Source: Neisseria sp. (GTDB taxonomy: Bacteria; Pseudomonadota; Gammaproteobacteria; Burkholderiales; Neisseriaceae). Taken from it: a stretch of DNA of 64,000 nucleotides. Positions 1 to 64,000 of this stretch are shown in pieces (position 1 is the first letter of the stretch; every line of letters begins with the position of its first letter). Under the pieces are notes generated by a model. That model did no database searches. It was given only the letters and a program-made list of their open reading frames with translations, and was not told where the DNA came from. The stretch is from contig NZ_JAUMUI010000004.1 of the NCBI RefSeq assembly GCF_030530745.1, forward strand, positions 24,159 to 88,158, in the 5' to 3' direction. The translations under genes were made by a program, and so were the position numbers.

Positions 1-80
1 TGCCCGGCAAACTGGAGATTAAAAAATTCGATCCGGTAGCCCGCAAGCATGTGATTTACAAAGAAACCAAATTGAAATAA
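1..80 (+). CDS. rpmG: 3' end of 50S ribosomal protein L33 gene (partial, C-terminal 25 aa)
   Basis: Frame 3 translates to ...PGKLEIKKFDPVARKHVIYKETKLK*, matching the conserved L33 C-terminus ([23 protein letters not shown]); stop at 78-80. Confidence 0.6.
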   Translation, partial: PGKLEIKKFDPVARKHVIYKETKLK

Positions 81-104
81 ACCGGTTTTTACCATGCAGC
101 CGCG

Positions 105-137
105 AAGCCCTTGCTGAAAAGCAAGGGCTTTTTCGTT
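105..137 (+). terminator. Rho-independent terminator after rpmG
   Basis: Stem aagcccttgct / agcaagggctt with gaaa loop followed by tttcgtt. Confidence 0.6.
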
Positions 138-662
138 ATAGTGGTTTAAATTTAAAACAGTACGGCGTTGCTGCGCCTTAGCTCAAAGAGAACGATTTTG
201 TAAGCCGCTATAGAGGGTTTGGGCCGGACGGATTATTTTATTGAAATAAAAATATTAAATATATCATTATGTTATTTTAAATTAAAAAGCCATTAAGCAT
301 TTTTTGTGCCGGTATGGAAGCATTAAAACCGTGTTGCAGGACAGCCCCGACCGGCCTTGTTGGAAGACAGTGTGATTTATTTTCTATGTAACAGTAATCT
401 TGTGTATAAAATTAACGACAATGACATTATTACGGGTAAGCTGTTACAAACAATAAATTTTATTCCTTTCGGTTGAACTTTGTCCAGTATGGGTTGTCCC
501 ACTAAGTTAGCAGTATTGCTGAAATAAAGAAATTTGTTTGGTATATTGCATTCCGGTTAGATGTGGTTTTAAGGGAGGGTGTTGAATTAAAACTGCTGTT
601 AAACCGGATTTAAGAATATTTTTGCAGAACTACTATTTATGGTTAATTAAGAAGAGGATGCC

Positions 663-2834
663 ATGGGCAATACTCAAATGGTTTCAGAGTTAACAGATGA
701 GCAAAATTTCTCATTAAAGCGTTATCGCGGCATCATTATTTCTATTGCTGTGTTTTTGGCTGTTGTATCGGGACTGATGTATTACGGCTATCTCATTACA
801 CAGCAGGTCAATAAAAGCCAGGTTCAAATCGATGCGGCCGGCACTTTGAGCGATACTTTTTATGATTTATTGGTAACAACCCAATCCTTACAGCTGGCAA
901 ACTTAGAACATGCCGCCGAACAGGGGGCTGCCGATGATATGGAATATGTTGCCGATCAAGTTGAAAGCCAAAAGCTGCTGGAGAAGTACCGCAGCCTCAC
1001 GCAAAACTTACTTAATGTAATGGATAAGGGCGGAGCGTACGATATTGTAGAAGGTGCGGACAGTGTCGACGCCCTTGACCAAGGAGCCGCGCGCCAATCA
1101 CTCGGCAAGGTTCAGAAGGTTTGGGAACAATATCAATCCTTGCTTGACGGCACGATCAAATATCCGGTGGCTTCGGGAACCGACCCCGACTTTGCCAAAG
1201 CCGTCGCCGCATTTGCAGCAGACAACCAAGATACGCTGTATGAAAGTATTGATGAAATTATTGTTTATTTAAATGAAAACATTACGGAAAATTCTGCTGA
1301 ACTGAAAACGGTGCAGATAATCGGTATCGGTTTGTCGTTGCTGTATTTTCTGTTTTTTGTAAGCTTCTTTATACGACGTTTGGGTAAGGCGGACAGGGCG
1401 GCCGCCCTTGTGCGCCGGGAAAACCGCGAGATTCTGCAAACGGTAAACAGCGGTTTGTTTTTGTTGGATAAAAACCTGAACATCGGTTCTCAATATTCGG
1501 ATGAGTTGGAGCGTTTGTGGGGTAAGAAAAATTTTGCCGGCCAGAATATGCTCAGTGTTTTGTCTGATATGGTATCTGACCCTGCAGACTTGGAAACGGC
1601 GGGCAGCTTTATGCGCCAGCTTTATAACCCGCGAACCAAAGAAAAACTGATTGCGGGTCTGAATCCTTTGTCGCGCAGCCCGATGAATGTTACCAACCCG
1701 TCGTCAGGCATTAAAGAAACACGCTACCTTGATTTCAAATTTAACCGCGTTTACCAAAACGGGGAAATCATCCGTGTGCTTGTCAGTGTGGGCGATGTAA
1801 CCAATGCCGTGCTGCTGGAAGACAAAATTGCCAAAGAGCGGGAGCAGAATGATTTGCAGATGGAAATGCTGTCTTTCATTTTAAATGCAGATGCACAACT
1901 GTTGAGTGATTTTATCGAATCGGCCAAGAAACGTAACCACAGCATTAACGAAGTATTGAAGCAGCCGGTGCAGGAGCAGGCCGATTTCTTTAATAAATTG
2001 AGGATTATTTTCCGGGAAGTACACGGACTGAAAGGCGATGCCAGCTCGTTGAGCCTGCACGGTTTTGTTTCTATTGCCGAACATTTGGAAGACAGCCTGC
2101 GGGATCTGCAGAACAGGAAAACTTTGAATGGCGAAGATTTTCTGACGTTGACAGTTTCGTTGGAGGAACTGTTCAACCTGACTCAAACCATTGAAGATTT
2201 CAATAACCGTATCAATAACCTGACTGTGGATAATAACGGCAAGCCTTCCGGACTGACTGCCCGGAAGACCGTTGATTCCGAGCCGGTCAGGGGGCAGTTG
2301 TCAAAATATGTTGAAGAGCTTGCGCAACGGAACCGCAAAAAAGTGGATTTCAGCTGCGAGGGAATGGACAACCAAACCGTTAATCTGACCGTCAGAAGCC
2401 AGCTTAGGGAGCTGGCGGTGCAGTTGCTGCGTAATGCGGTGGTGCACGGCATTGAAACGCCTGAAGAGCGTATTAAGCGGCATAAACTTGATGCGGGCCA
2501 TATACGTTTGGTTTTGGATGACGGCGGCGATTTCGTGCGGCTGACCGTTCAAGACGACGGGGCCGGTATCGATCCGGAGCTAATCCGCAGCAAACTTGTG
2601 GAAAACGGCGGTTATTCCCATGATGAGGCCGCCAAACTGGATAGCCGTGCACTGATTCAGAAAATATTTGCCCCCGGCTTCTCTACAGCTGCCGACAGCG
2701 GAGAAGATGCAGGCCGCGGGGTGGGTATGGACATCATCAGCGAACGCATCAAACAGATGAAAGGCAGGGTGTCTCTGGCTACCCGCACAGGCGCCTACAC
2801 GAGGATTGTTTTGACGGTGCCGAAGAAACTTTAA
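663..2834 (+). CDS. Membrane-anchored CheA-type histidine kinase (two TM helices flanking a ~170-aa periplasmic domain; HPt domain; CheA-like HATPase; no HisKA)
   Basis: TM1 GIIISIAVFLAVVSGLMYYGYLI and TM2 IIGIGLSLLYFLFFVSFFI. HPt-like FREVHGLKGDASSLSLHGFVSIAEHLEDSL. CheA-type ATP-binding motifs LLRNAVVHGIE, DDGAGIDPE, GRGVGMDIISERI. RBS aagaagagga before the ATG. Confidence 0.7.
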   Translation: MGNTQMVSELTDEQNFSLKRYRGIIISIAVFLAVVSGLMYYGYLITQQVNKSQVQIDAAGTLSDTFYDLLVTTQSLQLANLEHAAEQGAADDMEYVADQVESQKLLEKYRSLTQNLLNVMDKGGAYDIVEGADSVDALDQGAARQSLGKVQKVWEQYQSLLDGTIKYPVASGTDPDFAKAVAAFAADNQDTLYESIDEIIVYLNENITENSAELKTVQIIGIGLSLLYFLFFVSFFIRRLGKADRAAALVRRENREILQTVNSGLFLLDKNLNIGSQYSDELERLWGKKNFAGQNMLSVLSDMVSDPADLETAGSFMRQLYNPRTKEKLIAGLNPLSRSPMNVTNPSSGIKETRYLDFKFNRVYQNGEIIRVLVSVGDVTNAVLLEDKIAKEREQNDLQMEMLSFILNADAQLLSDFIESAKKRNHSINEVLKQPVQEQADFFNKLRIIFREVHGLKGDASSLSLHGFVSIAEHLEDSLRDLQNRKTLNGEDFLTLTVSLEELFNLTQTIEDFNNRINNLTVDNNGKPSGLTARKTVDSEPVRGQLSKYVEELAQRNRKKVDFSCEGMDNQTVNLTVRSQLRELAVQLLRNAVVHGIETPEERIKRHKLDAGHIRLVLDDGGDFVRLTVQDDGAGIDPELIRSKLVENGGYSHDEAAKLDSRALIQKIFAPGFSTAADSGEDAGRGVGMDIISERIKQMKGRVSLATRTGAYTRIVLTVPKKL

Positions 2835-2938
2835 AACGAAGCCTAAAGCCGCATTGGCGCAGCAGGCGGGGCGGACTCCCATCCGGATCGGGGCTTTCAT
2901 AATATCGGACAGGGCCGGTTTTAACACGATAGGGATAA

Positions 2939-3307
2939 ATGATGCTTACGGTAATGGTGGTAGACGATTCCAATATTATCCGAAACCGGATTACACGCAG
3001 TTCGGAAAATATGCATTTCGATGTGGTGGCAACGGCGGCCAACGGAAGGGATGCTGTGCAACTTTATGATGTTTTGCGGCCGGATATTGTTACCATGGAT
3101 CTGACTATGCCTGAAATGAACGGTTTGGAATGTATCCGCAATATTATCAGCCTGAACGAGGAAGCCAATATTCTGGTTATTTCAGCACTTACCGATAAGG
3201 CTACGGGCATCAAAGCACTGGAGTACGGCGCAAGGGGGTTTCTTTATAAACCGTTTACTGATGAAGAATTATTCGAAGCACTAAACGAAATGGCAGAAGG
3301 GATGTAA
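2939..3307 (+). CDS. Single-domain response regulator (CheY-like receiver)
   Basis: VVDDSNIIRNRI... DLTMPEMNGLE ... SALTDKA..YLYKPF; receiver Asp (DD, D-L-T-M-P) and Lys signatures; 122 aa with no output domain. Confidence 0.85.
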   Translation: MMLTVMVVDDSNIIRNRITRSSENMHFDVVATAANGRDAVQLYDVLRPDIVTMDLTMPEMNGLECIRNIISLNEEANILVISALTDKATGIKALEYGARGFLYKPFTDEELFEALNEMAEGM

Positions 3308-3309
3308 AA

Positions 3310-3780
3310 ATGAGAGAAGACCAGCTTCAGGTATTTTTGGAGGGGGCAAAAAAATACTTTACCCAGGTGTCGGGGGAAGAGGTTTTCGTCGGTACGCCGT
3401 ATTTGGTTGAAAATGCTATCCCTGCGGCACAGCGTTATTCGGGTGTGATTGCGATTTCCGGAAAAAATAAAGGAATCGTGTATTTTACGTCGCCTGAAAA
3501 AATGGCCGAACGGCTGCTTGAGCTGATGGGTGAAAAGGATACCTCCGAAGAAAATCTGATGGATTTGGTCGGAGAGGTCGCCAACACGATTGCCGGTAAT
3601 GCGCGAAGTGAATTTGGAGAAAAATTTGAAATTTCCGTACCCATTGTGATACGTGGCGCACCCGATGAAATCATGCTGCCGAGAGAAGGCCGTTCGTTTG
3701 TGATTCCGCTGAAGTGGGAGCAGTATCAGGCGGCAATCGTTGTGGCGTTTTATGCAGATACCGGACAGGAATCATTCTGA
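3310..3780 (+). CDS. CheX/CheC-family CheY-P phosphatase-like protein
   Basis: Carries the CheC/CheX active-site pattern E-x2-N ... P (GEVANTIAGNARSEFGEKFEISVPIV). Immediately follows the CheY gene with a 2-nt gap. Confidence 0.6.
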   Translation: MREDQLQVFLEGAKKYFTQVSGEEVFVGTPYLVENAIPAAQRYSGVIAISGKNKGIVYFTSPEKMAERLLELMGEKDTSEENLMDLVGEVANTIAGNARSEFGEKFEISVPIVIRGAPDEIMLPREGRSFVIPLKWEQYQAAIVVAFYADTGQESF

Positions 3781-3916
3781 AAAATCATTCTGAAAACGGC
3801 GGATCCGTGTGAGCGGGGGCTGTTTGACCTTATCAGTATCAGGGCGGGTTTTCCCGCCCTGATAAATTTTTCTGTTTCAAAACAGTTTGTTCCGGCTTTG
3901 GTTTGAGAAAACCGGG

Positions 3917-5101
3917 TCAGCCCGTCAATTGCCGTGTAATCAGTTTTTTTAACGGAGGCAGGTTGTTGCTCACACGCAATACCAAGCCGCGCAGCAGTTT
4001 GGCGGGCGGGGTTTCGTCGGTAAACAGTTTCAGCAGCATATTGGTACCGTAATACAGCGGGCGGACGTGCAGGGCGTGTTTGCTGTCGTAGCGGGAAAGC
4101 AAGGTGGGAGAAGCGATATCCCGCCCCTGCCGGGCGGCTTCTTTAACCAAACCTGCGAGAATATCGGCGCCGGACAAACCTAAATTGAAACCGTGGGCGG
4201 TAACGGGGTGCATGCCTACCGCCGCATCGCCAATCAGTGCGCTGCGGGTGCCGTAAAACCGTTCGGCCAACATGCCGACCAGAGGATAGGTGTGGATGGT
4301 GCTGGCCAGTTCCATTTCGCCCAAACGGCCGTTAAGCTGCTGTTTGACGCTTTCTGCCAGTTCTTCGGGTGAAAGGTTTTGAACAGATGAGGCGCGGTCG
4401 CTGTCAACCGTAATTACGGTGTTGGTTAAATATTCTTCCAGCGGCAATAGGGCGATGGTGCGGCCGTAATGGAAGCATTCGTAGGCAGTATGCTGATTGG
4501 AAACGGTGTGTTTCATACGGCACAGGAACATGGTGCGGCTGTAATCGTGCATATCTGACGCAATGCCGAGCTGGCGGCGTGTTTGCGAGAAACGGCTGTC
4601 GGCGGCAACCAGCAGTTTGGCCGTCAGTGTTTCACCGTTTTCCAAAACCACTTGTGCCCTGTCGGGGTCGGTTTTGGCTTCTTTTACCCCTTGTCCGCAG
4701 ATAAAAGATACGTTTTCCGATTCTGCAGCGGCTTCGTATGCGGCTTTGCGGATGTGGTGGTTGGAAATCAGATAGCCCAGGCAGTCGGCAGGTCCGCCGC
4801 GCGCTTGGGCGGGTTGCGGAAAATGCAGTTGGTAGTCGGACTGCCCGTTGAGCACTTTGGCGTCGCGCAAAGGATAGACTTCATTTTCGGGAATACGCTG
4901 CCATATACCCAAGCGCTGCATGATTTCTTTGGAAAGGTGCGTCAGGGCGATTTCCCTGCCGTCATAAGGCGGGTTCTGCAGGGTTTCATGCAGGCTTTTT
5001 TCGATTAAGGTAACGTTCAGGCCGCTGCCTGCCAAAGAGGCGGCGAAGCTCAATCCTGCAGGGCCTGCGCCGACGACGATGATGTCGCTGGTCGGGGTCA
5101 T
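3917..5101 (-). CDS. ubiH: FAD-dependent monooxygenase, UbiH/UbiF/VisC family (ubiquinone biosynthesis hydroxylase)
   Basis: N-terminal dinucleotide-binding IIVVGAGPAGLSFAASLAGSGLNVTLIEK; GDAAV motif (LIGDAAVGMHPVTAHGFNLG) typical of this family. Confidence 0.75.
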   Translation of the reverse strand: MTPTSDIIVVGAGPAGLSFAASLAGSGLNVTLIEKSLHETLQNPPYDGREIALTHLSKEIMQRLGIWQRIPENEVYPLRDAKVLNGQSDYQLHFPQPAQARGGPADCLGYLISNHHIRKAAYEAAAESENVSFICGQGVKEAKTDPDRAQVVLENGETLTAKLLVAADSRFSQTRRQLGIASDMHDYSRTMFLCRMKHTVSNQHTAYECFHYGRTIALLPLEEYLTNTVITVDSDRASSVQNLSPEELAESVKQQLNGRLGEMELASTIHTYPLVGMLAERFYGTRSALIGDAAVGMHPVTAHGFNLGLSGADILAGLVKEAARQGRDIASPTLLSRYDSKHALHVRPLYYGTNMLLKLFTDETPPAKLLRGLVLRVSNNLPPLKKLITRQLTG

Positions 5102-5228
5102 GACGGTTCCTTTGCTGTGGCAGATATCAAACGGGTGTAAGCATACCTGAAAAGATGCATTTGATGTGCGGTTTTTATGGCAGGTTTAATATGCGTCAAA
5201 CGGCTCTCAGGCGGCCCGGCCACACCGT

Positions 5229-5392
5229 AGGGTCTGTCGACATTCAACGCAACGGCGGTATTTTTGGCCAAAACACCCCGTCTGCGGCGTTAAAAATGCT
5301 CGCAAGGTGTTCAACCTTGCTGCGCTTTTTGCCTGGCATACGCGGTTTTTGCCTCAAAAAACCGCTTCGTCGGTTAAATGTCGACAGCCCCT
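5229..5392. repeat. MITE-like element with ~38-bp imperfect terminal inverted repeats (agggtctgtcgacattcaacg... / ...cggttaaatgtcgacagcccct)
   Basis: Inverted arms both contain a gtcgacat core. One arm plus adjacent sequence recurs at 47643-47700 (44 nt identical). Confidence 0.5.
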
Positions 5393-5408
5393 AGGGCCGT
5401 CTGAAAGT

Positions 5409-6578
5409 TTATACTTCGATGCGGTTGGGGGTGAAGGTTTCCCATTTGTTGCATGCGGGGCAGTGCCAGAAGAATACCTGTGATTTGAAATGGCAGTTGC
5501 GGCAGCGGTACATTACGGCTTTTTGCAGCTGGCGGCCGACGATGGCGCGCATCATGTCGGCATCGGCTTTCCACTCGGGGTGCAGGCCGCTCAGCTGCAG
5601 GCCGAGCAGACGGTAAACGCCGCCGAGGTCGGGCTTTTTGCGCACCAGATCCACGGCGGTTTGGTTGGCGGCGGCTTCGCCGTTGAGCAGCAGCGATTTG
5701 TCGTAAATCACGTTAATCAGATCGAGTTGCGGAAAAGTGTGCATATAGCCGGTGAGTACGCTCAATCCTTCCTGCGGTTTGCCCAACGCGTCGTAGGCGT
5801 CGTAGAGCCTTTCGCCCACCATACCCAGATAGGCGTGGTTTTGTTTTTCGATGGCGGTGTAGGCTTCGACGGCGGCGGCATAATGCCCCTGCTTTTGCTC
5901 GATGTCGCCCAAAATCATGTTGGCGCGGGTGCATTTTCTGTTGGCGTTTAAGGCGTTGTGCACGTGGCGGCGGGCCGTGTCGAAATCGGATCGGAACAGT
6001 GCGTCCTGTGCCAGCTCGCAATAGAATTGGGCGATTTCGAACTGGTAGGTTTGTTCGTCGTGGCTTAACAGTTGTGCCGTTTCAACGGCTTTTTCCCAGT
6101 CGCGGTCTTGCTGGTAGATGCTCAGCAGCACTTGCCGGGCTTCTTTGGCCATGTTGCCGTTTTGCAGGCCGGTGAAAATCTGTTCGGCGCGGTCGACCAG
6201 GCCTGCGCTTTGGTAGTTCAGGCCCAGCTCGAACAGCACGCGTTCGCGTTTGTCGCCCACTGTGTCGGGCGAATCGAGCAGGGCTTTGTGCATATTGATG
6301 GCTTTGTCGTTTTCGCCGCGCTGGCGGTAGAGTTTGCCCAGTGTCAGGTTTAAGTCGTAAGACTGAGGCTGTTGGTCGATTACTTCGGCCAGCTCGCGCG
6401 CGGCTTTGCCGCTGTTGCGGTCGACCAGTGCGTCGAGGCTTTTATAAAAGCCGCCGGGTACGGTTTTCGCCTGTTTGAGTACGGTTTTCATATCGATGCG
6501 TGCGGCAAACCAGCCCATGGCGAAGAAAACCGGCAGCAGGATAATCGGCAGTAACAATATCCAGATTTCATTTTCCAT
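5409..6578 (-). CDS. lapB: Lipopolysaccharide assembly protein B (TPR repeats + C-terminal rubredoxin-like Zn finger)
   Basis: N-terminal TM, multiple TPR-like repeats, C-terminal CRNCHFKSQVFFWHCPACNKW as in LapB/YciM. Confidence 0.85.
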   Translation of the reverse strand: MENEIWILLLPIILLPVFFAMGWFAARIDMKTVLKQAKTVPGGFYKSLDALVDRNSGKAARELAEVIDQQPQSYDLNLTLGKLYRQRGENDKAINMHKALLDSPDTVGDKRERVLFELGLNYQSAGLVDRAEQIFTGLQNGNMAKEARQVLLSIYQQDRDWEKAVETAQLLSHDEQTYQFEIAQFYCELAQDALFRSDFDTARRHVHNALNANRKCTRANMILGDIEQKQGHYAAAVEAYTAIEKQNHAYLGMVGERLYDAYDALGKPQEGLSVLTGYMHTFPQLDLINVIYDKSLLLNGEAAANQTAVDLVRKKPDLGGVYRLLGLQLSGLHPEWKADADMMRAIVGRQLQKAVMYRCRNCHFKSQVFFWHCPACNKWETFTPNRIEV

Positions 6579-6584
6579 GCGGGT

Positions 6585-6902
6585 TTATTCCTTGCGTTCG
6601 AGCGGGGCGGGCGCGGGGTCTTGCGGCTGCGGCACGGCCAAACCGGAGGCGGTGCGGGCGGATTTTTTCACTTCGGCGCGCAGGCGGCTGTTTTCGCTGC
6701 GCAGGGTCAGCAGGCGGCCGAAGAGTGCGAAAATGCCGAACACCGAGCCGGTAACGAAGGCACCGAACAATACCAAAATCAGCGGCATGTCTATGCTTTG
6801 TGCGGGCAGGTAGAAAAACTGCACGCTTTGCATATTGCTGAGGGCAAGAATCAGGAATATCAACAAGATGATGATTTTGATAATGGTGTAGAAGATTTTC
6901 AT
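6585..6902 (-). CDS. lapA: Lipopolysaccharide assembly protein A (DUF1049 inner-membrane protein)
   Basis: 105-aa, two TM helices, directly upstream of lapB on the same strand as in the lapAB operon. Confidence 0.7.
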   Translation of the reverse strand: MKIFYTIIKIIILLIFLILALSNMQSVQFFYLPAQSIDMPLILVLFGAFVTGSVFGIFALFGRLLTLRSENSRLRAEVKKSARTASGLAVPQPQDPAPAPLERKE

Positions 6903-7146
6903 CTGATGCTCCGTATTGCAAATGGTTCGGGCCGTCTGAAAGGCATGGAAACCCGAAGTTTAAACGATTTGCCTTGTTTATAGCGAAAAAACTTCAGCCT
7001 GCCCCGGTGCGGAAACGCTTCGGCAAAAAATAAGCCTTTCTGCCAAAAGGTGCCCGCCTGCCGTTTGCGGCACTTTTCAACGCCGCGGCCTTGACGTAAT
7101 ATCTGCCGTTAAGAATATCGAACGGCATTTTGCAAAGGAAAACAAC

Positions 7147-7335
7147 ATGACCGACCAAAAAAACGCCATCATCATCACACCGTATGATTTGCCGCTGCAT
7201 TGTTCCGGGCCGCAAAACGAAGCGTGGAACGGCCACCCGCGTGTGTTTCTGCCCATTCGGTCGAACAGCACCATAGAATGCCCGTATTGCGGGGCAGTGT
7301 ATCAATTGGTGGGCGAGGCAAAAGGGCATCATTAA
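7147..7335 (+). CDS. Small zinc-ribbon domain protein (hypothetical)
   Basis: 62 aa with C..C..CPYCG pattern; RBS aaggaaaac upstream. Confidence 0.45.
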   Translation: MTDQKNAIIITPYDLPLHCSGPQNEAWNGHPRVFLPIRSNSTIECPYCGAVYQLVGEAKGHH

Positions 7336-7390
7336 AAAAGCAAAGCAGCAAACGCAAGCTGTGCATATTTTGAAATCAATTCGAACGATA

Positions 7391-7419
7391 AGGCCGTCTG
7401 AACGTTTTCAGACGGCCTT
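7391..7419. terminator. Inverted pair of DNA uptake sequences forming a bidirectional terminator hairpin
   Basis: aggccgtctgaacgttttcagacggcct; AG-DUS dialect AGGCCGTCTGAA. Confidence 0.6.
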
Positions 7420-7431
7420 GATGTTTGCGGG

Positions 7432-9615
7432 TTATTTTTTATCGGCTTTGCGTGTATAGGCGGCGTAATAACCGTAACCGCTGCGGCCTTCGCTGCGCAT
7501 ACCGTTGAGTATCACGCCGCTGACTTTGATGTTGCTCTGTTTCAGACGGCTTGTGCTGATGTCGAGCTCCCGTGCGGAAGTGGTGTTGTGCCGCACTACG
7601 AGCAAGGTGGTGCCCGCCTGCTGGCCGACAATGTTGGCATCGGTTACCGACAATACCGGCGGCGTGTCGATAACCACATAGTCGTAACGCTGGCGCGCGC
7701 GCGCCAGCAGGGTAGCGAAACGGCTGTCGAGCAGCAGTTCGGATGGGTTGTCGGGCAGGGGGCCGTGGCCGATAAAGCTCAGGTTGGGGATGTCGGTTTC
7801 CTGCACAGCCTGGCCGGGCGAGAGTTTGCCTTCAAGAATATCGGACAAGCCTTTTTCGGGGCAGGTGGAGAAAATTTCGTCGAGATAACCTTTGCGCATG
7901 TCGGCATCAATCAGCAGCACTTTTTTGCCCGACTGCGCCATGACGGTGGCCAGGTTGGCAGCCGCAAAAGATTTGCCCACATCGGGCGCGCTGCCGGTAA
8001 TCATCAGGATATTGTTTCTGGCGTCTATCATCGAAAAATAGATATTGGTGCGCAGGGCGCGCATTGCTTCAACCGCCGCATCGGTAGGTGCTTCCGTGGC
8101 CAGCAGGTATTTGCCGGAGCTGCTGCCTGCAAACGATTTCAGCTTGCTGCGCAGGGTGTCCCGCCGGTGCTGTGCTTTGGAGAGCGGAATAATCGCGGCG
8201 ACATTCATGCCGGCCGCTTCTATTTCTTCGGGTTTGGTAATGCCGCGGCGCATTGCCGAACGCAGCAGGAACCAGCCCGCGGCCAACATGCCCGCACTCA
8301 TGGCAGCAAGCAGGGTGATCACGGCTTTGCGCGGGGCGACGGGCTGTTCGGGCACGTCGGCATAATCGACAATCCACACATTGCCCTGTGTGCTGGCTTT
8401 CATGATGTTGAGTTCCTGCTGTTTGCCCAGCAGCTGGGTATAGGTGGTTTGGTTGGTTTCTACGTCGCGCGTCAGGCGGATAACCTCCTGCTGGGTGTTG
8501 GGCAGCTCGGCGATTTGCTGGTTGATACGGTTTTTGGCTTTTTCGAGCACGTCGAGTTTGTCGAGGACGGCTTTATACGAGGGGTGTTCTTTGGTATAGA
8601 GTTCGGCCAGTCCGGCTTCTTCGGTGCGCAGCTCGGTGATTTGGGTTTCGATGTTTACCAGGCTTTCGATGGCGCCTTTCGATTCGACCGGAATATCGAG
8701 CGAGCCGCTTTTTTTGCGGTATTCGTTCAGTTTGTTTTCGGCCTCCTGCAGGGTGGCTTTCAAACGCGGAAGTTCGTCGCTGATAAAGGCAAGCCCGCTG
8801 GCAGCAACCTGTACGTCGCGGTTGACTTTCTGGCTTACGTAGTTGTCGGCAATGCTGTTTAAGATTTTGGTGATTTCTTCGGCATCGGTGCCCTTATAGG
8901 CCAGGTTGATGACGGGGCTGGTTTTGCCCTTGCTCGAAACGGTCAGGTTTTGTTTGATGTTTTCTATTGCACTGAGCTTGGAATGTTTCACCAGGCTGAA
9001 ACGCTGGCCGCCCTCGGCCAGAATCTGGTTGACTTGGAGCGTGGTTTGGGCGCCCAGTTTCAACGGTTGGCCGACTTTGCCCTTGAGGGTGCGCCCGTCG
9101 GGCAGTTCGACGGTGTAAAGTTTGCTGCTTTGGGCGGTCAGTACGAAAGGTTCGTTCAGCCACTGCTTCTCAACTTCGAAAGTGTGGATTTTCAATTCGG
9201 GGTCGGTATCGCTGCTCAGGTTGTGAATCAGACGGCCGACAACGGGAAAGTATTTCGGGGTAACGGTTTGGGCAAGCTGCAGATCGTCGACGGTTTTGCC
9301 CAGCACCAGACGCGATTGCGGCAGTTCCAGCTCTGCTTCGAAAGTGAGGTTGCTGCTTTCGGGCATGAACAGGTTGCTGATTTCGGTGAGAATCTGGTTT
9401 TGTTTGGTTTCGATTTCCAGCATGGCGTCGGCGCGGTAGACGGGCGTGGCCGCAAGGCTGTAAAGGGCACCCAAAAAGCCGCCTGCCAAAACGGCAACGG
9501 CAATCGGATATTTATAGTTCAGCAGGTTGCGCAACTGCTGGCCGACATCGATTTCGCCGCCGCTGTTTTGCGGCTGCCGGGGGTATTGCGGGTATTGTGG
9601 GTATTGTTTTGCCAT
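7432..9615 (-). CDS. wzc: Polysaccharide co-polymerase / BY-kinase (Wzc-type tyrosine autokinase)
   Basis: Walker A GSAPDVGKSFAAANLA, DADMRKG, C-terminal Tyr cluster GYGYYAAYTR, two TM segments and a large periplasmic coiled-coil region. Start moved to MAKQYPQY (RBS AAGGA 8 nt upstream) rather than the ORF-track start at 9702. Confidence 0.85.
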   Translation of the reverse strand: MAKQYPQYPQYPRQPQNSGGEIDVGQQLRNLLNYKYPIAVAVLAGGFLGALYSLAATPVYRADAMLEIETKQNQILTEISNLFMPESSNLTFEAELELPQSRLVLGKTVDDLQLAQTVTPKYFPVVGRLIHNLSSDTDPELKIHTFEVEKQWLNEPFVLTAQSSKLYTVELPDGRTLKGKVGQPLKLGAQTTLQVNQILAEGGQRFSLVKHSKLSAIENIKQNLTVSSKGKTSPVINLAYKGTDAEEITKILNSIADNYVSQKVNRDVQVAASGLAFISDELPRLKATLQEAENKLNEYRKKSGSLDIPVESKGAIESLVNIETQITELRTEEAGLAELYTKEHPSYKAVLDKLDVLEKAKNRINQQIAELPNTQQEVIRLTRDVETNQTTYTQLLGKQQELNIMKASTQGNVWIVDYADVPEQPVAPRKAVITLLAAMSAGMLAAGWFLLRSAMRRGITKPEEIEAAGMNVAAIIPLSKAQHRRDTLRSKLKSFAGSSSGKYLLATEAPTDAAVEAMRALRTNIYFSMIDARNNILMITGSAPDVGKSFAAANLATVMAQSGKKVLLIDADMRKGYLDEIFSTCPEKGLSDILEGKLSPGQAVQETDIPNLSFIGHGPLPDNPSELLLDSRFATLLARARQRYDYVVIDTPPVLSVTDANIVGQQAGTTLLVVRHNTTSARELDISTSRLKQSNIKVSGVILNGMRSEGRSGYGYYAAYTRKADKK

Positions 9616-9671
9616 GTTTGGGAAATCCTTTTCATTGTTTTGGGCTTCGAAGCCCGTGATTATATTTTTTA

Positions 9672-10112
9672 TTAAGGCCGAACAGTCAGTTTGAATGCCC
9701 ACTGCTCGGCTGCTTCGTTTATTTTACGGTAAACCGCTTCGAAAACATCATCGGTTTGCCCGTAGGGGTCGGGTATGCCGGTTTGCGGCAGCCACTGGCC
9801 GAACAGCATGGTTTTGCTGCGGGCGCTGGGTTGAATGTCGGCCACGCCGTCGATATGCCACGGTTCCATGACTAAAATCAGGTCGGCCTCTTCACACATG
9901 GCCGCTGTCAGTTGGCGGGCAGTGTGGCCGGCTACGACGACACCGTGGCGCAGGGCGGTTCTGATGGCCTGCAGGTCGGCATCTTTTCCCGCCGGCGCCC
10001 TCAGCCCGGCCGACGAAACCTGCAGATGGGGCATTTTTTGCGACAGCAGCCGCTCGGCGGTGGGGGAACGGCAGATGTTGCCGACGCACACAATCAAAAT
10101 CTTTTGATACAT
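9672..10112 (-). CDS. wzb: Low-molecular-weight protein-tyrosine phosphatase (Wzb)
   Basis: ILIVCVGNICRSPTAERLL active-site CX5R(S/T) motif and DPY motif. Confidence 0.85.
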   Translation of the reverse strand: MYQKILIVCVGNICRSPTAERLLSQKMPHLQVSSAGLRAPAGKDADLQAIRTALRHGVVVAGHTARQLTAAMCEEADLILVMEPWHIDGVADIQPSARSKTMLFGQWLPQTGIPDPYGQTDDVFEAVYRKINEAAEQWAFKLTVRP

Positions 10113-10231
10113 CTTGCAACTGAAAGTCTGAATATGGCGGAAAGCTCCCCTCGGCAATACTGCGAACGCGGCGGCGGGGTTCCGTAAACGGAATATTGCC
10201 GCCTGCGGACAGGTTTTAACCTGCCGTTATA

Positions 10232-11368
10232 TCAGTTGCCGCCGAAAATGTTGTCGATATAGTAAATATTGCTGACCGACGCGGTAACCTGGGAAATGAC
10301 GCGGTTCCAACGGGCAACCGGCGCGGCGGTAACGTAAACCACATCGTCGGCACGCAGTTTGAAGCGGTTGGCCATGGCGTAGGCCGAGGCGTCTTTCAGG
10401 TTGAGCTGGTAAACGTGTATGGGTTTCTCGCGGTCGGACGGCATATTGCGGATAACGAATACGCCCGAAGCGTTGGCGGTTACCTGATTCATGCCGCCTG
10501 CGTTACCCAAGGCTTGGGTGAGGGTGAGGCCGTAGTTGCCCAAGGGCATGGAGGCCTGCCTGCCCACTTCGCCCATTACATGAATTCGGCTGTGTTCGTT
10601 AGTGGGCACGTAAATGATGTCTCCGCCGGAGAGCAGCAGGTTTTGCGACAAATCGCCGTGTTGGCGTATGTCTTGCAGCGAAATGGTGCGCTCTACGCCG
10701 TTTTGCGTCCATTTGATGTTGTTGGTGTCGGCATTGGCGGCGGTTCCCCCGGCCTGGTCGATGGCGTCGACCAAGGTGAGCGGCACGTTGGTCAGCGGGA
10801 GTTGGCCGGGTTTGCCTACCGCTCCGGAAACCGAAACGCGCTGCGAGCGGAACTCGGCCACGTTCACCGAAACCTGCGGGTTTTTGATATAGCGTTTCAG
10901 GCGGGCGGTGAGTATGGACTGCAGTTCGGGCAGGGTTTTGCCTCGCGCGTAAACTTTTCCTGCCAGCGGGTAGGCCAGATAGCCGGATTCGTCAACCCAT
11001 GCGCCGTTGCTTACCTGTTTGCTTTCGGGGTTGGTGCTGATGGGGTTGGGGGTGTTCAGGTCGGGGTGGTGCCAAACCAAGATGTTCAGCACGTCGCCGC
11101 TGCCGATACGGTAGCGGTAACCGGCTTTCTGGCGGTCGAGCGCGGGGTTGCTCAAGGCACGGCGCGGCGCTTCCTCCATGCTCATGAGCAGGCCGGGAGT
11201 AATCGGCCGGATTCTGATGTATTTGCTGATATTGGTATCGGCACGGCTTTCTCCCGGGCCGTAAGATACGGTTTTGCCGCGGGAAGGCAGGCCCGAACCG
11301 GGAACAACGGTGCAGCCCGCAAATGCGAGCATCGATAAGCTGATGATGGTAAATTTTTGAATATTCAC
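10232..11368 (-). CDS. wza: Polysaccharide export outer-membrane lipoprotein (Wza family)
   Basis: Lipobox LAFAGC, polysaccharide export (Poly_export) and SLBB-like regions; operon with wzb/wzc. Confidence 0.85.
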   Translation of the reverse strand: MNIQKFTIISLSMLAFAGCTVVPGSGLPSRGKTVSYGPGESRADTNISKYIRIRPITPGLLMSMEEAPRRALSNPALDRQKAGYRYRIGSGDVLNILVWHHPDLNTPNPISTNPESKQVSNGAWVDESGYLAYPLAGKVYARGKTLPELQSILTARLKRYIKNPQVSVNVAEFRSQRVSVSGAVGKPGQLPLTNVPLTLVDAIDQAGGTAANADTNNIKWTQNGVERTISLQDIRQHGDLSQNLLLSGGDIIYVPTNEHSRIHVMGEVGRQASMPLGNYGLTLTQALGNAGGMNQVTANASGVFVIRNMPSDREKPIHVYQLNLKDASAYAMANRFKLRADDVVYVTAAPVARWNRVISQVTASVSNIYYIDNIFGGN

Positions 11369-11425
11369 GTTTTATTCCATTTTCTAGGGCTGGTGGTATT
11401 GCACGGCCGTCTGAAAAAACGGTTT

Positions 11426-13330
11426 TCAGACACTGTGGCGGTTTTGCTGCCACACCAAATCGCAAATGCCGTCTTTGGGGGCGAAACCTGTCGGTGCTTC
11501 CAATAAGAGTTGTCTTAAAACGGTTTGGTTCATTTCGCCGCATGCCGAATCCATACGGTTAAGTATGTCGGATAATTCGTTCCACGGCAGCATTACTTCG
11601 CTGGCGGTCATAATGCGGGGATGAGTGGTCTTTTGAACCTCATCGCCGATTAACAATTCTTCATATAATTTTTCACCCGGGCGCAGGCCTGTGATTTTGA
11701 TTTCGATGTCGCCGTCGGGGTTTTCGGCATCTTTCACTTGCAGCCCGCTAAGGTGGATCATCTGTTTGGCCAGGTCGATGATTTTCACCGATTCGCCCAT
11801 GTCGAGCACGAATACGTCGCCGCCTTTGCCCATTGCTCCGGCCTGAATCACCAGCTGTGCCGCTTCGGGAATGGTCATGAAGTAGCGGGTGATGTCTTCA
11901 TGGGTGAGGGTGATGGGGCCGCCGGCGGCGATTTGTTTTTCAAACACGGGCACTACCGAGCCGGAAGAGCCCAGCACGTTGCCGAAGCGCACCATGCAGA
12001 AGCGGGTTTGCTGGCCGGGTTCGGCGGCCAGCGCCTGCAGGCAAAGCTCGGCCATGCGTTTGCTCGCGCCCATGGTGTTGGTGGGGCGCACGGCTTTGTC
12101 GGTGGAAATCAAAACAAAGGTTTCCACGCCTGCGTCTATGGCGGCCTGTGCGCAGAAGAGCGTGCCGTACACGTTGTTGCACACGCCTTCGATGGTGTTG
12201 AATTCAACCATCGGCACATGCTTGTAGGCGGCGGCGTGATATACGGTTTGCACGCCGTAGGCCTGCATGATGCTGAAAAGGCGGTTGCGGTGCTGCACCG
12301 AACCCAAAAGCGGCACGATTTCGATATTCATGCCCGAGGCCGTCTGAAACTCGTTGAGCTCTTTGTCGATGCTGTATAGCGAGAATTCCGACAATTCGAA
12401 CAGCAGCAGTTTGGCGGGGCGGTAGCGGATAATCTGGCGGCACAGCTCGGAGCCGATGGAGCCGCCCGCTCCGGTTACCAGCACCACTTTGCCCGTGATG
12501 TCCGCCCCCATCAGATCGGGGCAGGGGTCGACCGGATCGCGGCCGAGCAGGTCGATCACCGATACTTTTTTCAGCGAACTGATGCTGATTTTGCCGTCAA
12601 CCAAATCCTTCATGCCCGGAATGGCCAGCACTTCGCAGGGATAGGCCTCAAGGCGCTGGATAATCAGCTTGCGCCGCTCTTGGGATGCGCTGGGAATCGC
12701 CAGCAGGATTTTTTCCACGCCGTAGCGTTTGATTAAGTCTTCGATTTCAGACGGCCTGTAAACGGGCAGGTCGTAAATGGTGGTGCGCTGGATAGCGCTG
12801 TTGTCGTCTACAAAGGCCACGGCGTTGTATTCGTTTACCTGTTTGACGGCTTCGAGCAGCTGGCGGCCGGACTGCCCCGCGCCGTAGATAATCACCGGTG
12901 CCATCTGTTTGCGGTGGCTGCGGTCGGTGAGCACGGCTTTCAAAATGATGCGCGAACTGGTTACCAGCACCACCAGCATCAGAAAATACACTACCGGCAG
13001 TGCCAGCCGCAGGCGCTGTTCGAATACCAGCATGCTGAAGAAGAAAACCGCAGCCGACACTACGCAGCCCAAAACGGCGGTGCTGAGGATGCGGGTGCTC
13101 ACATAGCGGGTAACGGCGCGGTAGAGGCCCAGCCGCACAAACAGTAAGATGGTCAGCCCGGCGGTGGAGGCGAACGCCAGCCAGTTGGCAAAGCTACCCC
13201 ATTCGTTGAAATAGTTGGCCTTCAGGCTTTGGGCAAACCAAAAAGCCACAAAAATCACCAAGGTATCGTGGATAACGAAAAAGGTTTTTTTCACATTGCG
13301 GGGCAATGCAAGTAAGGTTTCCAAGTTCAT
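11426..13330 (-). CDS. Membrane-bound UDP-HexNAc 4,6-dehydratase (PglF/WbpM/CapD family)
   Basis: 4 N-terminal TM helices; Rossmann VLVTGAGGSIGSELCRQI; 634 aa, typical of PglF/WbpM. Confidence 0.85.
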   Translation of the reverse strand: MNLETLLALPRNVKKTFFVIHDTLVIFVAFWFAQSLKANYFNEWGSFANWLAFASTAGLTILLFVRLGLYRAVTRYVSTRILSTAVLGCVVSAAVFFFSMLVFEQRLRLALPVVYFLMLVVLVTSSRIILKAVLTDRSHRKQMAPVIIYGAGQSGRQLLEAVKQVNEYNAVAFVDDNSAIQRTTIYDLPVYRPSEIEDLIKRYGVEKILLAIPSASQERRKLIIQRLEAYPCEVLAIPGMKDLVDGKISISSLKKVSVIDLLGRDPVDPCPDLMGADITGKVVLVTGAGGSIGSELCRQIIRYRPAKLLLFELSEFSLYSIDKELNEFQTASGMNIEIVPLLGSVQHRNRLFSIMQAYGVQTVYHAAAYKHVPMVEFNTIEGVCNNVYGTLFCAQAAIDAGVETFVLISTDKAVRPTNTMGASKRMAELCLQALAAEPGQQTRFCMVRFGNVLGSSGSVVPVFEKQIAAGGPITLTHEDITRYFMTIPEAAQLVIQAGAMGKGGDVFVLDMGESVKIIDLAKQMIHLSGLQVKDAENPDGDIEIKITGLRPGEKLYEELLIGDEVQKTTHPRIMTASEVMLPWNELSDILNRMDSACGEMNQTVLRQLLLEAPTGFAPKDGICDLVWQQNRHSV

Positions 13331-13433
13331 CGTTTTATTATCCGGTTGTTATTGTTTTGGAAAAGCATATTCTCGATCGGGATAACAGTGTTTTTTCAGA
13401 CGGCCTGCCGAAGGGGAGGCCGTCTGAAAGCTT

Positions 13434-14609
13434 TTATGCGGTTGCTTCTGCGAGCACTTCCTGTATGTTTCTGCAGCAAAACGCCATTTCTTCGGGCGTG
13501 ATGGTCGGGTGCACCAAAAACATGAGCGAGGTTTCGCCCAGCTCGACGGCGTTTTTCAGCCGCTCTTTGGGCCGCCACGGCGTGTTGTCGAAGGCTTTTT
13601 CCAAATATACCTCCGAGCAGCTGCCCTGATAGCAGGGCACTTTGCGTTCGGCCAAGGTTTCGACGATGCGGTCGCGGCTCCAGCCCGCTTTCAGGTTTTC
13701 CGGTTTCACAAACGCATAAAACTTATATTGCGCGTGTTCGATATAGTCGGGCACGTTTACCAAGCGGATGCAGGCAAACGGTTTGAGCACTGCTTCGAGC
13801 TGCGCGGCGTTGGCTTGGCGTTTGGCCGTCCAATCGCTCATGCGCTTGAGTTGGATGCGGCCGATAACCGCCTGCATCTCCGTCATGCGCCAGTTGGTGC
13901 CGAAGCTCTCGTGCAGCCAGCGGAAGCCGGGCGGGTGCTGGCGGTTATAAACAGCATCGTAGCTTTTGCCGTGGTCTTTATACGACCACATTTTCGACCA
14001 CAAATCTTTATCGTTGGTGGTAACCATGCCGCCCTCGCCGCCGGTGGTCATGATTTTGTCTTGGCAGAACGACCACGCGCCGACATGGCCGATGGAGCCC
14101 ACGGGTTTGCCTTTGTATTTGGAGCCGTGCGCTTGGGCGCAGTCTTCGATAACCCACAGTTTGTGTTGTTCGGCCAGCGCCATAATGCCGTCCATTTCGG
14201 CGGGCATGCCGGCCAGGTGAACCACGATGACGGCTTTGGTGTTCGGCGTTAAGGCCGCCTGAACGGTTTCGGCGGAAATGTTCTGGCTGTTCAAATCCAC
14301 ATCGGCAAACACGGGGTTGGCACCGGCGGTTACGATGGCGGAGGCGGAGGCGAGAAACGTGCGCGAGGTTACGATGACATCGTCGCCCGCGCCGATGCCC
14401 ATGGCTTTGAGGGCAACGTCGAGCGCCAGCGTGCCGTTGCCCAGCGCAACGGCGTATTGCGTGCCGGCGAATTCGGCAAATTCTTTTTCAAACTCGCGGC
14501 ATTCGGTGCCTGTCCAGTAGTTCACTTTGTTAGACAGTAAAACGCGCGAAACGGCGTCGGCCTCTTCTTGGGTGAAGCTGGGCCACGGGGCGATAGAAGT
14601 GTTAAGCAT
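13434..14609 (-). CDS. DegT/DnrJ/EryC1-family PLP aminotransferase (UDP-4-keto-6-deoxy-HexNAc 4-aminotransferase, PglE-like)
   Basis: Conserved GNGTLALDVALKAMGIGAGDDV and the PLP-lysine region. Start set at MLNTSIAPW (cat at 14607-14609), 2 nt after the upstream gene's stop. Confidence 0.85.
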   Translation of the reverse strand: MLNTSIAPWPSFTQEEADAVSRVLLSNKVNYWTGTECREFEKEFAEFAGTQYAVALGNGTLALDVALKAMGIGAGDDVIVTSRTFLASASAIVTAGANPVFADVDLNSQNISAETVQAALTPNTKAVIVVHLAGMPAEMDGIMALAEQHKLWVIEDCAQAHGSKYKGKPVGSIGHVGAWSFCQDKIMTTGGEGGMVTTNDKDLWSKMWSYKDHGKSYDAVYNRQHPPGFRWLHESFGTNWRMTEMQAVIGRIQLKRMSDWTAKRQANAAQLEAVLKPFACIRLVNVPDYIEHAQYKFYAFVKPENLKAGWSRDRIVETLAERKVPCYQGSCSEVYLEKAFDNTPWRPKERLKNAVELGETSLMFLVHPTITPEEMAFCCRNIQEVLAEATA

Positions 14610-15384
14610 CGGCTGATCCTGCAAAAAGGCTGGTGGAATCTTTGGGGGCGGTTTCTTCCAAAATACGGCGGTCGACCAAGGTGTATTTTTGGCCGTCGAT
14701 TTCGACGTAGGCGCCGTCGTAAGGGGGGAACCAGAATGCACGCACTTTTCTGGCCACGTCGTCGCCGGGGCGGATTTCTTTCATGGCTTCCATTTCGGCG
14801 CGGCTGGTGTATCTGCCGCCCTCATTGGGAAAAGCAGGCAGCTTGGTTTCGCTTTCAACCGCCTGCATAATCAGGCGTTTGGCAAAGGCTTCCAGCACCT
14901 GCATCGATTCGCGTTCCAGCGATTGCGCGGTGGCGGTGTCGGGATCCATCGCAAAGCGCACCACTTCGATTAAGTCGCCGGTATCGATGGAATCGTCGAT
15001 GTAGTGGGCGGAAATGCCCCATTCGGAGAGGCCGTCGAGAATCGCCAGATTATAGCCGCCCGTGCCTTTGTATTCGGGCAGGATGGCGGGGTGGAAGTTG
15101 ATGGTGCCGCGAGCGGGTACGGTTAAAAAGTCGTCGCGCAGTTTGCGCCAGTATAAAACCGAGATGCCCAAATCGTATTTCAGACGGCCTTCGCGCATGG
15201 CTTCGAGCGCGGTGTCGAAAGTGTAGAGAGGCAGCCCCAAACGTTTGGCCGCCGCCGTGGTGGGCGAACCTTGCAGGTGGCTGTCGGTTAACACGCCGAC
15301 AATTTCTATGCCGCTTTGGGAGGATAGAAATTCCAAGAGGACGGCGGAAACTTTTTTCCGGCCCATAAAAAGAATTTTGGTCAT
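14602..15384 (-). CDS. Formyl_trans_N-family protein (putative sugar N-formyltransferase)
   Basis: Formyltransferase motif NFHPAILPEYKG (cf. HxSLLPxxRG) and catalytic-Asp region ISAHYIDDSIDTGD; sits between the aminotransferase and the ATP-grasp gene. Confidence 0.6.
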   Translation of the reverse strand: MTKILFMGRKKVSAVLLEFLSSQSGIEIVGVLTDSHLQGSPTTAAAKRLGLPLYTFDTALEAMREGRLKYDLGISVLYWRKLRDDFLTVPARGTINFHPAILPEYKGTGGYNLAILDGLSEWGISAHYIDDSIDTGDLIEVVRFAMDPDTATAQSLERESMQVLEAFAKRLIMQAVESETKLPAFPNEGGRYTSRAEMEAMKEIRPGDDVARKVRAFWFPPYDGAYVEIDGQKYTLVDRRILEETAPKDSTSLFAGSADA

Positions 15385-15540
15385 TGCTTCATCCTTTTTG
15401 TTTGAAAGGTAGATTTAAAGTTTAGGTTTGAATTTTCAGGTTGGGACGCGCTGCCCCGGCATTTGTTTTCAGACGGCATGATGCGGTTCGGGTTTGTTTC
15501 GTTTTTTTTACCGGTAAGGCAGCATGCCGTTGTTGAGTGT

Positions 15541-16506
15541 TTATTTTTCGTGAACCAGCACTTTCGCGTCGTAGCGCAGCATAATCAGGTTGTTTTCCCA
15601 TTCGTCGAAAAACGGGATTTTTCCGCCGTAGAGGTATTCGCGTATCAGCCAGCCCGGATAGTTGCCGCCGGCGGCATAGGTGAGCGGGAAGCCGCCGCCG
15701 AAGCGCGGGTTGATTTCGATGCCGTAAACCGTGCTGCCTTTGCAGAAAAACTGGGCGGTGATGCAGCCGCGCGCGCCTTCGAGATGCGGCATTTTATCGG
15801 TCAGCAGCGTATAAAGGCCGTTGCGGCGGGTGGCGCCTTTGCTCACTTCGCCGCTGCGCACTTCCAAACGCTCGCGCGGCACGGCGCATTTCAGACGGCC
15901 TGAACGGTCGTAATACATATCAACGGTAAATTCGGTGAATTCGTTGGCGATGTCGATATACTGGCAGAAGATGATTTTCGGGTCTTTGAGTATGTCGTAA
16001 GACAAATCTTCGGCCGAGCGTATATATTTTGCGCCCAAACTGCGGCTGCCGTCGTAGGGTTTGGCAAAACAGGGAAAAGAAATGTTTTCGCGCTCGTAGA
16101 TTTCGGGTGTGGCAATGTCGCAGCGGGCGAACAGGCCTGCGGTGAAGCGTTTGTCGCGGCAGATGGTTACCAGCTCCGAGTCGGAAACCACAATGTGTAT
16201 GCCTGCTTCTTCAAAACGGCTGCGCGCGTCGGCGAGTTTTTGCAGCTCGGTGTCGATGGTGGGGATAATCAGCCCCACATTGTGCGCAAGCGCCAGATCG
16301 AAAACGCTGCCGATATAGTTTTCGGCAGAAATCGGCGGCACTTCGAAAGCGTTGTCGGCCACATGGCAGGCGGGCGACATAAGGGGGTTCAGATCGGCGG
16401 CAAACACCTTGATGCCGTCTGAAAACTTGGCGGCTTCGGTTTGGAAGTCCTGCACAAGCTCTACGCGGCGGCCGGCGGATAAAATGAGTATGTTATTTTT
16501 TTTCAT
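15541..16506 (-). CDS. ATP-grasp domain enzyme (probable amino-sugar N-acyl ligase, cf. ATP-grasp domain of meningococcal PglB2)
   Basis: ATP-grasp fold signatures (ILILSAGRRVELVQ, E..G..ITAQFF, YGIEINPRFGGG). Overlaps the PGT gene's start by 14 nt. Confidence 0.7.
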   Translation of the reverse strand: MKKNNILILSAGRRVELVQDFQTEAAKFSDGIKVFAADLNPLMSPACHVADNAFEVPPISAENYIGSVFDLALAHNVGLIIPTIDTELQKLADARSRFEEAGIHIVVSDSELVTICRDKRFTAGLFARCDIATPEIYERENISFPCFAKPYDGSRSLGAKYIRSAEDLSYDILKDPKIIFCQYIDIANEFTEFTVDMYYDRSGRLKCAVPRERLEVRSGEVSKGATRRNGLYTLLTDKMPHLEGARGCITAQFFCKGSTVYGIEINPRFGGGFPLTYAAGGNYPGWLIREYLYGGKIPFFDEWENNLIMLRYDAKVLVHEK

Positions 16507-17110
16507 GATCTTGGTTCCCGGTAAAGTAAGGCATGGTGGCTTCTCCTTCGGCAGAAATTCCTTCCCGCACGAACACTTTTTTAATAGTTAAGAATAATAT
16601 TTTGATATCGAGCCAAAAACTGTGGTTGTCGATATACCAAACGTCGTGGGCGAATTTTTCGTCCCATGAGAGTGCATTGCGGCCGTTAACCTGCGCCCAG
16701 CCGGTTACGCCCGGCTTCATCTCGTGGCGGCGGTTTTGGAAATCGTTATAAAGCGGCAGGTAGTGCATCAAGAGCGGGCGGGGGCCGACCAGGCTCATTT
16801 CGCCTTTCAAAACGTTCCACAGCTCGGGCAGCTCGTCGAGGCTGGTGGCGCGCAGTTTTTTGCCGAACGGGGTGAGCCGCTCGCTGTCGGGCAGCGGGTT
16901 GCCTTGTGCATCAACCGCATCGCGCATGGAGCGGAACTTAATCATTTTGAAGGGCTTGCCGTTCAGCCCGGGGCGCTCCTGCGTGAAAAACACGGGCGAA
17001 CCCAAGTTTTTTTTAATCAGATAAATCAAAATTAAGAACACGGGCGAGAGAATAATCAAGCCGGCGGCTGAGGCAATAATGTCGAACAGGCGTTTCAATA
17101 ATTTATTCAT
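16493..17110 (-). CDS. Small monotopic phosphoglycosyl transferase (bacterial sugar transferase; PglC/WbaP-C-terminal family) - initiating enzyme
   Basis: N-terminal re-entrant helix LFDIIASAAGLIILSPVFLILIYLI, PGLNGKPFKMIKFRSM, DELPQL-like DELPELWNVLKGEMSLVGPRP. Confidence 0.85.
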   Translation of the reverse strand: MNKLLKRLFDIIASAAGLIILSPVFLILIYLIKKNLGSPVFFTQERPGLNGKPFKMIKFRSMRDAVDAQGNPLPDSERLTPFGKKLRATSLDELPELWNVLKGEMSLVGPRPLLMHYLPLYNDFQNRRHEMKPGVTGWAQVNGRNALSWDEKFAHDVWYIDNHSFWLDIKILFLTIKKVFVREGISAEGEATMPYFTGNQDHEKK

Positions 17111-18276
17111 TGTCCGAGTCTTTCAATTAAACCGACGATTTTCTGATAGGCCACATCGCGTTTGAAGCGGCGCACGATTTCTTCACTTTGCACGGGGTCG
17201 TTTTTGCGCGCCAAAATATCGCGCGCGGCGCGTACGAAATCGGCCACATTGCCTGATTGGTAGTTGGCGTGGGGCAGCAGTTTCAGCACGTCGGCCACTT
17301 CGTCGTTTACTTGGCTGTTGAGTATCGGCTTTTGCAGCGCCATGTAGTCGGACAGTTTGTTGGTTATCGACTGCATGGCATACGAATGAATCGGGTTCAC
17401 CGAAATATCGCAGCCTTTGGCCACCGCCATCATTTCGCTATACGGGATATAGCCGTAAAACTTGATGGTATCGTTTTCATATTGTTTGAGTTTTTCCAAA
17501 TCGGGGCCGCCGCCCATGATGTGCAGCTCCACGTTTGCGCCTTCGTTCAAAAGCTGCCGCACGCCCCGGCACACGGTTTCCACGTCGTAGCTGAAGCTGA
17601 GGGTGCCGAGGTAGAAAAAGCGGGTTTTATCGTCGCCGAAATCTTGGGCGGGTGCGGCTTCGAGTTTGTCGAAATCCGCGCCGATATACACCACTTCGCC
17701 CGGCGCGTTCGGATTGGCTTCCTTTGCGCGGTCGAGATAGGTTTGCGACACTGCCGCCAAACCGTCGGCATGGCGGTAGGCGGCGTTGGCGCGCGAGGCG
17801 AAAGGCAGCAGGTTGTGCGGGATTTTCTTCAGCATCGGAATCACGGAAGAGAAGGATTCCGGCCACACGTCCTGCACATCGATAATCAGTTTGTAGCCCA
17901 AACGCGCTTTGTGTCTGCCCAACAGGATATTGGTGGCAATCAGCGGATAAGCCGAAAACACCACATCGGCAAAACCCGGCTGCTGCGCGGCAAGCCACGT
18001 TTCGAAATTTTTCACAAACACATGATGGCTTTTCACGCGGCCCAGCGACACGTTTTTCCGATAGCCGCTTTCTTTGAGCAGCAGCACTTTCAGACGACCT
18101 TGCGAAGCGGCTGCGGCATCTTCGGGCCGTCTGAACGATTTGTCGTAATGTTTGAAATTGCTGGTAATCAGCAAAACATCATGCTTTTGCGCCAACAGTT
18201 CGGCCAGATACCAAAAGCGGTTGAAGTGCGGCTCGCCCGGCAGCGAGCAATAGGGGGCGACAATGGTAATCTTCAT
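17107..18276 (-). CDS. GT4-family glycosyltransferase
   Basis: C-terminal GT-B region with E-x7-E-like segment; start set at MKITIVAPY. Confidence 0.7.
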   Translation of the reverse strand: MKITIVAPYCSLPGEPHFNRFWYLAELLAQKHDVLLITSNFKHYDKSFRRPEDAAAASQGRLKVLLLKESGYRKNVSLGRVKSHHVFVKNFETWLAAQQPGFADVVFSAYPLIATNILLGRHKARLGYKLIIDVQDVWPESFSSVIPMLKKIPHNLLPFASRANAAYRHADGLAAVSQTYLDRAKEANPNAPGEVVYIGADFDKLEAAPAQDFGDDKTRFFYLGTLSFSYDVETVCRGVRQLLNEGANVELHIMGGGPDLEKLKQYENDTIKFYGYIPYSEMMAVAKGCDISVNPIHSYAMQSITNKLSDYMALQKPILNSQVNDEVADVLKLLPHANYQSGNVADFVRAARDILARKNDPVQSEEIVRRFKRDVAYQKIVGLIERLGQ

Positions 18277-18287
18277 TTCAGACGGCC

Positions 18288-19358
18288 TTACATTGCATAC
18301 GCATCCATGGTGGTGCGGTAGATTTCGTCGTCGGAGCACAGTCGGGTAACGCGATCATGCAGGGCTTTGCCCATGCTGCGGCGCAGGGCGGGATCGGCAG
18401 CCAGTTTTTCAACGGCACCGGCAAAGGCTGCTTTGTTTTCAAAAGGAATGCAGAAACCGGTTTCGCCGTCGACGACCATTTCTGAAATACCCGCCGCATC
18501 GTATGACACTACAGGGGTTTCATACAGCCCGGCCTCGAGGATATTGTTGCCCACGCCCGCGCCGTGGTCGCCGATTAAAACGGGTGTGTTGAGCAGGATG
18601 TCGACTTCTTGGAAATAAGCGCCCAAGTCGCGCACGCCGCCGAGAAAGCGCACACGGTCTTCCAAACCCAAATGCCGCACCTGCTCTTTGAGCCTGTCGG
18701 CTTCTTCCCCGATTCCAGCCACCGAAAGTTTCACCGGCAAGCCGCGGTCGGCCAGGGTTTTGACCATGTCGACGGCCAGATGCACGGCACGCACGGTGTC
18801 GAGGCGCGAAAGTGTGCCGAGCATCACATAATCTTTGGCTGTTTTTTCCCGGATTTCTGCCGTTTTTTCGGGCAGTGCGTTATAAGTGTAGGCCGCACGC
18901 GCTGCGGGAAAACCGTGGCGTATCAGTTTGGCGCGCTCGTGGCGGCAGTTGGCGATGATATACACGCCGAGTTTGTCGAACAGTTTGGCGATTTTCGGAT
19001 AAGTTTCGGGGTCGAGGCCGCGGGCGTGGTAAAACACTTTGGTTTCGGGCGAAACGATTTTGGCGGCCACGGCGCAGGCGGGCACGATGCGCGCCATCTG
19101 GCAGTGCACGATGTCGGGCCGCTCTTTGGCCAGCATTTTTGCATAGGCGAGCGTGCCTTTCAGATAGCCGCTTTTACCCCGGTAAAAATCAATCTCATAC
19201 CACTTCATCCCCGCCGCTTCGGCTTCTGCAACCAAGGGGCCGTCTGAAGATGCCAGAACCACGGTGTGGCCGTGCCCGAGCAGCAGCTTTCCCAAGCGGA
19301 AGGCCGCGTGTTCGGTGCCGCCCAGGCCGCTCATTGAAGTTGTGATGATAATTTTCAT
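18288..19358 (-). CDS. GT4-family glycosyltransferase (paralog A of tandem pair)
   Basis: MKIIITTSMSGLGGTEHA...; GT-B fold; ~60% identical to the next gene. Confidence 0.8.
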   Translation of the reverse strand: MKIIITTSMSGLGGTEHAAFRLGKLLLGHGHTVVLASSDGPLVAEAEAAGMKWYEIDFYRGKSGYLKGTLAYAKMLAKERPDIVHCQMARIVPACAVAAKIVSPETKVFYHARGLDPETYPKIAKLFDKLGVYIIANCRHERAKLIRHGFPAARAAYTYNALPEKTAEIREKTAKDYVMLGTLSRLDTVRAVHLAVDMVKTLADRGLPVKLSVAGIGEEADRLKEQVRHLGLEDRVRFLGGVRDLGAYFQEVDILLNTPVLIGDHGAGVGNNILEAGLYETPVVSYDAAGISEMVVDGETGFCIPFENKAAFAGAVEKLAADPALRRSMGKALHDRVTRLCSDDEIYRTTMDAYAM

Positions 19359-19468
19359 GGTTGCGATAGTTTTGAGATGGATTAAATTTTAAATTTGACA
19401 CTGAAACGGTGTAAAAAATGCCTGTTTGTATGCAAATAAACTTTAAATAGGGTTCAGGCGGCCGGAGG

Positions 19469-20539
19469 CTACATGCCGTAGGCCGCCATGGTTGTGCGGT
19501 AGATTTCTTCGTCGGAACACAGTGCGTTAACGTGTTTGTTTAACGCTTTGCCCAACTGCTGCCGCAAGGGTTTGTCGTAAACCAGCTTTTCCACAGCATC
19601 GGCAAAACCCTGTTCGTCGCCGAGCTTGAAGCAGTAGCCCGTTTCGCCCTGTATCACCATTTCGGTGATGCCGCCCATGTTGTAGGTAACCACAGGGGTT
19701 TCATACAGCCCCGCCTCCAACACATTGTTGCCCACGCCCGCGCAGCTGTCGCCGGGGCAGCGGGGGTTGTTCAGCAAAATATCCACTTCTTTGAAATATC
19801 CGGTCAGATTGCGCACGCCGCCGAGAAAAGTTACTTTGTCGGACACGCCCAAACGATCGGCCTGCGCTTTGAGTTTGTCCATATCTTCGCCCACGCCCGC
19901 GATGTTGAGGCGGACGGGCAGGTTGCGGTCGAGCAGTATTTTGAAAATATCCAGCGTTTGATCCACCGCGCGCAGGTAGTCCAGCCGCGACAGGGTGCCC
20001 AGCGTTACATAATCTTTTTCAGCCTTTTCGGGCACATAATCCACTTTGTGCAGGGCGTTGTAAGTATAGGTGATGCGGTTTGCGGGAAAGCCGTGGCGGA
20101 TTAATTTGTCGCGTTCGTGTTTGCAGTTGGCGATGATATACACGCCCAGCCTGCGGAAAACTTTTACCACTTTCGGATAGGTTTCCGCCACCAGGCCGCG
20201 TGCGTGCCAAAACACCTTGGTGTGCGGCGACGCGAGTTTGGCGGCGGCGGCGCAGGCGGGTACGATGCGTGCCATCTGGCAGTGGACGATATCGGGTTTT
20301 TCCCGCCGCATCAGTTTGAAAAACGCCCCCATACTTTTTAAATATCCCGATATGCCGCCGCCGTAGAAATCGATTTCATGCCATTTCATACCTGCTTCGC
20401 GGCAGTCGCCTACCAACGGGCCGTCTGAAGAGGCCAGCAGCACTTCGTGTCCTTTGCCGCACAGCAAACGTCCCAAACGGTAGGTGGCGTTTTCGGTTCC
20501 GCCCAAACCGCTCATCGAGGTGGCCAAAACAATCTTCAT
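19469..20539 (-). CDS. GT4-family glycosyltransferase (paralog B of tandem pair)
   Basis: MKIVLATSMSGLGGTENA...; collinear with 18288..19358. Confidence 0.8.
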   Translation of the reverse strand: MKIVLATSMSGLGGTENATYRLGRLLCGKGHEVLLASSDGPLVGDCREAGMKWHEIDFYGGGISGYLKSMGAFFKLMRREKPDIVHCQMARIVPACAAAAKLASPHTKVFWHARGLVAETYPKVVKVFRRLGVYIIANCKHERDKLIRHGFPANRITYTYNALHKVDYVPEKAEKDYVTLGTLSRLDYLRAVDQTLDIFKILLDRNLPVRLNIAGVGEDMDKLKAQADRLGVSDKVTFLGGVRNLTGYFKEVDILLNNPRCPGDSCAGVGNNVLEAGLYETPVVTYNMGGITEMVIQGETGYCFKLGDEQGFADAVEKLVYDKPLRQQLGKALNKHVNALCSDEEIYRTTMAAYGM

Positions 20540-20542
20540 GTA

Positions 20543-21838
20543 TCAATAACTTTTATATCTGTTTGCGGAATAAGTGTTTTCAGACGGCCTGTAACTGAAA
20601 AAATAAACAGCCAGCATAAAGCAGGGAAGCCAGATAAACGGCAGCCGCAGAATGGAAGAAGGAATAAACCCGCCGATCAGAAACACACCCATGCACACCA
20701 GTGCCAGCATGCGTATTTTGCCGTCGATTTTTCCCGAGGCGGCAAACAGGGCGGCATAGCCCGCCGCATAGAGCAGAAAAGAGAGCAGCGACACAATGCC
20801 GAAGCCCAGGTAAAGCTCGATGATGAAACTGTGCGGGTTTTCAAAACCCAGGCTGCTGCCCAAATGGCCGCCGAAAAATTCGCCGAAGTTTTTCGGGCCG
20901 TAACCGGTGAACAGCGCGGGGGTGTGGTTCCAGAAGTGGTTGTAGATTTCTTGGCGCGACGAAACCGAATTGTCGCTGCCGAAATCGTATAAAAAGAGGT
21001 AAACGCGGGTGGAAAAACGCTCTAAAAATTCATTGCTGTTTAATGAAAGCAGAAAATCCTGCACCGCATAAGGCGGAATCATGGCCGCAAACAGGCCGAG
21101 CAGCAAAACGGCAAACACCGTGGCCAAGCCGTTTTTGCGGTAGAGCAGTGTGAGCAGCGCCACGGCGGCATAGCAGGCAATGGCCGTGCGCGACACGCTG
21201 GCGAGAATCACCAGGCCGAGCAGGGCAAACAAGCCCCAGCCTGCAAGCACTTCTTTGCGGCTGCGGCCGAGCCGGGTGAAAAACACCAATACGGCAGGGG
21301 TGAGGCATACGGCGGTGGTGGCGAGGTTGTTGGGGTTGAAAAACAACCCTTTCACCGCACCCGCTTCCAGTGCCAGCTCTTCGATGGCGGTAACAAACTG
21401 AACACCCGCACCGATTTCGATAAAGGGAGGAATGCAGACAAATGCCGCAAAAAACAGAATCAGCCGCTGGATAAAGCCCAAAGGGTCGGGCGAGCGCGAA
21501 ACAATCTGATAGAGCAGGTAGAAAAAGCACGGCAGCGACAGAAAAAACATCAGGTCGACAAACTGCGAACCGGTGAGCGGCGAAATGACCAAGTGCAGCG
21601 CACTCCAGCCGGCCATAACCGCCAGACTGCCCGCCAGCACGGCAATGCCTGTGGGAAAGCGTTTGCTTTCGAGCAGGGCGGCAAACAGCGTGCAGATGAT
21701 GAACAGAATGGTCAGGAGGTTGTCGACACGCTGCACGCCGAGAAAATACGATATTGCAGGCCCCAGCATATAGGCGCCCAGCATGCCGTAAACCAGCAGC
21801 GTATAGATACGGGTAGTTTTAATTTTCATTGCGCTCAC
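20543..21838 (-). CDS. wzy: Polytopic membrane protein, O-antigen/EPS repeat-unit polymerase (Wzy/O-antigen ligase family)
   Basis: ~10-11 predicted TM helices with a large loop; sits between GT genes in a wzx/wzy-type locus. Confidence 0.65.
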   Translation of the reverse strand: MSAMKIKTTRIYTLLVYGMLGAYMLGPAISYFLGVQRVDNLLTILFIICTLFAALLESKRFPTGIAVLAGSLAVMAGWSALHLVISPLTGSQFVDLMFFLSLPCFFYLLYQIVSRSPDPLGFIQRLILFFAAFVCIPPFIEIGAGVQFVTAIEELALEAGAVKGLFFNPNNLATTAVCLTPAVLVFFTRLGRSRKEVLAGWGLFALLGLVILASVSRTAIACYAAVALLTLLYRKNGLATVFAVLLLGLFAAMIPPYAVQDFLLSLNSNEFLERFSTRVYLFLYDFGSDNSVSSRQEIYNHFWNHTPALFTGYGPKNFGEFFGGHLGSSLGFENPHSFIIELYLGFGIVSLLSFLLYAAGYAALFAASGKIDGKIRMLALVCMGVFLIGGFIPSSILRLPFIWLPCFMLAVYFFSYRPSENTYSANRYKSY

Positions 21839-23006
21839 CGTCGGTTTTTTCCAATACCGCGCGGTATCGGGCTTTGATTTGGCCGATAACGCTGTGTTCG
21901 CCGTATTCGTTCAGGCAGTTTTCACGCAATACGGCAGGGTTGTAGCGGCTGCGGTTTTCATAAAGTTCCACCAAGGCACGGGCCAGCGCGTCAATATTTT
22001 CGGTGGGCACCAGCAGGCCGTTTTCGGGGGTAACGGTAGAGTTCGGCCCGCCGCAGCGGGTGGCGATAACGGGCAGCCCCTGCGACAAGGCTTCAATGAA
22101 GACCACGCCGAAGGTTTCGTGGCGGCTGGCCAGCACGAAAGCATCGCTTTGGCGCATCAGGGCCAGCACTTCTTCGTTTTGCAGTTTGCCCAAAAACGTA
22201 ACCGAGTTTTCAATGCCGAGTTTGCGTGCCAGTTCGTGGAGCTGCGCGTCGGCCAAGCCGGTGCCGCCGATTTTCAGCTTGAGGCCGGGGTGTTTCTTCA
22301 AGGCTTCGGCAAAGGCGGGCAGCAGAATGTCGTAGCCTTTGTTGTAGTTGAGGTGGGCAACCGAGCAAAACGTAAAACCGTCGTTTTGCGGTTTGCCTGC
22401 CGCATCGAAAGGCTCGGCGAATTTGGCCGGCAGGATGTTGGGGATATATTGCCAGCCAAGCCCGTTGTATTCGCTTTCGAGCAGGCGGCAGAAATTGCGG
22501 CTCACGGCAATGCGCGCGGCACAGCTTCGTGCCGCACGGTGCATGGCCGGCCATTGCCAGTCGCGCACCAGTTTGCGCGCATAAGTGGAGCTGTGTTCGG
22601 TGAGCACATAGGGAATGCCGGTTTCGCTGTGGATTTCGTGCGCCAGAATGCCGCCGTAGTTCATGCTGTGGGCGTGGATTATGTCGGGACGGCCGTGTTC
22701 GCGCACATAGCGGCGGAAAAGCTTCCAGCCGGCCTTCAGCCAGCGGCTGCGGTCGATGGCGGTGCGCGGAAAGAAATACATGCTTTTATAAAGATAGGTG
22801 GGGATCTGCTCTTCAACAAAGCTGCGCACGCCGTAGCCGCCGGTGAAAACCGACTTCGGCTCGCCGCGCATCGAGCGGAAAACGGGGGCGATCACGCCCA
22901 CCTGCACGCCGGCGCGCTGCAAGGCCTGCGCCTGCTGCCGGAAGAAAATACCGTTGATATCGCCGGGGCCGGAAGGATACCAAGAGGGAATGATTAAAAC
23001 GTGCAT
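21819..23006 (-). CDS. GT4-family glycosyltransferase
   Basis: MHVLIIPSWYP... GT-B; EX7E-like region GVVFIEALSQGLPVIATRCGGPNSTV. Confidence 0.8.
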   Translation of the reverse strand: MHVLIIPSWYPSGPGDINGIFFRQQAQALQRAGVQVGVIAPVFRSMRGEPKSVFTGGYGVRSFVEEQIPTYLYKSMYFFPRTAIDRSRWLKAGWKLFRRYVREHGRPDIIHAHSMNYGGILAHEIHSETGIPYVLTEHSSTYARKLVRDWQWPAMHRAARSCAARIAVSRNFCRLLESEYNGLGWQYIPNILPAKFAEPFDAAGKPQNDGFTFCSVAHLNYNKGYDILLPAFAEALKKHPGLKLKIGGTGLADAQLHELARKLGIENSVTFLGKLQNEEVLALMRQSDAFVLASRHETFGVVFIEALSQGLPVIATRCGGPNSTVTPENGLLVPTENIDALARALVELYENRSRYNPAVLRENCLNEYGEHSVIGQIKARYRAVLEKTDGERNEN

Positions 23007-23055
23007 AATGTATTGCCTTGTTATTATTAAAATACGTCAGGTTTTCGGGTGCGGC

Positions 23056-24474
23056 TTATCTTTTCAGACGGCCTTTCGCTTTCGCCGTTAAAGCGCCGAT
23101 GGCGGCGCGGTGTTTCCGATACAGCGCGGCCAATGCGGCCAGCCAGAACAGGGCGAAAATATAATAATTGCCGCTGTTGCCGGAATAAGTGTAAACCAGG
23201 CATACCGCCAGGCAGGCAAAGGTGGTGCCGTAGAGTTTGGCGCGCGGCAGCGGCAGCCACAAGCGGGCCGAAGCCTCGCTTTTCAACACCGAAAACACCC
23301 AGAAAGCCACGGCGGTGGACATGGCCGCACCTTTCGCGCCCAAGGCGGGCACCAAAACATATAAAAGCGCGGCGTTCACCAGCAGGGCGGTTATCGAAAA
23401 CATCGTAATCAGCCAGGTTTTTTTGCTCACGTTGATGCCGATGCCGGTTACTTCGGTTAAGGTGTAGAGCAGCGGAAACAGCATGCTCGAGAGCAGGATA
23501 AACTGCACCGGCGCATATTTTTCAGGCAGTATCCAAGTAACCAGCGGCGAAAAAATCCCCACAATGCAGATGAGTGCGGCGATCAGGTCGGTCATCGATT
23601 CGGTGATACCGCCGATTTTATCCAAGTTGGTGTTTTCTTTCACCCATCTGAACACCATCGGTGCCCAGATAACCGAAAAAATATTCTGGAAAATCAGCGC
23701 AATCGCGCCGAAACTCACCGCCATCGAATACACGCCCAGCTCCGACAGCCCCGCCAGCTCTTTCAGCAGAAAACGGTCTATCGAGGTAAAGCCCCAATAG
23801 GCCAGCCCGCCCAAAGCCAGCGGCACGCCGTAGCGCAGGCTTTCTTTCAGCAGCGGAGCCGACAGCGGTGCGGCGGCGGCGGCTTTCAGCTCGCGGCGCG
23901 TTTGCAGGGCCAAAATGCCCACCGTTACCGCCTGCGACAACGCATAGGCCAGCACCAGCGTCAGGGTGTCGGTGGGCAGGGCGGCGGCCACATAAACCAG
24001 CACAAACACCAAAATCAGCACTTTCGGCGTGAGCTGGCTGATGGAAAAGGCGAAGGCTTTTTCCTGCATGCGCAGAATCAGCGCGAAATAGCGCGACAGC
24101 ACCGAGCTGGTAAAAAACACCAAACACAGCAAACCCAAAACGCTGCTGCTGATTTCGAGCACCGCTTCAGACGGCCACGACAGCCGCCATACCGCCACGC
24201 CGCCGCAAAACAGCAGGGTCAGCAGCAGCGGCGGCACAATCACGGCTTTAAACAGGGCGGCTTTGTTTTCGGCGGCGTGGTATTCGCGGATATACGACTG
24301 GTCCAAACCCAAACCGGCCAGCGTGAGGGTGAGTGCCGACACGGTTTGCAGCAGCACGATACGGCCGATGTCTTCGGCAGGGTAATACCAAGAAATCAGC
24401 GGCAGGGAAACGATTCCGATGGCGGCGCTGCCTACGGGGCCGAGCGCGTAGCCCAATAATTTTCGTGCATTCAT
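23056..24474 (-). CDS. wzx: Wzx-type flippase (polysaccharide biosynthesis protein, MOP superfamily)
   Basis: 12-14 TM helices; start set at MNARKLLGYALGP. Confidence 0.75.
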   Translation of the reverse strand: MNARKLLGYALGPVGSAAIGIVSLPLISWYYPAEDIGRIVLLQTVSALTLTLAGLGLDQSYIREYHAAENKAALFKAVIVPPLLLTLLFCGGVAVWRLSWPSEAVLEISSSVLGLLCLVFFTSSVLSRYFALILRMQEKAFAFSISQLTPKVLILVFVLVYVAAALPTDTLTLVLAYALSQAVTVGILALQTRRELKAAAAAPLSAPLLKESLRYGVPLALGGLAYWGFTSIDRFLLKELAGLSELGVYSMAVSFGAIALIFQNIFSVIWAPMVFRWVKENTNLDKIGGITESMTDLIAALICIVGIFSPLVTWILPEKYAPVQFILLSSMLFPLLYTLTEVTGIGINVSKKTWLITMFSITALLVNAALLYVLVPALGAKGAAMSTAVAFWVFSVLKSEASARLWLPLPRAKLYGTTFACLAVCLVYTYSGNSGNYYIFALFWLAALAALYRKHRAAIGALTAKAKGRLKR

Positions 24475-24510
24475 AAAATAACAGAAGCGTAGTCGGGCAA
24501 CGCTTCTCAG

Positions 24511-24671
24511 GTAAAACAAAATAAAAACGATACGGCGGTCTCGCCTTAGCTCGAAGAGAACGATTTTGTAAACTGCTGAAACAGCAACAGAATCGGTTCC
24601 GTACTATTTGTTTGTACTGTCTGCGGCTCCGCCGCCTTGTCTCGTTTTTATTTTGTTTTACTGCAAAAGTT
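24511..24671. mobile_element. Correia-like repeat-enclosed element with variant 20-bp TIRs (gtaaaacaaaataaaaacga ... tcgtttttattttgttttac)
   Basis: Internal sequence tacggcggtctcgccttagctcgaagagaacgattttgtaa...atcggttccgtactatttgtttgtactgtctgcggc matches the Correia core; perfect terminal inverted repeats. Confidence 0.6.
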
Positions 24672-24749
24672 TTTCAGACGGCCTTCGGAACACTGCAGCG
24701 CGTACGTTCCGAAAGCGCCTGCCTATTTTTATAGGCCGTCTGAAACCCA

Positions 24750-25829
24750 TCAAACGGCGGCTTTGAGCGCTTCGGCCACCTGCCGCACCTGCGCTTCGGT
24801 CAGATACGGGTGCATGGGCAGGCTCATCACTTCTTCGGCAGCTTTGTCACCCACGGGCAGCACGGCATCGCCGGCCACGGCGGGCTGTTTGTTGAGCGGA
24901 ATCGGATAGTGCACGGCAGTGGGAATGCCTGCTTCTTTCAGCTTGGCCTGCACCGCGTCGCGGTTTTTTACGCGCACGGTGTATTGCGCGTAGGCGCTGC
25001 GGTTGTGCGCTTCGATAAACGGTGCGGCGATACCGGCTTCGGCAAGGGCGGCGGCATACCGGGCGGCTACCTGCTGGCGCAGCTGCATTTCTTCTTCGAG
25101 TATGGCCAGTTTGGGCAGCAGAATGGCGGCCTGCAAGGTGTCGAGGCGGCTGTTTACGCCCACGCGGATATGGTGGTAGCGGCGGTCTTGGCCGTGGCGG
25201 GCAATCTGGCGGATAACGGTTGCCAGCTCTTCGTCGTTGGTGAACACCGCGCCGCCGTCGCCGTAGCAGCCCAGCGGTTTGCTGGGGAAGAAGCTGGTGC
25301 AGGCGATGGTGGTGAGGTTGCAGGATTTGCGGCCTTTGTAGGTGGCGCCGAAACTTTGTGCGGCGTCTTCAATCACGGGCAGGTTGTACTTGGCGGCGAT
25401 TTTGTTGATGGCATCGAAATCGGCGCATTGGCCGTAAAGCGAAACGGGGATAATCGCACGGGTTTTATCGGTGATGGCCGCTTCGAGTTTGGCGGGGTCG
25501 ATGTTGTAGGTGGATTCGATTACATCCACATACACCGGCTTGGCGCCCAGCAGCGCCACGGTTTCTGCGGTGGCGATGTAGGTGAAGCCGGGGGTGATGA
25601 CTTCGTCGCCCGCGCCCACGCCCAAGGCCATCAGCGCGATTTGCAGCGCGTCGGTGCCGTTGGCGACGCTGATGCAGTATTTCGCGCCGCAGTAGGCTTT
25701 CAACTGCTCTTCAAGCTCGGCCACTTCGGGGCCGAGGATATAGGCGCCGTGGGCGAGCACTTTTTGGATGTTGGCGTCGATTTGGGTTTTGATGCGCGCC
25801 TGTTGTGCGGCGAGATCGATAAACTGCAT
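24750..25829 (-). CDS. wbpE: DegT-family aminotransferase, WbpE/WlbC-like (UDP-2-acetamido-2-deoxy-3-oxo-glucuronate aminotransferase)
   Basis: GAYILGPEVAELEEQLKAYCG, ANGTDALQIAL; clustered with wbpB/wbpD/wbpA homologs. Confidence 0.8.
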   Translation of the reverse strand: MQFIDLAAQQARIKTQIDANIQKVLAHGAYILGPEVAELEEQLKAYCGAKYCISVANGTDALQIALMALGVGAGDEVITPGFTYIATAETVALLGAKPVYVDVIESTYNIDPAKLEAAITDKTRAIIPVSLYGQCADFDAINKIAAKYNLPVIEDAAQSFGATYKGRKSCNLTTIACTSFFPSKPLGCYGDGGAVFTNDEELATVIRQIARHGQDRRYHHIRVGVNSRLDTLQAAILLPKLAILEEEMQLRQQVAARYAAALAEAGIAAPFIEAHNRSAYAQYTVRVKNRDAVQAKLKEAGIPTAVHYPIPLNKQPAVAGDAVLPVGDKAAEEVMSLPMHPYLTEAQVRQVAEALKAAV

Positions 25830-25861
25830 GGTGTTTGTCCTTCGCGTATTTGATCGGAATA

Positions 25862-26443
25862 TTATTCTGATTTGCTTAAGAGGCCGTCTGAAAGCGTATA
25901 AACGGCGCCGGTGTGGGAGCAGACGGCGCTGCCGCTGCCGCCCACGGGCAGGTCGAGCTGTTCGCCGTATTCGCTCATCCAGCCGATCTGGCGGGCGGGC
26001 ACGCCGACCATCAGGGCGTAGTCGGGCACGTCTTTATTCACCACCGCGCCCGCGCCCACAAAGGCGAAACGGCCGATGGTAACGCCGCAAACGATGGTGC
26101 AGTTGGCGCCCAGCGTGGCGCCTTTTTTCACCAGCGTATCGCGGTATTCGCTTTTGCGCTCGATTAAGGAGCGCGGGTTATACACGTTGGTGAACACCAT
26201 GCTGGGGCCGCAGAACACGCCTTCTTCGAGATAAACGTTGTCGTAAACGGAAACGTTGTTTTGGATTTTGCAGTTGTCGCCGATTTTCACGCGGTTGCCC
26301 ACAAACACGTTTTGCCCGAACGAGCAGTTTTCGCCGATTTCGGCACCGCCGCAGATGTGCACGAAATGCCAGATGCGGCTGCCGGCGCCGATTTTTGCGC
26401 CTTCGTCAACGATGGCGCTGGGGTGTACGGTGTAGTCGGTCAT
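25862..26443 (-). CDS. wbpD: Left-handed beta-helix N-acetyltransferase, WbpD/WlbB-like
   Basis: Hexapeptide repeats [50 protein letters not shown]; start at [12 protein letters not shown]-overlapping the upstream gene's stop. Confidence 0.75.
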
Positions 26444-27480
26444 TTCAATAACTCCTGTAAGGCCGCTTCGCCCTGAAGCTGCGCCGTCGTCCATTTGCCG
26501 CCGTAGATGTGCAGCACGTTGCCTATACGCTCAAACGCCCATTCGCGGGTGGCGTCGCTCGGGTTGGCGGCGCTTTTGAGCAGCGGGCGTACGCCCGAAA
26601 AGCTGCCGCTCACATCTGCCGCCGTGAGTTTTTCGCTGTGGTAGGCGTTGTAGGCGGCCAAAAGGTAATCGGTTTCGGTTTCAGACGGCCTTTCCGCTTC
26701 GGGGTGATTTTGGCGGATTTCGGTGGTGCCTATCAGGGTTTTACCTTGGTAGGGCAGCACGAAGAAAATCCGTTTTTCTTGCGGAACCGGCAGCATCAGC
26801 GCCTGTTTTTGTTCGCGGTCGATAAGGATGTGGCTGCCGCGCACCCAGTCGATGGTGTAGGCGGGTTCTCCGCCCTGCTGCCGGCGCAGTTCCATCGCCC
26901 ACGGGCCGGTGGCGTTGGCGATGCGCTCGAAACCGTCGAGTTCGGCCAGGGTTTCGATTTTATGCCGCTCTTGCACGTTTACGCCCAAGCTGCGGCATTG
27001 TTCCACCACCCAGCGGCCCAGTGCGAAATCGTCCATTTGTGCGTCGTAGAACGAGAATGCGCCTTTGAGGCCGTCTGAAAGCAGGGTGGGGCAGCGCTCG
27101 AGCGTTTCGGCTTTGTCGAACCACGAGCTGCGCGGAAAGCCGCTGCCCGCGGCTAGAAAGTCATACAGTTTGGTGCCGATGCCGATCTGCCATTTGGGGC
27201 GGCCGCGCCCTTCGTAAACGGGAAACAGCAATTCCAGCGGGCGGCACAGGTGCGGGGCTTGCGCCAGCCAGAAACGGCGGGCGTGCAGGGCTTTTTTCAC
27301 CAGCGCAAACTGGCCGGTTTCAAGGTAGCGCAGGCCGCCGTGCAGCAGTTTGGACGACGATTGGCTGGTGTGCGCCATCACGGTGTCCTGTTCGAACAGC
27401 GTAACGGCGTGGCCTTGTTTGGCCGCCGCCCAAGCGGTGCACGCGCCTATGATGCCTGCGCCTGCTACGGCGATTTTCAT
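26440..27480 (-). CDS. FAD-dependent oxidoreductase, DAO superfamily with GlpD-like N-terminus (short, 346 aa)
   Basis: [32 protein letters not shown] Rossmann; [13 protein letters not shown] as in GlpD ([13 protein letters not shown]). Confidence 0.7.
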
Positions 27481-27495
27481 GTTTGGACGGCCTTA

Positions 27496-28548
27496 TCAGT
27501 AAACCAGTGGCAGCGACACGGTTTTGTTGTCGCGGGCGGAAAGATAAGCCGCGATTAAGAGTTCCAGCGATTTCAAACCTTCGCGTCCGTCGGTAATCGG
27601 CTCGGCTTGGCCGCGCATCACGTCAATCACGTTTTTGTAGTAGAGCGGGTGGCCGAAACCGTAAACCGAGGTGGTTTCGTAGTTGGCGGTTTTGACCTGT
27701 TCGTCGTAGTCGCGGCTGTCGGCGAAGTTCCATTCTTGGATTTCGTTAACCGCCACGCCGCCGATGCGCACGGTGCCGGTTTCGCCCAAAATGGTAATCG
27801 AGCCTTCGAGGTTTTTCGGGTAGGTGCACATGGTAACGGCCATCGAGCCGAGCGCGCCGTTGCGCCAGCGGATGTTGACCACGCCGGTGTCTTCGGTTTC
27901 GATGTCGCGGTGGGTGGAAACCATGGCCTGCACGTCCTGCACGGGGCCGATAAGCCATTCCATCAGGTCAACATAGTGGCTGGCCTGGTTCATGAACGCG
28001 CCGCCGTCGAATTCCCAAGTGCCGCGCCAGCCGCCGCCCTGGTCGTAATATTCCTGCGGACGCGTCCAGAATACGTTGAGGTGCACCATGGCGATTTTGC
28101 CGAAACGTTTTTCTTCTACGGCGCGTTTGAGCATTTGCAGCGTGGCGTTGAGGCGGTTTTGTTTGACCACGAACAGGCGTTTGTCGGCTTTGTCGGCGGC
28201 GTGAACCATGCGTTCGCCGTCGGCGAGGCGGGTGGCCATCGGTTTTTCGGTTACCACGTGAAAGCCCGCTTCCAATGCCTGCACCGCCTGTTCGGGGTGT
28301 TGGCCCGAGGGGGTGGTGAGCACGATGATGTCGGCGTCGGTTTCCGCCAGCATCTGTGCGTAGGAAGCGTAGCCTTTGGCGCCGGTTCGCTCTACGGCTT
28401 TTTGCAGGTTTTCGGGGTTGGTGTCGCACACGGCCACCACTTCGCAATCGTCTTTCAGGGTTTCGAACGAACCGAAATGGTTGTTGGAAATGCGGCCGCA
28501 GCCGGCCAGCGCGAATTTGATTTTTCGGTTTTGAATGGTTTCGTACAT
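27496..28548 (-). CDS. wbpB: Gfo/Idh/MocA-family oxidoreductase, WbpB/WlbA-like (UDP-GlcNAcA 3-dehydrogenase)
   Basis: N-terminal KFALAGCGRISNNH Rossmann, characteristic of WbpB; neighbours wbpE/wbpD. Confidence 0.8.
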   Translation of the reverse strand: MYETIQNRKIKFALAGCGRISNNHFGSFETLKDDCEVVAVCDTNPENLQKAVERTGAKGYASYAQMLAETDADIIVLTTPSGQHPEQAVQALEAGFHVVTEKPMATRLADGERMVHAADKADKRLFVVKQNRLNATLQMLKRAVEEKRFGKIAMVHLNVFWTRPQEYYDQGGGWRGTWEFDGGAFMNQASHYVDLMEWLIGPVQDVQAMVSTHRDIETEDTGVVNIRWRNGALGSMAVTMCTYPKNLEGSITILGETGTVRIGGVAVNEIQEWNFADSRDYDEQVKTANYETTSVYGFGHPLYYKNVIDVMRGQAEPITDGREGLKSLELLIAAYLSARDNKTVSLPLVY

Positions 28549-28582
28549 ATTTGAATCCTATGATATGCATAGAGGCCGAGAT

Positions 28583-28713
28583 CTTTGCAAAACCCCCATC
28601 TGCGGCGCATTTCTGCGTTGTGCGCTGCTCGCTCGCCTGCCTAACTCCTGTTATATCTGCGCTCGTTGCGCTGCTACGCCTTGAACTGCGCCGCAGATGG
28701 GGGTTTTGCAAAG
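28583..28713. repeat. 131-bp element bounded by perfect 27-bp inverted repeats (ctttgcaaaacccccatctgcggcgca / tgcgccgcagatgggggttttgcaaag)
   Basis: Seen directly. The interior carries direct repeats tgcgctgct...cgcc. The tail ttttgcaaaggtctcaggccgtctgaaaa recurs at 61075-61105. Confidence 0.55.
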
Positions 28714-28765
28714 GTCTCAGGCCGTCTGAAAAACAGGGTCTTTTCAGACGGCCTTTCTTTAAACT

Positions 28766-30070
28766 TTATGCTTTCACTACGTTATCGGCTTTGCCCTGGT
28801 ATTTGCCGCGGGTGTCGATAATCAGCTTGGCGTGCTGTTTGAGCAGGCCGTAGTCGAATTTGTCGTGGTCGGTGGCCAGCACCACACAGTCGAACTTCGC
28901 CACGTTTTCGGCCGTTAACGGCTCGCTTTTCAGGTCGAATTTGTGTTCGCGCATTTTCGGAAACACGGGCACGTGCGGGTCGCTGTAAGACACTTCCGCG
29001 CCCAAATCACGCAAGAGTTCCATCACTTCGACCGAGGGGCTTTCGCGCATATCGTCCACGTTTTTCTTATAGGCGATGCCCAAAACCAGAATTTTGCTGC
29101 CTTTGATGGAGCGGTTGTGGTCGTTGAGCGCCAGCGCGGTTTTGTTGACCACATATTCGGGCATGGCCGAGTTCACTTCGCCCGCCAGCTCGATAAAGCG
29201 GGTGTTCACACCGTATTCGCGCGCCTTCCAAGTCAAATAGAAGGGGTCGATGGGAATGCAGTGGCCGCCCAGGCCGGGGCCGGGGTAGTAGGCCACGAAG
29301 CCGAACGGTTTGGTGGCGGCGGCGGAAATCACTTCGTGAATGTCGATATCCATTTTGTCGGCCACGATTTTCATCTCGTTTACTAGGCCGATGTTCACTG
29401 CACGGTGGATGTTTTCCAACAACTTGGTCAGTTCGGCTGCTTTGGTGGAGCTTACCGGTACCACTTTGTCGATGGCCGGCTGGTAAAGCGCAATGCCTAC
29501 TTCCAAACATGCAGGCGTGTGGCCGCCGATAACCTTGGGAATGGTGCGGGTTTCAAAATCGGGGTTGCCCGGGTCTTCGCGCTCGGGCGAATACACCAAA
29601 AATACGTTTTCGCCCACTTTCAGGCCGCCTTCTTCCACGCGCGGCAGCAATTCTTCTTCGGTGGTGCCGGGGTAGGTGGTGGATTCGAGCGACAACACTT
29701 GGCCGGCGCGCAGATAAGGTTTCACGGCGTCGGTGGTATCGATAACGAAGCTCATGTCCGGCTCGCGGTATTTGTTGAGCGGGGTGGGCACACACAGAAT
29801 CACCGCTTCCACTTCGCCGATGCGCGAGAAGTCGGTGGTGGCTTCGAACAGGCTGTTTCTGGCGGCGGCGATTTTACCGGCGGGAATGTGCTCAATATAG
29901 CTTTCGCCATTATTGAGTTTGCGCACTTTTTCTTCGTCGATGTCGAAGCCCAACACCTGATAACCGATGTCGACATAGCGCAGCATCAGCGGCAGGCCGA
30001 CGTAACCTAAGCCAACAATGCCGATTTTGGCAGATTTGTCGGCGAATTTCTGAATGGTGGTATTTTTCAT
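28766..30070 (-). CDS. wbpA: UDP-N-acetyl-D-glucosamine 6-dehydrogenase (WbpA/TviB/WecC family nucleotide-sugar dehydrogenase)
   Basis: [15 protein letters not shown]-binding, catalytic Cys region [12 protein letters not shown]; start set at MKNTTIQKF. Confidence 0.8.
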
Positions 30071-30463
30071 GAAGGTATTTCCGTGTGATAAAAAAAAGAA
30101 ATTCTTAAGATGCAATTCACATAGTTCGACCGTTTTCGGAAGCATTGGTTTCATCAAAACAGGCGCATAACGGGAGGTTTACACAACGATAACAAATAAC
30201 GGGCATGACTGTTTGGATATGACAGGCAAAAGAAAGCGGAAGCTTCTTTCGGAAATTGTGCAAAGCGGGCAGACATTTTCCGATAAGTGTTTGAGCGGAT
30301 ATTACAAAGGAATAAAACACCCGTAAAAGAAACCGGACCGCCCGGTTTGGTTGCGGGCGTTCCGGTGCTGGAAAGGCGCAGATGCCGTTTACAAAAATTT
30401 TCACCTTGGCGGAGGTAAAGGCTTTCGTTTTTCGATAAATGAAATTATTTACAATAAAGACGG

Positions 30464-31558
30464 CTATTTTTGCAAAACCCATTTTATATCGTTTCCCAGC
30501 AGCGTTGCCGACACGGTTTTCCAAAGCGGCGGTCCGGCAAGTGCTTGCGGGTTTTCTGATATAGAAAACAAACCCTTGCCGTTTCCGCCTAAAATTTTCG
30601 GTGCTTGGTAGAGCACGATTTCATCAACCAGGCCGGCTTCGACGAATGCGCCCGCCAAGACGGCGCCGGCTTCCACCATTACTTCGCCGTAGCCTTTTTC
30701 TGCCAATAAAACCAATAAATTGTGCAAATTTATGCGCCGGTTGCTTTCAGACGGCCTTAAAATTTGCAAATGCGGGTGTTTTGTGTATTTTTGCAAAGAT
30801 TGATTGCAATTGTTTAAAGTGGCAATAAGTGTGGGGCTGCCGCCGTCCTGCACCACGCGGCTGGAGGGCGGGGTTTGCAGGCGGCTGTCGAGAATCACAC
30901 GGGCGGGCTGGCGCAGGGTTGGAAAGGCGCGCACGTTCAGTTGCGGATCGTCGGCCAGCACCGTGCCGATGCCGGTAATCACGGCGCAGCTTTCGGCGCG
31001 CAGTATCTGCACGTCGGCGCGTGCTTCGGGGCCGGTAATCCATTGGCTGCGGCCGTCTGAAAGCGCGGTTTTGCCGTCGAGGCCGGCGGCGCATTTCAAA
31101 CGCACGAAGGGGCGGCCGCGTTCTATGCGCGAGAGAAAGCCGCGGTTTAACGCGCGCGCTTCGGTTTCGAGCAGGCCGCATTCTACCTGTATGCCCGCTT
31201 CGCGCAGCACCGCCAAGCCTTTGCCCGCCACCTGCGGATTGGGGTCGGACATGGCCGCGACCACGCGCGATACGCCCGCCCGAATCAGTGCTTCGGCACA
31301 GGGCGGGGTGCGGCCGTAGTGGCTGCAAGGCTCCAACGTAACATAGGCGGTGGCGCCGCGCGCCGTTTCCCCGGCCTGGCGCAGGGCGTGCACTTCCGCA
31401 TGGGGTCCGCCCGCCCGCAGGTGGAAACCCTGCCCCACAATCTGCGTGCCGTGCGCTACCACACAGCCTACGCGCGGGTTGGGCGAAGTGGAAAAACGCC
31501 CTTGTCCGGCAAGGGCAAGGGCGGTGTGCATCATTTGGGTGTCGTTTGCGTCAAACAT
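30464..31558 (-). CDS. ribD: Bifunctional riboflavin biosynthesis deaminase/reductase
   Basis: CMP/dCMP deaminase zinc motifs HAEVHAL and PCSHYGRTPPC; C-terminal RibD reductase domain. Confidence 0.85.
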   Translation of the reverse strand: MFDANDTQMMHTALALAGQGRFSTSPNPRVGCVVAHGTQIVGQGFHLRAGGPHAEVHALRQAGETARGATAYVTLEPCSHYGRTPPCAEALIRAGVSRVVAAMSDPNPQVAGKGLAVLREAGIQVECGLLETEARALNRGFLSRIERGRPFVRLKCAAGLDGKTALSDGRSQWITGPEARADVQILRAESCAVITGIGTVLADDPQLNVRAFPTLRQPARVILDSRLQTPPSSRVVQDGGSPTLIATLNNCNQSLQKYTKHPHLQILRPSESNRRINLHNLLVLLAEKGYGEVMVEAGAVLAGAFVEAGLVDEIVLYQAPKILGGNGKGLFSISENPQALAGPPLWKTVSATLLGNDIKWVLQK

Positions 31559-31657
31559 TTTCAGACGGCCTCTGTGTTGCAGACTTTAAAATAAAAAATC
31601 AGGCCGTCTGAAAAAAAACAGCAGGATGCGTTTTGTTTTTCAGACGGCCTGATGCGT

Positions 31658-32221
31658 TCAGTTGGTAAGGTTGACTTCCCGCAGCACTTCGGCCAGCTCT
31701 TCCTGTGCGGCCGTGCGGCTTGAAGCGCACACGTTATACAGGCCGGTTTCATAAATGGCGATGCAGTTTTCGCGCAGCGCCGTGCCGTCGGCACCGTTTT
31801 GAACGAAGCGGTAGTTCATGCGCGTGTCGGTGGCGGCGCCGGTTTGCACGTCGCTTAACGACTGGTCGGCATCCAGCACGGTTTTAAGGTTGTCGAAATA
31901 GGTTTCGGCATCGGTTTTCGGGGTACCGAGGTTGGCGATGTAGAGCGTGATGTCGCGGTTGTTGTCGCGCTGCAGCAGCGTCAGCTCGCCGGCGCTCAAA
32001 CCTTCGGGCAGCTCGCCGTCCGATGCGTCTTCAAACCGGTTGCCCGGAATCACGATGCTGATTTTGCCGTCGCTGCCCGTGAGCGTCTGCACACTGCTTC
32101 CGGCATCGGAGGAAACGGCGGAAGCCTGCCCGCTTTCGGCAGGAACGGAAGTTTCGGCTTTCTGGCTGCAGGCGGCCGAGCACAAAACGGCGGCAGCCAA
32201 AGCAAGAGCATAAGGTTTCAT
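31658..32221 (-). CDS. Hypothetical lipoprotein
   Basis: Signal + lipobox LCSAAC; no recognisable domain. Confidence 0.5.
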   Translation of the reverse strand: MKPYALALAAAVLCSAACSQKAETSVPAESGQASAVSSDAGSSVQTLTGSDGKISIVIPGNRFEDASDGELPEGLSAGELTLLQRDNNRDITLYIANLGTPKTDAETYFDNLKTVLDADQSLSDVQTGAATDTRMNYRFVQNGADGTALRENCIAIYETGLYNVCASSRTAAQEELAEVLREVNLTN

Positions 32222-32280
32222 TCAATCGGGTTCCGTAAGTGTTGATGAAAAACGGCGGTCAGTATATCAAATTTGCCCGC

Positions 32281-32748
32281 TTAATGCTTGCTTTCTTCAC
32301 TATCGGGCAGGGTAGCAATGGCTTGGGTGAACTCTGAAACGTCGTTGAAGCTTTTATAAACCGACGCAAAACGCACATAAGCCACCTGATCGATTTTCGC
32401 CAGTTCTTCCATCGCCATCTCGCCGACAAGCCGCGACGATACTTCTTTATGCCCCAGCCGGTACAGGCGCTGTTCGATAAGGGCGACGGTGTCGTCTATG
32501 GTTTCTGCGTCTATCGGGCGTTTGTGCAGCGCGCGCTCCAAACTGGTGCGCAGTTTGTGGGGGTTGAACGCCACGCGGCTGCCGGTGCTTTTGATAATCT
32601 GCGGCATACGCATTTCCACCGTTTCAAACGTGCCGAAACGCTGCCCGCAGGCGGGGCAGCGGCGGCGGCGGCGGATGCTGTTGGTTTCTTCCAAAAGCCG
32701 CGAGTCGGTAACCTGGGTGTTTGGGTTGTGGCAGAAAGGGCATTTCAT
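32281..32748 (-). CDS. nrdR: Transcriptional repressor NrdR
   Basis: MKCPFCHNPNTQVTDSR...CPACGQRF zinc ribbon + ATP-cone; start moved to MKCPF. Confidence 0.85.
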   Translation of the reverse strand: MKCPFCHNPNTQVTDSRLLEETNSIRRRRRCPACGQRFGTFETVEMRMPQIIKSTGSRVAFNPHKLRTSLERALHKRPIDAETIDDTVALIEQRLYRLGHKEVSSRLVGEMAMEELAKIDQVAYVRFASVYKSFNDVSEFTQAIATLPDSEESKH

Positions 32749-32851
32749 AAGCGTTGCACGGCGGGTTGCTGTCGGGGGGATTGTAGCGTAAACATACTGC
32801 TGCCGTATAGTTTGCAGGCCTCGGGCCGTCTGAAACGCCGGAGTGCGGTTT

Positions 32852-34189
32852 TCAAAACAGCAGCATGCCCACTTTGCGTATTTTCTCTTCGTCATTCAAT
32901 ACCCCCGCGTTTTGCAGCAGCTGCAGGTAGGATTGGATATAGGTGTATTTGGCCTCGGCGAGTTTTTGCTCTGCGTCGGCTTTTTCCTGTTGTGCCTGAG
33001 TTTCTTCAAGGTTGTTGCGCACGCCGACCTGACGCCCCAGCCGTGTGGCTTCCAGTTTGGCGCGGTTGGTTTCGAGCAGGCGCTGCTGGGCGAGCGTTTG
33101 GATTTTGCTGCTGCGGGTGGTTTGATAGGCCTGCCTTACCGCCAGCCGCACTTTGCGCTCCGTTGCGGTGAGCAGGTCTTTATTCTGCATTTCGCGCGAA
33201 GCGGCCTCGCGGATCTGGCTGGAGATTTTGCCGCCGCTGAAAAGCGGCATACTGAGCTGGAAGTTTACCGTACCGCCTTTGCTGCGGTAGGTTTGATCGA
33301 AGCTTTCACCGAAATAATCCTGGCTGCGGTGGGTATTGCGGTCGTCCTGATAGCCGCCGCTTACGGTGAGCGTGGGCATACGGCTGCCTTTGGCGGCTTT
33401 GAACGCCTGTTTTGCATCTTCGAGGGTTTTGCGCTGCAGCTGCCATTCGGGATTGTGCCGCTCGGCCAGCGCCTGCCATTCCCGTTCTTCCGATTCGCCG
33501 AGCAGGTCGGCCAGCGCCTTATCGTTTTTTACCGGGCTGATTTGCTGCGGATCCAGCCCGGTCAGGTTGGCCAGCGTGTTTTCGGCCACCTGAAGCTGGG
33601 TGAGCGCGTCGATTTCTTTGGCAAGGGCCGCATCGTAGCCGGATTTGGCCTCGTGGGTGTCCAGAATTGTTGCCGCCCCCTGCCGGAACATTTCCTGCGC
33701 CCGCTCGAGCTGCCGGGAATAAGCGGCTTTTTCGTCGGCGATGGCGGCCAGCTTGTCTTTATTCAGCAGAATATCGAAATAGGCCTTGGCCACGTTTATT
33801 TTCAATTCGTCTTCACTGCCGCTCAGGCGCGCATCGGCCATTTCGGCGGCGATTTTTCCCTGTTTGTATTGGGCGAAGCGGGTTCTGTCGAACAAAACCT
33901 GCGAAGCCTGCACGTTCCAGCCGCGGCTTTTCGTGTTGGAAGAGAGCGAATAGGGCTGGCGCTGGTAGGTGGCGTTGGCATTAACCTGCGGCAGCAGCTC
34001 CGCACGCGCCTGGTTCTTTTTTTCCGATTCCGCATCACGCTCGTGTTTGGCAGCAGAAAAATCGGCCGAATAGTTCACAGCGGCCCGCCATGCGTCCAGC
34101 AGATTGAAGGCGTGGGAAGCGGCGGGCAGCGCGAGCATGCACGAAGAAAACAGCAGGGGCAGTGTTTTAAATTTGGCCATGGCAGACAA
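32852..34189 (-). CDS. tolC: TolC-family outer-membrane channel (type I secretion / efflux)
   Basis: Signal peptide ending AASHA, two OEP repeats, coiled-coil Q/L/A-rich segments. Confidence 0.8.
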   Translation of the reverse strand: MSAMAKFKTLPLLFSSCMLALPAASHAFNLLDAWRAAVNYSADFSAAKHERDAESEKKNQARAELLPQVNANATYQRQPYSLSSNTKSRGWNVQASQVLFDRTRFAQYKQGKIAAEMADARLSGSEDELKINVAKAYFDILLNKDKLAAIADEKAAYSRQLERAQEMFRQGAATILDTHEAKSGYDAALAKEIDALTQLQVAENTLANLTGLDPQQISPVKNDKALADLLGESEEREWQALAERHNPEWQLQRKTLEDAKQAFKAAKGSRMPTLTVSGGYQDDRNTHRSQDYFGESFDQTYRSKGGTVNFQLSMPLFSGGKISSQIREAASREMQNKDLLTATERKVRLAVRQAYQTTRSSKIQTLAQQRLLETNRAKLEATRLGRQVGVRNNLEETQAQQEKADAEQKLAEAKYTYIQSYLQLLQNAGVLNDEEKIRKVGMLLF

Positions 34190-34585
34190 TGATAATGAAA
34201 TATTAACCTGACTTAGAGTGTTTTCGGGCCGGATAGTTTAATTTTTTTGAAATTTACCCTGTATGGATATTCGAAAAGTATATTGCAGGCCGCAAGATAA
34301 TTTTCAATATATTTTTTCAGGAAACTGTTTTTGGAAAAACGGTTTACATTCACATAGGGTTACCCGAATGTTTTAGAGGCGGGCATGCCGTGTTTTTCGG
34401 AAAACCTCCTTTTTATTCTTACGGATAACGGTAAATAACTTATTTTATTATCATATAGATTAATTGATTGGATTTTTCGGGAACCAAACAAAACCTAACG
34501 AACAAAACGGCGGGCGGAGTTGTCGTAAAACCACGGAGCCCGGCAACGGGTTTCCGGGTTTTTATTAATTTTCAAGGAGACTGTA

Positions 34586-34759
34586 ATGAAACAACTCAAC
34601 CAGCATGAGATGCAGCAGGTGGCCGGCGGCTACAGATGGAGCGATTTCCGCAAAGACTGGAAAGACTTCTGGAAAGAAATGGGCGGCGGTTTCTCCAAGG
34701 CCGGCGACAACCTCGGCGACGCATGGAAAAACGCCCGCGATGCGGTTCGTAACAATTAA
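34586..34759 (+). CDS. Double-glycine-leader peptide (class II microcin-like) MKQLNQHEMQQVAGG|YRWSDFRKDWKDFWKEMGGGFSKAGDNLGDAWKNARDAVRNN
   Basis: 15-aa leader matching the GG-leader consensus (L..E...V.GG); RBS aaggag 7 nt upstream; core 42 aa, Trp/Lys-rich. Confidence 0.7.
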   Translation: MKQLNQHEMQQVAGGYRWSDFRKDWKDFWKEMGGGFSKAGDNLGDAWKNARDAVRNN

Positions 34760-34906
34760 GCGGTATTTGGAATTTCGGAGTAGGCGGATTCTGAACCGAA
34801 CGGTTGGTTTCTGCTTTCCGAATCGGGAGGTATCCGTCCTTCCTTAACCGTGTAGCAGCGAAAATTATTGCTGTTTTTAATTTTAACCTTAAAAAGGAGA
34901 TTTGAT

Positions 34907-35158
34907 ATGCAGGCTGTAGTTTTGCAAAACAGTTTCGGCCGTGAACTGGCTGTGAATGAGTTGATAATGGTTGCCGGCGGAGGGTGTAATTGGAAAGATT
35001 TTGGTAAAGCTACCGTGGGAGGTGCTATTGCTACCGGAACAGCTGGTGCAATCGCAGGAGCCGCATTTGGTCCCGGTGCCCTTGCTGGTGGAGCCGTCGG
35101 TGCTGCTGGAGGTGCTGTAGGGGGAGCTCTTGCTTATGGGGCAACATGCGGATGGTGA
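34907..35158 (+). CDS. GG-leader glycine-rich microcin precursor (...ELAVNELIMVAGG|GCNWKDFGKATVGG...GATCGW)
   Basis: RBS aaaaaggag; Gly/Ala-rich core with two Cys (possible disulfide), resembling colicin V/microcin L-type cores. Confidence 0.7.
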   Translation: MQAVVLQNSFGRELAVNELIMVAGGGCNWKDFGKATVGGAIATGTAGAIAGAAFGPGALAGGAVGAAGGAVGGALAYGATCGW

Positions 35159-35245
35159 TTTAGTTATTTATCAGTAAGTATCCGGATGCGGTTTCCTGCA
35201 CAGCAGGAAGCCGTATCTTTCCAGTATTTTCACGAGGTTAGAACC

Positions 35246-35419
35246 ATGAAAAAGTCCGTTATGAGAAAGACAGTTCGTTACGCTTTTTTTTTCTCGGCCT
35301 CAGCATTGATCTTGTATCTTCTCGGAAACGGTTTATTGCAGACGTTAATTACATGTGCGGTTGCTACTTTTATATTTGCTTTTGTAATGGAAAGATTTAT
35401 TGAGAAAAGAGAGCTTTAG
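35246..35419 (+). CDS. Small two-TM membrane protein (candidate microcin immunity protein)
   Basis: MKKSVMRKTVRYAFFFSASALILYLLGNGLLQTLITCAVATFIFAFVMERF; RBS gaggtt. Confidence 0.45.
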   Translation: MKKSVMRKTVRYAFFFSASALILYLLGNGLLQTLITCAVATFIFAFVMERFIEKREL

Positions 35420-35495
35420 TAAAGCACGCGTTGTCTGAAGTTCCTGATATTGCGTGCGAGGCTCTGCAGGCACTGTCTATAGAGATGGGAAAGTT

Positions 35496-35708
35496 ATGAC
35501 TAAAACCATTCTCTCGGTATGCATGTATCTTTTTATTGCTTTTACCGTAGCAACGCCGTTGGCTTGGCTTTATGAGTCTTTTACCGACGGGTTTGCATGG
35601 AAAAGCACGGTAGGTTTTTCGGTATCGTTTTTGGTGTTTCTCGGATTCAGCCTGTTTTCATACTGGTTTACCTATCATTATCTTAAGTTTGAAAGGAGTA
35701 AATCATGA
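35496..35708 (+). CDS. Small two-TM membrane protein (candidate immunity protein), translationally coupled to the next peptide gene
   Basis: MTKTILSVCMYLFIAFTVATPLAWLY...; stop TGA overlaps the ATG at 35705. Confidence 0.45.
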   Translation: MTKTILSVCMYLFIAFTVATPLAWLYESFTDGFAWKSTVGFSVSFLVFLGFSLFSYWFTYHYLKFERSKS

Positions 35709-35854
35709 AAGAATTGGATATTTATGAAGCAAAGAAAGTTACGGGCGGCCGACGGTTGGTTCCGTTTCCTCCTCCTCCTCCGGATTTTCGGACGCGTATA
35801 GCGGCCTATTACATCGGTCGGATTGCAGGTAAAGCCCTTAAAGCCCTTAAATAA
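35705..35854 (+). CDS. GG-leader peptide MKELDIYEAKKVTGG|RRLVPFPPPPPDFRTRIAAYYIGRIAGKALKALK
   Basis: Leader consensus; cationic core with a poly-Pro segment. Confidence 0.6.
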   Translation: MKELDIYEAKKVTGGRRLVPFPPPPPDFRTRIAAYYIGRIAGKALKALK

Positions 35855-35954
35855 CCCTGTCGGTGCATACCTGTATTTACTATTGCCATCCGGCCGGATT
35901 TGTATGGATATGAATTCAAGGCCGTCTGAACTTTTTTAATTTTGGAGGATTGTT

Positions 35955-36173
35955 ATGAAACATCTGAATCAATATGAGTTGGAACAGGTATCAGGAGGGT
36001 ACTTAACAGACTACGGTAGAAAGTACGTTAGAGAGATTGCTATACGGGCAGCTGTCTGGCGTACTACAAGGGCTCTGAACTGGTTGGCGAAGAAACGCGC
36101 ATCCAAAATTTACGACTGTAATGAAGCAAGCGTAGGGTGTGCCTCGGGCACGCACGCGCCGCATGAACCTTGA
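35955..36173 (+). CDS. GG-leader peptide MKHLNQYELEQVSGG|YLTDYGRKYVREIAIRAAVWRTTRALNWLAKKRASKIY... (C-terminal tail read through an inserted palindromic repeat)
   Basis: RBS ggagga; the last ~17 codons (NEASVGCASGTHAPHEP) lie within the repeat element that sits after the stop codon in other cassettes. Confidence 0.6.
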   Translation: MKHLNQYELEQVSGGYLTDYGRKYVREIAIRAAVWRTTRALNWLAKKRASKIYDCNEASVGCASGTHAPHEP

Positions 36174-36215
36174 TGCCGCGTGCGCGGCTCTGCTGCCGTC
36201 CCCTACGTTTGCTTT
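36117..36215. repeat. Palindromic repeat family 'gtagggtgtgcggc...cgggcacgcacgc...gaaccttga...cgcgtgcgcggctttgccgcacaccctgcg' (copy a)
   Basis: Nested inverted repeats; family has >=6 copies within 3.7 kb. Confidence 0.55.
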
Positions 36216-36247
36216 CCAACCGAAATTTACCTAAAGGAGTATGCAGT

Positions 36248-36349
36248 ATGAGAGAAATCAGTATTAAAGACCTCAAACAGATTTCCGGCGGTTTTGCCCC
36301 AAGGAAATCATGGCTTGACAGATTGACGGAAAGAGTAGTGCTTTGGTAG
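36248..36349 (+). CDS. GG-leader peptide MREISIKDLKQISGG|FAPRKSWLDRLTERVVLW
   Basis: Leader consensus; 18-aa core. Confidence 0.5.
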   Translation: MREISIKDLKQISGGFAPRKSWLDRLTERVVLW

Positions 36350-36354
36350 GAGGA

Positions 36355-36477
36355 ATGATGCGAAAATTGAATTTGCATGAAATGAAACAGGTTTCCGGCG
36401 GCCTTGTCGGCGGGCCGGTTGCAGAAGTAAAACGGAAGGTAAGCAGAGCAGTACGCAAGCTGTGGCCTTGGGATTAG
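36355..36477 (+). CDS. GG-leader peptide MMRKLNLHEMKQVSGG|LVGGPVAEVKRKVSRAVRKLWPWD
   Basis: RBS taggagga; leader consensus. Confidence 0.55.
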   Translation: MMRKLNLHEMKQVSGGLVGGPVAEVKRKVSRAVRKLWPWD

Positions 36478-36575
36478 TTGTCTGAACCTTCAATACCGCG
36501 CCGCGTGTGCGGCTTTGCGCACACCCTGCGAAAACGGTTTTCAGACGGCCTTGTTTTACAGTTAAGGAGAAGGTG

Positions 36576-36764
36576 ATGAAAGAATTGAAAAAATCCGAAG
36601 CGTGTTATGTGTCCGGCGGCGGTGTGGTGTTTTTCCGCGATACGGCCGGCAGGGTGGTCGGCGAGCCGAGCCGGCAGGACGTGCTGAAGGGAAAGGTGAG
36701 GCTTTCCACACCCAGCGGCGGCAGCAATATCACTACTTTGGCATTTAAGCATTCGCGGTATTGA
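36576..36764 (+). CDS. GG-leader peptide MKELKKSEACYVSGG|GVVFFRDTAGRVVGEPSRQDVLKGKVRLSTPSGGSNITTLAFKHSRY
   Basis: RBS aaggagaagg; leader consensus. Confidence 0.55.
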   Translation: MKELKKSEACYVSGGGVVFFRDTAGRVVGEPSRQDVLKGKVRLSTPSGGSNITTLAFKHSRY

Positions 36765-36791
36765 TGGTTTATTTTGAAAGGATTAGGAATC

Positions 36792-36929
36792 ATGAAAGAG
36801 CTGAATAGAAACGAGATTGAAAACGTATCAGGCGGTAATATTTTCGACTGGTTGTTTGGCAAAAAGAAGCCCAAAAGCGGATTTGATGGGGGAGGTGGGT
36901 TTGGCGGCGGCGGCGGCGGTTCTTGGTAA
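36792..36929 (+). CDS. GG-leader peptide MKELNRNEIENVSGG|NIFDWLFGKKKPKSGFDGGGGFGGGGGGSW
   Basis: Leader consensus; Gly-rich C-terminal tail. Confidence 0.6.
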   Translation: MKELNRNEIENVSGGNIFDWLFGKKKPKSGFDGGGGFGGGGGGSW

Positions 36930-37026
36930 AAGACACACAGAGGCGCCGACCAAACCGAAAGCAGACAAAAGCATAAGCTGTATTTATTCTCTTCGGATCT
37001 GCCGGCTTTAAGTTTGGAGGATTATT

Positions 37027-37188
37027 ATGAAACATCTGAATCAATATGAATTGGAACAAGTATCGGGAGGGGCAACTGTAGGCTCTGCATTAAAAGTAGC
37101 GGTTGAGGCTGCTGTGAGGGCTATCAGAGACGCACAAAGGCGAAGGCCACGCATCCCCACTCTCCCCGTTCATCGGTGGAAGCGCTAA
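37027..37188 (+). CDS. GG-leader peptide MKHLNQYELEQVSGG|ATVGSALKVAVEAAVRAIRDAQRRRPRIPTLPVHRWKR
   Basis: RBS ggagga; leader identical to the 35955 gene, different core (cassette shuffling). Confidence 0.6.
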   Translation: MKHLNQYELEQVSGGATVGSALKVAVEAAVRAIRDAQRRRPRIPTLPVHRWKR

Positions 37189-37189
37189 G

Positions 37190-37270
37190 TAAGCGCAGGG
37201 TGTGCCCCCGGCACGCACGCCGTCCGAACCTTGATACCGCGTGCGCGGCTTCGCCGCACACTCTGCCGAT
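37190..37270. repeat. Palindromic repeat family copy (c)
   Basis: taagcgcagggtgtgcccccggcacgcacgccgtccgaaccttgataccgcgtgcgcggcttcgccgcacactctgcc. Confidence 0.5.
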
Positions 37271-37304
37271 TGTTCTTATATTCTTTAACCTTAAAGATTT
37301 CATC

Positions 37305-37427
37305 ATGAAAGAATTGAAAAACAAAGAGTTTCATCAGGTAGGAGGCAGCTTCAGGATTCCTGCCGTGCCTTTGCCCCGACTGCCTTGGCTGCCTAACCGG
37401 TTACCGTGGCCGCCGATACGTGCTTAG
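37305..37427 (+). CDS. GG-leader Pro/Trp-rich peptide MKELKNKEFHQVGG|SFRIPAVPLPRLPWLPNRLPWPPIRA
   Basis: Leader consensus; core 26 aa with 9 Pro, 2 Trp and 4 Arg. Confidence 0.55.
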   Translation: MKELKNKEFHQVGGSFRIPAVPLPRLPWLPNRLPWPPIRA

Positions 37428-37606
37428 CCGAAACTTCAAGACATGCTTACATCCGAAACGGCGGAAAGATTGGAAACGGAAAGTTCCGACGATCGGGTGT
37501 CGGGTTTATGCGCGGGCGGCCGGCTTTTGATGAATGGCTGTCGAAGTGGCAATAACGGAGGATTTCCCTCCACAGAGTATATTTTTATTTTATAGGAGTA
37601 TTTGTT

Positions 37607-37750
37607 ATGAAAAAATTGGATCAGCATGAATTGAACCAGGTAGCAGGCGGACTTGTAGGCTGGCATCCCGGATGGAAAGAGATAAACAGGAGAAGATTGG
37701 AGCATTATCTTAAGCATGGCAAATTTCCGCCGCATATGCCTCTCTTCTGA
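37607..37750 (+). CDS. GG-leader peptide MKKLDQHELNQVAGG|LVGWHPGWKEINRRRLEHYLKHGKFPPHMPLF
   Basis: RBS taggag; leader consensus. Confidence 0.55.
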   Translation: MKKLDQHELNQVAGGLVGWHPGWKEINRRRLEHYLKHGKFPPHMPLF

Positions 37751-37835
37751 GCGTCCGGTAACCAGTTGGTTTTGCCTGAAGCCGCAGGGTTTCAAACCAT
37801 CACAGTTTTTTGTTTTTATACGAAAGGATTAGATC

Positions 37836-38006
37836 ATGAAAGAGCTGTACGAAAAAGAGCTCCGGCAGGTAGCCGGAGGCGCCGCATCTTCAAACTCTTG
37901 GCCTTGGCCGTGGCTGCCTCTATTGCCGGCATTGCCGAAGATACCGCTGCCGCGGTTCCCGGGGCGTACCCTTCCCGAGCCGCCCCGGGGAGCAGATTTA
38001 AAATAA
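37836..38006 (+). CDS. GG-leader Pro/Trp-rich peptide MKELYEKELRQVAGG|AASSNSWPWPWLPLLPALPKIPLPRFPGRTLPEPPRGADLK
   Basis: RBS aaaggatt; WPWPW motif. Confidence 0.5.
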   Translation: MKELYEKELRQVAGGAASSNSWPWPWLPLLPALPKIPLPRFPGRTLPEPPRGADLK

Positions 38007-38300
38007 ACAACTGTAGGGTGTGCGGCTTTGCTGCCTACGTTATCGGAGGCCGTCTGAAAAGTTTTTCAGACGGCCTTGTTTTTAATTTATGGTAATTAAA
38101 AGATATATGAAAATATCAAGTCGCATGTATTAAAACATATACATACCCTTATGGGGTAGATAAAATTTAATTATTCTTTTCAAAAAATAAACCGGTTTGC
38201 CGGAACAAAGTTTGGGTTATGCTTGTCAAACATAACGAGAACGCCTGATAAAGGCCGTTTCTCTTTTCTTTTAACTTTTCATTTTTAAGAGGTATGATTT

Positions 38301-38465
38301 ATGAAAGAACTGAATCAGTTTGAATTGGAAAAAGTTTCTGGTGGTTTTCTTCCGGCGTTGGCCGCTATACCGATCGGTTGGAAAATTTTTGGTGCTTCAG
38401 CTGCTGTCGGTGTTACGGCAGGAACCGCAGTAGGTCTTAATCGTGTCAACCGAGAAAAGAAATAA
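38301..38465 (+). CDS. GG-leader peptide MKELNQFELEKVSGG|FLPALAAIPIGWKIFGASAAVGVTAGTAVGLNRVNREKK
   Basis: RBS aagagg; hydrophobic Gly/Ala-rich core (membrane-active type). Confidence 0.65.
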   Translation: MKELNQFELEKVSGGFLPALAAIPIGWKIFGASAAVGVTAGTAVGLNRVNREKK

Positions 38466-38514
38466 CTTATTTTTAATTAATTAATGAAAAGTATGTAACT
38501 TATAAGGACTGGTT

Positions 38515-38607
38515 ATGAGCGACAAAACTATTATGCTTATTGTATCCATATCTATGATAATAGGATTGTTGGTTGGAACCTTTGTAGGGTTGCATAGCCT
38601 CAAATAA
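38515..38607 (+). CDS. 30-aa single-TM peptide MSDKTIMLIVSISMIIGLLVGTFVGLHSLK (candidate immunity peptide)
   Basis: Homologous to the 31-aa peptide at 39343..39438; sits immediately after a microcin gene. Confidence 0.45.
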   Translation: MSDKTIMLIVSISMIIGLLVGTFVGLHSLK

Positions 38608-38644
38608 ATGATCTATCTTAAATTTAAAGAAAGGATGCTGTATT

Positions 38645-38815
38645 ATGCAAATGAAGCATGTTCAGACTTTGGGTAATGTTCGTGAATTGGAAATGCATGA
38701 ATTAGAAAGTATTTCTGGTGGCTTCCCGCCTGCACTTATAGCAGCAGGGTATGTTGCTGCTGGTTTTGGTACTGGTTTTGGCGTTTCTTACGGTCTTGCC
38801 CGCTGGCTTGGTTAA
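38645..38815 (+). CDS. GG-leader peptide (26-aa leader ...RELEMHELESISGG|FPPALIAAGYVAAGFGTGFGVSYGLARWLG)
   Basis: RBS aaaggatg; hydrophobic Gly-rich core. Confidence 0.6.
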   Translation: MQMKHVQTLGNVRELEMHELESISGGFPPALIAAGYVAAGFGTGFGVSYGLARWLG

Positions 38816-38945
38816 GCGAGCAAGCGTAGGGTGTGCGGCCTCGGGCACGCACGCATTATTTCGAACCTTGAACTGCGTGCGCGGCTTTGCCGCACACCCT
38901 GCGTTATCAGAAGCCGTCTGAAAAGTTTTTCAGACGGCTTTTTTA
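38816..38945. repeat. Palindromic repeat family copy (e) plus inverted DUS pair
   Basis: gcaagcgtagggtgtgcggcctcgggcacgcacgc...gaaccttgaactgcgtgcgcggctttgccgcacaccctgcg...gccgtctgaaaagtttttcagacggc. Confidence 0.55.
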
Positions 38946-39164
38946 ATTTTTGGTAATTAAAAATCATATGAAAACATCAAGTCACATGTATTAAAACATA
39001 TACATACCCTTACAGGGTGGATAAAAGTTGATTATTCTTTTCAAAAAAAAATTAAACTTATTTTAGAAACTAAATTTATTCTGTTCTGTCAATAATAGCG
39101 AGAACGCCTGATAAAGGCTGTTTCTCTTTTCTTGTAAATTTTTATTTTTTAAGAGGTATGATTT

Positions 39165-39320
39165 ATGAAAGAACTGAATCAGTTTGAATTGGAACAGATT
39201 TCCGGCGGCATCGCGCCCGCTATTATCGTTGGCTACCTTGCTTTGGGAGGTGTCGGCTTTACAGGCGGCATAGCCACGGGAGTGAACCGTAAAAATCGGG
39301 GGGATAAATCGGCTCTCTGA
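39165..39320 (+). CDS. GG-leader peptide MKELNQFELEQISGG|IAPAIIVGYLALGGVGFTGGIATGVNRKNRGDKSAL
   Basis: Leader and ~200-bp upstream region near-identical to the 38301 cassette; core diverged. Confidence 0.65.
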   Translation: MKELNQFELEQISGGIAPAIIVGYLALGGVGFTGGIATGVNRKNRGDKSAL

Positions 39321-39342
39321 TTAATTTTAAGGTAATACTATT

Positions 39343-39438
39343 ATGAATACCAATACTGCTATTATAATAGGATTAATGTTTTTATTTGCGGTAGGGTTTC
39401 TTGCCGGAATTTTTGTAGGTCTGAACAGGCTTAATTAA
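39343..39438 (+). CDS. 31-aa single-TM peptide MNTNTAIIIGLMFLFAVGFLAGIFVGLNRLN (candidate immunity peptide)
   Basis: Paralog of 38515..38607. Confidence 0.45.
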   Translation: MNTNTAIIIGLMFLFAVGFLAGIFVGLNRLN

Positions 39439-39456
39439 ATCCAAGGAGGATTATTT

Positions 39457-39648
39457 ATGAACAATATGACACATTTTGTTGATGCACGTGAGCTGGAATT
39501 GCACGATTTGGAAAATATTGCCGGAGGCATTGCCTTTGTCCCCGCCTTGATTGCCGGTGCCAAAGTGGCCGGAGGCGCAGTTGCTGCCGGAGCAGCATTG
39601 TATGGCGGCTTCAAACTTGGTGACTATCTTGGTTACAAGCATGGTTAA
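39457..39648 (+). CDS. GG-leader peptide (...ARELELHDLENIAGG|IAFVPALIAGAKVAGGAVAAGAALYGGFKLGDYLGYKHG)
   Basis: RBS aaggagga; Gly/Ala-rich hydrophobic core. Confidence 0.65.
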   Translation: MNNMTHFVDARELELHDLENIAGGIAFVPALIAGAKVAGGAVAAGAALYGGFKLGDYLGYKHG

Positions 39649-39654
39649 TTAAGC

Positions 39655-39780
39655 AGGCGTAGGGTGTGTGCCCTCGGGCATACACGCGTTGTTTTGAACC
39701 TTGTTAATACCGCGTGCGCGGCTTTGCCGCACACCCTGCGTTATCGGAGGCCGTCTGAAAAATTTTTCAGACGGCCTTGC
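39655..39780. repeat. Palindromic repeat family copy (f) plus inverted DUS pair
   Basis: agcaggcgtagggtgtgtgccctcgggcatacacgcg...gaaccttgttaataccgcgtgcgcggctttgccgcacaccctgcg...ggccgtctgaaaaatttttcagacggcc. Confidence 0.55.
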
Positions 39781-39974
39781 TTATATCTGCTTCTCCGGCA
39801 GGCGGTTTGTGCCGAATGAAATATTTTTATACGGTATAGTTTTTGATGTTGATTTCCCGTTTTTCATATGCCGTTTTCTTATTTAAAAATTAATTGAACC
39901 AATGCCCGTTTTTTCGGTCTGAACCTTGTTCGGTTTTGCAGGTTTTCGATTATCAGGATTTTTGGGTATTGCAA

Positions 39975-41267
39975 ATGGCTGGAAACGACAGTTTTTTCCG
40001 CCCGGAAATTTTCGAGGCGAAGAAGAATAAATGGACGGGGCATGTGGTGTTGTCGCGGCCGTTTTCTTTTGTGTTTTTAACGGGCTGTGCGGCGGCGGGG
40101 GCGTTTGCGCTGATTGTGTTCGCCTTTTTCGGCAGCTATACGCGCAAAACCACGGTGGAGGGGCAGCTGCTGCCGGTGTCGGGCCTGGTGCGGGTGTATG
40201 CGCCGGATACGGGCACGGTTACGGCCAAAAGGGTGAACGACGGCGATTATGTGGAGCAGGGCGACGAGCTTTTAACGATTTCTATGCCGCGCTACAGCGG
40301 CGGCGGCGATGTGCGTGCGAAACTGGTTAAAGAGGCGGAGATGAAAAAAGACATGCTGCTGCGCGAAATCGAGCGGCAGAAAAAAGTGCAGAAGGGCGAA
40401 GAGCGCTCGCTCACCGATACGGTGGGCAGGCTGCAGAACCAGCTTGCCGATGTGCGCAGCCAGATCAAGGGGCAGGGCAGACGGGTGGAGCTGGCGGCAC
40501 AGATTATCGAAAAATACCGCCCGCTGCTGAAAAAGGGGTTTATTTCAGAGCAGCAGATGATGGAGTATGAAAACGAGCATCTGAACCAGGTTTCGCAGTT
40601 GGACGCGCTCAAGCGGGAAGAGGCGGGCGTGCTGCGCGAGCTGAACACGCAGAAGCAGACGCTGGCCGACCTGCCCGACAAGCAGGAAACCGAATTGAGC
40701 CAGCTTAACCGCACGGTGTCGGAGCTGAAGCAGGAAGGGTTGAATTTGGATTTGCAGCAGGAGCAGACGGTGCACGCGAGCAAATCGGGCTATGTGAGCA
40801 CTTCTAATGTGGAAGTGGGGCAGCAGGTCAGCCCTTCGCAGCTGCTGCTGAGCATCGTGCCGGGCAAAACCGAGCTGGTGGCGAACTTATATGTGCCCAG
40901 CCGGGCGGCGGGCTTTGTGAAGCCTGAAGATAAAGTGGTGCTGCGCTATCAGGCTTACCCCTATCAGAAATTCGGCCATGCAGAGGGCAGGATTCTTTCG
41001 ATTGCGAAAACGGCCTTGGGCAAGCAGGAGCTGGCAAGCCTGGGCAGCGGCTCGGCCGAGGGCGCAGAAAACCAGATGATACAGGCGCAGGCCAACGAGC
41101 CTGTGTATCTGGTGAGGGTGAAGCTGGACAAGCAGACGATTAAGGTATACGGCGAAGAAAAACCGCTGCAAATCGGCATGGTGGCCGAGGCCGATATTCT
41201 GCACGAGCGCAAAAAGCTTTATGAATGGGTGCTCGACCCGCTTTACAGCATTACAGGCAAGCTTTGA
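39975..41267 (+). CDS. cvaA: HlyD-family membrane fusion protein, CvaA-like (microcin/bacteriocin type I secretion)
   Basis: N-terminus FFRPEIFEAKKNKWTGHVVLSRP parallels CvaA (FRQDALENRKMKWQGRAILLP); single TM, long coiled-coil, C-terminal beta domain. Confidence 0.8.
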   Translation: MAGNDSFFRPEIFEAKKNKWTGHVVLSRPFSFVFLTGCAAAGAFALIVFAFFGSYTRKTTVEGQLLPVSGLVRVYAPDTGTVTAKRVNDGDYVEQGDELLTISMPRYSGGGDVRAKLVKEAEMKKDMLLREIERQKKVQKGEERSLTDTVGRLQNQLADVRSQIKGQGRRVELAAQIIEKYRPLLKKGFISEQQMMEYENEHLNQVSQLDALKREEAGVLRELNTQKQTLADLPDKQETELSQLNRTVSELKQEGLNLDLQQEQTVHASKSGYVSTSNVEVGQQVSPSQLLLSIVPGKTELVANLYVPSRAAGFVKPEDKVVLRYQAYPYQKFGHAEGRILSIAKTALGKQELASLGSGSAEGAENQMIQAQANEPVYLVRVKLDKQTIKVYGEEKPLQIGMVAEADILHERKKLYEWVLDPLYSITGKL

Positions 41268-41477
41268 ACGACGGTATGAAAAAACTGCTTTGCCAAACCG
41301 GCCCGATGGCAATTGCTGCGTTTGTTTATTTGTTTATCAAAAAAACAATCGGGGTTTGTCTATAGGCGCTCAGCGTGTCGTTTTATACGGCTGCATGACT
41401 TCGGGGGCAATTGCCGGATTTTGGTTAAGAAATAAATATTTTCAAGAAAAACGGTAACAGAAAACGCAACCGAGGCT

Positions 41478-41645
41478 ATGAGAAAGCTTTTTTATCAGAT
41501 TATTCCTTTGGTTTTTTTGTTATCCGTGTGCTTTATTATTAAGCAGGCTACTGATATTTCAGGAATTCTGTATTGGATTTTATTTATATTCTGCGTAATG
41601 TCCGGCTGCGTAATAGGCAATATTATTTCAAAAAAAATCGATTGA
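41478..41645 (+). CDS. 55-aa two-TM membrane protein (possible immunity/accessory protein)
   Basis: MRKLFYQIIPLVFLLSVCFIIKQATDISGILYWILFIFCVMSGCVIGNIISKKID. Confidence 0.35.
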   Translation: MRKLFYQIIPLVFLLSVCFIIKQATDISGILYWILFIFCVMSGCVIGNIISKKID

Positions 41646-41765
41646 AGAAAACCATCGGTTATTCAAATAAAATTTAATCTATGTATTTGAAATGCGCCTG
41701 TATGTCAGCCGTCTGAATTTTTCAGACGGCTTAATCCAATTAATAAAACAGGGTTTGAAGAAACT

Positions 41766-43880
41766 ATGAATTATTTGGAACGCCTCTCTTTCGGGTTCGG
41801 CAAAAAGCTGCCCGTAGTATTGCAAACCGAGGTGGCCGAATGCGGTTTGGCCTGCCTGACTGCGGTTGCGGGCTATCACGGTTATCATTCCGATTTGCGC
41901 ACGATGAGGCAGAAATATTCGCTCTCGCAAAAAGGGCTGACGCTGGCCGATATTGTGCGCTTTGCCAATGATTTGAACCTGACTTCGCGCGCGCTGCGGC
42001 TGGATCTGGACGACCTGCCCAACCTGCGCGCGCCCTGTATCCTGCACTGGGATCTGAACCATTTCGTGGTGCTCAAAGAGGTGGTTAAAGACGGCATCAT
42101 GATTATGGATCCCGCCGTGGGAATGCGCAAAATCAGGCAGGAAGAGGTGTCGCAGAAGTTTACCGGCATTGCGCTGGAATTGTGGCCGAACACGCATTTT
42201 GAAAAAAAAGAAGAAAAGAAAAAAGTTAAAATCCTCACGCTGCTCAAAGGCGTTACCGGCGTTAAGCGTTCGTTGGCGCAGGTGCTGCTGCTGGCATTTG
42301 CGCTGGAAATTTTCGGCCTGGTCAGCCCGTTTCTGATGCAGTGGGTTATCGACCATGTGATTGTGTCGGCAGACCGAAACCTTCTGCTGACGCTGGTTTT
42401 GGGCTTCGGCCTGCTGAAAATACTGGAGCAGCTTACCGGCCTTTTGCAGGCGTGGGTAAACATGCACCTGACCACCACGCTGAATGTGCAGTGGAAAGCC
42501 AACATATTCAAAAGGCTGCTCGAGCTGCCCGCCGATTACTTTTCCAAACGCCATCTGGGCGATGTGATTTCGCGCTTCGGGGCCATCGACAATATTCAGG
42601 AAACCTTAACCTCCACCGCCTTTAAAACCATTTTAAGCGGCATTATGGCCGTGTTTACGCTGGTGCTGATGTTTTATTACAGCTGGCTGTTAACGGTGGT
42701 GGTATTGGTTGCGCTGGCTTTGTATGTCATTATCCGCATCGTTGCCTATTATCCGCTGCGCAACGCCACCGAAGAAAACATTGTGCACGATGCCAAGCAA
42801 GACACCTATTTTATGGAAACGGTGCGCGGAATCCACACGGTCAAGCTGTTTGAAAAAAACGAGCAGCGGCACAGCTCGTGGATGACCTTGTTTGTCGATA
42901 CGGTGAATACCGATTTGACCAAACAGAAGCTCACCAATATTTTCGACTTTGCCAACAAACTCCTGTTCGGCATAGAAGGCATATTGATTATCTATCTGGG
43001 CGCCGACAAGATTCTTGCGGGCGGTTTCACCGTGGGCGCGCTCACGGCATTTTGGGCGTATAAAAACCAGTTTGAAGAACGAGTGGGCGAGCTGGTCGAC
43101 CAATACATCAAAATCCGCATGCTGGGTCTGCACGCCGAGCGTCTGGCCGACATCGTGCTCACCGAAACCGAAACGGAAAAAACCAAAGAAATTTATGTTC
43201 CCGAGGTTGAGGGGGACATCGATATTGCGGTGGAAGACGTATCGTTCCGCTATTCCGACACCGAGCCGTATATTCTGAAAAACATCAGCCTGCATATCAG
43301 GCAGGGCGAATCGGTGGCGTTTACCGGCAGCTCGGGCTGCGGCAAAACCACGCTGATGAACATCTTAATCGGCAACCTTGCGCCCGAATCGGGCAAAGTG
43401 CTGGTAAACGGGCACGACATCCACAAACTTTCACCGCGCTTTATCCGCGGGTTGAGCGGCACGGTAACGCAGGATGATGTGTTGTTTGCCGGCTCGATAG
43501 CGGAAAACATCTGCTTTTTCGACGAAACGCCCGACCAGCAGAAGATTATGCAGTGCGCGGCGATGGCGCAGATACACGAAGACATCATGCAGATGACCAT
43601 GGGCTACGAAACCCTGATAGGCGACATGGGCAACGCCCTGTCGGGCGGACAGAAGCAGCGGATTATTCTGGCGCGCGCGCTTTACCGCGAGCCGAAGATA
43701 CTGTTTCTCGACGAGGCGACAAGCCATTTGGATATGGAAAACGAGCGGGCGATCAACGAAAACCTGAAGCGGTTGAACATTACCAAAATCATGGTTGCGC
43801 ACCGCAGGGAAACGATTGAGTCGGCCGACAGGGTGGTGGATATGGAGGCGCTGGCGCACAGGGAGGAGCAGGAAGGGTAG
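41766..43880 (+). CDS. cvaB: Peptidase-C39-domain ABC transporter, CvaB-like (leader-cleaving microcin exporter) copy 1
   Basis: LQTEVAECGLACL (catalytic Cys), PCILHWDLNHFVVL (His), 6 TM, Walker A GSSGCGKTT, signature LSGGQKQR, Walker B ILFLDEATS; high similarity to E. coli CvaB throughout. Confidence 0.85.
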   Translation: MNYLERLSFGFGKKLPVVLQTEVAECGLACLTAVAGYHGYHSDLRTMRQKYSLSQKGLTLADIVRFANDLNLTSRALRLDLDDLPNLRAPCILHWDLNHFVVLKEVVKDGIMIMDPAVGMRKIRQEEVSQKFTGIALELWPNTHFEKKEEKKKVKILTLLKGVTGVKRSLAQVLLLAFALEIFGLVSPFLMQWVIDHVIVSADRNLLLTLVLGFGLLKILEQLTGLLQAWVNMHLTTTLNVQWKANIFKRLLELPADYFSKRHLGDVISRFGAIDNIQETLTSTAFKTILSGIMAVFTLVLMFYYSWLLTVVVLVALALYVIIRIVAYYPLRNATEENIVHDAKQDTYFMETVRGIHTVKLFEKNEQRHSSWMTLFVDTVNTDLTKQKLTNIFDFANKLLFGIEGILIIYLGADKILAGGFTVGALTAFWAYKNQFEERVGELVDQYIKIRMLGLHAERLADIVLTETETEKTKEIYVPEVEGDIDIAVEDVSFRYSDTEPYILKNISLHIRQGESVAFTGSSGCGKTTLMNILIGNLAPESGKVLVNGHDIHKLSPRFIRGLSGTVTQDDVLFAGSIAENICFFDETPDQQKIMQCAAMAQIHEDIMQMTMGYETLIGDMGNALSGGQKQRIILARALYREPKILFLDEATSHLDMENERAINENLKRLNITKIMVAHRRETIESADRVVDMEALAHREEQEG

Positions 43881-44008
43881 CGGTTTTGCCGAAAAGGCCG
43901 TCTGAAAATTTGCCTTTCAGACGGCTTTTTATCGGCAGTAAAAACGATGTAACTATTCGGCATTAACTATTATTTAAATAATGAATGATTTTGTTAATTT
44001 AATTAATG

Positions 44009-44023
44009 TTTTTTTTTTTTTTT
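44009..44023. repeat. Homopolymeric T15 tract in AT-rich intergenic region
   Basis: aattaatg(t)15gcgaac, seen directly. Confidence 0.7.
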
Positions 44024-44352
44024 GCGAACTTTTGAGAATTGTCGCGGTCTTATCGTATATGAAAAAAGCCGGTTCGGCCAACGGGTTGCATGGTTTGCAT
44101 AATTGTTATTCAAAATACATTGCAATCCGAATGTCTTAACAAGCAAGTTTATGCGTTTTCAAAATAGATGTGCTTGAACTCGGATATTGTAATTGAAAAA
44201 CATGAAAATCCTTTTATAAACTTGTTTTTTTAGGAAGCTTTTTAGTACAAATCGTTACGGAAAAATATTGATTATAGGATAAGTTTGATGAATAAAAATA
44301 TGGTGTTGGTGTCTGATTGGTATTTTGAAAATTTTTAAATAAGAGAGGAAAT

Positions 44353-44571
44353 ATGGAGGGTAAAAAGTTTGCAGGCTGCCGTAAAAATAAAATAACGGAA
44401 TGGGTAATTATTATATTGTTAATGATTTTTTGCGGTTTATTTTCAAGATTTTATTTAAAAGAATTGGTTTCGGATGAAAATTATAAGACAGCAAGTTTCG
44501 GATTACTTGTTATTTGTTTTCTGATTTTTTATCCGTTGTTATGTAAAATTTTCATAAAGAAAGGAAAGTAA
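44353..44571 (+). CDS. 72-aa two-TM membrane protein (candidate immunity protein)
   Basis: Hydrophobic segments VIIILLMIFCGLF and FGLLVICFLIFYPLL; immediately upstream of the microcin gene at 44574. Confidence 0.4.
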   Translation: MEGKKFAGCRKNKITEWVIIILLMIFCGLFSRFYLKELVSDENYKTASFGLLVICFLIFYPLLCKIFIKKGK

Positions 44572-44573
44572 TT

Positions 44574-44927
44574 ATGTTTGAATTGGAAATCCGCGATCTG
44601 GAAGTTGTATCAGGAGGAGGTTGGCCTATTTTGGGAGCCATAGCTGCAGGAGCAGCTAGAGTTGCAAGTACTTCTGCTGCTAGGAATGCAGCTATAGGAG
44701 CAGGTACATATACTGGCTATTCTTATTTAAGCGGTAATGAAATTACGGCTGCAGGAGTTGCAGGAGCTATGGTTGGCGGTTCAGTAGGAGGTGCAATTAA
44801 AAATACAACAGGAGCCGCTATAGCAGGATCGGCTACAGCCGGAGCAACAGAGGGATTGGTTAACGGTAACAGCCCCCTGCTTAATAGGGATAAAAATGAT
44901 TATGATGCAGGGGGTGGCGAGTATTAA
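44574..44927 (+). CDS. GG-leader Gly/Ala-rich microcin precursor MFELEIRDLEVVSGG|GWPILGAIAAGAARVAS... (102-aa core)
   Basis: RBS aaaggaaagtaatt; leader consensus; colicin V/microcin-type Gly-rich core. Confidence 0.65.
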   Translation: MFELEIRDLEVVSGGGWPILGAIAAGAARVASTSAARNAAIGAGTYTGYSYLSGNEITAAGVAGAMVGGSVGGAIKNTTGAAIAGSATAGATEGLVNGNSPLLNRDKNDYDAGGGEY

Positions 44928-45016
44928 GTTTGAAAATCGAAAACTTTGTTAAATATATTGTTTTATGCCGTCTGAAAACTTCAGACGGCATTTTTCAGAT
45001 ATATTCCAGAATGTTT

Positions 45017-64000: not shown

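Follow-up and report, generated by a model that had tools for sequence, protein, structure and literature searches.

The 23-kb block at positions 7432 to 30157 of the DNA analysed here (a 64,000-nucleotide stretch from Neisseria sp., hereafter the window) corresponds in sequence and position to the pgl core locus found throughout the genus and is its orthologue in an expanded commensal form. We favor, with a probability of roughly 0.6, a reading in which this pgl-type locus builds a single lipid-linked oligosaccharide that would be used for protein O-glycosylation and, probably, also for a polymer exported by way of Wzy, Wzc, and Wza. Nineteen intact minus-strand ORFs fill the block without interruption in the ORF listing (Table 1). 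Gene identities were assigned by Pfam, NCBIfam, and PDB matches, which bore out the preliminary description of a locus with Wza-Wzb-Wzc and a Wzx/Wzy-type gene set; its placement between lapAB and ribD/nrdR was likewise correct. Encoded are Wza, Wzb, Wzc, Wzx, a Wzy_C-family protein, a small phosphoglycosyl transferase (PGT), four GT4 glycosyltransferases rather than the five counted earlier, a 4,6-dehydratase, an aminotransferase, and a WbpA/WlbA/WbpE/WbpD set. Three genes had been overlooked: those for the formyltransferase-like protein, the ATP-grasp ligase, and the GlpD-like FAD oxidoreductase. The window holds 80 DUS against 0.17 expected over 64 kb, 57 of the 80 in the AG dialect, which marks it as Neisseria-type DNA; because the locus matches its flanks in GC content and DUS density, it is native.

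Table 1. Features of the locus and its flanks, in window positions
Feature	Positions	Strand	Evidence and remarks
lapB	5409-6578		flank
lapA	6585-6902		flank
wzc, PCP-2a tyrosine autokinase	7432-9702	-	GNVR, WZC_N, P-loop; 726 bits to Wzc model; likely true start ~9615
wzb, low-molecular-weight phosphotyrosine phosphatase	9672-10112	-	LMWPc; CX5R motif CVGNICRS; longest ORF extends to 10157
wza, OPX outer-membrane export lipoprotein	10232-11368	-	Poly_export, SLBB, Wza_C
Membrane UDP-GlcNAc 4,6-dehydratase	11426-13330	-	Polysacc_synt_2, 427 bits; 72% to syntenic meningococcal protein
DegT aminotransferase	13434-14609	-	85% to meningococcal PglC; start from gene calls on identical contigs
Formyltransferase-like protein	14602-15384	-	N/H/D motif kept (INFHPAILP...DTGD)
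Non-coding gap, 156 bp	15385-15540	.	one DUS
ATP-grasp ligase	15541-16506	-	72% to meningococcal ATP-grasp
Small monotopic PGT, 205 aa	16493-17110	-	Bac_transf, 225 bits; 89% to meningococcal PGT
GT4, PglH orthologue	17107-18279	-	84% to IS-interrupted meningococcal pglH; longest ORF reaches 18339
GT4, PglG-like paralogue 1	18288-19358	-	68% to meningococcal PglG; 65% to paralogue 2
GT4, PglG-like paralogue 2	19469-20539	-	tandem duplicate; 65% to meningococcal PglG
Wzy_C-family 12-TM membrane protein	20543-21838	-	Wzy_C, 47 bits
GT4 in pglP position	21819-23006	-	assigned by place
Wzx-type flippase, PglF orthologue	23056-24519	-	Polysacc_synt; 46% to syntenic meningococcal PglF
Correia-family (CREE-like) element, 151 bp	24511-24661	.	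23-nt inverted ends; ~80% to meningococcal copies
WbpE/WlbC-type UDP-3-keto-GlcNAcA aminotransferase	24750-25829	-	606 bits to P. aeruginosa WbpE, PDB 3NU7
WbpD/WlbB-type 3-N-acetyltransferase	25862-26443	-	346 bits to WlbB, PDB 3MQG; longest ORF runs to 26494
GlpD-like FAD oxidoreductase, 346 aa	26440-27480	-	conserved, uncharacterised member of class-II WlbA cassettes
WlbA-type UDP-GlcNAcA 3-dehydrogenase	27496-28548	-	560 bits to PDB 3Q2I, 494 bits to 3Q2K
Inverted-repeat element, 129 bp	28584-28712	.	perfect 26-nt ends; imperfect arms 28561-28735
UDP-GlcNAc 6-dehydrogenase, WbpA type	28766-30070	-	NDP-sugar dehydrogenase model, 430 bits; longest ORF to 30157, 434-aa gene call on identical contig
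ribD	30464-31558		flank
nrdR	within ORF 32281-32895		flank

Proteins of the window were compared by tblastn with N. meningitidis CP016677. The meningococcal locus at the same site reads nrdR-ribD-pglF-pglG-pglH-pglB2-pglC-pglD, and the matches keep this order beside nrdR-ribD at 65 to 89% identity (46% for PglF). The genes are therefore true pgl orthologues, and not the "chimeric", merely pilin-glycosylation-like set first proposed. Nor is the locus unusual for Neisseria, as had been supposed. N. dentiae and N. musculi have the entire arrangement, N. zoodegmatis has the greater part of it, and N. oralis carries the same run from the PGT through pglD-wza-wzb-wzc; in each of the 40 Neisseria/Uruburuella loci retrieved as species representatives, pglD is followed directly by wza-wzb-wzc. 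Because it is common to about 40 Neisseria species, the arrangement is ordinary for the genus. A map of the homologous locus of N. sicca 4320 was published in 2011 (Stein et al., PMC3078933), Rhodes et al. list the N. musculi orthologues of NMB1818, NMB1820, NMB1821, and NMB1822, and a 2019 pgl survey described the core locus and the functions of pglJ/K/M/N/P and noted interspersed ORFs (PMC6959607).

The 4,6-dehydratase is the orthologue of PglD (NMB1822; the meningococcal PglD is PglF in Campylobacter nomenclature), and the aminotransferase that of PglC (NMB1821), with a UDP-4-amino-4,6-dideoxy-GlcNAc intermediate as its predicted product. No bacillosamine N-acetyltransferase was found in the locus, so that the earlier label of bacillosamine-type initiation is valid for these first two steps only; present instead is an ATP-grasp ligase orthologous to the C-terminal module of PglB2. 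Orthologues of this ligase carry the UniRef label "Protein Pglb2", and fused PGT-ATP-grasp forms exist. In N. meningitidis, the PglB2 C-terminal module gives the 4-glyceramido sugar GATDH. The PGT is equivalent to the N-terminal domain of PglB/PglB2 and shares 76 to 77% identity with the PGT domain in PglB proteins that are 413 aa long. We predict an initiating sugar of the PglB2/ATP-grasp type (GATDH-like) and not di-N-acetylbacillosamine. A HAD hydrolase gene (~225 aa) occupies the position of the 156-bp gap in N. dentiae and N. meningitidis and directly follows the ATP-grasp gene in N. zoodegmatis; gaps of matching length are seen in N. musculi, N. sicca, and N. oralis. This gene has been lost in the present lineage, and since the HAD partner of the ATP-grasp gene is missing, the acyl group may differ from that of GATDH. 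The formyltransferase-like gene, missing from the meningococcal locus, is the counterpart of the ORF labelled "formyl transferase" in commensal pgl loci (PMC6959607, S2 Fig legend).

The PglH-type GT4 lies immediately upstream of the PGT, where pglH is placed in other loci, and the GT4 in the pglP position lies just 3' of the flippase, again as described (PMC6959607). PglH of other Neisseria transfers Glc onto the lipid-linked basal sugar; in N. elongata, PglG adds (di)N-acetyl-hexuronic acid and PglP a terminal HexNAc. The identity of the flippase to PglF is close to the 45% given for the N. musculi flippase (PMC9140248). The UDP-GlcNAc3NAcA pathway without a 2-epimerase, as originally proposed, was recovered: all of WbpA/WlbA/WbpE/WbpD were found, and an Epimerase_2 (WbpI) domain was found in none of the locus ORFs. 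This set matches pglJ/K/M/N, the suppliers of diNAcHexA in commensal O-glycans, with the WbpA-type gene equivalent to pglJ, the WlbA-type gene to pglK, and the WbpE- and WbpD-type genes together to the pglM/N pair. The WlbA-type enzyme belongs to the Bordetella/Chromobacterium (sequential-mechanism) class, as distinguished in PMC10622841, and the order wbpA-wlbA-FAD-wlbB-wlbC is repeated in Thauera, Pigmentiphaga, Nitrospira, and three Neisseria species. Reported commensal glycans are GATDH-Hex-diNAcHexA-HexNAc in N. oralis and diNAcBac-Glc-diNAcHexA-HexNAc in N. elongata (PMC6959607).

Two repeat elements lie among these genes. The Correia-like element noted previously was confirmed; it separates the flippase gene from the wbpE-like gene. 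The inverted-repeat element is also present, with a length of 129 bp here (131 bp in the first description); a DUS inverted pair follows the latter at 28719-28754. In N. dentiae the gaps at the two sites (115 bp versus 230 bp and 65 bp versus 217 bp, respectively) are too short to contain either element, while copies related to the 129-bp element occur in N. zoodegmatis and Neisseria sp. CCUG12390. The suggestion that the elements supply internal promoters gained no support, as a consensus promoter scan found none in either of them and overall yielded no more hits than expected by chance.

The motifs of Wzc, Wzb, and Wza are all complete. Wzc combines Walker A (GSAPDVGKS) and Walker B (VVIDTPP) motifs with two TM segments and the C-terminal tail SGYGYYAAY; in Wza, the lipobox reads FAGC and is joined by a pair of SLBB domains and the Wza_C helix. 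All three genes are under purifying selection (dN/dS 0.09 to 0.24), with values of 0.12 to 0.18 for wzc against N. dentiae, N. musculi, and N. sicca, 0.09 to 0.17 for wzb, and 0.16 to 0.24 for wza.

The pathway that we infer, including its exact sugars, its dual fate, and the polymer itself, would begin with conversion of UDP-GlcNAc to a UDP-4-amino-4,6-dideoxy sugar by the PglD-type dehydratase and PglC-type aminotransferase. The 4-amino group would be acylated by the PglB2-type ATP-grasp enzyme, not by an acetyltransferase, to give a GATDH-like basal sugar, which the small PGT would transfer to undecaprenyl phosphate. Extension would fall to PglH, the two PglG paralogues, and the GT4 in the pglP position, with 2,3-diacetamido-2,3-dideoxy-glucuronic acid, its donor made by WbpA/WlbA/WbpE/WbpD (PglJ/K/M/N), among the added residues. 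PglF/Wzx would flip the resulting lipid-linked tetra- or pentasaccharide to the periplasm. There, single units could be moved onto proteins by a PglO/PglL oligosaccharyltransferase, or the unit could be polymerised by the Wzy_C protein under control of Wzc/Wzb and exported through Wza as capsule or exopolysaccharide. As pglO/pglL is absent from the window, protein glycosylation in this organism is argued from relatives, and in the searchable literature a polymer from such a locus has been demonstrated in no Neisseria. In N. musculi, Tn-seq log2 fold changes after mouse passage were −5 to −6 for the PGT, −4.4 for the PglH-like glycosyltransferase, −3.7 for the ATP-grasp gene, −4.0 for Wzc, and −1.2 for Wza; the drop in wzc mutants, however, may be due to toxic intermediates and not to the absence of a useful polymer. 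In N. elongata, NirK glycosylation stayed the same when NELON_11105, the gene after pglP, was disrupted (PMC6959607); synteny makes this gene probably the ligase-like one, which would then serve another fate of the glycan.

The Wzy_C-family protein is our candidate polymerase, but it may instead be a WaaL-type ligase, in which case the locus would lack a polymerase. About 120 homologues were found, all source-named ones from Neisseria or Uruburuella; identity across species is 50 to 85%, unusually high for a polymerase, and dN/dS of the gene is 0.17 to 0.31. In its AF2 model (pLDDT 75), the sole significant PDB fold match was WaaL (7TPG, TM 0.51), a match that cannot separate polymerase from ligase because no solved structure matched better in fold or sequence. 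Arg and His residues of the large loop are invariant and resemble the catalytic residues of WaaL.

These properties feed a distinctly less probable reading, that the locus serves protein glycosylation only and makes no capsule or exopolysaccharide of this repeat unit, the Wzy_C protein being a WaaL/PglL-type ligase or accessory. Such a protein might add single units to LOS or to some proteins, and wza-wzb-wzc would serve a different polymer or stay unused with this glycan. That the homologs might belong to protein O-glycosylation alone had been anticipated, and for the biosynthetic half this is what was found: every biosynthetic gene is a pgl orthologue. Commensal glycoproteins are also reported with short oligosaccharides only, and the label for the Wzy_C-type ORF in commensal pgl loci is "O-antigen ligase like" (PMC6959607). 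Against glycosylation alone stands the fixed position of wza-wzb-wzc 3' of pglD in 40 species, under purifying selection and accompanied by no other polysaccharide synthesis genes. We know of no role for a Wzc/Wza pair without a Wzy- or synthase-made polymer (group 1/4 systems), which also counts against it.

We regard as quite unlikely an O-antigen reading, in which the unit would be polymerised and then joined to lipid A-core, turning LOS into LPS. This was the proposal of Stein et al. (2011) for the homologous locus of N. sicca 4320, where they termed the Wzy_C gene a polymerase/ligase, and the WaaL-like fold is in keeping with it; however, the locus encodes Wzc (PCP-2a), Wzb, and Wza, a set that marks capsule or exopolysaccharide export, and not a Wzz-only chain-length regulator, the same authors placed the 4320 disaccharide O-repeat in another strain-specific region, and the locus also occurs in commensals that they predicted to have LOS, not LPS. 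Least likely is a dedicated group-1-type capsule or exopolysaccharide locus, unusual for Neisseria and with initiation genes that only resemble pilin glycosylation: the full complement of Wza, Wzb, Wzc, Wzx, Wzy_C protein, PGT, and GT4s would suit it, but meningococcal pglF, G, H, B2, C, and D are orthologous in sequence and in position beside nrdR-ribD, the single N. musculi homologue given by Rhodes et al. for each of pglB, pglC, pglD, and pglF lies in the locus, those authors read pglB and pglC mutants of that species as glycosylation mutants, and the locus is frequent among commensals and already published.

The reading that we prefer, one oligosaccharide with two fates, would have its precedent in the K locus of A. 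baumannii, which supplies capsule synthesis as well as PglL-dependent O-glycosylation (Lees-Miller 2013, cited in PMC10249906); A. baumannii KL3 also carries GlcNAc3NAcA genes (PMC3628348).

The locus (7432-30157) comprises 19 consecutive minus-strand open reading frames (ORFs) separated by short gaps, as determined by ORF, domain, and family scans and by comparison with solved structures. It is flanked by lapB and lapA at one end and by ribD and nrdR at the other. In the preliminary description, it had been read as a group-1-type capsule or exopolysaccharide (EPS) locus; Pfam and NCBIfam matches confirmed the presence of Wza, Wzb, and Wzc together with the Wzx and PGT of a Wzx/Wzy-type system. 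Four GT4 genes were counted, rather than the five reported, and three genes had been overlooked, encoding the formyltransferase-like protein, the ATP-grasp ligase, and the flavoenzyme. Overall, the observation was largely right, and its interpretation was partly right.

Genes of the locus, listed from the ribD end to the lapAB end
Feature	Position	Strand	Match
UDP-GlcNAc 6-dehydrogenase (WbpA type)	28766-30070	-	430 bits to NDP-sugar dehydrogenase model
WlbA-type 3-dehydrogenase	27496-28548	-	560 bits to PDB 3Q2I
GlpD-like FAD oxidoreductase, 346 aa	26440-27480	-	
WlbB/WbpD-type acetyltransferase	25862-26443	-	346 bits to PDB 3MQG
WbpE-type aminotransferase	24750-25829	-	606 bits to PDB 3NU7
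Wzx flippase (PglF)	23056-24519	-	Polysacc_synt match
GT4 (pglP position)	21819-23006	-	
Wzy_C-family membrane protein	20543-21838	-	
GT4 (PglG-like)	19469-20539	-	
GT4 (PglG-like)	18288-19358	-	
GT4 (PglH)	17107-18279	-	
PGT, 205 aa	16493-17110	-	Bac_transf match
ATP-grasp ligase (PglB2 type)	15541-16506	-	
Formyltransferase-like protein	14602-15384	-	
DegT aminotransferase (PglC)	13434-14609	-	
Membrane 4,6-dehydratase (PglD)	11426-13330	-	
Wza	10232-11368	-	
Wzb	9672-10112	-	
Wzc	7432-9702	-	

The sequence GCCGTCTGAA (DUS) occurs 80 times in the window against 0.17 copies expected, marking the stretch as Neisseria-type DNA, and 57 of the 80 copies are of the AG dialect, which is characteristic of non-pathogenic Neisseria species. 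The nearest named species is N. dentiae, with approximately 90% nucleotide identity to the window. Because its GC content (0.562; 0.56 against 0.55-0.57 in the flanks) and its DUS density are like those of the flanks, the locus is considered native, and a recent horizontal acquisition is ruled out.

The genes that had been described as merely resembling those of pilin glycosylation very probably belong to the Neisseria protein O-glycosylation (pgl) locus itself. The window order of wzx (pglF), GT4 (pglG, two copies), GT4 (pglH), PGT and ATP-grasp (pglB2), aminotransferase (pglC), and dehydratase (pglD) is the same as that of the pgl locus of N. meningitidis CP016677 and of the published definition of the pgl core locus (PMC6959607). 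The chromosomal site is likewise shared with CP016677, where the context reads nrdR, ribD, pglF, pglG, pglH (IS-disrupted), PGT, ATP-grasp, HAD, pglC, pglD, and avtA. Directly upstream of the locus, nrdR-ribD was found in the window, N. meningitidis, N. dentiae, and N. musculi; in N. zoodegmatis, ribD adjoins the locus, and nrdR lies a few kilobases farther upstream.

Comparison of the window proteins with the CP016677 locus by tblastn gave identities to the meningococcal counterparts of 89% for PGT, 85% for PglC, 84% for PglH (GT4 at 17107), 72% each for PglD and the ATP-grasp protein, 68% and 65% for the PglG-like GT4s at 18288 and 19469, and 46% for Wzx (PglF). An artificial PGT and ATP-grasp fusion used as a query recovered three kinds of protein: the meningococcal "pilin glycosylation protein PglB" (76-77% identity over the PGT domain), the meningococcal ATP-grasp protein (72%), and orthologues named "Protein Pglb2" by UniRef. 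Similarly, the N. musculi PGT, aminotransferase, dehydratase, and flippase have been assigned to meningococcal pglB, pglC, pglD, and pglF with 78%, 82%, 71%, and 45% identity (Rhodes et al. 2022, PMC9140248 supplementary tables). No match was obtained in the CP016677 stretch for the formyltransferase, the Wzy_C gene, the GT4 at 21819, the Wbp cassette (the WbpA/WlbA/WbpE/WbpD set, corresponding to PglJ/K/M/N), or wza-wzb-wzc, and pathogens differ from the window at this site by lacking this same set of genes. In the meningococcal locus (L059), pglH is split by an IS element with an rve integrase (8023-8988).

The remaining genes also have counterparts in published pgl work. Together, pglJ, K, M, and N produce the UDP-di-N-acetyl-glucuronic acid donor for PglG, and pglP, the GT4 gene directly 3' of pglF, adds a terminal HexNAc (Hadjineophytou et al. 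2019, PMC6959607). Glycoproteins bearing the pgl-encoded oligosaccharide have been demonstrated in N. oralis, N. mucosa, N. flavescens, and N. elongata, with the glycan GATDH-Hex-diNAcHexA-HexNAc in N. oralis and diNAcBac-Glc-diNAcHexA-HexNAc in N. elongata; the S2 Fig legend of the same study lists interspersed "O-antigen ligase like," "HAD hydrolase," and "formyl transferase" ORFs, and pglL always lies outside the core locus (PMC6959607). No candidate for the PglO/PglL oligosaccharyltransferase was found among the scanned window ORFs. N. oralis, with its known O-glycan, carries the same run from PGT through pglD to wza-wzb-wzc.

The window thus resembles the pgl core locus in gene order, in the nrdR-ribD neighbors of N. 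meningitidis, in PglB2 ATP-grasp acylation, and in the interspersed "O-antigen ligase like" and "formyl transferase" ORFs drawn for N. oralis (PMC6959607). It differs in that the entire commensal pgl pathway is held within one contiguous block, with pglJ/K/M/N directly upstream and wza-wzb-wzc directly downstream, and in that pglG is doubled, PGT and ATP-grasp are separate overlapping ORFs, and the HAD hydrolase gene is absent. The two PglG-like GT4s are tandem paralogues with 65% mutual identity. One copy was seen in N. zoodegmatis and two in N. dentiae and N. musculi, one of the latter being cut to 313 aa; the duplication suggests glycan variation.

Nor is the locus unusual for Neisseria, contrary to what had been proposed. 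When one genome per bacterial species was scanned, relatives of Wzc turned up in 40 representatives of Neisseria and Uruburuella, with identities to the window protein of 88% in N. dentiae, 81% in N. musculi, 75% in N. montereyensis, and approximately 65% in N. sicca, N. mucosa, N. subflava, N. flavescens, N. perflava, N. oralis, and N. weixii. In all 40 loci, followed as far as each contig extends, unbroken DNA similarity ran from wzc through wza, dehydratase, aminotransferase, formyltransferase, ATP-grasp, and PGT to the first GT4s. N. dentiae and N. musculi share the order nrdR, hypothetical gene, ribD, wbpA, wlbA, FAD, wlbB, wbpE, wzx, GT4, Wzy_C, GT4s, PGT, and ATP-grasp, with protein identities to the window of 85-99% and 53-98%, respectively, and, starting at the hypothetical gene and ribD, the order in N. 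zoodegmatis agrees with theirs except that one GT4 is missing.

A homologous cluster including Wza, Wzb, and Wzc had been drawn for N. sicca 4320 and reported as largely intact in most commensals and missing from pathogens (Stein et al. 2011, PMC3078933, Fig. 8). The window and the N. sicca cluster share the PGT, ATP-grasp, formyltransferase, aminotransferase, dehydratase, Wza, Wzb, and Wzc run (62-88% protein identity). In contrast to the window, N. sicca has the HAD gene, is flanked by cidAB/LysR in place of lapAB, and carries a WlbA-like gene alone, beyond wzc on the far side; its retrieved stretch, which ends inside pglG, holds no wbpD or wbpE. Since the locus is widespread and already published, Wza-Wzb-Wzc in Neisseria is no surprise. 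Two records, titled N. meningitidis 1273_NMEN (L015) and N. lactamica 919_NLAC (L019), carry a commensal-type wzc locus with the similarity pattern of N. sicca and N. mucosa and are probably mislabelled or mixed assemblies. The distribution suggests that the pathogen clade lost the extra genes, loss being more parsimonious given how many commensal lineages have the expanded form, among them N. dentiae, N. musculi, and Uruburuella.

Entry into the basal sugar follows the bacillosamine route in its dehydratase and aminotransferase, with the acetyltransferase replaced by a PglB2-type ATP-grasp enzyme, which in N. meningitidis yields the 4-glyceramido sugar GATDH. Initiation had been described as bacillosamine type; however, no 4-N-acetyltransferase of the di-N-acetylbacillosamine pathway was found among the locus ORFs, the sole hexapeptide acetyltransferase being the WlbB type of the Wbp cassette. 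A Pfam scan detected no PglD_N or hexapeptide domain in the PGT, and the ATP-grasp gene stands in its place. The HAD hydrolase gene is absent from the window (15385-15540) and lies beside the ATP-grasp gene in N. dentiae, N. zoodegmatis, and N. meningitidis (3638-4315 in comparison locus L002; 10962-11648 in L059), and a gap of matching size marks the site in N. musculi, N. sicca, and N. oralis. The formyltransferase-like protein retains the Asn/His/Asp motif, and the solved structure nearest to it is that of a sugar N-formyltransferase. Loss beside the ATP-grasp gene is complementary: the window lacks HAD and keeps the formyltransferase-like gene, while the meningococcal pglB2 locus keeps HAD and has a Correia remnant (L059, 11904-11955) in place of the formyltransferase-like gene. 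Both genes are present in N. dentiae, N. zoodegmatis, and, judged by gap size, most other commensals. In a plausible scheme, the ATP-grasp enzyme would ligate phosphoglycerate and the HAD enzyme would then strip the phosphate; with HAD absent, the acyl group here may be different.

For the second sugar, profile and PDB matches were obtained for all four activities of the Wbp cassette (6-dehydrogenase, 3-dehydrogenase, 3-aminotransferase, and 3-N-acetyltransferase), and an Epimerase_2 domain, diagnostic here of the 2-epimerase WbpI/WlbD, was present in 0 of the 19 locus ORFs. These results uphold the UDP-GlcNAc3NAcA pathway first proposed from a WbpA/B/E/D-type set without WbpI. Related cassettes of Nitrospira and Pigmentiphaga do carry the 2-epimerase. 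Because the locus has none, the diacetamido uronic acid is predicted to be in the gluco form, in agreement with the description of the N. elongata sugar as "di-N-acetyl glucuronic acid" (PMC6959607).

The Wbp cassette also contains a gene for a 346-aa GlpD-like flavoenzyme, situated between those of the WlbA-type 3-dehydrogenase and the WlbB acetyltransferase. A tightly coupled wbpA-wlbA-FAD-wlbB-wlbC cassette was seen in Neisseria, Thauera, Pigmentiphaga, and Nitrospira, and flavoenzyme homologue genes lie at 8001-9041 in three comparison loci (L050, L052, and L054). The flavoenzyme retains the motifs GGLRYLE, GSHI, SGVRPL, and GGKxTT, which are presumably the substrate-binding residues of GlpD. 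By its match to PDB 3Q2I, the window 3-dehydrogenase falls in the sequential-mechanism class, which works without 2-oxoglutarate (PMC10622841), whereas in the P. aeruginosa class the by-product D-2-hydroxyglutarate is recycled by a flavoenzyme (PMC8651671). Given this class and the retained GlpD substrate residues, a 2-hydroxyglutarate oxidase recycling the co-substrate of WbpB was rejected. Speculatively, the flavoenzyme may be a dedicated redox partner of the 3-dehydrogenase step, for example through a glycerol-3-phosphate/DHAP shuttle. Its role in diacetamido-uronic acid synthesis appears to be undescribed so far. We know of no flavoenzyme gene in the Acinetobacter 3-dehydrogenase cassette.

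Whether the locus also makes a polymer was assessed from the export genes and the Wzy_C protein. On the side of a polymer, a lipobox and the Wza_C helix are present in Wza, the CX5R motif in Wzb, and a Walker A motif (GSAPDVGKS), a Walker B motif (VVIDTPP), and a tail with four tyrosines (SGYGYYAAY) in Wzc; judged by these residues, all three look fully functional. Their genes (dN/dS 0.09-0.24) and the Wzy_C gene (0.17-0.31) are under purifying selection, and the position of wza-wzb-wzc directly after pglD is constant in 40 species. Also on the side of a polymer, N. musculi transposon sequencing (Tn-seq) after mouse passage showed depletion (log2) for PGT (-5 to -6), the PglH-like glycosyltransferase (-4.4), ATP-grasp (-3.7), formyltransferase (-3), Wzc (-4.0), and, mildly, Wza (-1.2); the accompanying discussion by Rhodes et al. 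covers only pglB and pglC, as pilin glycosylation genes (PMC9140248). Of the WaaL ligase and the Wzz chain-length regulator of an LPS O-antigen locus, the Wzy_C protein is a possible ligase, and no stand-alone Wzz was seen, a Wzz domain being present within Wzc only.

Two roles, polymerase and ligase, are conceivable for the Wzy_C protein. Disruption of N. elongata NELON_11105, the gene after pglP, left NirK glycosylation unchanged (PMC6959607). By synteny, NELON_11105 is probably the ligase-like (Wzy_C) gene; if so, the protein would stand outside the protein-glycan route and would be free to act as a polymerase or a lipid A-core ligase. Approximately 120 homologues were found at E <= 1e-5 among 5.8 billion proteins; all source-named ones are from Neisseria or Uruburuella. 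Almost every homologue shows 50-85% identity to the query. Conservation across species is, by these alignments, atypically high for a Wzy polymerase, which counts against a polymer, as do the invariant Arg and His residues around a large loop of the protein. PDB sequence and profile searches gave no match, and a fold search with the 12-helix AlphaFold model (pLDDT 75) matched only the ligase WaaL (7TPG, TM 0.51), a match that cannot separate polymerase from ligase because no solved structure matched better. In the literature searched, no paper joined the pgl core locus with wza-wzb-wzc or demonstrated a polymer, including any high-molecular-weight surface polymer, of this locus. On balance, we lean slightly toward the locus making a polymer besides the protein glycan.

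In the mechanism that we consider most likely, one Und-PP-linked tetra- or pentasaccharide would be assembled from a GATDH-like basal sugar, Glc, one to two (di)N-acetyl-hexuronic acids, and a terminal HexNAc and would be flipped by PglF. PglO would pass single units to proteins, and the Wzy/Wzc/Wzb/Wza machine would build a capsule or EPS from the same unit. In most non-pathogenic Neisseria, a single unit would thereby supply both the PglO protein glycan and a second, non-ABC-type capsule or EPS, and the pgl locus of pathogens would be a stripped-down remnant of that capsule locus, left at the nrdR-ribD site once wza-wzb-wzc, the diNAcHexA cassette, and the polymerase had gone. We assign this combined reading a probability of about 0.4.

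These findings mostly reconcile the 2011 "LPS-like cluster" and the 2019 "pgl core locus" as descriptions of one locus and bring nothing new to light; interest remains in how the pgl system is linked to machinery for capsule-type export, which has gone unexamined. If a shared oligosaccharide does serve both fates, commensal Neisseria would bear a Wzy-dependent surface polymer, so far unstudied, and the pgl system of pathogens would be explained as a reduced capsule locus, with bearing on the loss of surface structures by pathogens and on the cross-reactivity of their glycans with those of commensals. Because N. musculi has the same locus, this reading can be tested directly in its tractable mouse model.

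Both repeat elements noted in the preliminary description were found. The Correia-family element (24511-24661; 151 bp) has 23-nt terminal inverted repeats with 96% complementarity and is approximately 80% identical over 113-133 bp to N. meningitidis and commensal copies; its terminal repeats are unlike the canonical Correia ends TATAGTGGATTAA. The second is an inverted-repeat element of 129 bp (28584-28712) with perfect 26-nt ends; N. zoodegmatis and Neisseria sp. CCUG12390 contain related elements. The counterpart intergenic gaps of N. dentiae are too small for either element. The suggestion that the two elements provide internal promoters gained no support from consensus promoter and terminator scans, which remained at chance level. 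Inverted DUS pairs form hairpins at gene boundaries, namely pglC/pglD (13394-13429), after wbpA (28719-28754), after wzc (7393-7416), and between ribD and its upstream neighbor (31598-31653), and possibly act as terminators or attenuators dividing the locus into several transcription units.

Several neighboring features were recorded in the window. A low-GC stretch (34200-48800; 0.35-0.50) with many DUS inverted pairs and small ORFs encodes an HlyD-family protein (39894-41267) and two C39-peptidase ABC transporters (41766-43880 and 44930-47131), is adjoined by a TolC-type gene (32852-34189), and looks like a bacteriocin or peptide export island. It is followed at 49025-54550 by the gene for an 1841-aa protein with RTX calcium-binding repeats (FrpA/C-like); in N. 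dentiae, a 2156-aa RTX protein is encoded a few genes upstream of nrdR (comparison stretch L056, 1-3409). Between wzc and lapA, a 112-aa ORF (6994-7332) without a Pfam match is 53-54% identical to its counterparts in N. dentiae and N. musculi. Its positional counterpart in N. musculi carries the annotation of a zinc-finger-domain protein and shows apparently strong Tn-seq depletion, at low read counts.

Among known systems outside Neisseria, the Wbp/Wlb UDP-ManNAc3NAcA pathway of P. aeruginosa O5 and Bordetella pertussis is matched by strong WbpE, WlbB, and WlbA structure matches and the WbpA-type 6-dehydrogenase; the window differs in lacking WbpI/WlbD, in its 3-dehydrogenase of the sequential (Bordetella/Chromobacterium) class, and in the additional GlpD-like flavoenzyme gene. 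With the E. coli group 1 and Klebsiella cps loci, the window shares the Wza OPX lipoprotein, the low-molecular-weight phosphatase (LMW-PTP) Wzb, the Wzc autokinase with its C-terminal tyrosine cluster, and Wzx/Wzy-type assembly. However, the window has its export genes at the 3' end instead of the 5' end of the locus and shows no wzi within it, the Wzc tail is short (4 Tyr), and the initiating sugar is a trideoxy-diamino hexose where cps uses Glc or Gal. The Acinetobacter baumannii K locus (e.g., KL3 of ATCC 17978) is alike in wza-wzb-wzc, wzx, wzy, a small PGT, GT4s, and an oligosaccharyltransferase gene located elsewhere, and KL3 also has a GlcNAc3NAcA route (PMC3628348), in which dga (WbpB/D/E-like) genes lead to UDP-GlcNAc3NAcA. 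The likeness implies no sequence orthology, and dual use, which we infer for the window, is demonstrated there: as cited in PMC10249906 (Lees-Miller 2013), the Und-PP-linked repeat unit of that locus supplies both capsule and PglL-dependent O-glycosylation, making it the closest demonstrated precedent.

Follow-up and report, generated by a model that had tools for sequence, protein, structure and literature searches.

Separate, overlapping phosphoglycosyl transferase and ATP-grasp genes in the pgl locus of a Neisseria species and their relation to split and fused pglB2

Described forms of PglB2 and related systems

PglB2 consists of an ATP-grasp module and a transferase module and its product is GATDH (PMC11130364, PMC6959607). 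In strain 8013, pglB2 comprises two locus tags, NMV_1981 and NMV_1982 (PMC10425976). Furthermore, a poly-A-mediated fusion of pglB2 is mentioned in PMC5320596, and retention of functionality by the split pglB2 gene is stated in PMC4569582, both citing Viburiene et al. 2013; for meningococcal split alleles, two separate polypeptides and GATDH synthesis are reported (PMC4569582). The split 8A form of pglB2 is, in other words, already known. In 2013, Viburiene et al. reportedly found that seven adenines (7A) give one protein and eight adenines (8A) give two, both forms being functional, and the meningococcal strain LIM707 is another example of the split 8A pglB2. The complete genome of N. meningitidis CP016677 also encodes a 205-aa transferase and a 324-aa ATP-grasp protein with the ATGAAAAAAAATAA junction, and its locus has the order pglF-pglG-(IS)-pglH'-...-pglC-pglD. 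Consequently, the premise of an earlier sequence-only reading of the present DNA, that meningococcal pglB2 is simply fused, is not supported, CP016677 having an A8 split and strain 8013 two locus tags.

The transferase module is shared with PglB of N. gonorrhoeae and N. meningitidis and with Campylobacter PglC, which acts with PglD encoded by a separate gene. These systems follow the same logic, that is, a UDP-4-amino sugar is N-acylated and then transferred to undecaprenyl phosphate (Und-P), but the acylating module, fused in PglB and separate as Campylobacter PglD, is an acetyl-CoA-dependent left-handed β-helix acetyltransferase leading to diNAcBac, whereas that of the locus described here is an ATP-grasp ligase. 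In the UDP-yelosamine pathway of Bacillus cereus, an ATP-grasp enzyme which N-acylates a UDP-amino sugar is encoded by a separate gene beside a small monotopic phosphoglycosyl transferase, but the acid is 2-oxoglutarate and the organism and the glycan are different (PMC11626204); our homology searches did not bring up this enzyme among the close homologues.

The gene pair and the surrounding pgl locus

The window, that is, the whole 64-kb stretch of Neisseria sp. DNA analysed, carries the features listed in Table 1. The transferase and ATP-grasp genes are very probably the split "8A-type" form of neisserial pglB2; the host, a commensal or animal Neisseria with the AG-DUS uptake sequence, carries them in its pgl core locus.

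Table 1. Features of the pgl core region (positions are those of the window)
Feature	Position	Strand	Description
Dehydratase	11426..13330	minus	PglD-type membrane-associated UDP-GlcNAc 4,6-dehydratase, 634 aa; Pfam Polysacc_synt_2, E 5e-128
Aminotransferase	13434..14609	minus	PglC-type DegT aminotransferase, 391 aa; NCBIfam PseC, WecE and other sugar aminotransferase models
Formyltransferase-like gene	14602..15384	minus	260 aa; Pfam Formyl_trans_N, E 4e-17
Spacer	15385..15540	minus	156 nt; relatives have a ~680-nt HAD hydrolase gene there
AT-DUS	15468..15479		in the spacer
A8 run	15502..15509		in the spacer
ATP-grasp gene	15541..16506	minus	321 aa, ATG start; stand-alone carboxylate-amine ligase
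Overlap	16493..16506	minus	14 nt, ATGAAAAAAAATAA
A8 homopolymer	16496..16503	minus (T8 on the plus strand)	inside the 14-nt overlap
Transferase gene	16493..17110	minus	205 aa, ATG start; small monotopic phosphoglycosyl transferase
Second A8 run	17007..17014		inside the transferase gene
GT4 glycosyltransferase gene	17107..18276	minus	pglH-like; Pfam Glycos_transf_1; 389 aa called in L083

The ORF list and the junction letters bear out what had been read from the sequence at first, namely two separate ATG-started ORFs which lie in different reading frames and overlap by 14 nt. On the minus strand, the junction reads GAT CAT GAA AAA AAA TAA in the transferase frame and ATG AAA AAA AAT AAC in the ATP-grasp frame. 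A Shine-Dalgarno-like GGGA about 11 nt from the ATP-grasp ATG is marginal, and the ATP-grasp gene is most likely expressed via translational coupling because its start precedes the stop codon of the transferase gene by 11 nt. On the other side, the transferase ATG overlaps the stop codon of the immediately upstream GT4 gene by 4 nt (ATGA), and these two genes are coupled. An Rfam scan of the whole window gave no RNA family, and no known frameshift or riboswitch element was seen at the junction; a promoter and terminator scan of 14400..17400 gave counts at the level of shuffled sequences and nothing informative between the two genes.

Both proteins are specifically similar to PglB2, as had been supposed, and the module order and the junction match as well. 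The transferase is a Bac_transf protein (Pfam, E 6e-67) which aligns over its full length with the structure of Campylobacter PglC, a diNAcBac-1-P transferase (8g1n, E 1e-68), and therefore corresponds to PglC and to the N-terminal module of PglB and PglB2; its residues 1-204 align with residues 1-204 of a fused 525-aa PglB2 (P0037) with 86% identity, and it is 89% identical to the transferase of N. meningitidis L081. The ATP-grasp protein matches Pfam PylC-like_N (3e-23), ATPgrasp_Ter (8e-12) and ATP-grasp_3, scores 384.9 bits against NF009405 (cut-off 390) and aligns over its full length with PDB 2pn1 (E 3e-35). Its residues 2-320 align with residues 203-523 of the same fused PglB2 with 71% identity, and over 100% of its length it shares 72% identity with N. 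meningitidis P0030. It retains every one of the 98 alignment columns whose conservation across 111 homologues is at least 95%, and NCBI already lists the exact protein as a stand-alone entry named "ATP-grasp domain-containing protein [Neisseria sp.]" (P0001).

The locus contains ribD, diNAc-hexuronate genes, Wzx, GT4 genes, the transferase and ATP-grasp genes, pglC and pglD, a gene order which matches that of N. meningitidis L081 and at least 30 commensal loci, so the pair is found in the pgl-core position (ribD side, flippase, pglG/H-type GT4 genes, pglB2, pglC and pglD). The GT4 gene shares 83% identity with the pglH remnant of N. meningitidis, the aminotransferase gene 80% with the pglC region and the dehydratase 72% with PglD of that species. 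The aminotransferase has 391 aa as called in the 100%-identical contig L083, and the GTG start at 14741 given in the ORF list is probably too far upstream. The window has 80 copies of DUS. Genes for Wzx, a Wzy_C protein and Wza-Wzb-Wzc lie around the pgl core.

Among the closest described systems is the split pglB2 of N. meningitidis, which has the same modules in the same order, shares the junction and the 14-nt overlap exactly with the window and is likewise located between pglH and pglC/pglD; the transferases are 86-89% and the ATP-grasp proteins 72% identical. In contrast, a HAD hydrolase gene ("ORF8") comes next in the meningococcal cassette and a formyltransferase-like gene is lacking there, the reverse of the window on both points, and the window locus carries additional GT4 genes, a Wzy_C gene and, downstream, a Wza-Wzb-Wzc set.

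The A8 tract and the split and fused states

Two explanations had been offered for the separate ORFs, an ancestral unfused state and a fusion split by a frameshift or a sequencing error, and the overlap had been named as a place to look for homopolymers. A homopolymer is indeed there, the A8 tract. In-silico editing of its length showed that A8 gives two ORFs, A7 a 522-aa fusion and A10 also one fused ORF, while A6 or A9 cuts the ATP-grasp protein to 3-4 aa. Fused PglB2 proteins (7A; 521-525 aa; P0037, P0028 and those of N. flavescens L009 and L010) are collinear with the window pair over the whole length, and in them the two modules are joined precisely at the A tract; they differ in having one adenine fewer, which results in a single polypeptide.

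It could be argued that a recent frameshift, or an error in sequencing the homopolymer, has split a properly fused pglB2 and that one or both ORFs are non-functional or artefactual, since an A8 run invites errors with some sequencing chemistries and slippage during replication, and since loss of one A restores the 522-aa fusion and A7 fused alleles occur naturally at the same site (L009, L010 and L082). Such an origin is extremely improbable. Four more assemblies, which stem from different sequencing runs and match the window at 99.5-100% identity, also have the A8 tract; it is thus present in all five near-identical assemblies including a strain which differs at 18 positions, with invariant tract length, and both of the two further assemblies that span the whole transferase gene have the same gene calls as the window. 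Moreover, the complete N. meningitidis genome carries an identical junction, both ORFs retain their full length and complete conservation, and the split allele is reported to be functional (PMC4569582).

The survey of junctions points in the same direction. Among 36 readable junctions (34 Neisseria loci, Bergeriella and the window), 33 are split with the identical 14-nt overlap, and these comprise 14 with A8, 16 with ATGCGAAAAAATAA, two with other interrupted tracts and that of Bergeriella, ATGACGAACCCTAA. Seventeen species representatives hold the overlap with interrupted tracts and Bergeriella holds it without an A tract, and a slippage artefact is impossible for those junctions because their tracts are interrupted or A-free and yet the overlap is retained. 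In the survey, the fused A7 form was confined to N. flavescens L009 and L010; a short contig from the databases (L082) is likewise A7 and fused. Another candidate for a fusion, P0015 (521 aa), was rejected as a second kind, as it is an out-of-frame read-through at a different A run in the transferase gene on a single metagenome contig; it is probably an error or a mutant rather than an allele class.

Outside Neisseria, adjacent transferase/ATP-grasp pairs in distant phyla are unfused in 19 of 19 cases, which makes the unfused state ancestral. The comparison thus shows the unfused state to be predominant and, judged from these outgroups, ancestral, and the fusion to be a minority form derived by loss of one A. 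Of the two explanations offered at first, the ancestral unfused state is upheld by the junction survey and the outgroup pairs, and the frameshift-split fusion is not, given the independent assemblies and the interrupted or A-free tracts. On the sequence evidence, the transferase and ATP-grasp ORFs are real genes.

The A8 tract might, apart from its origin, work as a contingency switch between a two-protein state (A8), a fused state (A7 and A10) and an ATP-grasp-off state (A6 and A9), which would change enzyme stoichiometry or channelling or turn glycosylation off. The three outcomes follow directly from the sequence editing, A7 (L009 and L010) and A8 (L032 and L006) coexist in the subflava/flavescens group, the transferase gene contains a further A8 run (Table 1), and pglB2 has been termed phase variable (PMC10425976). 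But A8 is short for high-frequency slippage, the five near-identical assemblies have no variation in tract length, A6 and A9 alleles are absent among the 36 junctions, the tracts are interrupted and locked in about half of the species, and both common states encode complete modules and are reported to be functional, so that a switch would be mostly phenotypically silent. A working switch is unlikely.

The HAD hydrolase, the formyltransferase-like gene and the 4-N-acyl group

From homology and the literature, the PglD-type dehydratase and the PglC-type aminotransferase would convert UDP-GlcNAc to UDP-2-acetamido-4-amino-2,4,6-trideoxyhexose. The stand-alone ATP-grasp enzyme would then activate a small carboxylic acid, by homology glycerate or a phosphoglycerate, to the acyl-phosphate and join it to the 4-amino group to give GATDH, and the 205-aa transferase would transfer the phospho-sugar, with undecaprenyl phosphate as the acceptor, priming an O-linked glycan.

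The 4-N-acyl group of this strain is uncertain because the HAD hydrolase gene is absent and the formyltransferase-like gene is retained. A HAD gene is found with the ATP-grasp gene in 35 of the 37 Neisseria loci and in 41 of the 43 distant ones, and the downstream HAD gene (the "pglB2-ORF8" insertion) given as a feature of pglB2 is missing here: tblastn gave no HAD match anywhere in the 64-kb window and no HAD remnants were found in the 156-nt spacer. Homology to N. dentiae and N. musculi extends as far as the stop codon of the ATP-grasp gene and begins again about 45 nt ahead of the formyltransferase-like gene. The HAD-less form is also present in L002 and L083-L085. Among solved structures, the formyltransferase-like protein is best matched by the GDP-perosamine N-formyltransferase WbkC of Brucella (5vys, E 5e-17), and the gene probably encodes a nucleotide-sugar 4-N-formyltransferase; it is also found in the surveyed N. 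oralis and N. mucosa loci.

In our literature search, nothing was found on the ATP-grasp/phosphoglycerate chemistry of GATDH or on the HAD partner. A model for the pairing of ATP-grasp and HAD in the 41 distant loci is provided by the HS:2 capsule of Campylobacter jejuni, in which the ATP-grasp amide ligase Cj1438C uses a phosphorylated substrate and a dedicated phosphatase, Cj1435, then takes the phosphate off the ligated group (PMC11800379). However, the polarity is reversed, a sugar carboxylate being joined to a phosphorylated amine (PMC11800379), Cj1438C is a TupA-like ATP-grasp protein not homologous to that of the window at the sequence level tested, and the phosphatase partner is missing in the window.

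The acyl group in this strain may therefore be other than glyceroyl. That the cassette no longer makes the glyceramido sugar, the 4-amino group being substituted with formyl, a phosphoglyceroyl group no longer dephosphorylated or another acid, would be in line with the clean absence of HAD here and in the four other HAD-less loci, though it is otherwise almost universally linked to ATP-grasp, with the sugar 4-N-formyltransferase as best solved relative of the formyltransferase-like protein and with the ligase/phosphatase precedent of C. jejuni. On the other hand, the ATP-grasp protein is 89% identical to that of N. dentiae, whose locus has HAD, and all conserved columns are retained, so the substrate pocket is probably unchanged. 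In addition, the type strains of N. oralis and N. mucosa are reported to make plain GATDH glycans (PMC6959607) even though loci of these species have the formyltransferase-like gene, and the role of HAD could be filled by a housekeeping phosphatase or by a HAD gene beyond the 64-kb window. Loss of the glyceramido sugar is thus a tentative possibility, rather unlikely on balance, and GATDH is kept as the product proposed by homology.

Since the pgl core is surrounded by Wzx, Wzy_C and Wza-Wzb-Wzc, an Und-PP-linked unit may feed a Wzy-dependent polymer. A broader proposal, in which the HAD-less cassette gives a non-GATDH reducing-end sugar (a 4-formamido or a still-phosphorylated glyceramido trideoxyhexose), the Und-PP-linked unit feeds such a polymer and the A8 tract switches between three states (split, fused and off), is doubtful as a whole and unlikely to hold in all its parts.

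The finding itself is ordinary because the 8A split form is already described and usual across the genus, and the split allele adds little to the split and fused pglB2 linked by the 7A/8A tract, both reported to be functional. What the survey corrects is the textbook picture: among the species representatives with this cassette, the "bifunctional PglB2" fusion is the exception (2/36) and separate, translationally overlapped genes are the rule, and the transferase/ATP-grasp/HAD/aminotransferase cassette is widespread and unfused in Bacteroidota and other phyla. It would be worth following what role the near-universal HAD partner and the formyltransferase-like gene have in 4-N-acyl formation, what a natural HAD-less strain produces, and whether the pgl loci of commensal Neisseria beside Wza-Wzb-Wzc also yield a polymerised surface polysaccharide.

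Feature table for the pgl locus in the window
Feature	Position	Strand	Size	Remark
Transferase	16493..17110	-	205 aa	ATG start; ORF listing
ATP-grasp	15541..16506	-	321 aa	ATG start; ORF listing
A8 run in overlap	16496..16503	-	8 nt	sequence inspection
A8 run in transferase CDS	17007..17014	-	8 nt	codons L-I-K-K-N-L
A8 run downstream of ATP-grasp	15502..15509	-	8 nt	in spacer
Spacer	15385..15540			between ATP-grasp and formyltransferase-like genes
Formyltransferase-like gene	14602..15384	-	260 aa	between ATP-grasp and pglC
pglC-type mechanical ORF	13434..14741	-	435 aa	GTG start
GT4 tandem pair	18288..19358; 19469..20539	-	356 aa each
Wza	10232..11368	-
Wzb	9672..10157	-
Wzc	7432..9702	-

The transferase and ATP-grasp genes

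The two modules of a PglB2-like protein had been read here as separate phosphoglycosyl transferase and ATP-grasp genes, and both ORFs are confirmed with ATG starts, separate frames and 14 nt in common. At the junction, the minus strand runs ...GAT CAT GAA AAA AAA TAA in the transferase frame and ATG AAA AAA AAT AAC... in the ATP-grasp frame; therefore, the overlap is made up of the ATP-grasp start codon, a run of eight As (A8) and the transferase stop codon. The ATP-grasp ATG is 11 nt ahead of that stop codon, and the transferase ATG in turn overlaps the stop codon of the upstream GT4 gene as ATGA, that is, these are two complete genes in tight packing. The transferase matches Pfam Bac_transf (E 6e-67) and, over its full length, the solved structure 8g1n (E 1e-68), Campylobacter PglC, a diNAcBac-1-phosphate transferase which is also a stand-alone enzyme of 205 aa. 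The ATP-grasp protein matches PylC-like_N, ATPgrasp_Ter and ATP-grasp_3 in Pfam and a 331-aa stand-alone ATP-grasp structure, 2pn1 (E 3e-35), and it retains all 98 columns with at least 95% conservation in an alignment of 111 homologues. Chance-ORF status is ruled out for both.

Along its entire length (100%), the ATP-grasp protein shares 72% identity with a stand-alone N. meningitidis ATP-grasp (P0030) which occurs on 130 contigs. Furthermore, the two window proteins are collinear and abutting along a fused PglB2 of 525 aa (P0037), with transferase 1-204 on residues 1-204 (86% identity) and ATP-grasp 2-320 on residues 203-523 (71%); therefore, specific similarity to the PglB2 C-domain exists and the proposed relationship is borne out. 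The split is an already described pglB2 allele type. Natural pglB2 alleles reportedly have 7 or 8 As, 7A being said to give one multidomain protein and 8A two single-domain proteins, with glycosylation supported by both. The pglB2 of strain 8013 has two locus tags, NMV_1981 and NMV_1982 (PMC10425976), PglB2 is described as an ATP-grasp/phosphoglycosyl transferase whose product is GATDH, a glyceramido trideoxyhexose (PMC11130364), and GATDH-based glycans are made by the type strains of N. oralis and N. mucosa (PMC6959607).

Junctions and the A tract in Neisseria

Two origins of the split had been offered, an ancestral unfused state and a fusion broken by a frameshift, possibly a sequencing error. 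Against the latter, the A8 junction is present in all four assemblies from separate sequencing runs whose identity to the window is 100%, 99.9%, 99.87% and 99.5%, and both of those holding the whole transferase gene agree with it in the two gene calls. The junction of N. meningitidis CP016677, ATGAAAAAAAATAA, is identical too, with an equal 14-nt overlap. When 36 junctions were compared (34 Neisseria loci, one Bergeriella locus and the window), the 14-nt-overlap split was found in 33: ATGAAAAAAAATAA (A8) in 14, including the window, N. musculi and the subflava group; the interrupted ATGCGAAAAAATAA in 16, from the mucosa/sicca group and others; and ATGATGAAAAATAA in N. dentiae, ATGAAGAAAAATAA in N. 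perflava and ATGACGAACCCTAA, which has no A tract, in Bergeriella denitrificans, one each. The overlap geometry is thus kept also at junctions where slippage is impossible. A7 with a single fused ORF was seen in just two genomes, both N. flavescens, and the contig to which a fused database protein maps also has A7 there. Beyond Neisseria, the ATP-grasp family extends at 45-57% identity to Bacteroidota, Chitinophagales, Pirellulales, Verrucomicrobiales, Cupriavidus, Ralstonia and others, and in all 19 fetched non-Neisseria loci with a transferase gene directly upstream of the ATP-grasp gene, that transferase gene stands apart and ends in a stop codon of its own. On these comparisons the unfused arrangement is ancestral, and an origin by frameshift or sequencing error is not supported; the split is the normal state in the genus, and the fusion is a derived minority state reached by loss of one A.

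Tract length was also edited in silico. A8 gives the two ORFs of 205 and 321 aa, A7 a single fused ORF of 522 aa (junction ...DHEKNNILIL...) and A10 one of 523 aa, while A6 or A9 shortens ATP-grasp to 3-4 aa and adds a short altered tail to the transferase; both modules are retained in two of the three frames. No A6 or A9 alleles were seen among the junctions compared, nor any tract-length variation among five near-identical assemblies; that the A8 tract works as a high-frequency switch is possible, though unsupported. Two further A8 runs are present, one in the spacer downstream of ATP-grasp and one inside the transferase CDS, interrupted by R-K in relatives, where a slip would inactivate the initiating transferase.

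The missing HAD gene and the proposed chemistry

Of 37 Neisseria loci, 35 have a HAD-type hydrolase gene after ATP-grasp, as do 41 of 43 distant loci; it is directly adjacent in all 35 of the former and most of the latter, and about 1 kb downstream in five. The window lacks it cleanly: homology to N. dentiae and N. musculi ends at the ATP-grasp stop codon and restarts about 45 nt before the next gene, and no HAD homologue was found anywhere within the 64 kb. An N. dentiae MAG has the HAD-less form as well, and so do the three sister assemblies extending past the ATP-grasp gene. Because the ATP-grasp/HAD pairing is near-universal, a two-step chemistry is suggested, with ligation of a phosphorylated acid first and removal of its phosphate second; another option is that glycerate is provided by the HAD enzyme. 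Cj1438C and Cj1435 of C. jejuni are a related precedent for ligation and dephosphorylation, although there the amine is the phosphorylated partner and the carboxylate comes from the sugar (PMC11800379).

In the proposed pathway, the dehydratase and aminotransferase would produce UDP-4-amino-4,6-dideoxy-GlcNAc, ATP-grasp, expressed presumably by translational coupling, would join a small acid to the 4-amino group via an acyl-phosphate intermediate, and the transferase would pass the sugar phosphate on to undecaprenyl phosphate. The least secure step is which acid is used.

The formyltransferase-like enzyme could compete with ATP-grasp for the same 4-amino group. Among solved structures it comes nearest to Brucella WbkC (5vys, E 5e-17), which is a GDP-perosamine 4-N-formyltransferase, and the N-x-H and DTGD motifs are retained by eye. 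The gene is present in most commensal loci and missing from N. meningitidis CP016677 and six other loci. For the N. oralis locus, an S2 figure legend names genes as 'O-antigen ligase like', 'HAD hydrolase' and 'formyl transferase' and gives them no functions (PMC6959607).

Locus setting and polysaccharide export

The window is Neisseria DNA; the 10-mer DNA uptake sequence occurs 80 times in its 64 kb, 57 times in the AG-DUS dialect, and the closest species representatives are N. dentiae (89-90%) and N. musculi (86%). The minus-strand order is ribD, UDP-sugar dehydrogenase, GFO/MocA oxidoreductase, DAO-family protein, DegT aminotransferase (these last four being di-N-acetyl-hexuronate type genes), Wzx-type flippase, GT4, Wzy_C protein, three GT4 genes, transferase, ATP-grasp, formyltransferase-like gene, DegT aminotransferase (pglC type), 634-aa 4,6-dehydratase (pglD type), Wza, Wzb and Wzc. 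Together these genes make up the pgl core locus of Neisseria, and their order recurs beside ribD in a complete N. meningitidis genome, namely pglF, pglG, (IS), a pglH remnant, transferase, ATP-grasp, HAD, pglC and pglD. In most of the other Neisseria loci, both members of the GT4 tandem pair match one and the same pglG-like gene; the pair is an apparent tandem duplication, which N. oralis has too. The pglC-type ORF overlaps the formyltransferase-like gene by 140 nt; on a 100%-identical contig the gene call starts at the equivalent of 14609 (391 aa, 8-nt overlap), the more likely start than 14741.

Wza-Wzb-Wzc lies directly downstream of pglD in the window and nearly all commensal Neisseria loci fetched, unlike N. 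meningitidis and Bergeriella, which are without it there. Two records titled N. meningitidis 1273_NMEN and N. lactamica 919_NLAC have a locus of the mucosa/sicca type, with the interrupted ATGCGAAAAAATAA junction, Wzy_C and the formyltransferase-like gene; the former also carries Wza-Wzc, and the contig of the latter stops before that region. These features are missing from the genuine N. meningitidis locus of CP016677, and both records are probably mislabelled commensals.

A 431-aa Wzy_C protein and Wzx are also encoded within the pgl locus (20543..21838 and 23056..24519), and together with Wza-Wzb-Wzc they form a complete Wzy-dependent polysaccharide export set around the pgl core. The split alone, known and usual in the genus, is of low interest; what remains of interest, outside the original observation, is the HAD-less, formyltransferase-containing variant and its Wzy/Wza setting, in which the pgl glycan, too, might be made into a polymer and exported.

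What the first reader, a model, noticed from the sequence alone, without database searches (positions are those of the whole stretch)
35705..38006. Pro/Trp-rich cores behind GG leaders resemble eukaryotic proline-rich antimicrobial peptides
Three predicted mature peptides are unusual for microcins: RRLVPFPPPPPDFRTRIAAYYIGRIAGKALKALK, SFRIPAVPLPRLPWLPNRLPWPPIRA and AASSNSWPWPWLPLLPALPKIPLPRFPGRTLPEPPRGADLK. They lack Cys and Gly and are rich in Pro, Trp and Arg. This is the composition of indolicidin, tritrpticin and Bac/apidaecin-type PrAMPs, which enter cells via SbmA and target the ribosome or DnaK. A bacterial GG-leader/T1SS-delivered PrAMP-like toxin would be a new microcin class.
Basis: inference. 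Interest (0 to 1): 0.7.

Follow-up and report, generated by a model that had tools for sequence, protein, structure and literature searches.

The report
Orphan proline-rich peptides in Neisseria bacteriocin array
Three short proline-rich peptide genes with export leaders do sit in a commensal Neisseria bacteriocin-export locus, but they occur only in this strain lineage, and at least two may be poorly made or out-of-frame remnants, so a new "animal-like" antibiotic peptide class is possible but unproven.

Summary
The three ORFs exist exactly as described: P1 35705-35854, P2 37305-37427 and P3 37836-38006. They are 3 of about 19 double-glycine-leader cassettes (34586-39648) placed between a TolC-like gene and HlyD plus a C39-peptidase ABC exporter, in an AG-DUS Neisseria.

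Pro enrichment in P2 and P3 (32% and 27%) is far above what base composition gives. "Lack Gly" is wrong for P1 and P3. Trp is modest at 0-8%. No PRP motif is present.

No homologue of any core was found in protein databases, metagenomes or 160 related loci, apart from near-identical copies of this strain. Reality is graded:
- **P1:** strong ribosome-binding site, start overlapping the upstream stop, called by a gene finder.
- **P3:** moderate ribosome-binding site, but "WPWPWLPLLPALP" is the +1 reading of a well-coded "LALAVAASIAGIA".
- **P2:** essentially no ribosome-binding site.

Related Neisseria arrays carry other Pro/Trp-rich leader peptides at the same position. Two of these are recurrent families: one shows purifying selection, and the other keeps its Pro-rich frame across two species and has a natural frameshift allele.

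Best reading: fast-evolving cargo cassettes of a class II microcin-type exporter. The PrAMP mechanism is untested and the motifs do not fit. Interest is moderate.

The parts
32852..34189 (-). TolC-like outer-membrane factor, divergent from the array
   Evidence: Pfam OEP, E=1.8e-61. Syntenic in N. musculi, N. oralis, N. wadsworthii and N. sicca 4320 loci.
34492..34567 (+). 5' leader of the array operon, with a terminator-like hairpin
   Evidence: Hairpin 34535-34554 followed by a T-run. Sub-threshold Rfam c-di-GMP-I-UAU hit: 24.3 bits against a gathering score of 65.9. CTAACGAACAAA box shared with L002 and L003.
34586..34759 (+). First array peptide (YRWSDFRKDWKDFW...), conserved across Neisseria arrays
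   Evidence: 17 related loci match by blastn. dN 0.13 against dS above 1 versus L003 and L052.
34907..35158 (+). Gly/Ala-rich microcin-like peptide with a long GG leader
   Evidence: Translation. Composition typical of class II microcins.
35246..35708 (+). Two small membrane-protein ORFs (35246-35419 and 35496-35708), candidate immunity proteins. The second overlaps P1's ATG (ATGA).
   Evidence: Translations. 35484-35689 is 86% identical to L002, where it lies next to a Gly-rich microcin.
35705..35854 (+). P1: GG leader, then PFPPPPPDF, then a cationic C-terminal segment (net +7)
   Evidence: SD:aSD -8.2 kcal/mol. Called as a 49-aa gene on Logan contigs. Contains (TCC)5 and (AAAGCCCTT)2 repeats.
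35955..37188 (+). Six further non-canonical GG-leader cassettes: 35955, 36248, 36358, 36576, 36792, 37027
   Evidence: Only 36576 is conserved elsewhere. 35955 reads into a REP-like element.
37305..37427 (+). P2: leader ending VGGS, then a 25-aa core with 32% Pro (net +4)
   Evidence: SD:aSD -0.9 kcal/mol. Upstream region and leader are paralogous to cassette 36576 and to P3 (D6 and D11). Not called as a gene on the identical Logan contig.
37607..37750 (+). GG-leader cassette between P2 and P3 (LVGWHPGWKEINRRR...)
   Evidence: Leader is 79% identical to L002:7300, whose core is RFLPLPPPGFWKWKRFAWSR.
37836..38006 (+). P3: canonical leader, then a 41-aa core with 27% Pro and 3 Trp. It is the last gene before the terminator.
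   Evidence: SD:aSD -5.4 kcal/mol. The alternative +2 frame reads RIFKLLALAVAASIAGIAEDTAAAV with a better codon score.
38046..38077 (+). DUS-pair hairpin terminator that ends the first transcription unit
   Evidence: 14-bp stem plus a T-run. It is the first DUS-pair hairpin downstream of 34586; the scan lists only three 5-8-pair terminator-like hairpins before it (34854-34875, 35746-35758 within P1, and 37878-37860 on the minus strand).
38301..39648 (+). Canonical class IIb-like GG peptides (38301, 38645, 39165, 39457) with 30-31-aa membrane ORFs (38515-38607 and 39343-39438)
   Evidence: TIGR03949 E=3.6e-8 for 38301. Translations.
39975..41267 (+). HlyD-family membrane-fusion protein
   Evidence: Pfam HlyD_3 and HlyD_D23.
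41766..43880 (+). Peptidase-containing ABC transporter (PCAT) 1
   Evidence: Pfam Peptidase_C39, ABC_membrane and ABC_tran. Motifs AECGLACL, NHFVVL and MDPA are present.
44574..47131 (+). 117-aa GG-leader peptide (44574-44927) and a second PCAT (44930-47131)

Best explanation
P1, P2 and P3 are strain-lineage-specific cargo cassettes in a hypervariable array of about 19 double-glycine-leader peptide genes. The array feeds a TolC / HlyD / C39-peptidase ABC (PCAT) type I exporter in a commensal AG-DUS Neisseria.

Each cassette has a ribosome-binding site, a conserved 15-aa leader and a short, rapidly replaced core. REP-like elements and DUS hairpins lie between cassettes.

If translated, the precursor is recognised through the leader and cleaved by the C39 domain: after GG in P1 and P3, most likely after G-S in P2. 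It is then exported as an unmodified linear cationic peptide of 25-41 aa.

The three belong to a compositional class that occupies the 3' part of the first operon in related Neisseria arrays. That class is short, cationic, Pro/Trp-rich and lacks an adjacent immunity gene.

- **Likelihood of real products (inference):** P1 is probably a real product, P3 possibly, and P2 is probably poorly or not translated.
- **Proposed function (inference):** secreted competition peptides, or accessory peptides, whose action does not need a dedicated immunity protein.
- **Shown:** ORFs, leaders, exporter, synteny, orphan status, and the recurrence of this peptide class in relatives.
- **Inferred:** translation, cleavage, export and activity.
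For: - The ORFs and leaders are present.
- The exporter set is complete, with catalytic C39 motifs.
- The OEP | array | HlyD | PCAT layout is conserved in N. musculi, N. oralis, N. wadsworthii and N. sicca 4320.
- No DUS-pair hairpin terminator lies between 34586 and the one at 38046, and only three short (5-8-pair) terminator-like hairpins are listed there, so P1-P3 probably sit in one transcription unit.
- P1 has a strong SD (-8.2 kcal/mol) and an ATGA overlap with the upstream ORF. It is called as a gene on Logan contigs.
- The ten central cores are jointly longer than random open frames (P=0.011) and enriched in Trp (4.6% against 2.0% expected, P=0.002).
- Related arrays carry Pro/Trp-rich GG peptides at the same position.
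- Family B (xxEGGC...FPWxRWF / ...IPLPRFFWRW) shows dN/dS of about 0.4, and dN=0 with dS=0.105 in close pairs.
- Family A (LILSKPVYGISPSLPVKPIPLW...) is kept in the Pro-rich frame across N. oralis-type loci and N. musculi.
- P2 and P3 are more alike in the annotated frame than composition predicts (shuffle P=0.016). In the shared PLPR block all four codons differ only synonymously.
Against: - No homologue of any core was found among 5.8e9 proteins, among 1.84e9 representatives with a profile, in 241 M metagenome records, or in 160 related loci by blastn or tblastx. Selection on these three ORFs therefore cannot be measured.
- P2 lacks an SD.
- P2 and P3 were not called on the identical Logan contig.
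- Codon scores are better in the +2 frame for P2 and P3, though this test also fails on canonical peptides.
- 0 of 12 Arg codons are CGC, against 62% in host genes.
- P3's alternative frame also shows marginal similarity to Gly/Ala cores (P=0.017).
- A natural frameshift allele (L081) and a cassette with ATT in place of the ATG start (L002:7043) occur in related arrays.
Confidence: 0.5

Rival explanations
1. P2 and P3, and possibly other central cassettes, are decayed or out-of-frame remnants. An intact leader module was joined by indel or recombination to core DNA that evolved in another frame. The Pro/Trp richness is then a by-product of reading Ala/Leu-rich GCC/TTG codons one base off, and little or no peptide is made.
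For: - TTG GCC TTG GCC GTG GCT GCC TCT ATT GCC (LALAVAASIA) read +1 gives TGG CCT TGG CCG TGG CTG CCT... (WPWPWLP).
- The +2 frame scores +0.25 against -0.50 for P3, and +0.08 against -0.57 for P2.
- P3's alternative frame resembles Gly/Ala cores (P=0.017).
- P2's SD is degenerate compared with its paralogue 36576: TAAAGA against AAGGAG, -0.9 kcal/mol.
- No CGC Arg codons are used.
- Neither ORF was called by a gene finder.
- Each core length is individually compatible with chance.
- A frameshift allele (L081) and a cassette with ATT in place of ATG (L002:7043) show that such decay may occur in these arrays.
- Frame switching in GG-peptide genes is documented in Neisseria napC (PMC11798529).
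Against: - The alternative frame of P3 has no in-frame leader or start, and it runs on into the REP/DUS terminator with no stop. P3's own frame stops just before that element.
- P2's +2 frame has a stop after 14 codons.
- P2-P3 similarity lies in the annotated frame and involves synonymous differences.
- The codon test also misassigns bona fide peptides 34907, 38301 and 38645.
- The same composition class is conserved and selected in relatives.
Confidence: 0.3
2. The mature peptides are PrAMP- or indolicidin-like microcins. They cross the target's inner membrane through SbmA or YejABEF-type importers and block the ribosome or DnaK. Self-immunity is unnecessary because the producer lacks the uptake route.
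For: - P2 and P3 have 27-32% Pro and net charge +3 to +4, comparable to apidaecin and oncocin.
- No immunity-like ORF lies next to P2 or P3.
- Relatives carry more PrAMP-like strings, such as L002:6550 ...EIPLPRPIPRPELM and L005:8010 ...KPTPIPRPIDPWVP, and tritrpticin-like C-termini (FPWMRWF, FPWWLR).
Against: - No PRP triplet is present in P1-P3.
- Arg fraction is 7-16% against about 31% in Bac7(1-35).
- Trp is 0-8% against 23-38% in tritrpticin and indolicidin (sequences from PMC6017362 and from general knowledge).
- P1 is only 18% Pro, and its C-terminal segment is weakly amphipathic (muH P=0.09).
- Composition alone does not predict mechanism.
- Production of the peptides is itself unproven.
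Confidence: 0.08
3. The peptides are exported but are not bacteriocins. They could be Nap-like cationic peptides that promote autolysis or lyse host cells, or inducer or pheromone peptides that regulate the locus.
For: - In N. gonorrhoeae, three cationic GG-motif peptides (NapA-C) showed no antimicrobial activity. They promote stationary-phase autolysis, and NapC lyses erythrocytes (PMC11798529).
- P1-P3 are short and cationic, and P2 and P3 have no adjacent immunity-like ORF.
Against: - No histidine kinase or response regulator lies next to the array.
- The nap island has a different make-up, with a stand-alone C39 peptidase, a FapF-like protein and 38% GC, and is largely absent from commensals.
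- There is no sequence similarity to anything characterised.
Confidence: 0.12

Closest known systems
Class II microcins / double-glycine-leader class II bacteriocins exported by PCAT-HlyD-TolC (e.g. MccV; surveys PMC9746304, PMC12219008)
   Same: 15-aa leader ending GG or GS. C39-peptidase ABC transporter, HlyD-type fusion protein and TolC-like channel in one locus. Unmodified small cargo. Several cargo genes per locus.
   Different: The cores are Pro-rich and cationic rather than Gly/Ala/Ser-rich and hydrophobic. There is no match to bacteriocin core families. P2 and P3 have no adjacent immunity gene. Activity is unknown. The 2025 survey text does not mention proline, tryptophan or Neisseria.
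Pro/Trp-rich GG-leader peptides of related Neisseria arrays: family A (LILSKPVYGISPSLPVKPIPLW.../L002:6550), family B (xxEGGC...IPLPRFFWRW / FPWMRWF), L002:7300, L005:8010
   Same: Same locus type, same position in the array, same leader type, and the same short Pro/Trp-rich composition. They share a short IP-x-(I/V)-PLPR(F/L) string with P2 and P3.
   Different: Homology is not established: shuffle-controlled P is 0.02-0.26. Families A and B recur in several loci and family B shows purifying selection. P1-P3 are singletons.
Eukaryotic proline-rich AMPs (Bac7, oncocin, apidaecin) and Trp-rich AMPs (indolicidin, tritrpticin)
   Same: Linear, Cys-free and cationic. Pro content of P2 and P3 matches apidaecin and oncocin (PMC6017362).
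   Different: No PRP repeats, lower Arg and much lower Trp. The precursor and export route are unrelated. Uptake and target are untested.
Neisseria autolysis peptides NapA-C (PMC11798529)
   Same: Same genus. Cationic peptides with GG motifs, processed by a C39 peptidase. Frame-dependent cationic and non-cationic variants exist.
   Different: The Naps sit in a different island (napP/napF, 38% GC) found in pathogenic species and are predicted alpha-helical. There is no sequence similarity, and this locus has a full PCAT/HlyD/TolC exporter.

Membership tests
Class II microcin / GG-leader bacteriocin | N-terminal leader of about 15 aa ending GG, GA or GS, with hydrophobic residues at -4, -7, -12 and -15 | tested here: met
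   P1 has V, A, L, M at those positions. P2 has V, F, L, M if cut after G-S. P3 has V, L, L, M. Leader-HMM scores are 17.9-22.7 bits, above the conserved cassette 36576 at 13.6.
Class II microcin / GG-leader bacteriocin | Cognate PCAT with a catalytic C39 domain, plus a membrane-fusion protein and an outer-membrane factor | tested here: met
   Pfam Peptidase_C39, ABC_membrane and ABC_tran on two genes, plus HlyD and OEP. Cys, His and Asp motifs are present.
Class II microcin / GG-leader bacteriocin | Dedicated immunity gene next to the toxin gene | tested here: not met
   No membrane-protein ORF lies next to P2 or P3. P1 follows two small membrane ORFs, but by comparison with L002 these more plausibly serve the Gly-rich peptide 34907.
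Class II microcin / GG-leader bacteriocin | Core related to known bacteriocin or microcin families, or of typical Gly/Ala/Ser-rich hydrophobic type | tested here: not met
   No NCBIfam or Pfam core hit for P1-P3. Only a sub-threshold leader hit for P3. Gly+Ala is 8-21%.
Class II microcin / GG-leader bacteriocin | Peptide is produced and kills or inhibits related bacteria | not testable with these tools
   Needs peptidomics and inhibition assays.
Proline-rich AMPs (Bac7 / oncocin / apidaecin type) | At least about 25% Pro and net cationic | tested here: met
   P2 has 32% Pro and net +4. P3 has 27% Pro and net +3. P1 has only 18% Pro, so it does not meet this.
Proline-rich AMPs (Bac7 / oncocin / apidaecin type) | Repeated PRP / Pro-Arg motifs with high Arg density (definition from general knowledge and PMC6017362) | tested here: not met
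   No PRP triplet in any of the three. Arg counts are 5/34, 4/25 and 3/41, against 11/35 in Bac7(1-35).
Proline-rich AMPs (Bac7 / oncocin / apidaecin type) | SbmA/YejABEF-dependent uptake and a ribosome or DnaK target | not testable with these tools
   Needs MICs on transporter mutants and in vitro translation assays.
Trp-rich AMPs (indolicidin / tritrpticin) | Very high Trp fraction (3-5 of 13 residues) together with Arg or Lys | tested here: not met
   Trp counts are 0/34, 2/25 and 3/41.
Neisseria Nap peptides | Encoded in the nap island (napP C39 peptidase, napF FapF-like, low GC) | tested here: not met
   The locus has PCAT, HlyD and OEP, and the array region is 45-51% GC. Island description from PMC11798529.
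Neisseria array families A and B | Sequence homology of the core | tested here: inconclusive
   Best shuffle-controlled P values are 0.023-0.027 for P3 against L002:6550, 0.26 for P2 and 0.12-0.21 for P1. An exact IPLPRF 6-mer is shared by P3 and family B.
Modified RiPP precursors with GG leaders | A modifying enzyme gene in the cluster | tested here: not met
   Between 34.2 and 47.1 kb there are only small peptide or membrane ORFs and exporter genes. Neighbouring genes are a flavin reductase and a MarR regulator.

The most novel reading that the evidence does not exclude
Commensal Neisseria export, through their PCAT/HlyD/TolC systems, an undescribed class of unmodified linear Pro/Trp/Arg-rich microcins. 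The class would include the selected xxEGGC...FPWxRWF family, the recurrent LILSKP...PLPPIRQEVM family, and fast-evolving PLPR-type members such as P2 and P3. They would act like animal Pro- or Trp-rich host-defence peptides, by non-lytic entry and an intracellular or envelope target. That would explain why no immunity genes accompany them.
Probability: 0.15. Interest if true: 0.75.

Novelty: new variant of a known kind. Interest (0 to 1): 0.42.

Why it matters
If these peptides are made and active, GG-leader/PCAT systems in a Gram-negative mucosal commensal would deliver cargo with the chemistry of animal host-defence peptides. That would be convergent evolution. It would also be a source of narrow-spectrum anti-Neisseria leads, possibly without the receptor and immunity logic of classical microcins.

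Small cassettes of this kind are almost never annotated. Even the recurrent families A and B are virtually absent from a 5.8-billion-protein database. Their diversity is therefore invisible to protein-based mining.

If P2 and P3 are instead frameshift relics, the locus is a clear example of birth-and-death and frame-switching in bacteriocin cassette arrays. It is also a caution against reading function from the composition of orphan small ORFs.

Tried and rejected
- **Exact-sequence look-ups.** P3, the PCAT and 37027 are not on record. P1 and the NrdR neighbour retrieved only the same strain (100% identity over 9.6 kb), 99.4-99.9% identical fragments, and one 96.9% strain whose contig stops at 35135, before P1. 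Look-ups with neighbouring peptides gave nothing new.
- **Protein homology.** Searches with P3, and with P1 + P2 + the P3 alternative frame, gave nothing. A profile of P2, P3 and 37027 against 1.84e9 representatives returned only a spurious repeat protein.
- **Nucleotide searches.** A metagenome scan with back-translated core 8-mers gave 600 pattern matches, none a relative. blastn and tblastx against all fetched loci returned only low-complexity noise.
- **Codon-usage frame test.** It favoured the +2 frame for P2 and P3, but it also misassigned canonical peptides. I treat it as suggestive only.
- **Family B profile search.** A first script (HMM of family B against the cores) crashed, and a second hmmsearch call failed on incompatible options, so no profile result was obtained. 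I replaced it with the pairwise shuffle tests.
- **Shuffle-controlled alignments.** They could not separate P3 (P=0.027) from its alternative frame (P=0.017).
- **Family libraries.** Pfam, NCBIfam and PADLOC gave no core hits.
- **Rfam.** Only a sub-threshold hit upstream of the array.
- **Literature.** No paper was found describing Pro-rich class II microcins or these commensal-Neisseria arrays.
- **Phase variation.** I considered it and rejected it. No homopolymer of 7 nt or more lies in or near the three ORFs, and P1 has only an in-frame (TCC)5 repeat.

Full report
**1. What is there**

The window is a Neisseria chromosome segment. It carries about 88 copies of the 10-mer DNA uptake sequence, mostly in the AG-DUS form AGGCCGTCTGAA.

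The three ORFs exist exactly as quoted:
- P1 35705-35854, 49 aa
- P2 37305-37427, 40 aa
- P3 37836-38006, 56 aa

They are 3 of about 19 plus-strand ORFs between 34586 and 39648 that start with a roughly 15-aa double-glycine leader of the MKELNQ-ELEQVSGG type. These leaders are DNA-level paralogues of one another.

The array is flanked upstream by a divergent TolC-like gene (32852-34189). Downstream lie HlyD (39975-41267) and a C39-peptidase ABC transporter (41766-43880). Further on are another GG peptide, a second PCAT and a large RTX protein. Both PCATs keep the Cys, His and Asp motifs of active C39 domains.

The OEP | array | HlyD | PCAT layout is shared with N. musculi, N. oralis, N. wadsworthii and N. 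sicca 4320. Their exporter genes are 73-92% identical at the protein level.

**2. Checking the observation**

| Peptide | Length (aa) | Pro | Trp | Gly | Net charge |
|---|---|---|---|---|---|
| P1 | 34 | 18% | 0 | 2 | +7 |
| P2 | 25 | 32% | 2 | 0 | +4 |
| P3 | 41 | 27% | 3 | 2 | +3 |

None of the three has Cys. "Lack Gly" is therefore wrong for P1 and P3, and P1 is not Trp-rich.

Pro enrichment in P2 and P3 is far beyond the 5% expected from base composition (P<1e-4).

P2's leader ends VGGS. The conserved hydrophobic register at -4, -7, -12 and -15 fits cleavage after G-S, so the mature peptide would begin FRIP.

**3. Are they genes?**

*Ribosome-binding sites.* Pairing energies with the anti-SD are P1 -8.2, P3 -5.4 and P2 -0.9 kcal/mol. 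P2 is the weakest of 17 cassettes. Its paralogue 36576 has AAGGAG where P2 has TAAAGA.

*P1.* Its ATG overlaps the stop of an upstream membrane-protein ORF (ATGA).

*Independent gene calls.* A Logan contig 100% identical to window 28705-38311 had P1, 34586, 36576 and 36792 called as genes. P2, P3, 37027 and 37607 were not called.

*Transcription unit.* The first DUS-pair hairpin terminator after 34586 is at 38046-38077. The scan lists only three short (5-8-pair) terminator-like hairpins before it, one of them inside P1. All three ORFs therefore probably lie in one transcription unit.

*Open-frame lengths.* Core lengths are individually compatible with chance open frames (P=0.11-0.26). The ten central cores are jointly longer than chance (P=0.011). 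They are also Trp-enriched, at 4.6% against 2.0% expected (P=0.002).

**4. The frame problem**

P3's striking WPWPWLPLLPALP is TGG CCT TGG CCG TGG CTG CCT CTA TTG CCG GCA TTG CCG. Read one base earlier, the same DNA is TTG GCC TTG GCC GTG GCT GCC TCT ATT GCC GGC ATT GCC, which encodes LALAVAASIAGIA. That is a typical hydrophobic bacteriocin-like string written in the host's preferred codons (GCC 54% of Ala).

Points favouring the alternative frame:
- A codon log-odds score favours it for P3 (+0.25 against -0.50) and for P2 (+0.08 against -0.57). The same test misassigns several canonical peptides, so it is only suggestive.
- None of the 12 Arg codons in the three cores is CGC, which makes up 62% of Arg codons in host genes.

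Points favouring the annotated frames:
- The alternative frame of P3 has no leader or start. It runs without a stop into the REP/DUS terminator, whereas P3's own frame stops just before that element.
- P2's +2 frame has an internal stop.
- P2 and P3 resemble each other in the annotated frame beyond composition: IPAVPLPRLPWLPNRLPWPP against LPKIPLPRFP--GRTLPEPP (shuffle P=0.016). The four PLPR codons differ only synonymously.
- Cassette 37027 ends with a similar PRIPTLPVHRW string.

Shuffle-controlled comparison with all other cores gives P=0.027 for P3 and P=0.017 for its alternative frame. The two readings cannot be separated from this sequence alone.

**5. Comparative evidence**

No relative of any of the three cores was found in:
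- a 5.8-billion-protein database
- 1.84 billion representatives searched with a profile, where the only hit was a spurious repeat protein
- 241 million metagenome records scanned with back-translated 8-mers
- 160 related loci searched by blastn and tblastx

Only the 34586 and 36576 peptides are conserved across related arrays.

Absence from protein databases is weak evidence. Even the recurrent families described below are almost missing there. P1 occurs identically in two further sequencing runs, but those contigs are 99.4-99.9% identical to the window and carry no information on selection.

**6. The class recurs in relatives**

Related arrays carry other Pro/Trp-rich GG-leader peptides in the same central position:
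- Family A: LILSKPVYGISPSLPVKPIPLWEDGDGMYPLPPIRQEVM in N. oralis-type loci, and LVSLSYPPSLLDWLDKLPIIIRNPRIPPGREIPLPRPIPRPELM in N. musculi.
- Family B: FGEGGCTTIPLPRFFWRW, ITEGGCVLPVINFPWMRWF, FAEGGCVPRIFGFPWRIWF and IGEGGCVPKIRWPW.
- Singletons: RFLPLPPPGFWKWKRFAWSR, TNLFSWENILRLQKQNLIFPWWLR and GFWDDWFDRWKPTPIPRPIDPWVP...

Family B shows purifying selection. Core dN is 0.28 against dS 0.69 in a distant pair, and dN is 0 against dS 0.105 in close pairs.

Family A keeps the Pro-rich frame across species. One metagenomic allele (L081) has a 1-nt insertion that converts it to an unrelated sequence. N. musculi has a cassette with ATT in place of ATG.

Short Pro/Trp-rich exported peptides are therefore a real, recurrent and fast-turning-over feature of these arrays. 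The same arrays also show a frameshift allele and a possible lost start codon.

P3 shares an exact IPLPRF with family B, encoded with different codons. Homology of P1-P3 to families A and B is not established (P=0.02-0.26).

**7. Mechanism**

- *Best-supported:* leader-directed cleavage by the C39 domain and export through PCAT, HlyD and the TolC-like channel, giving unmodified linear cationic peptides. This follows from established knowledge of class II microcin and PCAT systems plus the locus content. It is not shown here.
- *Modification:* no modifying enzyme gene is present between 34.2 and 47.1 kb.
- *Immunity:* no immunity-like ORF accompanies P2 or P3.
- *PrAMP or indolicidin analogy:* it rests on composition only. 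There is no PRP motif, and Arg and Trp densities are well below those families (PMC6017362).
- *Precedent in the genus:* cationic GG-motif peptides in N. gonorrhoeae (NapA-C) had no antibacterial activity. They promote autolysis and haemolysis, and they include frame-dependent variants (PMC11798529).

**8. Verdict**

My probabilities for the competing readings:

| Reading | Probability |
|---|---|
| Genuine fast-evolving cargo cassettes (P1 likely, P3 possible, P2 doubtful) | about 0.5 |
| P2 and P3 are out-of-frame or decayed relics | about 0.3 |
| Nap-like or signalling role | about 0.12 |
| PrAMP-like mechanism | about 0.08 |

Novelty: a new variant of a known kind, namely class II microcin-type cargo of unusual composition. 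Interest is moderate. It would be high if peptidomics confirmed production and activity, especially for the recurrent families in related species.

Noticed in passing
L052:7512-7616, L092:5057-5158, L084:4575-4688, L099:5535-5639, L002:7476-7565 (and about 10 more loci): A conserved family of 14-22-aa mature GG-leader peptides with an N-terminal xxEGGC and a Trp/Arg/Phe-rich C-terminus (IPLPRFFWRW, FPWMRWF). It shows purifying selection (dN/dS about 0.4). It is essentially unannotated in protein databases.
   Followed up: partly
L003:6818-6982, L087, L090, L093, L096, L002:6550-6732, L081:8700-8891: A Pro-rich GG-leader family (LILSKPVYGISPSLPVKPIPLW...PLPPIRQEVM) is kept in frame in N. oralis-type loci and in N. 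musculi. Allele L081 has a 1-nt insertion that gives a completely different core, so it is a natural frameshift variant.
   Followed up: yes
window 34492-34567: The 5' leader of the array operon has a terminator-like hairpin and T-run 19 nt before the first ATG. It gives a sub-threshold Rfam hit to the c-di-GMP-I-UAU riboswitch (24.3 bits; gathering 65.9). A CTAACGAACAAA box is shared with N. musculi and N. oralis. It may be an attenuator; riboswitch identity is unproven.
   Followed up: partly
window 41766-43880 and 44930-47131: The two PCAT genes are 83% identical in DNA overall, yet their C-terminal ~290 residues are identical in translation. This suggests recent gene conversion between the paralogues.
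   Followed up: partly
window 41278-41730: About 500 nt are inserted between HlyD and PCAT1 relative to N. musculi, where the two genes abut. The insert holds two small membrane-protein ORFs (41278-41458 and 41479-41646) and a DUS-pair hairpin. These are candidate immunity genes.
   Followed up: no
window 36124-36196, 37187-37257, 38015-38040, 38828-38900, 39661-39737: REP/MITE-like elements with inverted arms AGGGTGTGCGGC / GCCGCACACCCT follow many cassettes. ORF 35955 reads through into one of them, giving the C-terminus ...NEASVGCASGTHAPHEP. They may drive cassette shuffling.
   Followed up: partly
window 36248-36349: The leader MREISIKDLKQISGG matches that of family B cassettes (L052, L002:7476). 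The core (FAPRKSWLDRLTERVVLW) has diverged straight after the shared TTTGCC, so it may be a decayed or frameshifted family B member.
   Followed up: partly
window 36465-36473, 37899-37907; L002:7553-7561: The tripeptide WPW is encoded by the identical 9-mer TGGCCTTGG, which uses the host-rare Pro codon CCT. It occurs at the C-terminus of cassette 36358, at the start of P3's Pro/Trp run, and at the C-terminus of N. musculi IGEGGCVPKIRWPW.
   Followed up: no
window 35765-35779 and 35830-35850: P1 contains an in-frame (TCC)5 trinucleotide repeat that encodes the poly-Pro run, and a 9-nt tandem (AAAGCCCTT)2 that encodes KALKALK. Either could vary in copy number between strains.
   Followed up: no
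L002:7043-7162: The N. musculi cassette homologous in its leader to window 36792 has ATT in place of ATG. Its core is TNLFSWENILRLQKQNLIFPWWLR, with a tritrpticin-like FPWWLR end. It is either a pseudogene or uses a non-canonical start.
   Followed up: no
window 49025-54550: A 1841-aa RTX-repeat protein (HemolysinCabind, with a weak Reprolysin-like metalloprotease hit) is encoded just downstream of the two PCAT systems.
   Followed up: no
window 663-2834 and 3310-3780: A CheA-like histidine kinase (Hpt plus HATPase_c) and a CheX-like phosphatase are present. This is noteworthy in a genus regarded as non-flagellate, and is presumably a pilus/Chp-type chemosensory system.
   Followed up: no

Follow-up and report, generated by a model that had tools for sequence, protein, structure and literature searches.

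In the window, i.e., the whole stretch of 64,000 nucleotides of Neisseria sp. DNA that was analysed, we found two cassettes in tandem (38040-38900, c1, and 38900-39780, c2), the repeat unit being an entire cassette of approximately 860 bp. Both have the same order, namely an AT-rich upstream module, a gene A, a gene T for a peptide of 30 or 31 aa, a gene B, a REP-like inverted repeat and a DUS-hairpin terminator. The A and B peptides both carry a double-glycine leader, and T is a leaderless membrane peptide. The original prediction had confined the repeat to upstream modules of some 200 bp and had assigned to each cassette one peptide followed by the 30/31-aa peptide. The repeat in fact takes in the whole cassette, including the 3' REP-like element and the DUS terminator, and a third gene, B (38645-38815 and 39457-39648), had been overlooked. 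The features of the cassettes and of the neighbouring export genes are as follows.

32852-34189, minus strand: outer-membrane channel (TolC-like) gene (Pfam OEP, 207 bits).
38046-38077, plus strand: DUS inverted-repeat hairpin followed by a T-run (terminator scan, 14-bp stem; repeats I1-I3), the terminator of the preceding peptide gene and the 5' limit of cassette 1.
38079-38300, plus strand: upstream module 1 (GC 0.28; RBS AGAGG), made up of conserved block I (38079-38184), a variable centre (38185-38223) and conserved block II (38224-38300), with inverted repeats at 38079-38101, 38125-38144 (ATGTAT-N8-ATACAT) and 38237-38263 (GAGAACGCC...GGCCGTTTCTC, then a T-run).
38301-38465, plus strand: A1, 54-aa Sth1-like class IIb bacteriocin precursor (TIGR03949, 33.1 bits; NCBI name 'class IIb bacteriocin'), with leader MKELNQFELEKVSGG at 38301-38345 and a mature core of 39 aa.
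38515-38607, plus strand: T1, 30-aa leaderless single-pass membrane peptide, the proposed cognate immunity factor (hydropathy 2.6), with the C-terminal glycine zipper G-L-L-V-G-T-F-V-G-L.
38645-38815, plus strand: B1, 56-aa Sth2-like second bacteriocin peptide (WP_303099077.1; TIGR03949, 23.8 bits), with a leader ending in ...HELESISGG and a core of 30 aa.
38824-38902, no strand assigned: REP-like inverted repeat GTAGGGTGTGCGGC ... GCCGCACACCCTGC, the conserved 3' flank of cassette 1 (repeats D6, D11).
38909-38942, plus strand: DUS inverted-repeat terminator between cassettes 1 and 2 (15-bp stem).
38940-39164, plus strand: upstream module 2 (GC 0.24), with the palindrome at 38986-39005 and an inverted repeat at 39100-39126.
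39165-39320, plus strand: A2, 51-aa Sth1-like class IIb bacteriocin precursor (TIGR03949, 39.1 bits), with leader MKELNQFELEQISGG.
39343-39438, plus strand: T2, 31-aa leaderless membrane peptide (tblastn E 4e-5).
39457-39648, plus strand: B2, 63-aa double-glycine-leader peptide (...LENIAGG), a diverged beta-type partner (NCBI 'hypothetical protein').
39657-39739, no strand assigned: REP-like inverted repeat, the 3' flank of cassette 2.
39747-39778, plus strand: DUS inverted-repeat terminator at the end of cassette 2 (terminator scan).
39894-41267, plus strand: HlyD-family membrane-fusion protein of the exporter (Pfam HlyD_3, HlyD_D23), the true start likely lying near 39966.
41766-43880, plus strand: ABC exporter with an N-terminal C39 peptidase (Pfam Peptidase_C39, ABC_membrane, ABC_tran).

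Membership of class IIb was tested with the NCBIfam model TIGR03949 (lactobin A/cerein 7B), whose curated cut-off of 21.5 bits was exceeded by A1, A2 and B1; B2 reached only 13.0 bits, under the cut-off, and clusters with B1 and Sth2 in alignment A7. A1 and A2 also scored above the cut-off of the TIGR01847 bacteriocin_sig domain. A double-glycine leader was taken to be an N-terminal segment of 15-30 residues with hydrophobic residues at -4, -7 and -12, and MKELNQFELEKVSGG has V, L and L, respectively, at these positions. The leaders of A1 and A2 differ at two of 15 residues, in keeping with the original description of them as almost identical. Their cores, which had been called unrelated, are diverged homologues (z 7.3, 48% identical; alignment A5). 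Both resemble the core of Sth1 (z 13 for A1, 9.4 for A2), and B1 resembles that of Sth2 (z 5.2), whereas the match of B2 to Sth2 is not significant (z 1.6); the identity of these reference cores was taken from NCBI names and a published Sth1 fragment, AGFTGGIAVGLNRVNRK (PMC5112981). Two further peptides, P0021 and P0022, are intermediate forms that combine Neisseria leaders with Sth1-like cores and are 77% identical. Motifs of the GxxxG type are present in both A (GVTAGTAVG, GFTGGIATG) and B (GFGTGFG, GGAVAAG).

A bacteriocin-type nature of these peptides was supported by their double-glycine leaders and by the C39-ABC/HlyD/TolC exporter that they adjoin. The set needed for type I secretion in a Gram-negative bacterium is complete, comprising Peptidase_C39, ABC_membrane and ABC_tran (two genes), HlyD_3 and OEP, and the C39-ABC exporter should remove the double-glycine leaders from A and B and carry both out of the cell. 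Neither a sensor kinase nor a regulator, including one of the com type, was found within the island. A and B lie in a single terminator-bounded unit, and the interposition of T between them is atypical for class IIb.

The nearest known relative is the locus of streptocins STH1/STH2 (sthA, sthB) in S. gordonii DL1/Challis, with the A cores resembling Sth1 and B1 resembling Sth2. The sthA/sthB locus of S. gordonii is said to have been described by Heng, Tagg and Tompkins in 2007 in J Bacteriol 189:1468. The order A-T-B is the same there, a 38-aa homologue of T lying between sthA and sthB in S. gordonii-type contigs, where this middle ORF is unannotated or 'hypothetical' and carries no assigned role as far as checked. 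Both systems have double-glycine leaders and belong to class IIb (TIGR03949). They differ in that the streptocin host is Gram-positive and the window cassettes are in a Gram-negative bacterium, that the window leaders are of a Neisseria type (MKELNQFELE..GG), and that the cassette occurs twice in tandem as two diverged alleles. The window has a dedicated TolC/HlyD/C39-ABC island for export, whereas the streptocins leave via ComAB. Upstream of the window cassettes, the DNA shows no relationship to that of the streptococcal locus and bears no sign of the competence (ComDE/ComX)-dependent expression of the streptocins.

The two upstream modules had been described as near-identical. They do align over their full length (38079-38300 with 38940-39164), but at 81% identity, for which that term is too strong; blocks 38090-38165 and 38237-38310 reach 88-94% around a divergent centre of approximately 40 nt. 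Module 2 is 92% identical to the orthologous module of the related locus L002. The strings said to be shared by the modules each occur exactly twice in the whole window and not at all in shuffles (CATGTATTAAAACATATACATACCC at 38124 and 38985, GAGAACGCCTGATAAAGGC at 38237 and 39100). A conserved sigma-70 promoter was not located in the modules, consensus scans giving no excess over shuffles and no site common to all three module copies. RNA folding of the modules was unremarkable (z-scores -0.2 to -1.7); the GAGAACGCC/GGCCGTTTCTC stem with its T-run is predicted in both copies and is statistically not distinctive. An Rfam search of 33500-41000 (E up to 1) returned nothing in the modules, and its sole match, a weak one to c-di-GMP-I-UAU at 34492-34567, is probably due to chance. 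An exact 20-mer of the module was absent from 185,579 species-representative genomes apart from one chance match in a Deltaproteobacteria MAG, and a 25-mer had no match in JGI metagenomes, so that any regulatory role rests on three or four copies. A local likeness of the L008 upstream region to block I, noticed by eye, was set aside after an unconvincing MAFFT alignment.

The palindrome ATGTAT-N8-ATACAT was also part of the original prediction, as a candidate operator; it is present in both modules, at 38125-38144 and 38986-39005 rather than at 38136-38155 and 38988-39007. That it binds a shared regulator co-controlling both cassettes is possible but doubtful. The site is an exact 6+6 inverted repeat confined, within 64 kb, to the two modules, it lies in the best-conserved block, and the sole promoter-like match of c1 (TATACA-17-TAAAAT, 38138-38166) overlaps it. 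However, since the block was duplicated as a whole, the presence of two copies adds no independent evidence, the right arm reads ATGCAT in the orthologous L002 module, and the promoter-like match is kept neither in c2 nor in L002. The module contains two further inverted repeats with an equal claim to this role, no regulator gene was found, and the upstream DNA of other A-T-B cassettes is unrelated.

The T peptides were correctly predicted to be homologous to one another (38515-38607 versus 39343-39438; Smith-Waterman z 5.2). T is by these measures a real gene under purifying selection, because T1 and its L002 counterpart differ by a pS of 0.50 and a pN of 0.07 and because a degenerate back-translation of the T C-terminus matched 21 metagenome sequences, all 21 of them 35-39-aa ORFs of the T family. 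The same pattern had no match in 2.9 million viral contigs and, as neither it nor an Sth1-like match was found in viral contigs and plasmids, there is no sign of phage or plasmid carriage. Family members are leaderless peptides of 30-39 aa with one hydrophobic span and the C-terminal consensus G-[FL]-[LF]-x-G-[IT]-x-[VA]-G-L-x-x-[LF]-x (alignment A6). They have no Pfam or NCBIfam match, and a profile search of 1.84 billion representative proteins recovered three clusters only; on sequence grounds, the T family is a new, mostly unannotated short gene class. Each of the eight complete cassette versions found in Neisseria and Streptococcus (counted as window c1 and c2, L002, L003-5, L008, L029-type S. 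gordonii, L042, L044 and L047) has T flanked by A and B.

When profiles of the A cores and of T were compared by hhalign, they matched with 96% probability (E 4.6e-9), as against 0.5% for a control comparison of B with T. Similarly, the best non-self matches of a T-family HMM among all 1437 ORF segments of the window were A1 and A2, each T scores best against the A of its own type, and T2 is identical to the A2 core at 13 of 26 aligned residues (z 10.2). T is specifically similar to the predicted glycine-zipper helix of its own A peptide. With a hydropathy of 2.6-3.0, as against 1.4-2.1 for A and B, T is far more hydrophobic; this and the lack of a leader are proposed to keep it in the inner membrane of the producer.

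An immunity role for the small peptide, as originally suggested, is plausible, with orphan copies and purifying selection as indirect support. T copies without A or B occur at L001/2, L003/6, L011-16 and L019/32, and one orphan T lies inside a sulfate-permease operon on 733 contigs. At L006, T is intact although A is leaderless and B frameshifted. The window cassettes contain no other immunity candidate, the 85-aa multi-TM ORF of L003-5 having no homologue there. The best reading of T is that it is most likely the cognate immunity peptide, acting via toxin mimicry. A precedent is the gallocin A operon gllA2-gllA1-gip of Streptococcus gallolyticus, in which GIP, the immunity peptide, is both required for immunity and enough to confer it; the model of GIP resembles the mature bacteriocin peptides, a structural mimicry from which immunity by competition or interference was proposed (PMC10100652). 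Both are two-peptide class IIb systems with a small immunity peptide, putative in the case of T. They differ in that the mimicry of T is visible in sequence and allele-specific whereas that of GIP was seen in predicted structure, in that T is a single helix of 30-39 aa and GIP a disulfide-stabilised hairpin, and in that T lies between the structural genes and gip after them.

Some features of T and its surroundings fit less readily with immunity. At 30 aa, T is unusually small for an immunity factor, and its place between the structural genes departs from the canonical alpha-beta-immunity order. In L003-5, immunity could be the function of the 85-aa multi-TM ORF that follows B. An ORF of 74-89 aa with two TM segments overlaps the orphan copies T3 and T4, and T might thus act with a partner.

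It is unlikely, in our judgement, that T is instead a third component, i.e., either a membrane-active peptide that has no leader or a factor that assists A and B in assembly, folding, pairing or reaching the exporter, with immunity encoded elsewhere or provided by the exporter. Such a role would accord with the fact that all cassettes have T within the operon, flanked by the structural genes, with its possession of the helix-packing motif of A, equally suited to co-assembly, with the separate 85-aa membrane ORF 3' of B in L003-5 and with the overlap of T3 and T4 with another small membrane-protein gene. An accessory for A/B production would, however, be useless without A and B, yet orphan T is kept under purifying selection in their absence, the sulfate-permease operon copy included, and L006 retains T while A and B decay. 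Nor do the window cassettes offer another candidate for immunity.

The two cassettes appear to combine young flanks with anciently diverged cargo. Between c1 and c2 the flanks are 81-94% identical and the cargo 30-60%, the junction lying approximately 30 nt into the leader, of which the first 30 nt are identical before identity drops abruptly. T1 and T2 have a pS of 0.57-0.70, which is near saturation, whereas the AT-rich non-coding flank has diverged by only 6-19%. The cargo has a GC content of 0.39-0.44 versus 0.54 for the genome, and cargos of both the c1 and the c2 type were also found with other upstream regions. At L003, from a distant Neisseria, the c2 cargo is 89-95% identical from the same leader junction onward, while the HlyD and ABC genes are 74-78% identical and the upstream region is unrelated (51%); the use of the same junction in different species supports cargo exchange by recombination. 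Nor are the cassettes invariant across close relatives, their content differing between L001/L002 and the window. The original idea of modular diversification by recombination at conserved 5' modules is upheld by the c1/c2 breakpoint, which L003 shares, and the combination of a conserved 5' module with divergent cargo is best explained in this way. L010, which joins a c2-type upstream region to c1 cargo, was not used as evidence for recombination, being a contig of 1.2x coverage and a possible assembly chimera across a 46-nt identical stretch.

We regard as distinctly improbable an origin in place, in which a tandem duplication was followed by purifying selection on module and leader and fast diversifying selection on the peptides, with no exchange. 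In its favour, fast evolution is common in bacteriocin cores and immunity genes, the C39 peptidase limits change in leaders as a regulator does in its promoters, and few related loci were available for comparison. Against this stand the cargo pS of 0.57-0.70 beside 6-19% divergence in flank spacer that is AT-rich and looks unconstrained, the abrupt rather than gradual change of identity inside the leader, the 89-95% identity of c2 cargo at a locus where the exporter genes have diverged by 22-26% and the upstream DNA is unrelated, and the occurrence of c1-type and c2-type cargos behind other upstream regions.

Taken together, the data make it probable, if well short of certain, that the region consists of two tandem, independently terminated three-gene class IIb (two-peptide) bacteriocin cassettes within a type I secretion bacteriocin island of a commensal Neisseria, homologous to the S. 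gordonii streptocin sthA-(small ORF)-sthB locus, with T conferring allele-specific immunity by mimicry and the cargo swapped by recombination. In each cassette, the 220-bp AT-rich module would drive A, T and B. The adjoining C39-ABC exporter would cut A and B after Gly-Gly, and they would exit through HlyD and TolC and, as their family membership suggests, act jointly on the membrane of competitors. T, which is paralogous to the GxxxGxxxG helix in its own A and has no cationic tail (REKK in A), may bind to A or B, or fill the site at which they dock, and so keep the active A/B complex from assembling. New A-T-B alleles would be swapped in, probably after DNA uptake, by homologous recombination between the 5' module with the first 10 leader codons and the 3' REP/DUS flank.

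We consider it very unlikely that the peptides are not antibacterial but are secreted pheromones, or peptides acting in autolysis or on the host, with T sensing or modulating at the membrane. Homology links the A and B cores to Sth1 and Sth2, and in being hydrophobic and rich in Gly the cores resemble the membrane-active peptides of class IIb and differ from the cationic Nap peptides; in addition, neither a sensor kinase nor a regulator is present in the island. The S. gordonii streptocins Sth1/Sth2 reportedly showed inhibitory activity in the 2007 work of Heng et al. A published listing places both among the inhibitory streptocins of class II (PMC10086258). In favour of a non-antibacterial role, NeMeSys raised a pheromone function for meningococcal double-glycine peptides (PMC2784325), gonococcal Nap peptides have no antibacterial activity and promote autolysis (PMC11798529), and, up to 2022, genetic characterisation of a bacteriocin from Neisseria was lacking (PMC9263626).

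Several other systems share parts of this organisation. The meningococcal T1SS units (NMV_0104-0106, NMV_1948-1949; NMB0097/NMB0098 for 'meningocin' export) have the same island architecture, i.e., a C39-ABC exporter, an HlyD-type adaptor and several small Gly-rich double-glycine peptides, and a bacteriocin or pheromone role was proposed for them, as here; the reports on them contain no Sth-like A-T-B cassettes, T family or tandem cassette duplication (PMC2784325, PMC9263626). The nap island, in which a napP C39 peptidase and a napF FapF-like secretin flank the cationic NapABC (PMC11798529), was rejected as the same system, as its secretion genes and peptide chemistry differ from the TolC, HlyD, full C39-ABC exporters and hydrophobic Gly-rich peptides of the window. 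The class II microcins of Enterobacterales (MccV: cvaC/cvi/cvaAB with TolC) are likewise unmodified peptides of <10 kDa with a double-glycine leader, C39-ABC/MFP/TolC export and a small membrane immunity protein beside the toxin gene (again putative for T). Unlike them, the window holds a two-peptide system of Gram-positive type whose peptides have no recognisable TonB-receptor uptake domain, and the immunity candidate T, which is homologous to the toxin, has roughly half the length of Cvi or MclI.

The comparison with maf/cdi orphan arrays made in the original prediction fails on their defining features. Those orphans are promoterless, startless 3' parts of a large main toxin gene that replace its C-terminal domain by recombination, whereas each cassette here has its own 220-bp module, RBS, ATG and hairpin terminators. 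Common to both are a conserved 5' segment followed by variable toxin/immunity cargo, recombination and orphan immunity genes, putative ones in the case of T. The conserved segment is, however, putative promoter plus leader in the window and the body of the main toxin gene in maf/cdi, and the toxins are peptides of 51-63 aa as opposed to C-terminal domains of large delivery proteins. A functional analogy exists with the holin/antiholin pair S105/S107 of phage lambda, in which a near-copy of a membrane pore-former remains in the membrane and blocks lethal assembly by heteromeric helix-helix pairing. The analogy is functional only, in that S105/S107 come from one gene with dual starts and form a phage lysis timer, whereas in the window the proposed inhibitor is a separate gene and the toxin would act from outside on other cells.

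More tentatively, and with less confidence than we place in the reading of the locus itself, we propose that T exemplifies a general, overlooked route to immunity. The glycine-zipper helix of a toxin would be duplicated minus leader and cationic tail and kept in the membrane as an allele-specific decoy that caps A, B or their docking site, and, in the mouth, the cargo of approximately 450 bp would have moved between Streptococcus and Neisseria, being joined on every occasion to promoter and leader modules specific to the host. If T is such a decoy, toxin and antidote share ancestry and co-diversify, so that new specificities would arise together and move as one 450-bp cargo.

As of a 2022 review, no Neisseria bacteriocin had been characterised both genetically and biochemically (PMC9263626). 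The present locus offers candidates that can be synthesised, namely two A/B pairs with putative antidotes, homologous to an experimentally active streptococcal bacteriocin. The T family would provide a simple, testable model of immunity via toxin mimicry, and orphan T genes may serve as a marker of bacteria attacked by Sth-like peptides. Finally, the presence of the same cargo behind host-specific leader and promoter modules in Gram-positive and Gram-negative oral genera suggests that it can be re-plugged across very different export systems, which may be useful for engineered secreted antimicrobials.

Cassettes c1 (38040-38900) and c2 (38900-39780) are surrounded by a type I secretion bacteriocin island with the following features.

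32852-34189, minus strand: TolC-like gene
34586-38006: about a dozen further double-glycine-leader peptide genes
38645-38815 and 39457-39648: B1 and B2, second double-glycine-leader peptide of each cassette
39894-41267: HlyD-family gene
41766-43880 and 44930-47131: two C39-peptidase ABC exporters

The window is neisserial, with 80 copies of the DNA uptake sequence (DUS) GCCGTCTGAA in its 64 kb. Between 2004 and 2009, meningococcal units of this type were noted as possible bacteriocin or pheromone systems (PMC2784325), and according to a 2022 review no Neisseria bacteriocin had been characterised both genetically and biochemically (PMC9263626). The nap island of gonococci represents another kind of system.

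The peptide array at 34586-38006 has very diverse cores (Pro/Trp-rich, Gly-rich, cationic), with small membrane ORFs at 35186-35419 and 35454-35708 that follow some peptide genes and have the look of immunity genes. The peptide gene adjoining TolC (34586-34759; …VAGG|YRWSDFRKDWKDFWKEMGGGFSKAGDNLGDAWKNARDAVRNN) encodes a double-glycine peptide with a hydrophilic, charged core, and has counterparts (L011 2059-2232, L013 2031-2204, L042 3660-3833) at the same position in distant islands with otherwise different peptides; it looks unlike a membrane-active bacteriocin and might act in signalling or regulation. Upstream of it, Rfam matched the c-di-GMP-I-UAU riboswitch aptamer weakly at 34492-34567 (24.3 bits against a gathering threshold of 65.9; E 0.09), probably by chance. 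The two C39-ABC genes are mosaic, being 68-72% identical over the first 1200 nt and 99.8% over the last 815 nt, a pattern suggestive of recent gene conversion. The interval separating the two genes contains a membrane ORF of 72 aa (44353-44571) and a Gly-rich, double-glycine-leader protein of 117 aa (44574-44927). Just downstream of the island are a flavin reductase (47758-48267), a MarR-family regulator (48278-48745, minus strand) and an FrpA/C-like RTX-repeat protein of 1841 aa (49025-54550, plus strand), another type I secretion substrate.

Alignment of 38020-38900 with 38880-39790 showed that the repeat unit is the entire ~860-bp cassette. The duplication proposed in the original prediction was thus borne out, though not its extent, which had been given as a near-identical ~200-bp module. 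Each of the strings quoted in its support was found at exactly two places in the window and in no shuffle.

Nucleotide identity between cassettes c1 and c2
Upstream AT-rich module, overall: 81%
Two blocks inside the upstream module: 88-94%
Central ~40 nt of the upstream module: divergent
Leader of the first peptide: 87%, with the first 30 nt identical
Three coding cores and spacers: 30-60%
End of the third gene (last codons), REP-like inverted repeat and DUS-hairpin terminator: 74-82%

The third gene, B, had been overlooked, and the A cores, previously taken to be unrelated, are diverged homologues (z 7.3; alignment A5). The REP-like inverted repeat (GTAGGGTGTGCGGC…GCCGCACACCCTGC) is found at 36124-36197, 37187-37257, 38013-38039, 38824-38902 and 39657-39739; within the window it is confined to the island, where it always sits immediately after a peptide gene and ahead of a DUS-hairpin terminator, and it may be a 3' recombination flank or an RNA-stabilising element.

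Hairpin terminators precede each upstream module, implying that each cassette would need a separate promoter. No sigma-70-like site was conserved across three module copies, and no Rfam family matched the modules. Three conserved inverted repeats were found (38079-38101, 38125-38144 and 38237-38263, the last followed by a T-run). The second is the predicted palindrome ATGTAT-N8-ATACAT, a candidate operator, which exists, albeit at 38125-38144 and 38986-39005 rather than where it had been placed; one of its arms is mutated in the related locus L002. The island yielded no regulator gene; the MarR gene that adjoins the RTX gene lies 9 kb downstream.

Between A and B lies T, which is strongly hydrophobic (best 19-residue Kyte-Doolittle mean 2.6-3.0, against 1.4-2.1 for A and B) and has no double-glycine leader. 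Substitution patterns indicate that T is a real gene: T1 of the window and of L002 differ with pS 0.50 and pN 0.07, and between-type comparisons over the C-terminal 16 codons gave pS 0.6-1.0 and pN 0.2-0.3. T matched nothing in Pfam or NCBIfam, and a profile run against 1.84 billion representative proteins recovered three T clusters only, with no match to a known family. Neither T1 nor T2 occurs among 15 billion collected proteins, so neither has ever been called as a gene. A degenerate DNA back-translation of the C-terminus (G-[FL]-[LF]-x-G-[IT]-x-[VA]-G-L-x-x-[LF]-x-stop) gave 21 matches in a metagenome scan, all of them 35-39-aa ORFs of the T family, and none in 2.9 million viral contigs.

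At the sequence level, T resembles A specifically. T2 shares 13 identities over 26 residues with the A2 core (z 10.2; tblastn E 4e-5), and when a T-family HMM was run on all 1437 stop-to-stop segments of the window, the best non-self matches were A1 (E 2e-4) and A2. Profile-profile comparison of A cores with T gave 96% probability (E 4.6e-9, 25 columns), as opposed to 0.5% for the B-core control. The common segment comprises a GxxxGxxxG glycine zipper followed by L-N-R-x-N, and T ends where the cationic tail of A begins. In a 9x9 matrix, the top score for each T was the A of its own type.

Further cassettes were obtained by protein look-ups and contig retrieval. A close relative (L001/L002; nucleotide identity 96% in HlyD, 97% in ABC) carries cassette c2, preceded by the same upstream module, then an additional double-glycine peptide, an orphan T1-like gene and finally HlyD; cassette content thus differs among near relatives. 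In a distant Neisseria (L003-L005; HlyD 74% and ABC 78% identical), the c2 cargo is 89-95% identical to that of the window from the last 15 leader nt through B, whereas the preceding 220 nt show no relationship (51%) and identity over the leader's first 30 nt is only 73%. Two other loci, L008 and L009, have c1-type A-T-B cassettes with other DNA upstream. A junction at approximately nt 30 of the leader was therefore seen twice independently, i.e., in c1 vs c2 and in c2 vs L003. Given that synonymous divergence of the cargo approaches saturation (T1 vs T2, pS of about 0.7 over the C-terminal 16 codons), that flanks differ by only 6-19% between cassettes, and that cargo GC is 0.39-0.44 vs 0.54 for the genome, these comparisons support cargo having been swapped by recombination between conserved flanks, as originally predicted, rather than having diverged in place. 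The upstream module is rare, with no true copy in a 20-mer scan of 185,579 species genomes and no copy in a 25-mer scan of JGI metagenomes. An 845-bp ENA contig (L010) joins a c2-type module (97.9% identical, 239 nt) to c1 cargo, likewise at ~nt 30 of the leader; at 1.2x coverage, it reflects either unequal crossing-over or a chimeric assembly.

Eleven of the 21 T-pattern matches lie on low-GC contigs between nanE and adhE, in a cassette of A5 (…VEGG|VIPVAIWAIWGAATAAGFTGGIAVGLNRVNRK), T5 (38 aa) and B5 (…TAGG|IAPFLIGAGIVAGLGGGFFGGYALARIFG). By exact look-up, B5 is 'class IIb bacteriocin STH2 [Streptococcus gordonii]' and T5 is 'hypothetical protein [Streptococcus gordonii]'. The streptocins STH1/STH2 of S. 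gordonii were reportedly described by Heng et al. in 2007. Both are listed among the class II bacteriocins of this species (PMC10086258), and the published Sth1 fragment AGFTGGIAVGLNRVNRK (PMC5112981) is the C-terminus of A5. The cores of A1 (z 13) and A2 (z 9.4) are homologous to Sth1 and that of B1 to Sth2 (z 5.2); B2 vs Sth2 was not significant. Intermediates (L042, L044, L045) place a Neisseria-type leader (MKELNQYELE..GG) before an Sth1-like core 77% identical to the streptococcal one, in A-T-B order inside TolC/HlyD/ABC islands, and L047 is an additional A-T-B version. T stands between A and B in 8/8 complete cassette versions.

Could T be something other than an immunity factor? It is unusually small for one, its position between structural genes is non-canonical, and both T3 and T4 show an overlap with a further gene for a small membrane protein. 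The latter overlap (orphan T3, L006 4420-4787; T4, L011 3919-4228) involves the stop codon of a 74-89-aa two-TM ORF (…YFFIYPNFAKSLRHAAVSTLIFVPL…), a paralogue of which directly follows a double-glycine peptide in L012, and suggests translational coupling to a conventional immunity-type protein. Other observations point, indirectly, to T as an immunity factor. T occurs without A and B (T1-like in L001/L002; T3 in L003, L004 and L006), T4 is an orphan just upstream of HlyD in L011-L016 and L020, amid other leaderless small membrane proteins, and in L006 T is intact, with A leaderless and B frameshifted. The commonest member, T6 (39 aa, MNKCSFLKELYEYRVSIAIGLATIIGFLAGIAVGLNSLN; cluster on 733 contigs), is an orphan between two sulfate-permease genes (cysU/cysW-like) on DUS-rich Neisseria contigs (L019 2100-2219; L032 1440-1559 in oriented sequence, reverse strand), and is possibly a widespread orphan immunity gene. 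The window cassettes contain no immunity candidate besides T, and an 85-aa membrane ORF after B in L003-L005 has no homologue in the window. Furthermore, the gallocin A immunity peptide GIP is a precedent for a toxin-mimicking immunity peptide: GIP is both required for immunity and sufficient to confer it, and mimicry of the mature bacteriocin peptides by its model led to immunity by interference being proposed (PMC10100652). On the basis of the orphan copies, retention in L006, the lack of another candidate and the GIP precedent, we propose that T would be a membrane-retained decoy of the packing helix of A, which may block A/B assembly or docking in the producer.

The peptides themselves belong to a known family (class IIb, Sth-like), and the island type is likewise known. 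On the NCBIfam model 'class IIb bacteriocin, lactobin A/cerein 7B family', A1 (33.1 bits), A2 (39.1) and B1 (23.8) exceed the curated cut-off of 21.5, which B2 (13.0) does not; Pfam Bacteriocin_IIc matches in the window were sub-threshold. NCBI names in a 'Neisseria sp.' assembly agree, with A1, A2 and B1 as class IIb bacteriocins and B2 as hypothetical. As in the window, at the S. gordonii-type nanE-adhE locus the leader is kept and the cargo swapped: an identical leader MENMTTIENHYLTLTEDELMNVEGG precedes either Sth1-T-Sth2 (L029 1317-1793) or an unrelated alpha/beta pair, after which comes an immunity-like protein of 62 aa with two TM segments (L038-L041, 3001-3543). A conserved leader/promoter with swappable cargo is thus a general pattern. 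The analogy drawn earlier with maf/cdi arrays holds loosely, for the conserved 5' segment, variable cargo and orphan immunity genes, but not for their defining features. What is new is the T family, with its toxin-core homology, a recombination junction mapped inside the leader, and the occurrence of a single A-T-B cargo in Streptococcus as well as Neisseria, behind leader/promoter modules specific to each host.
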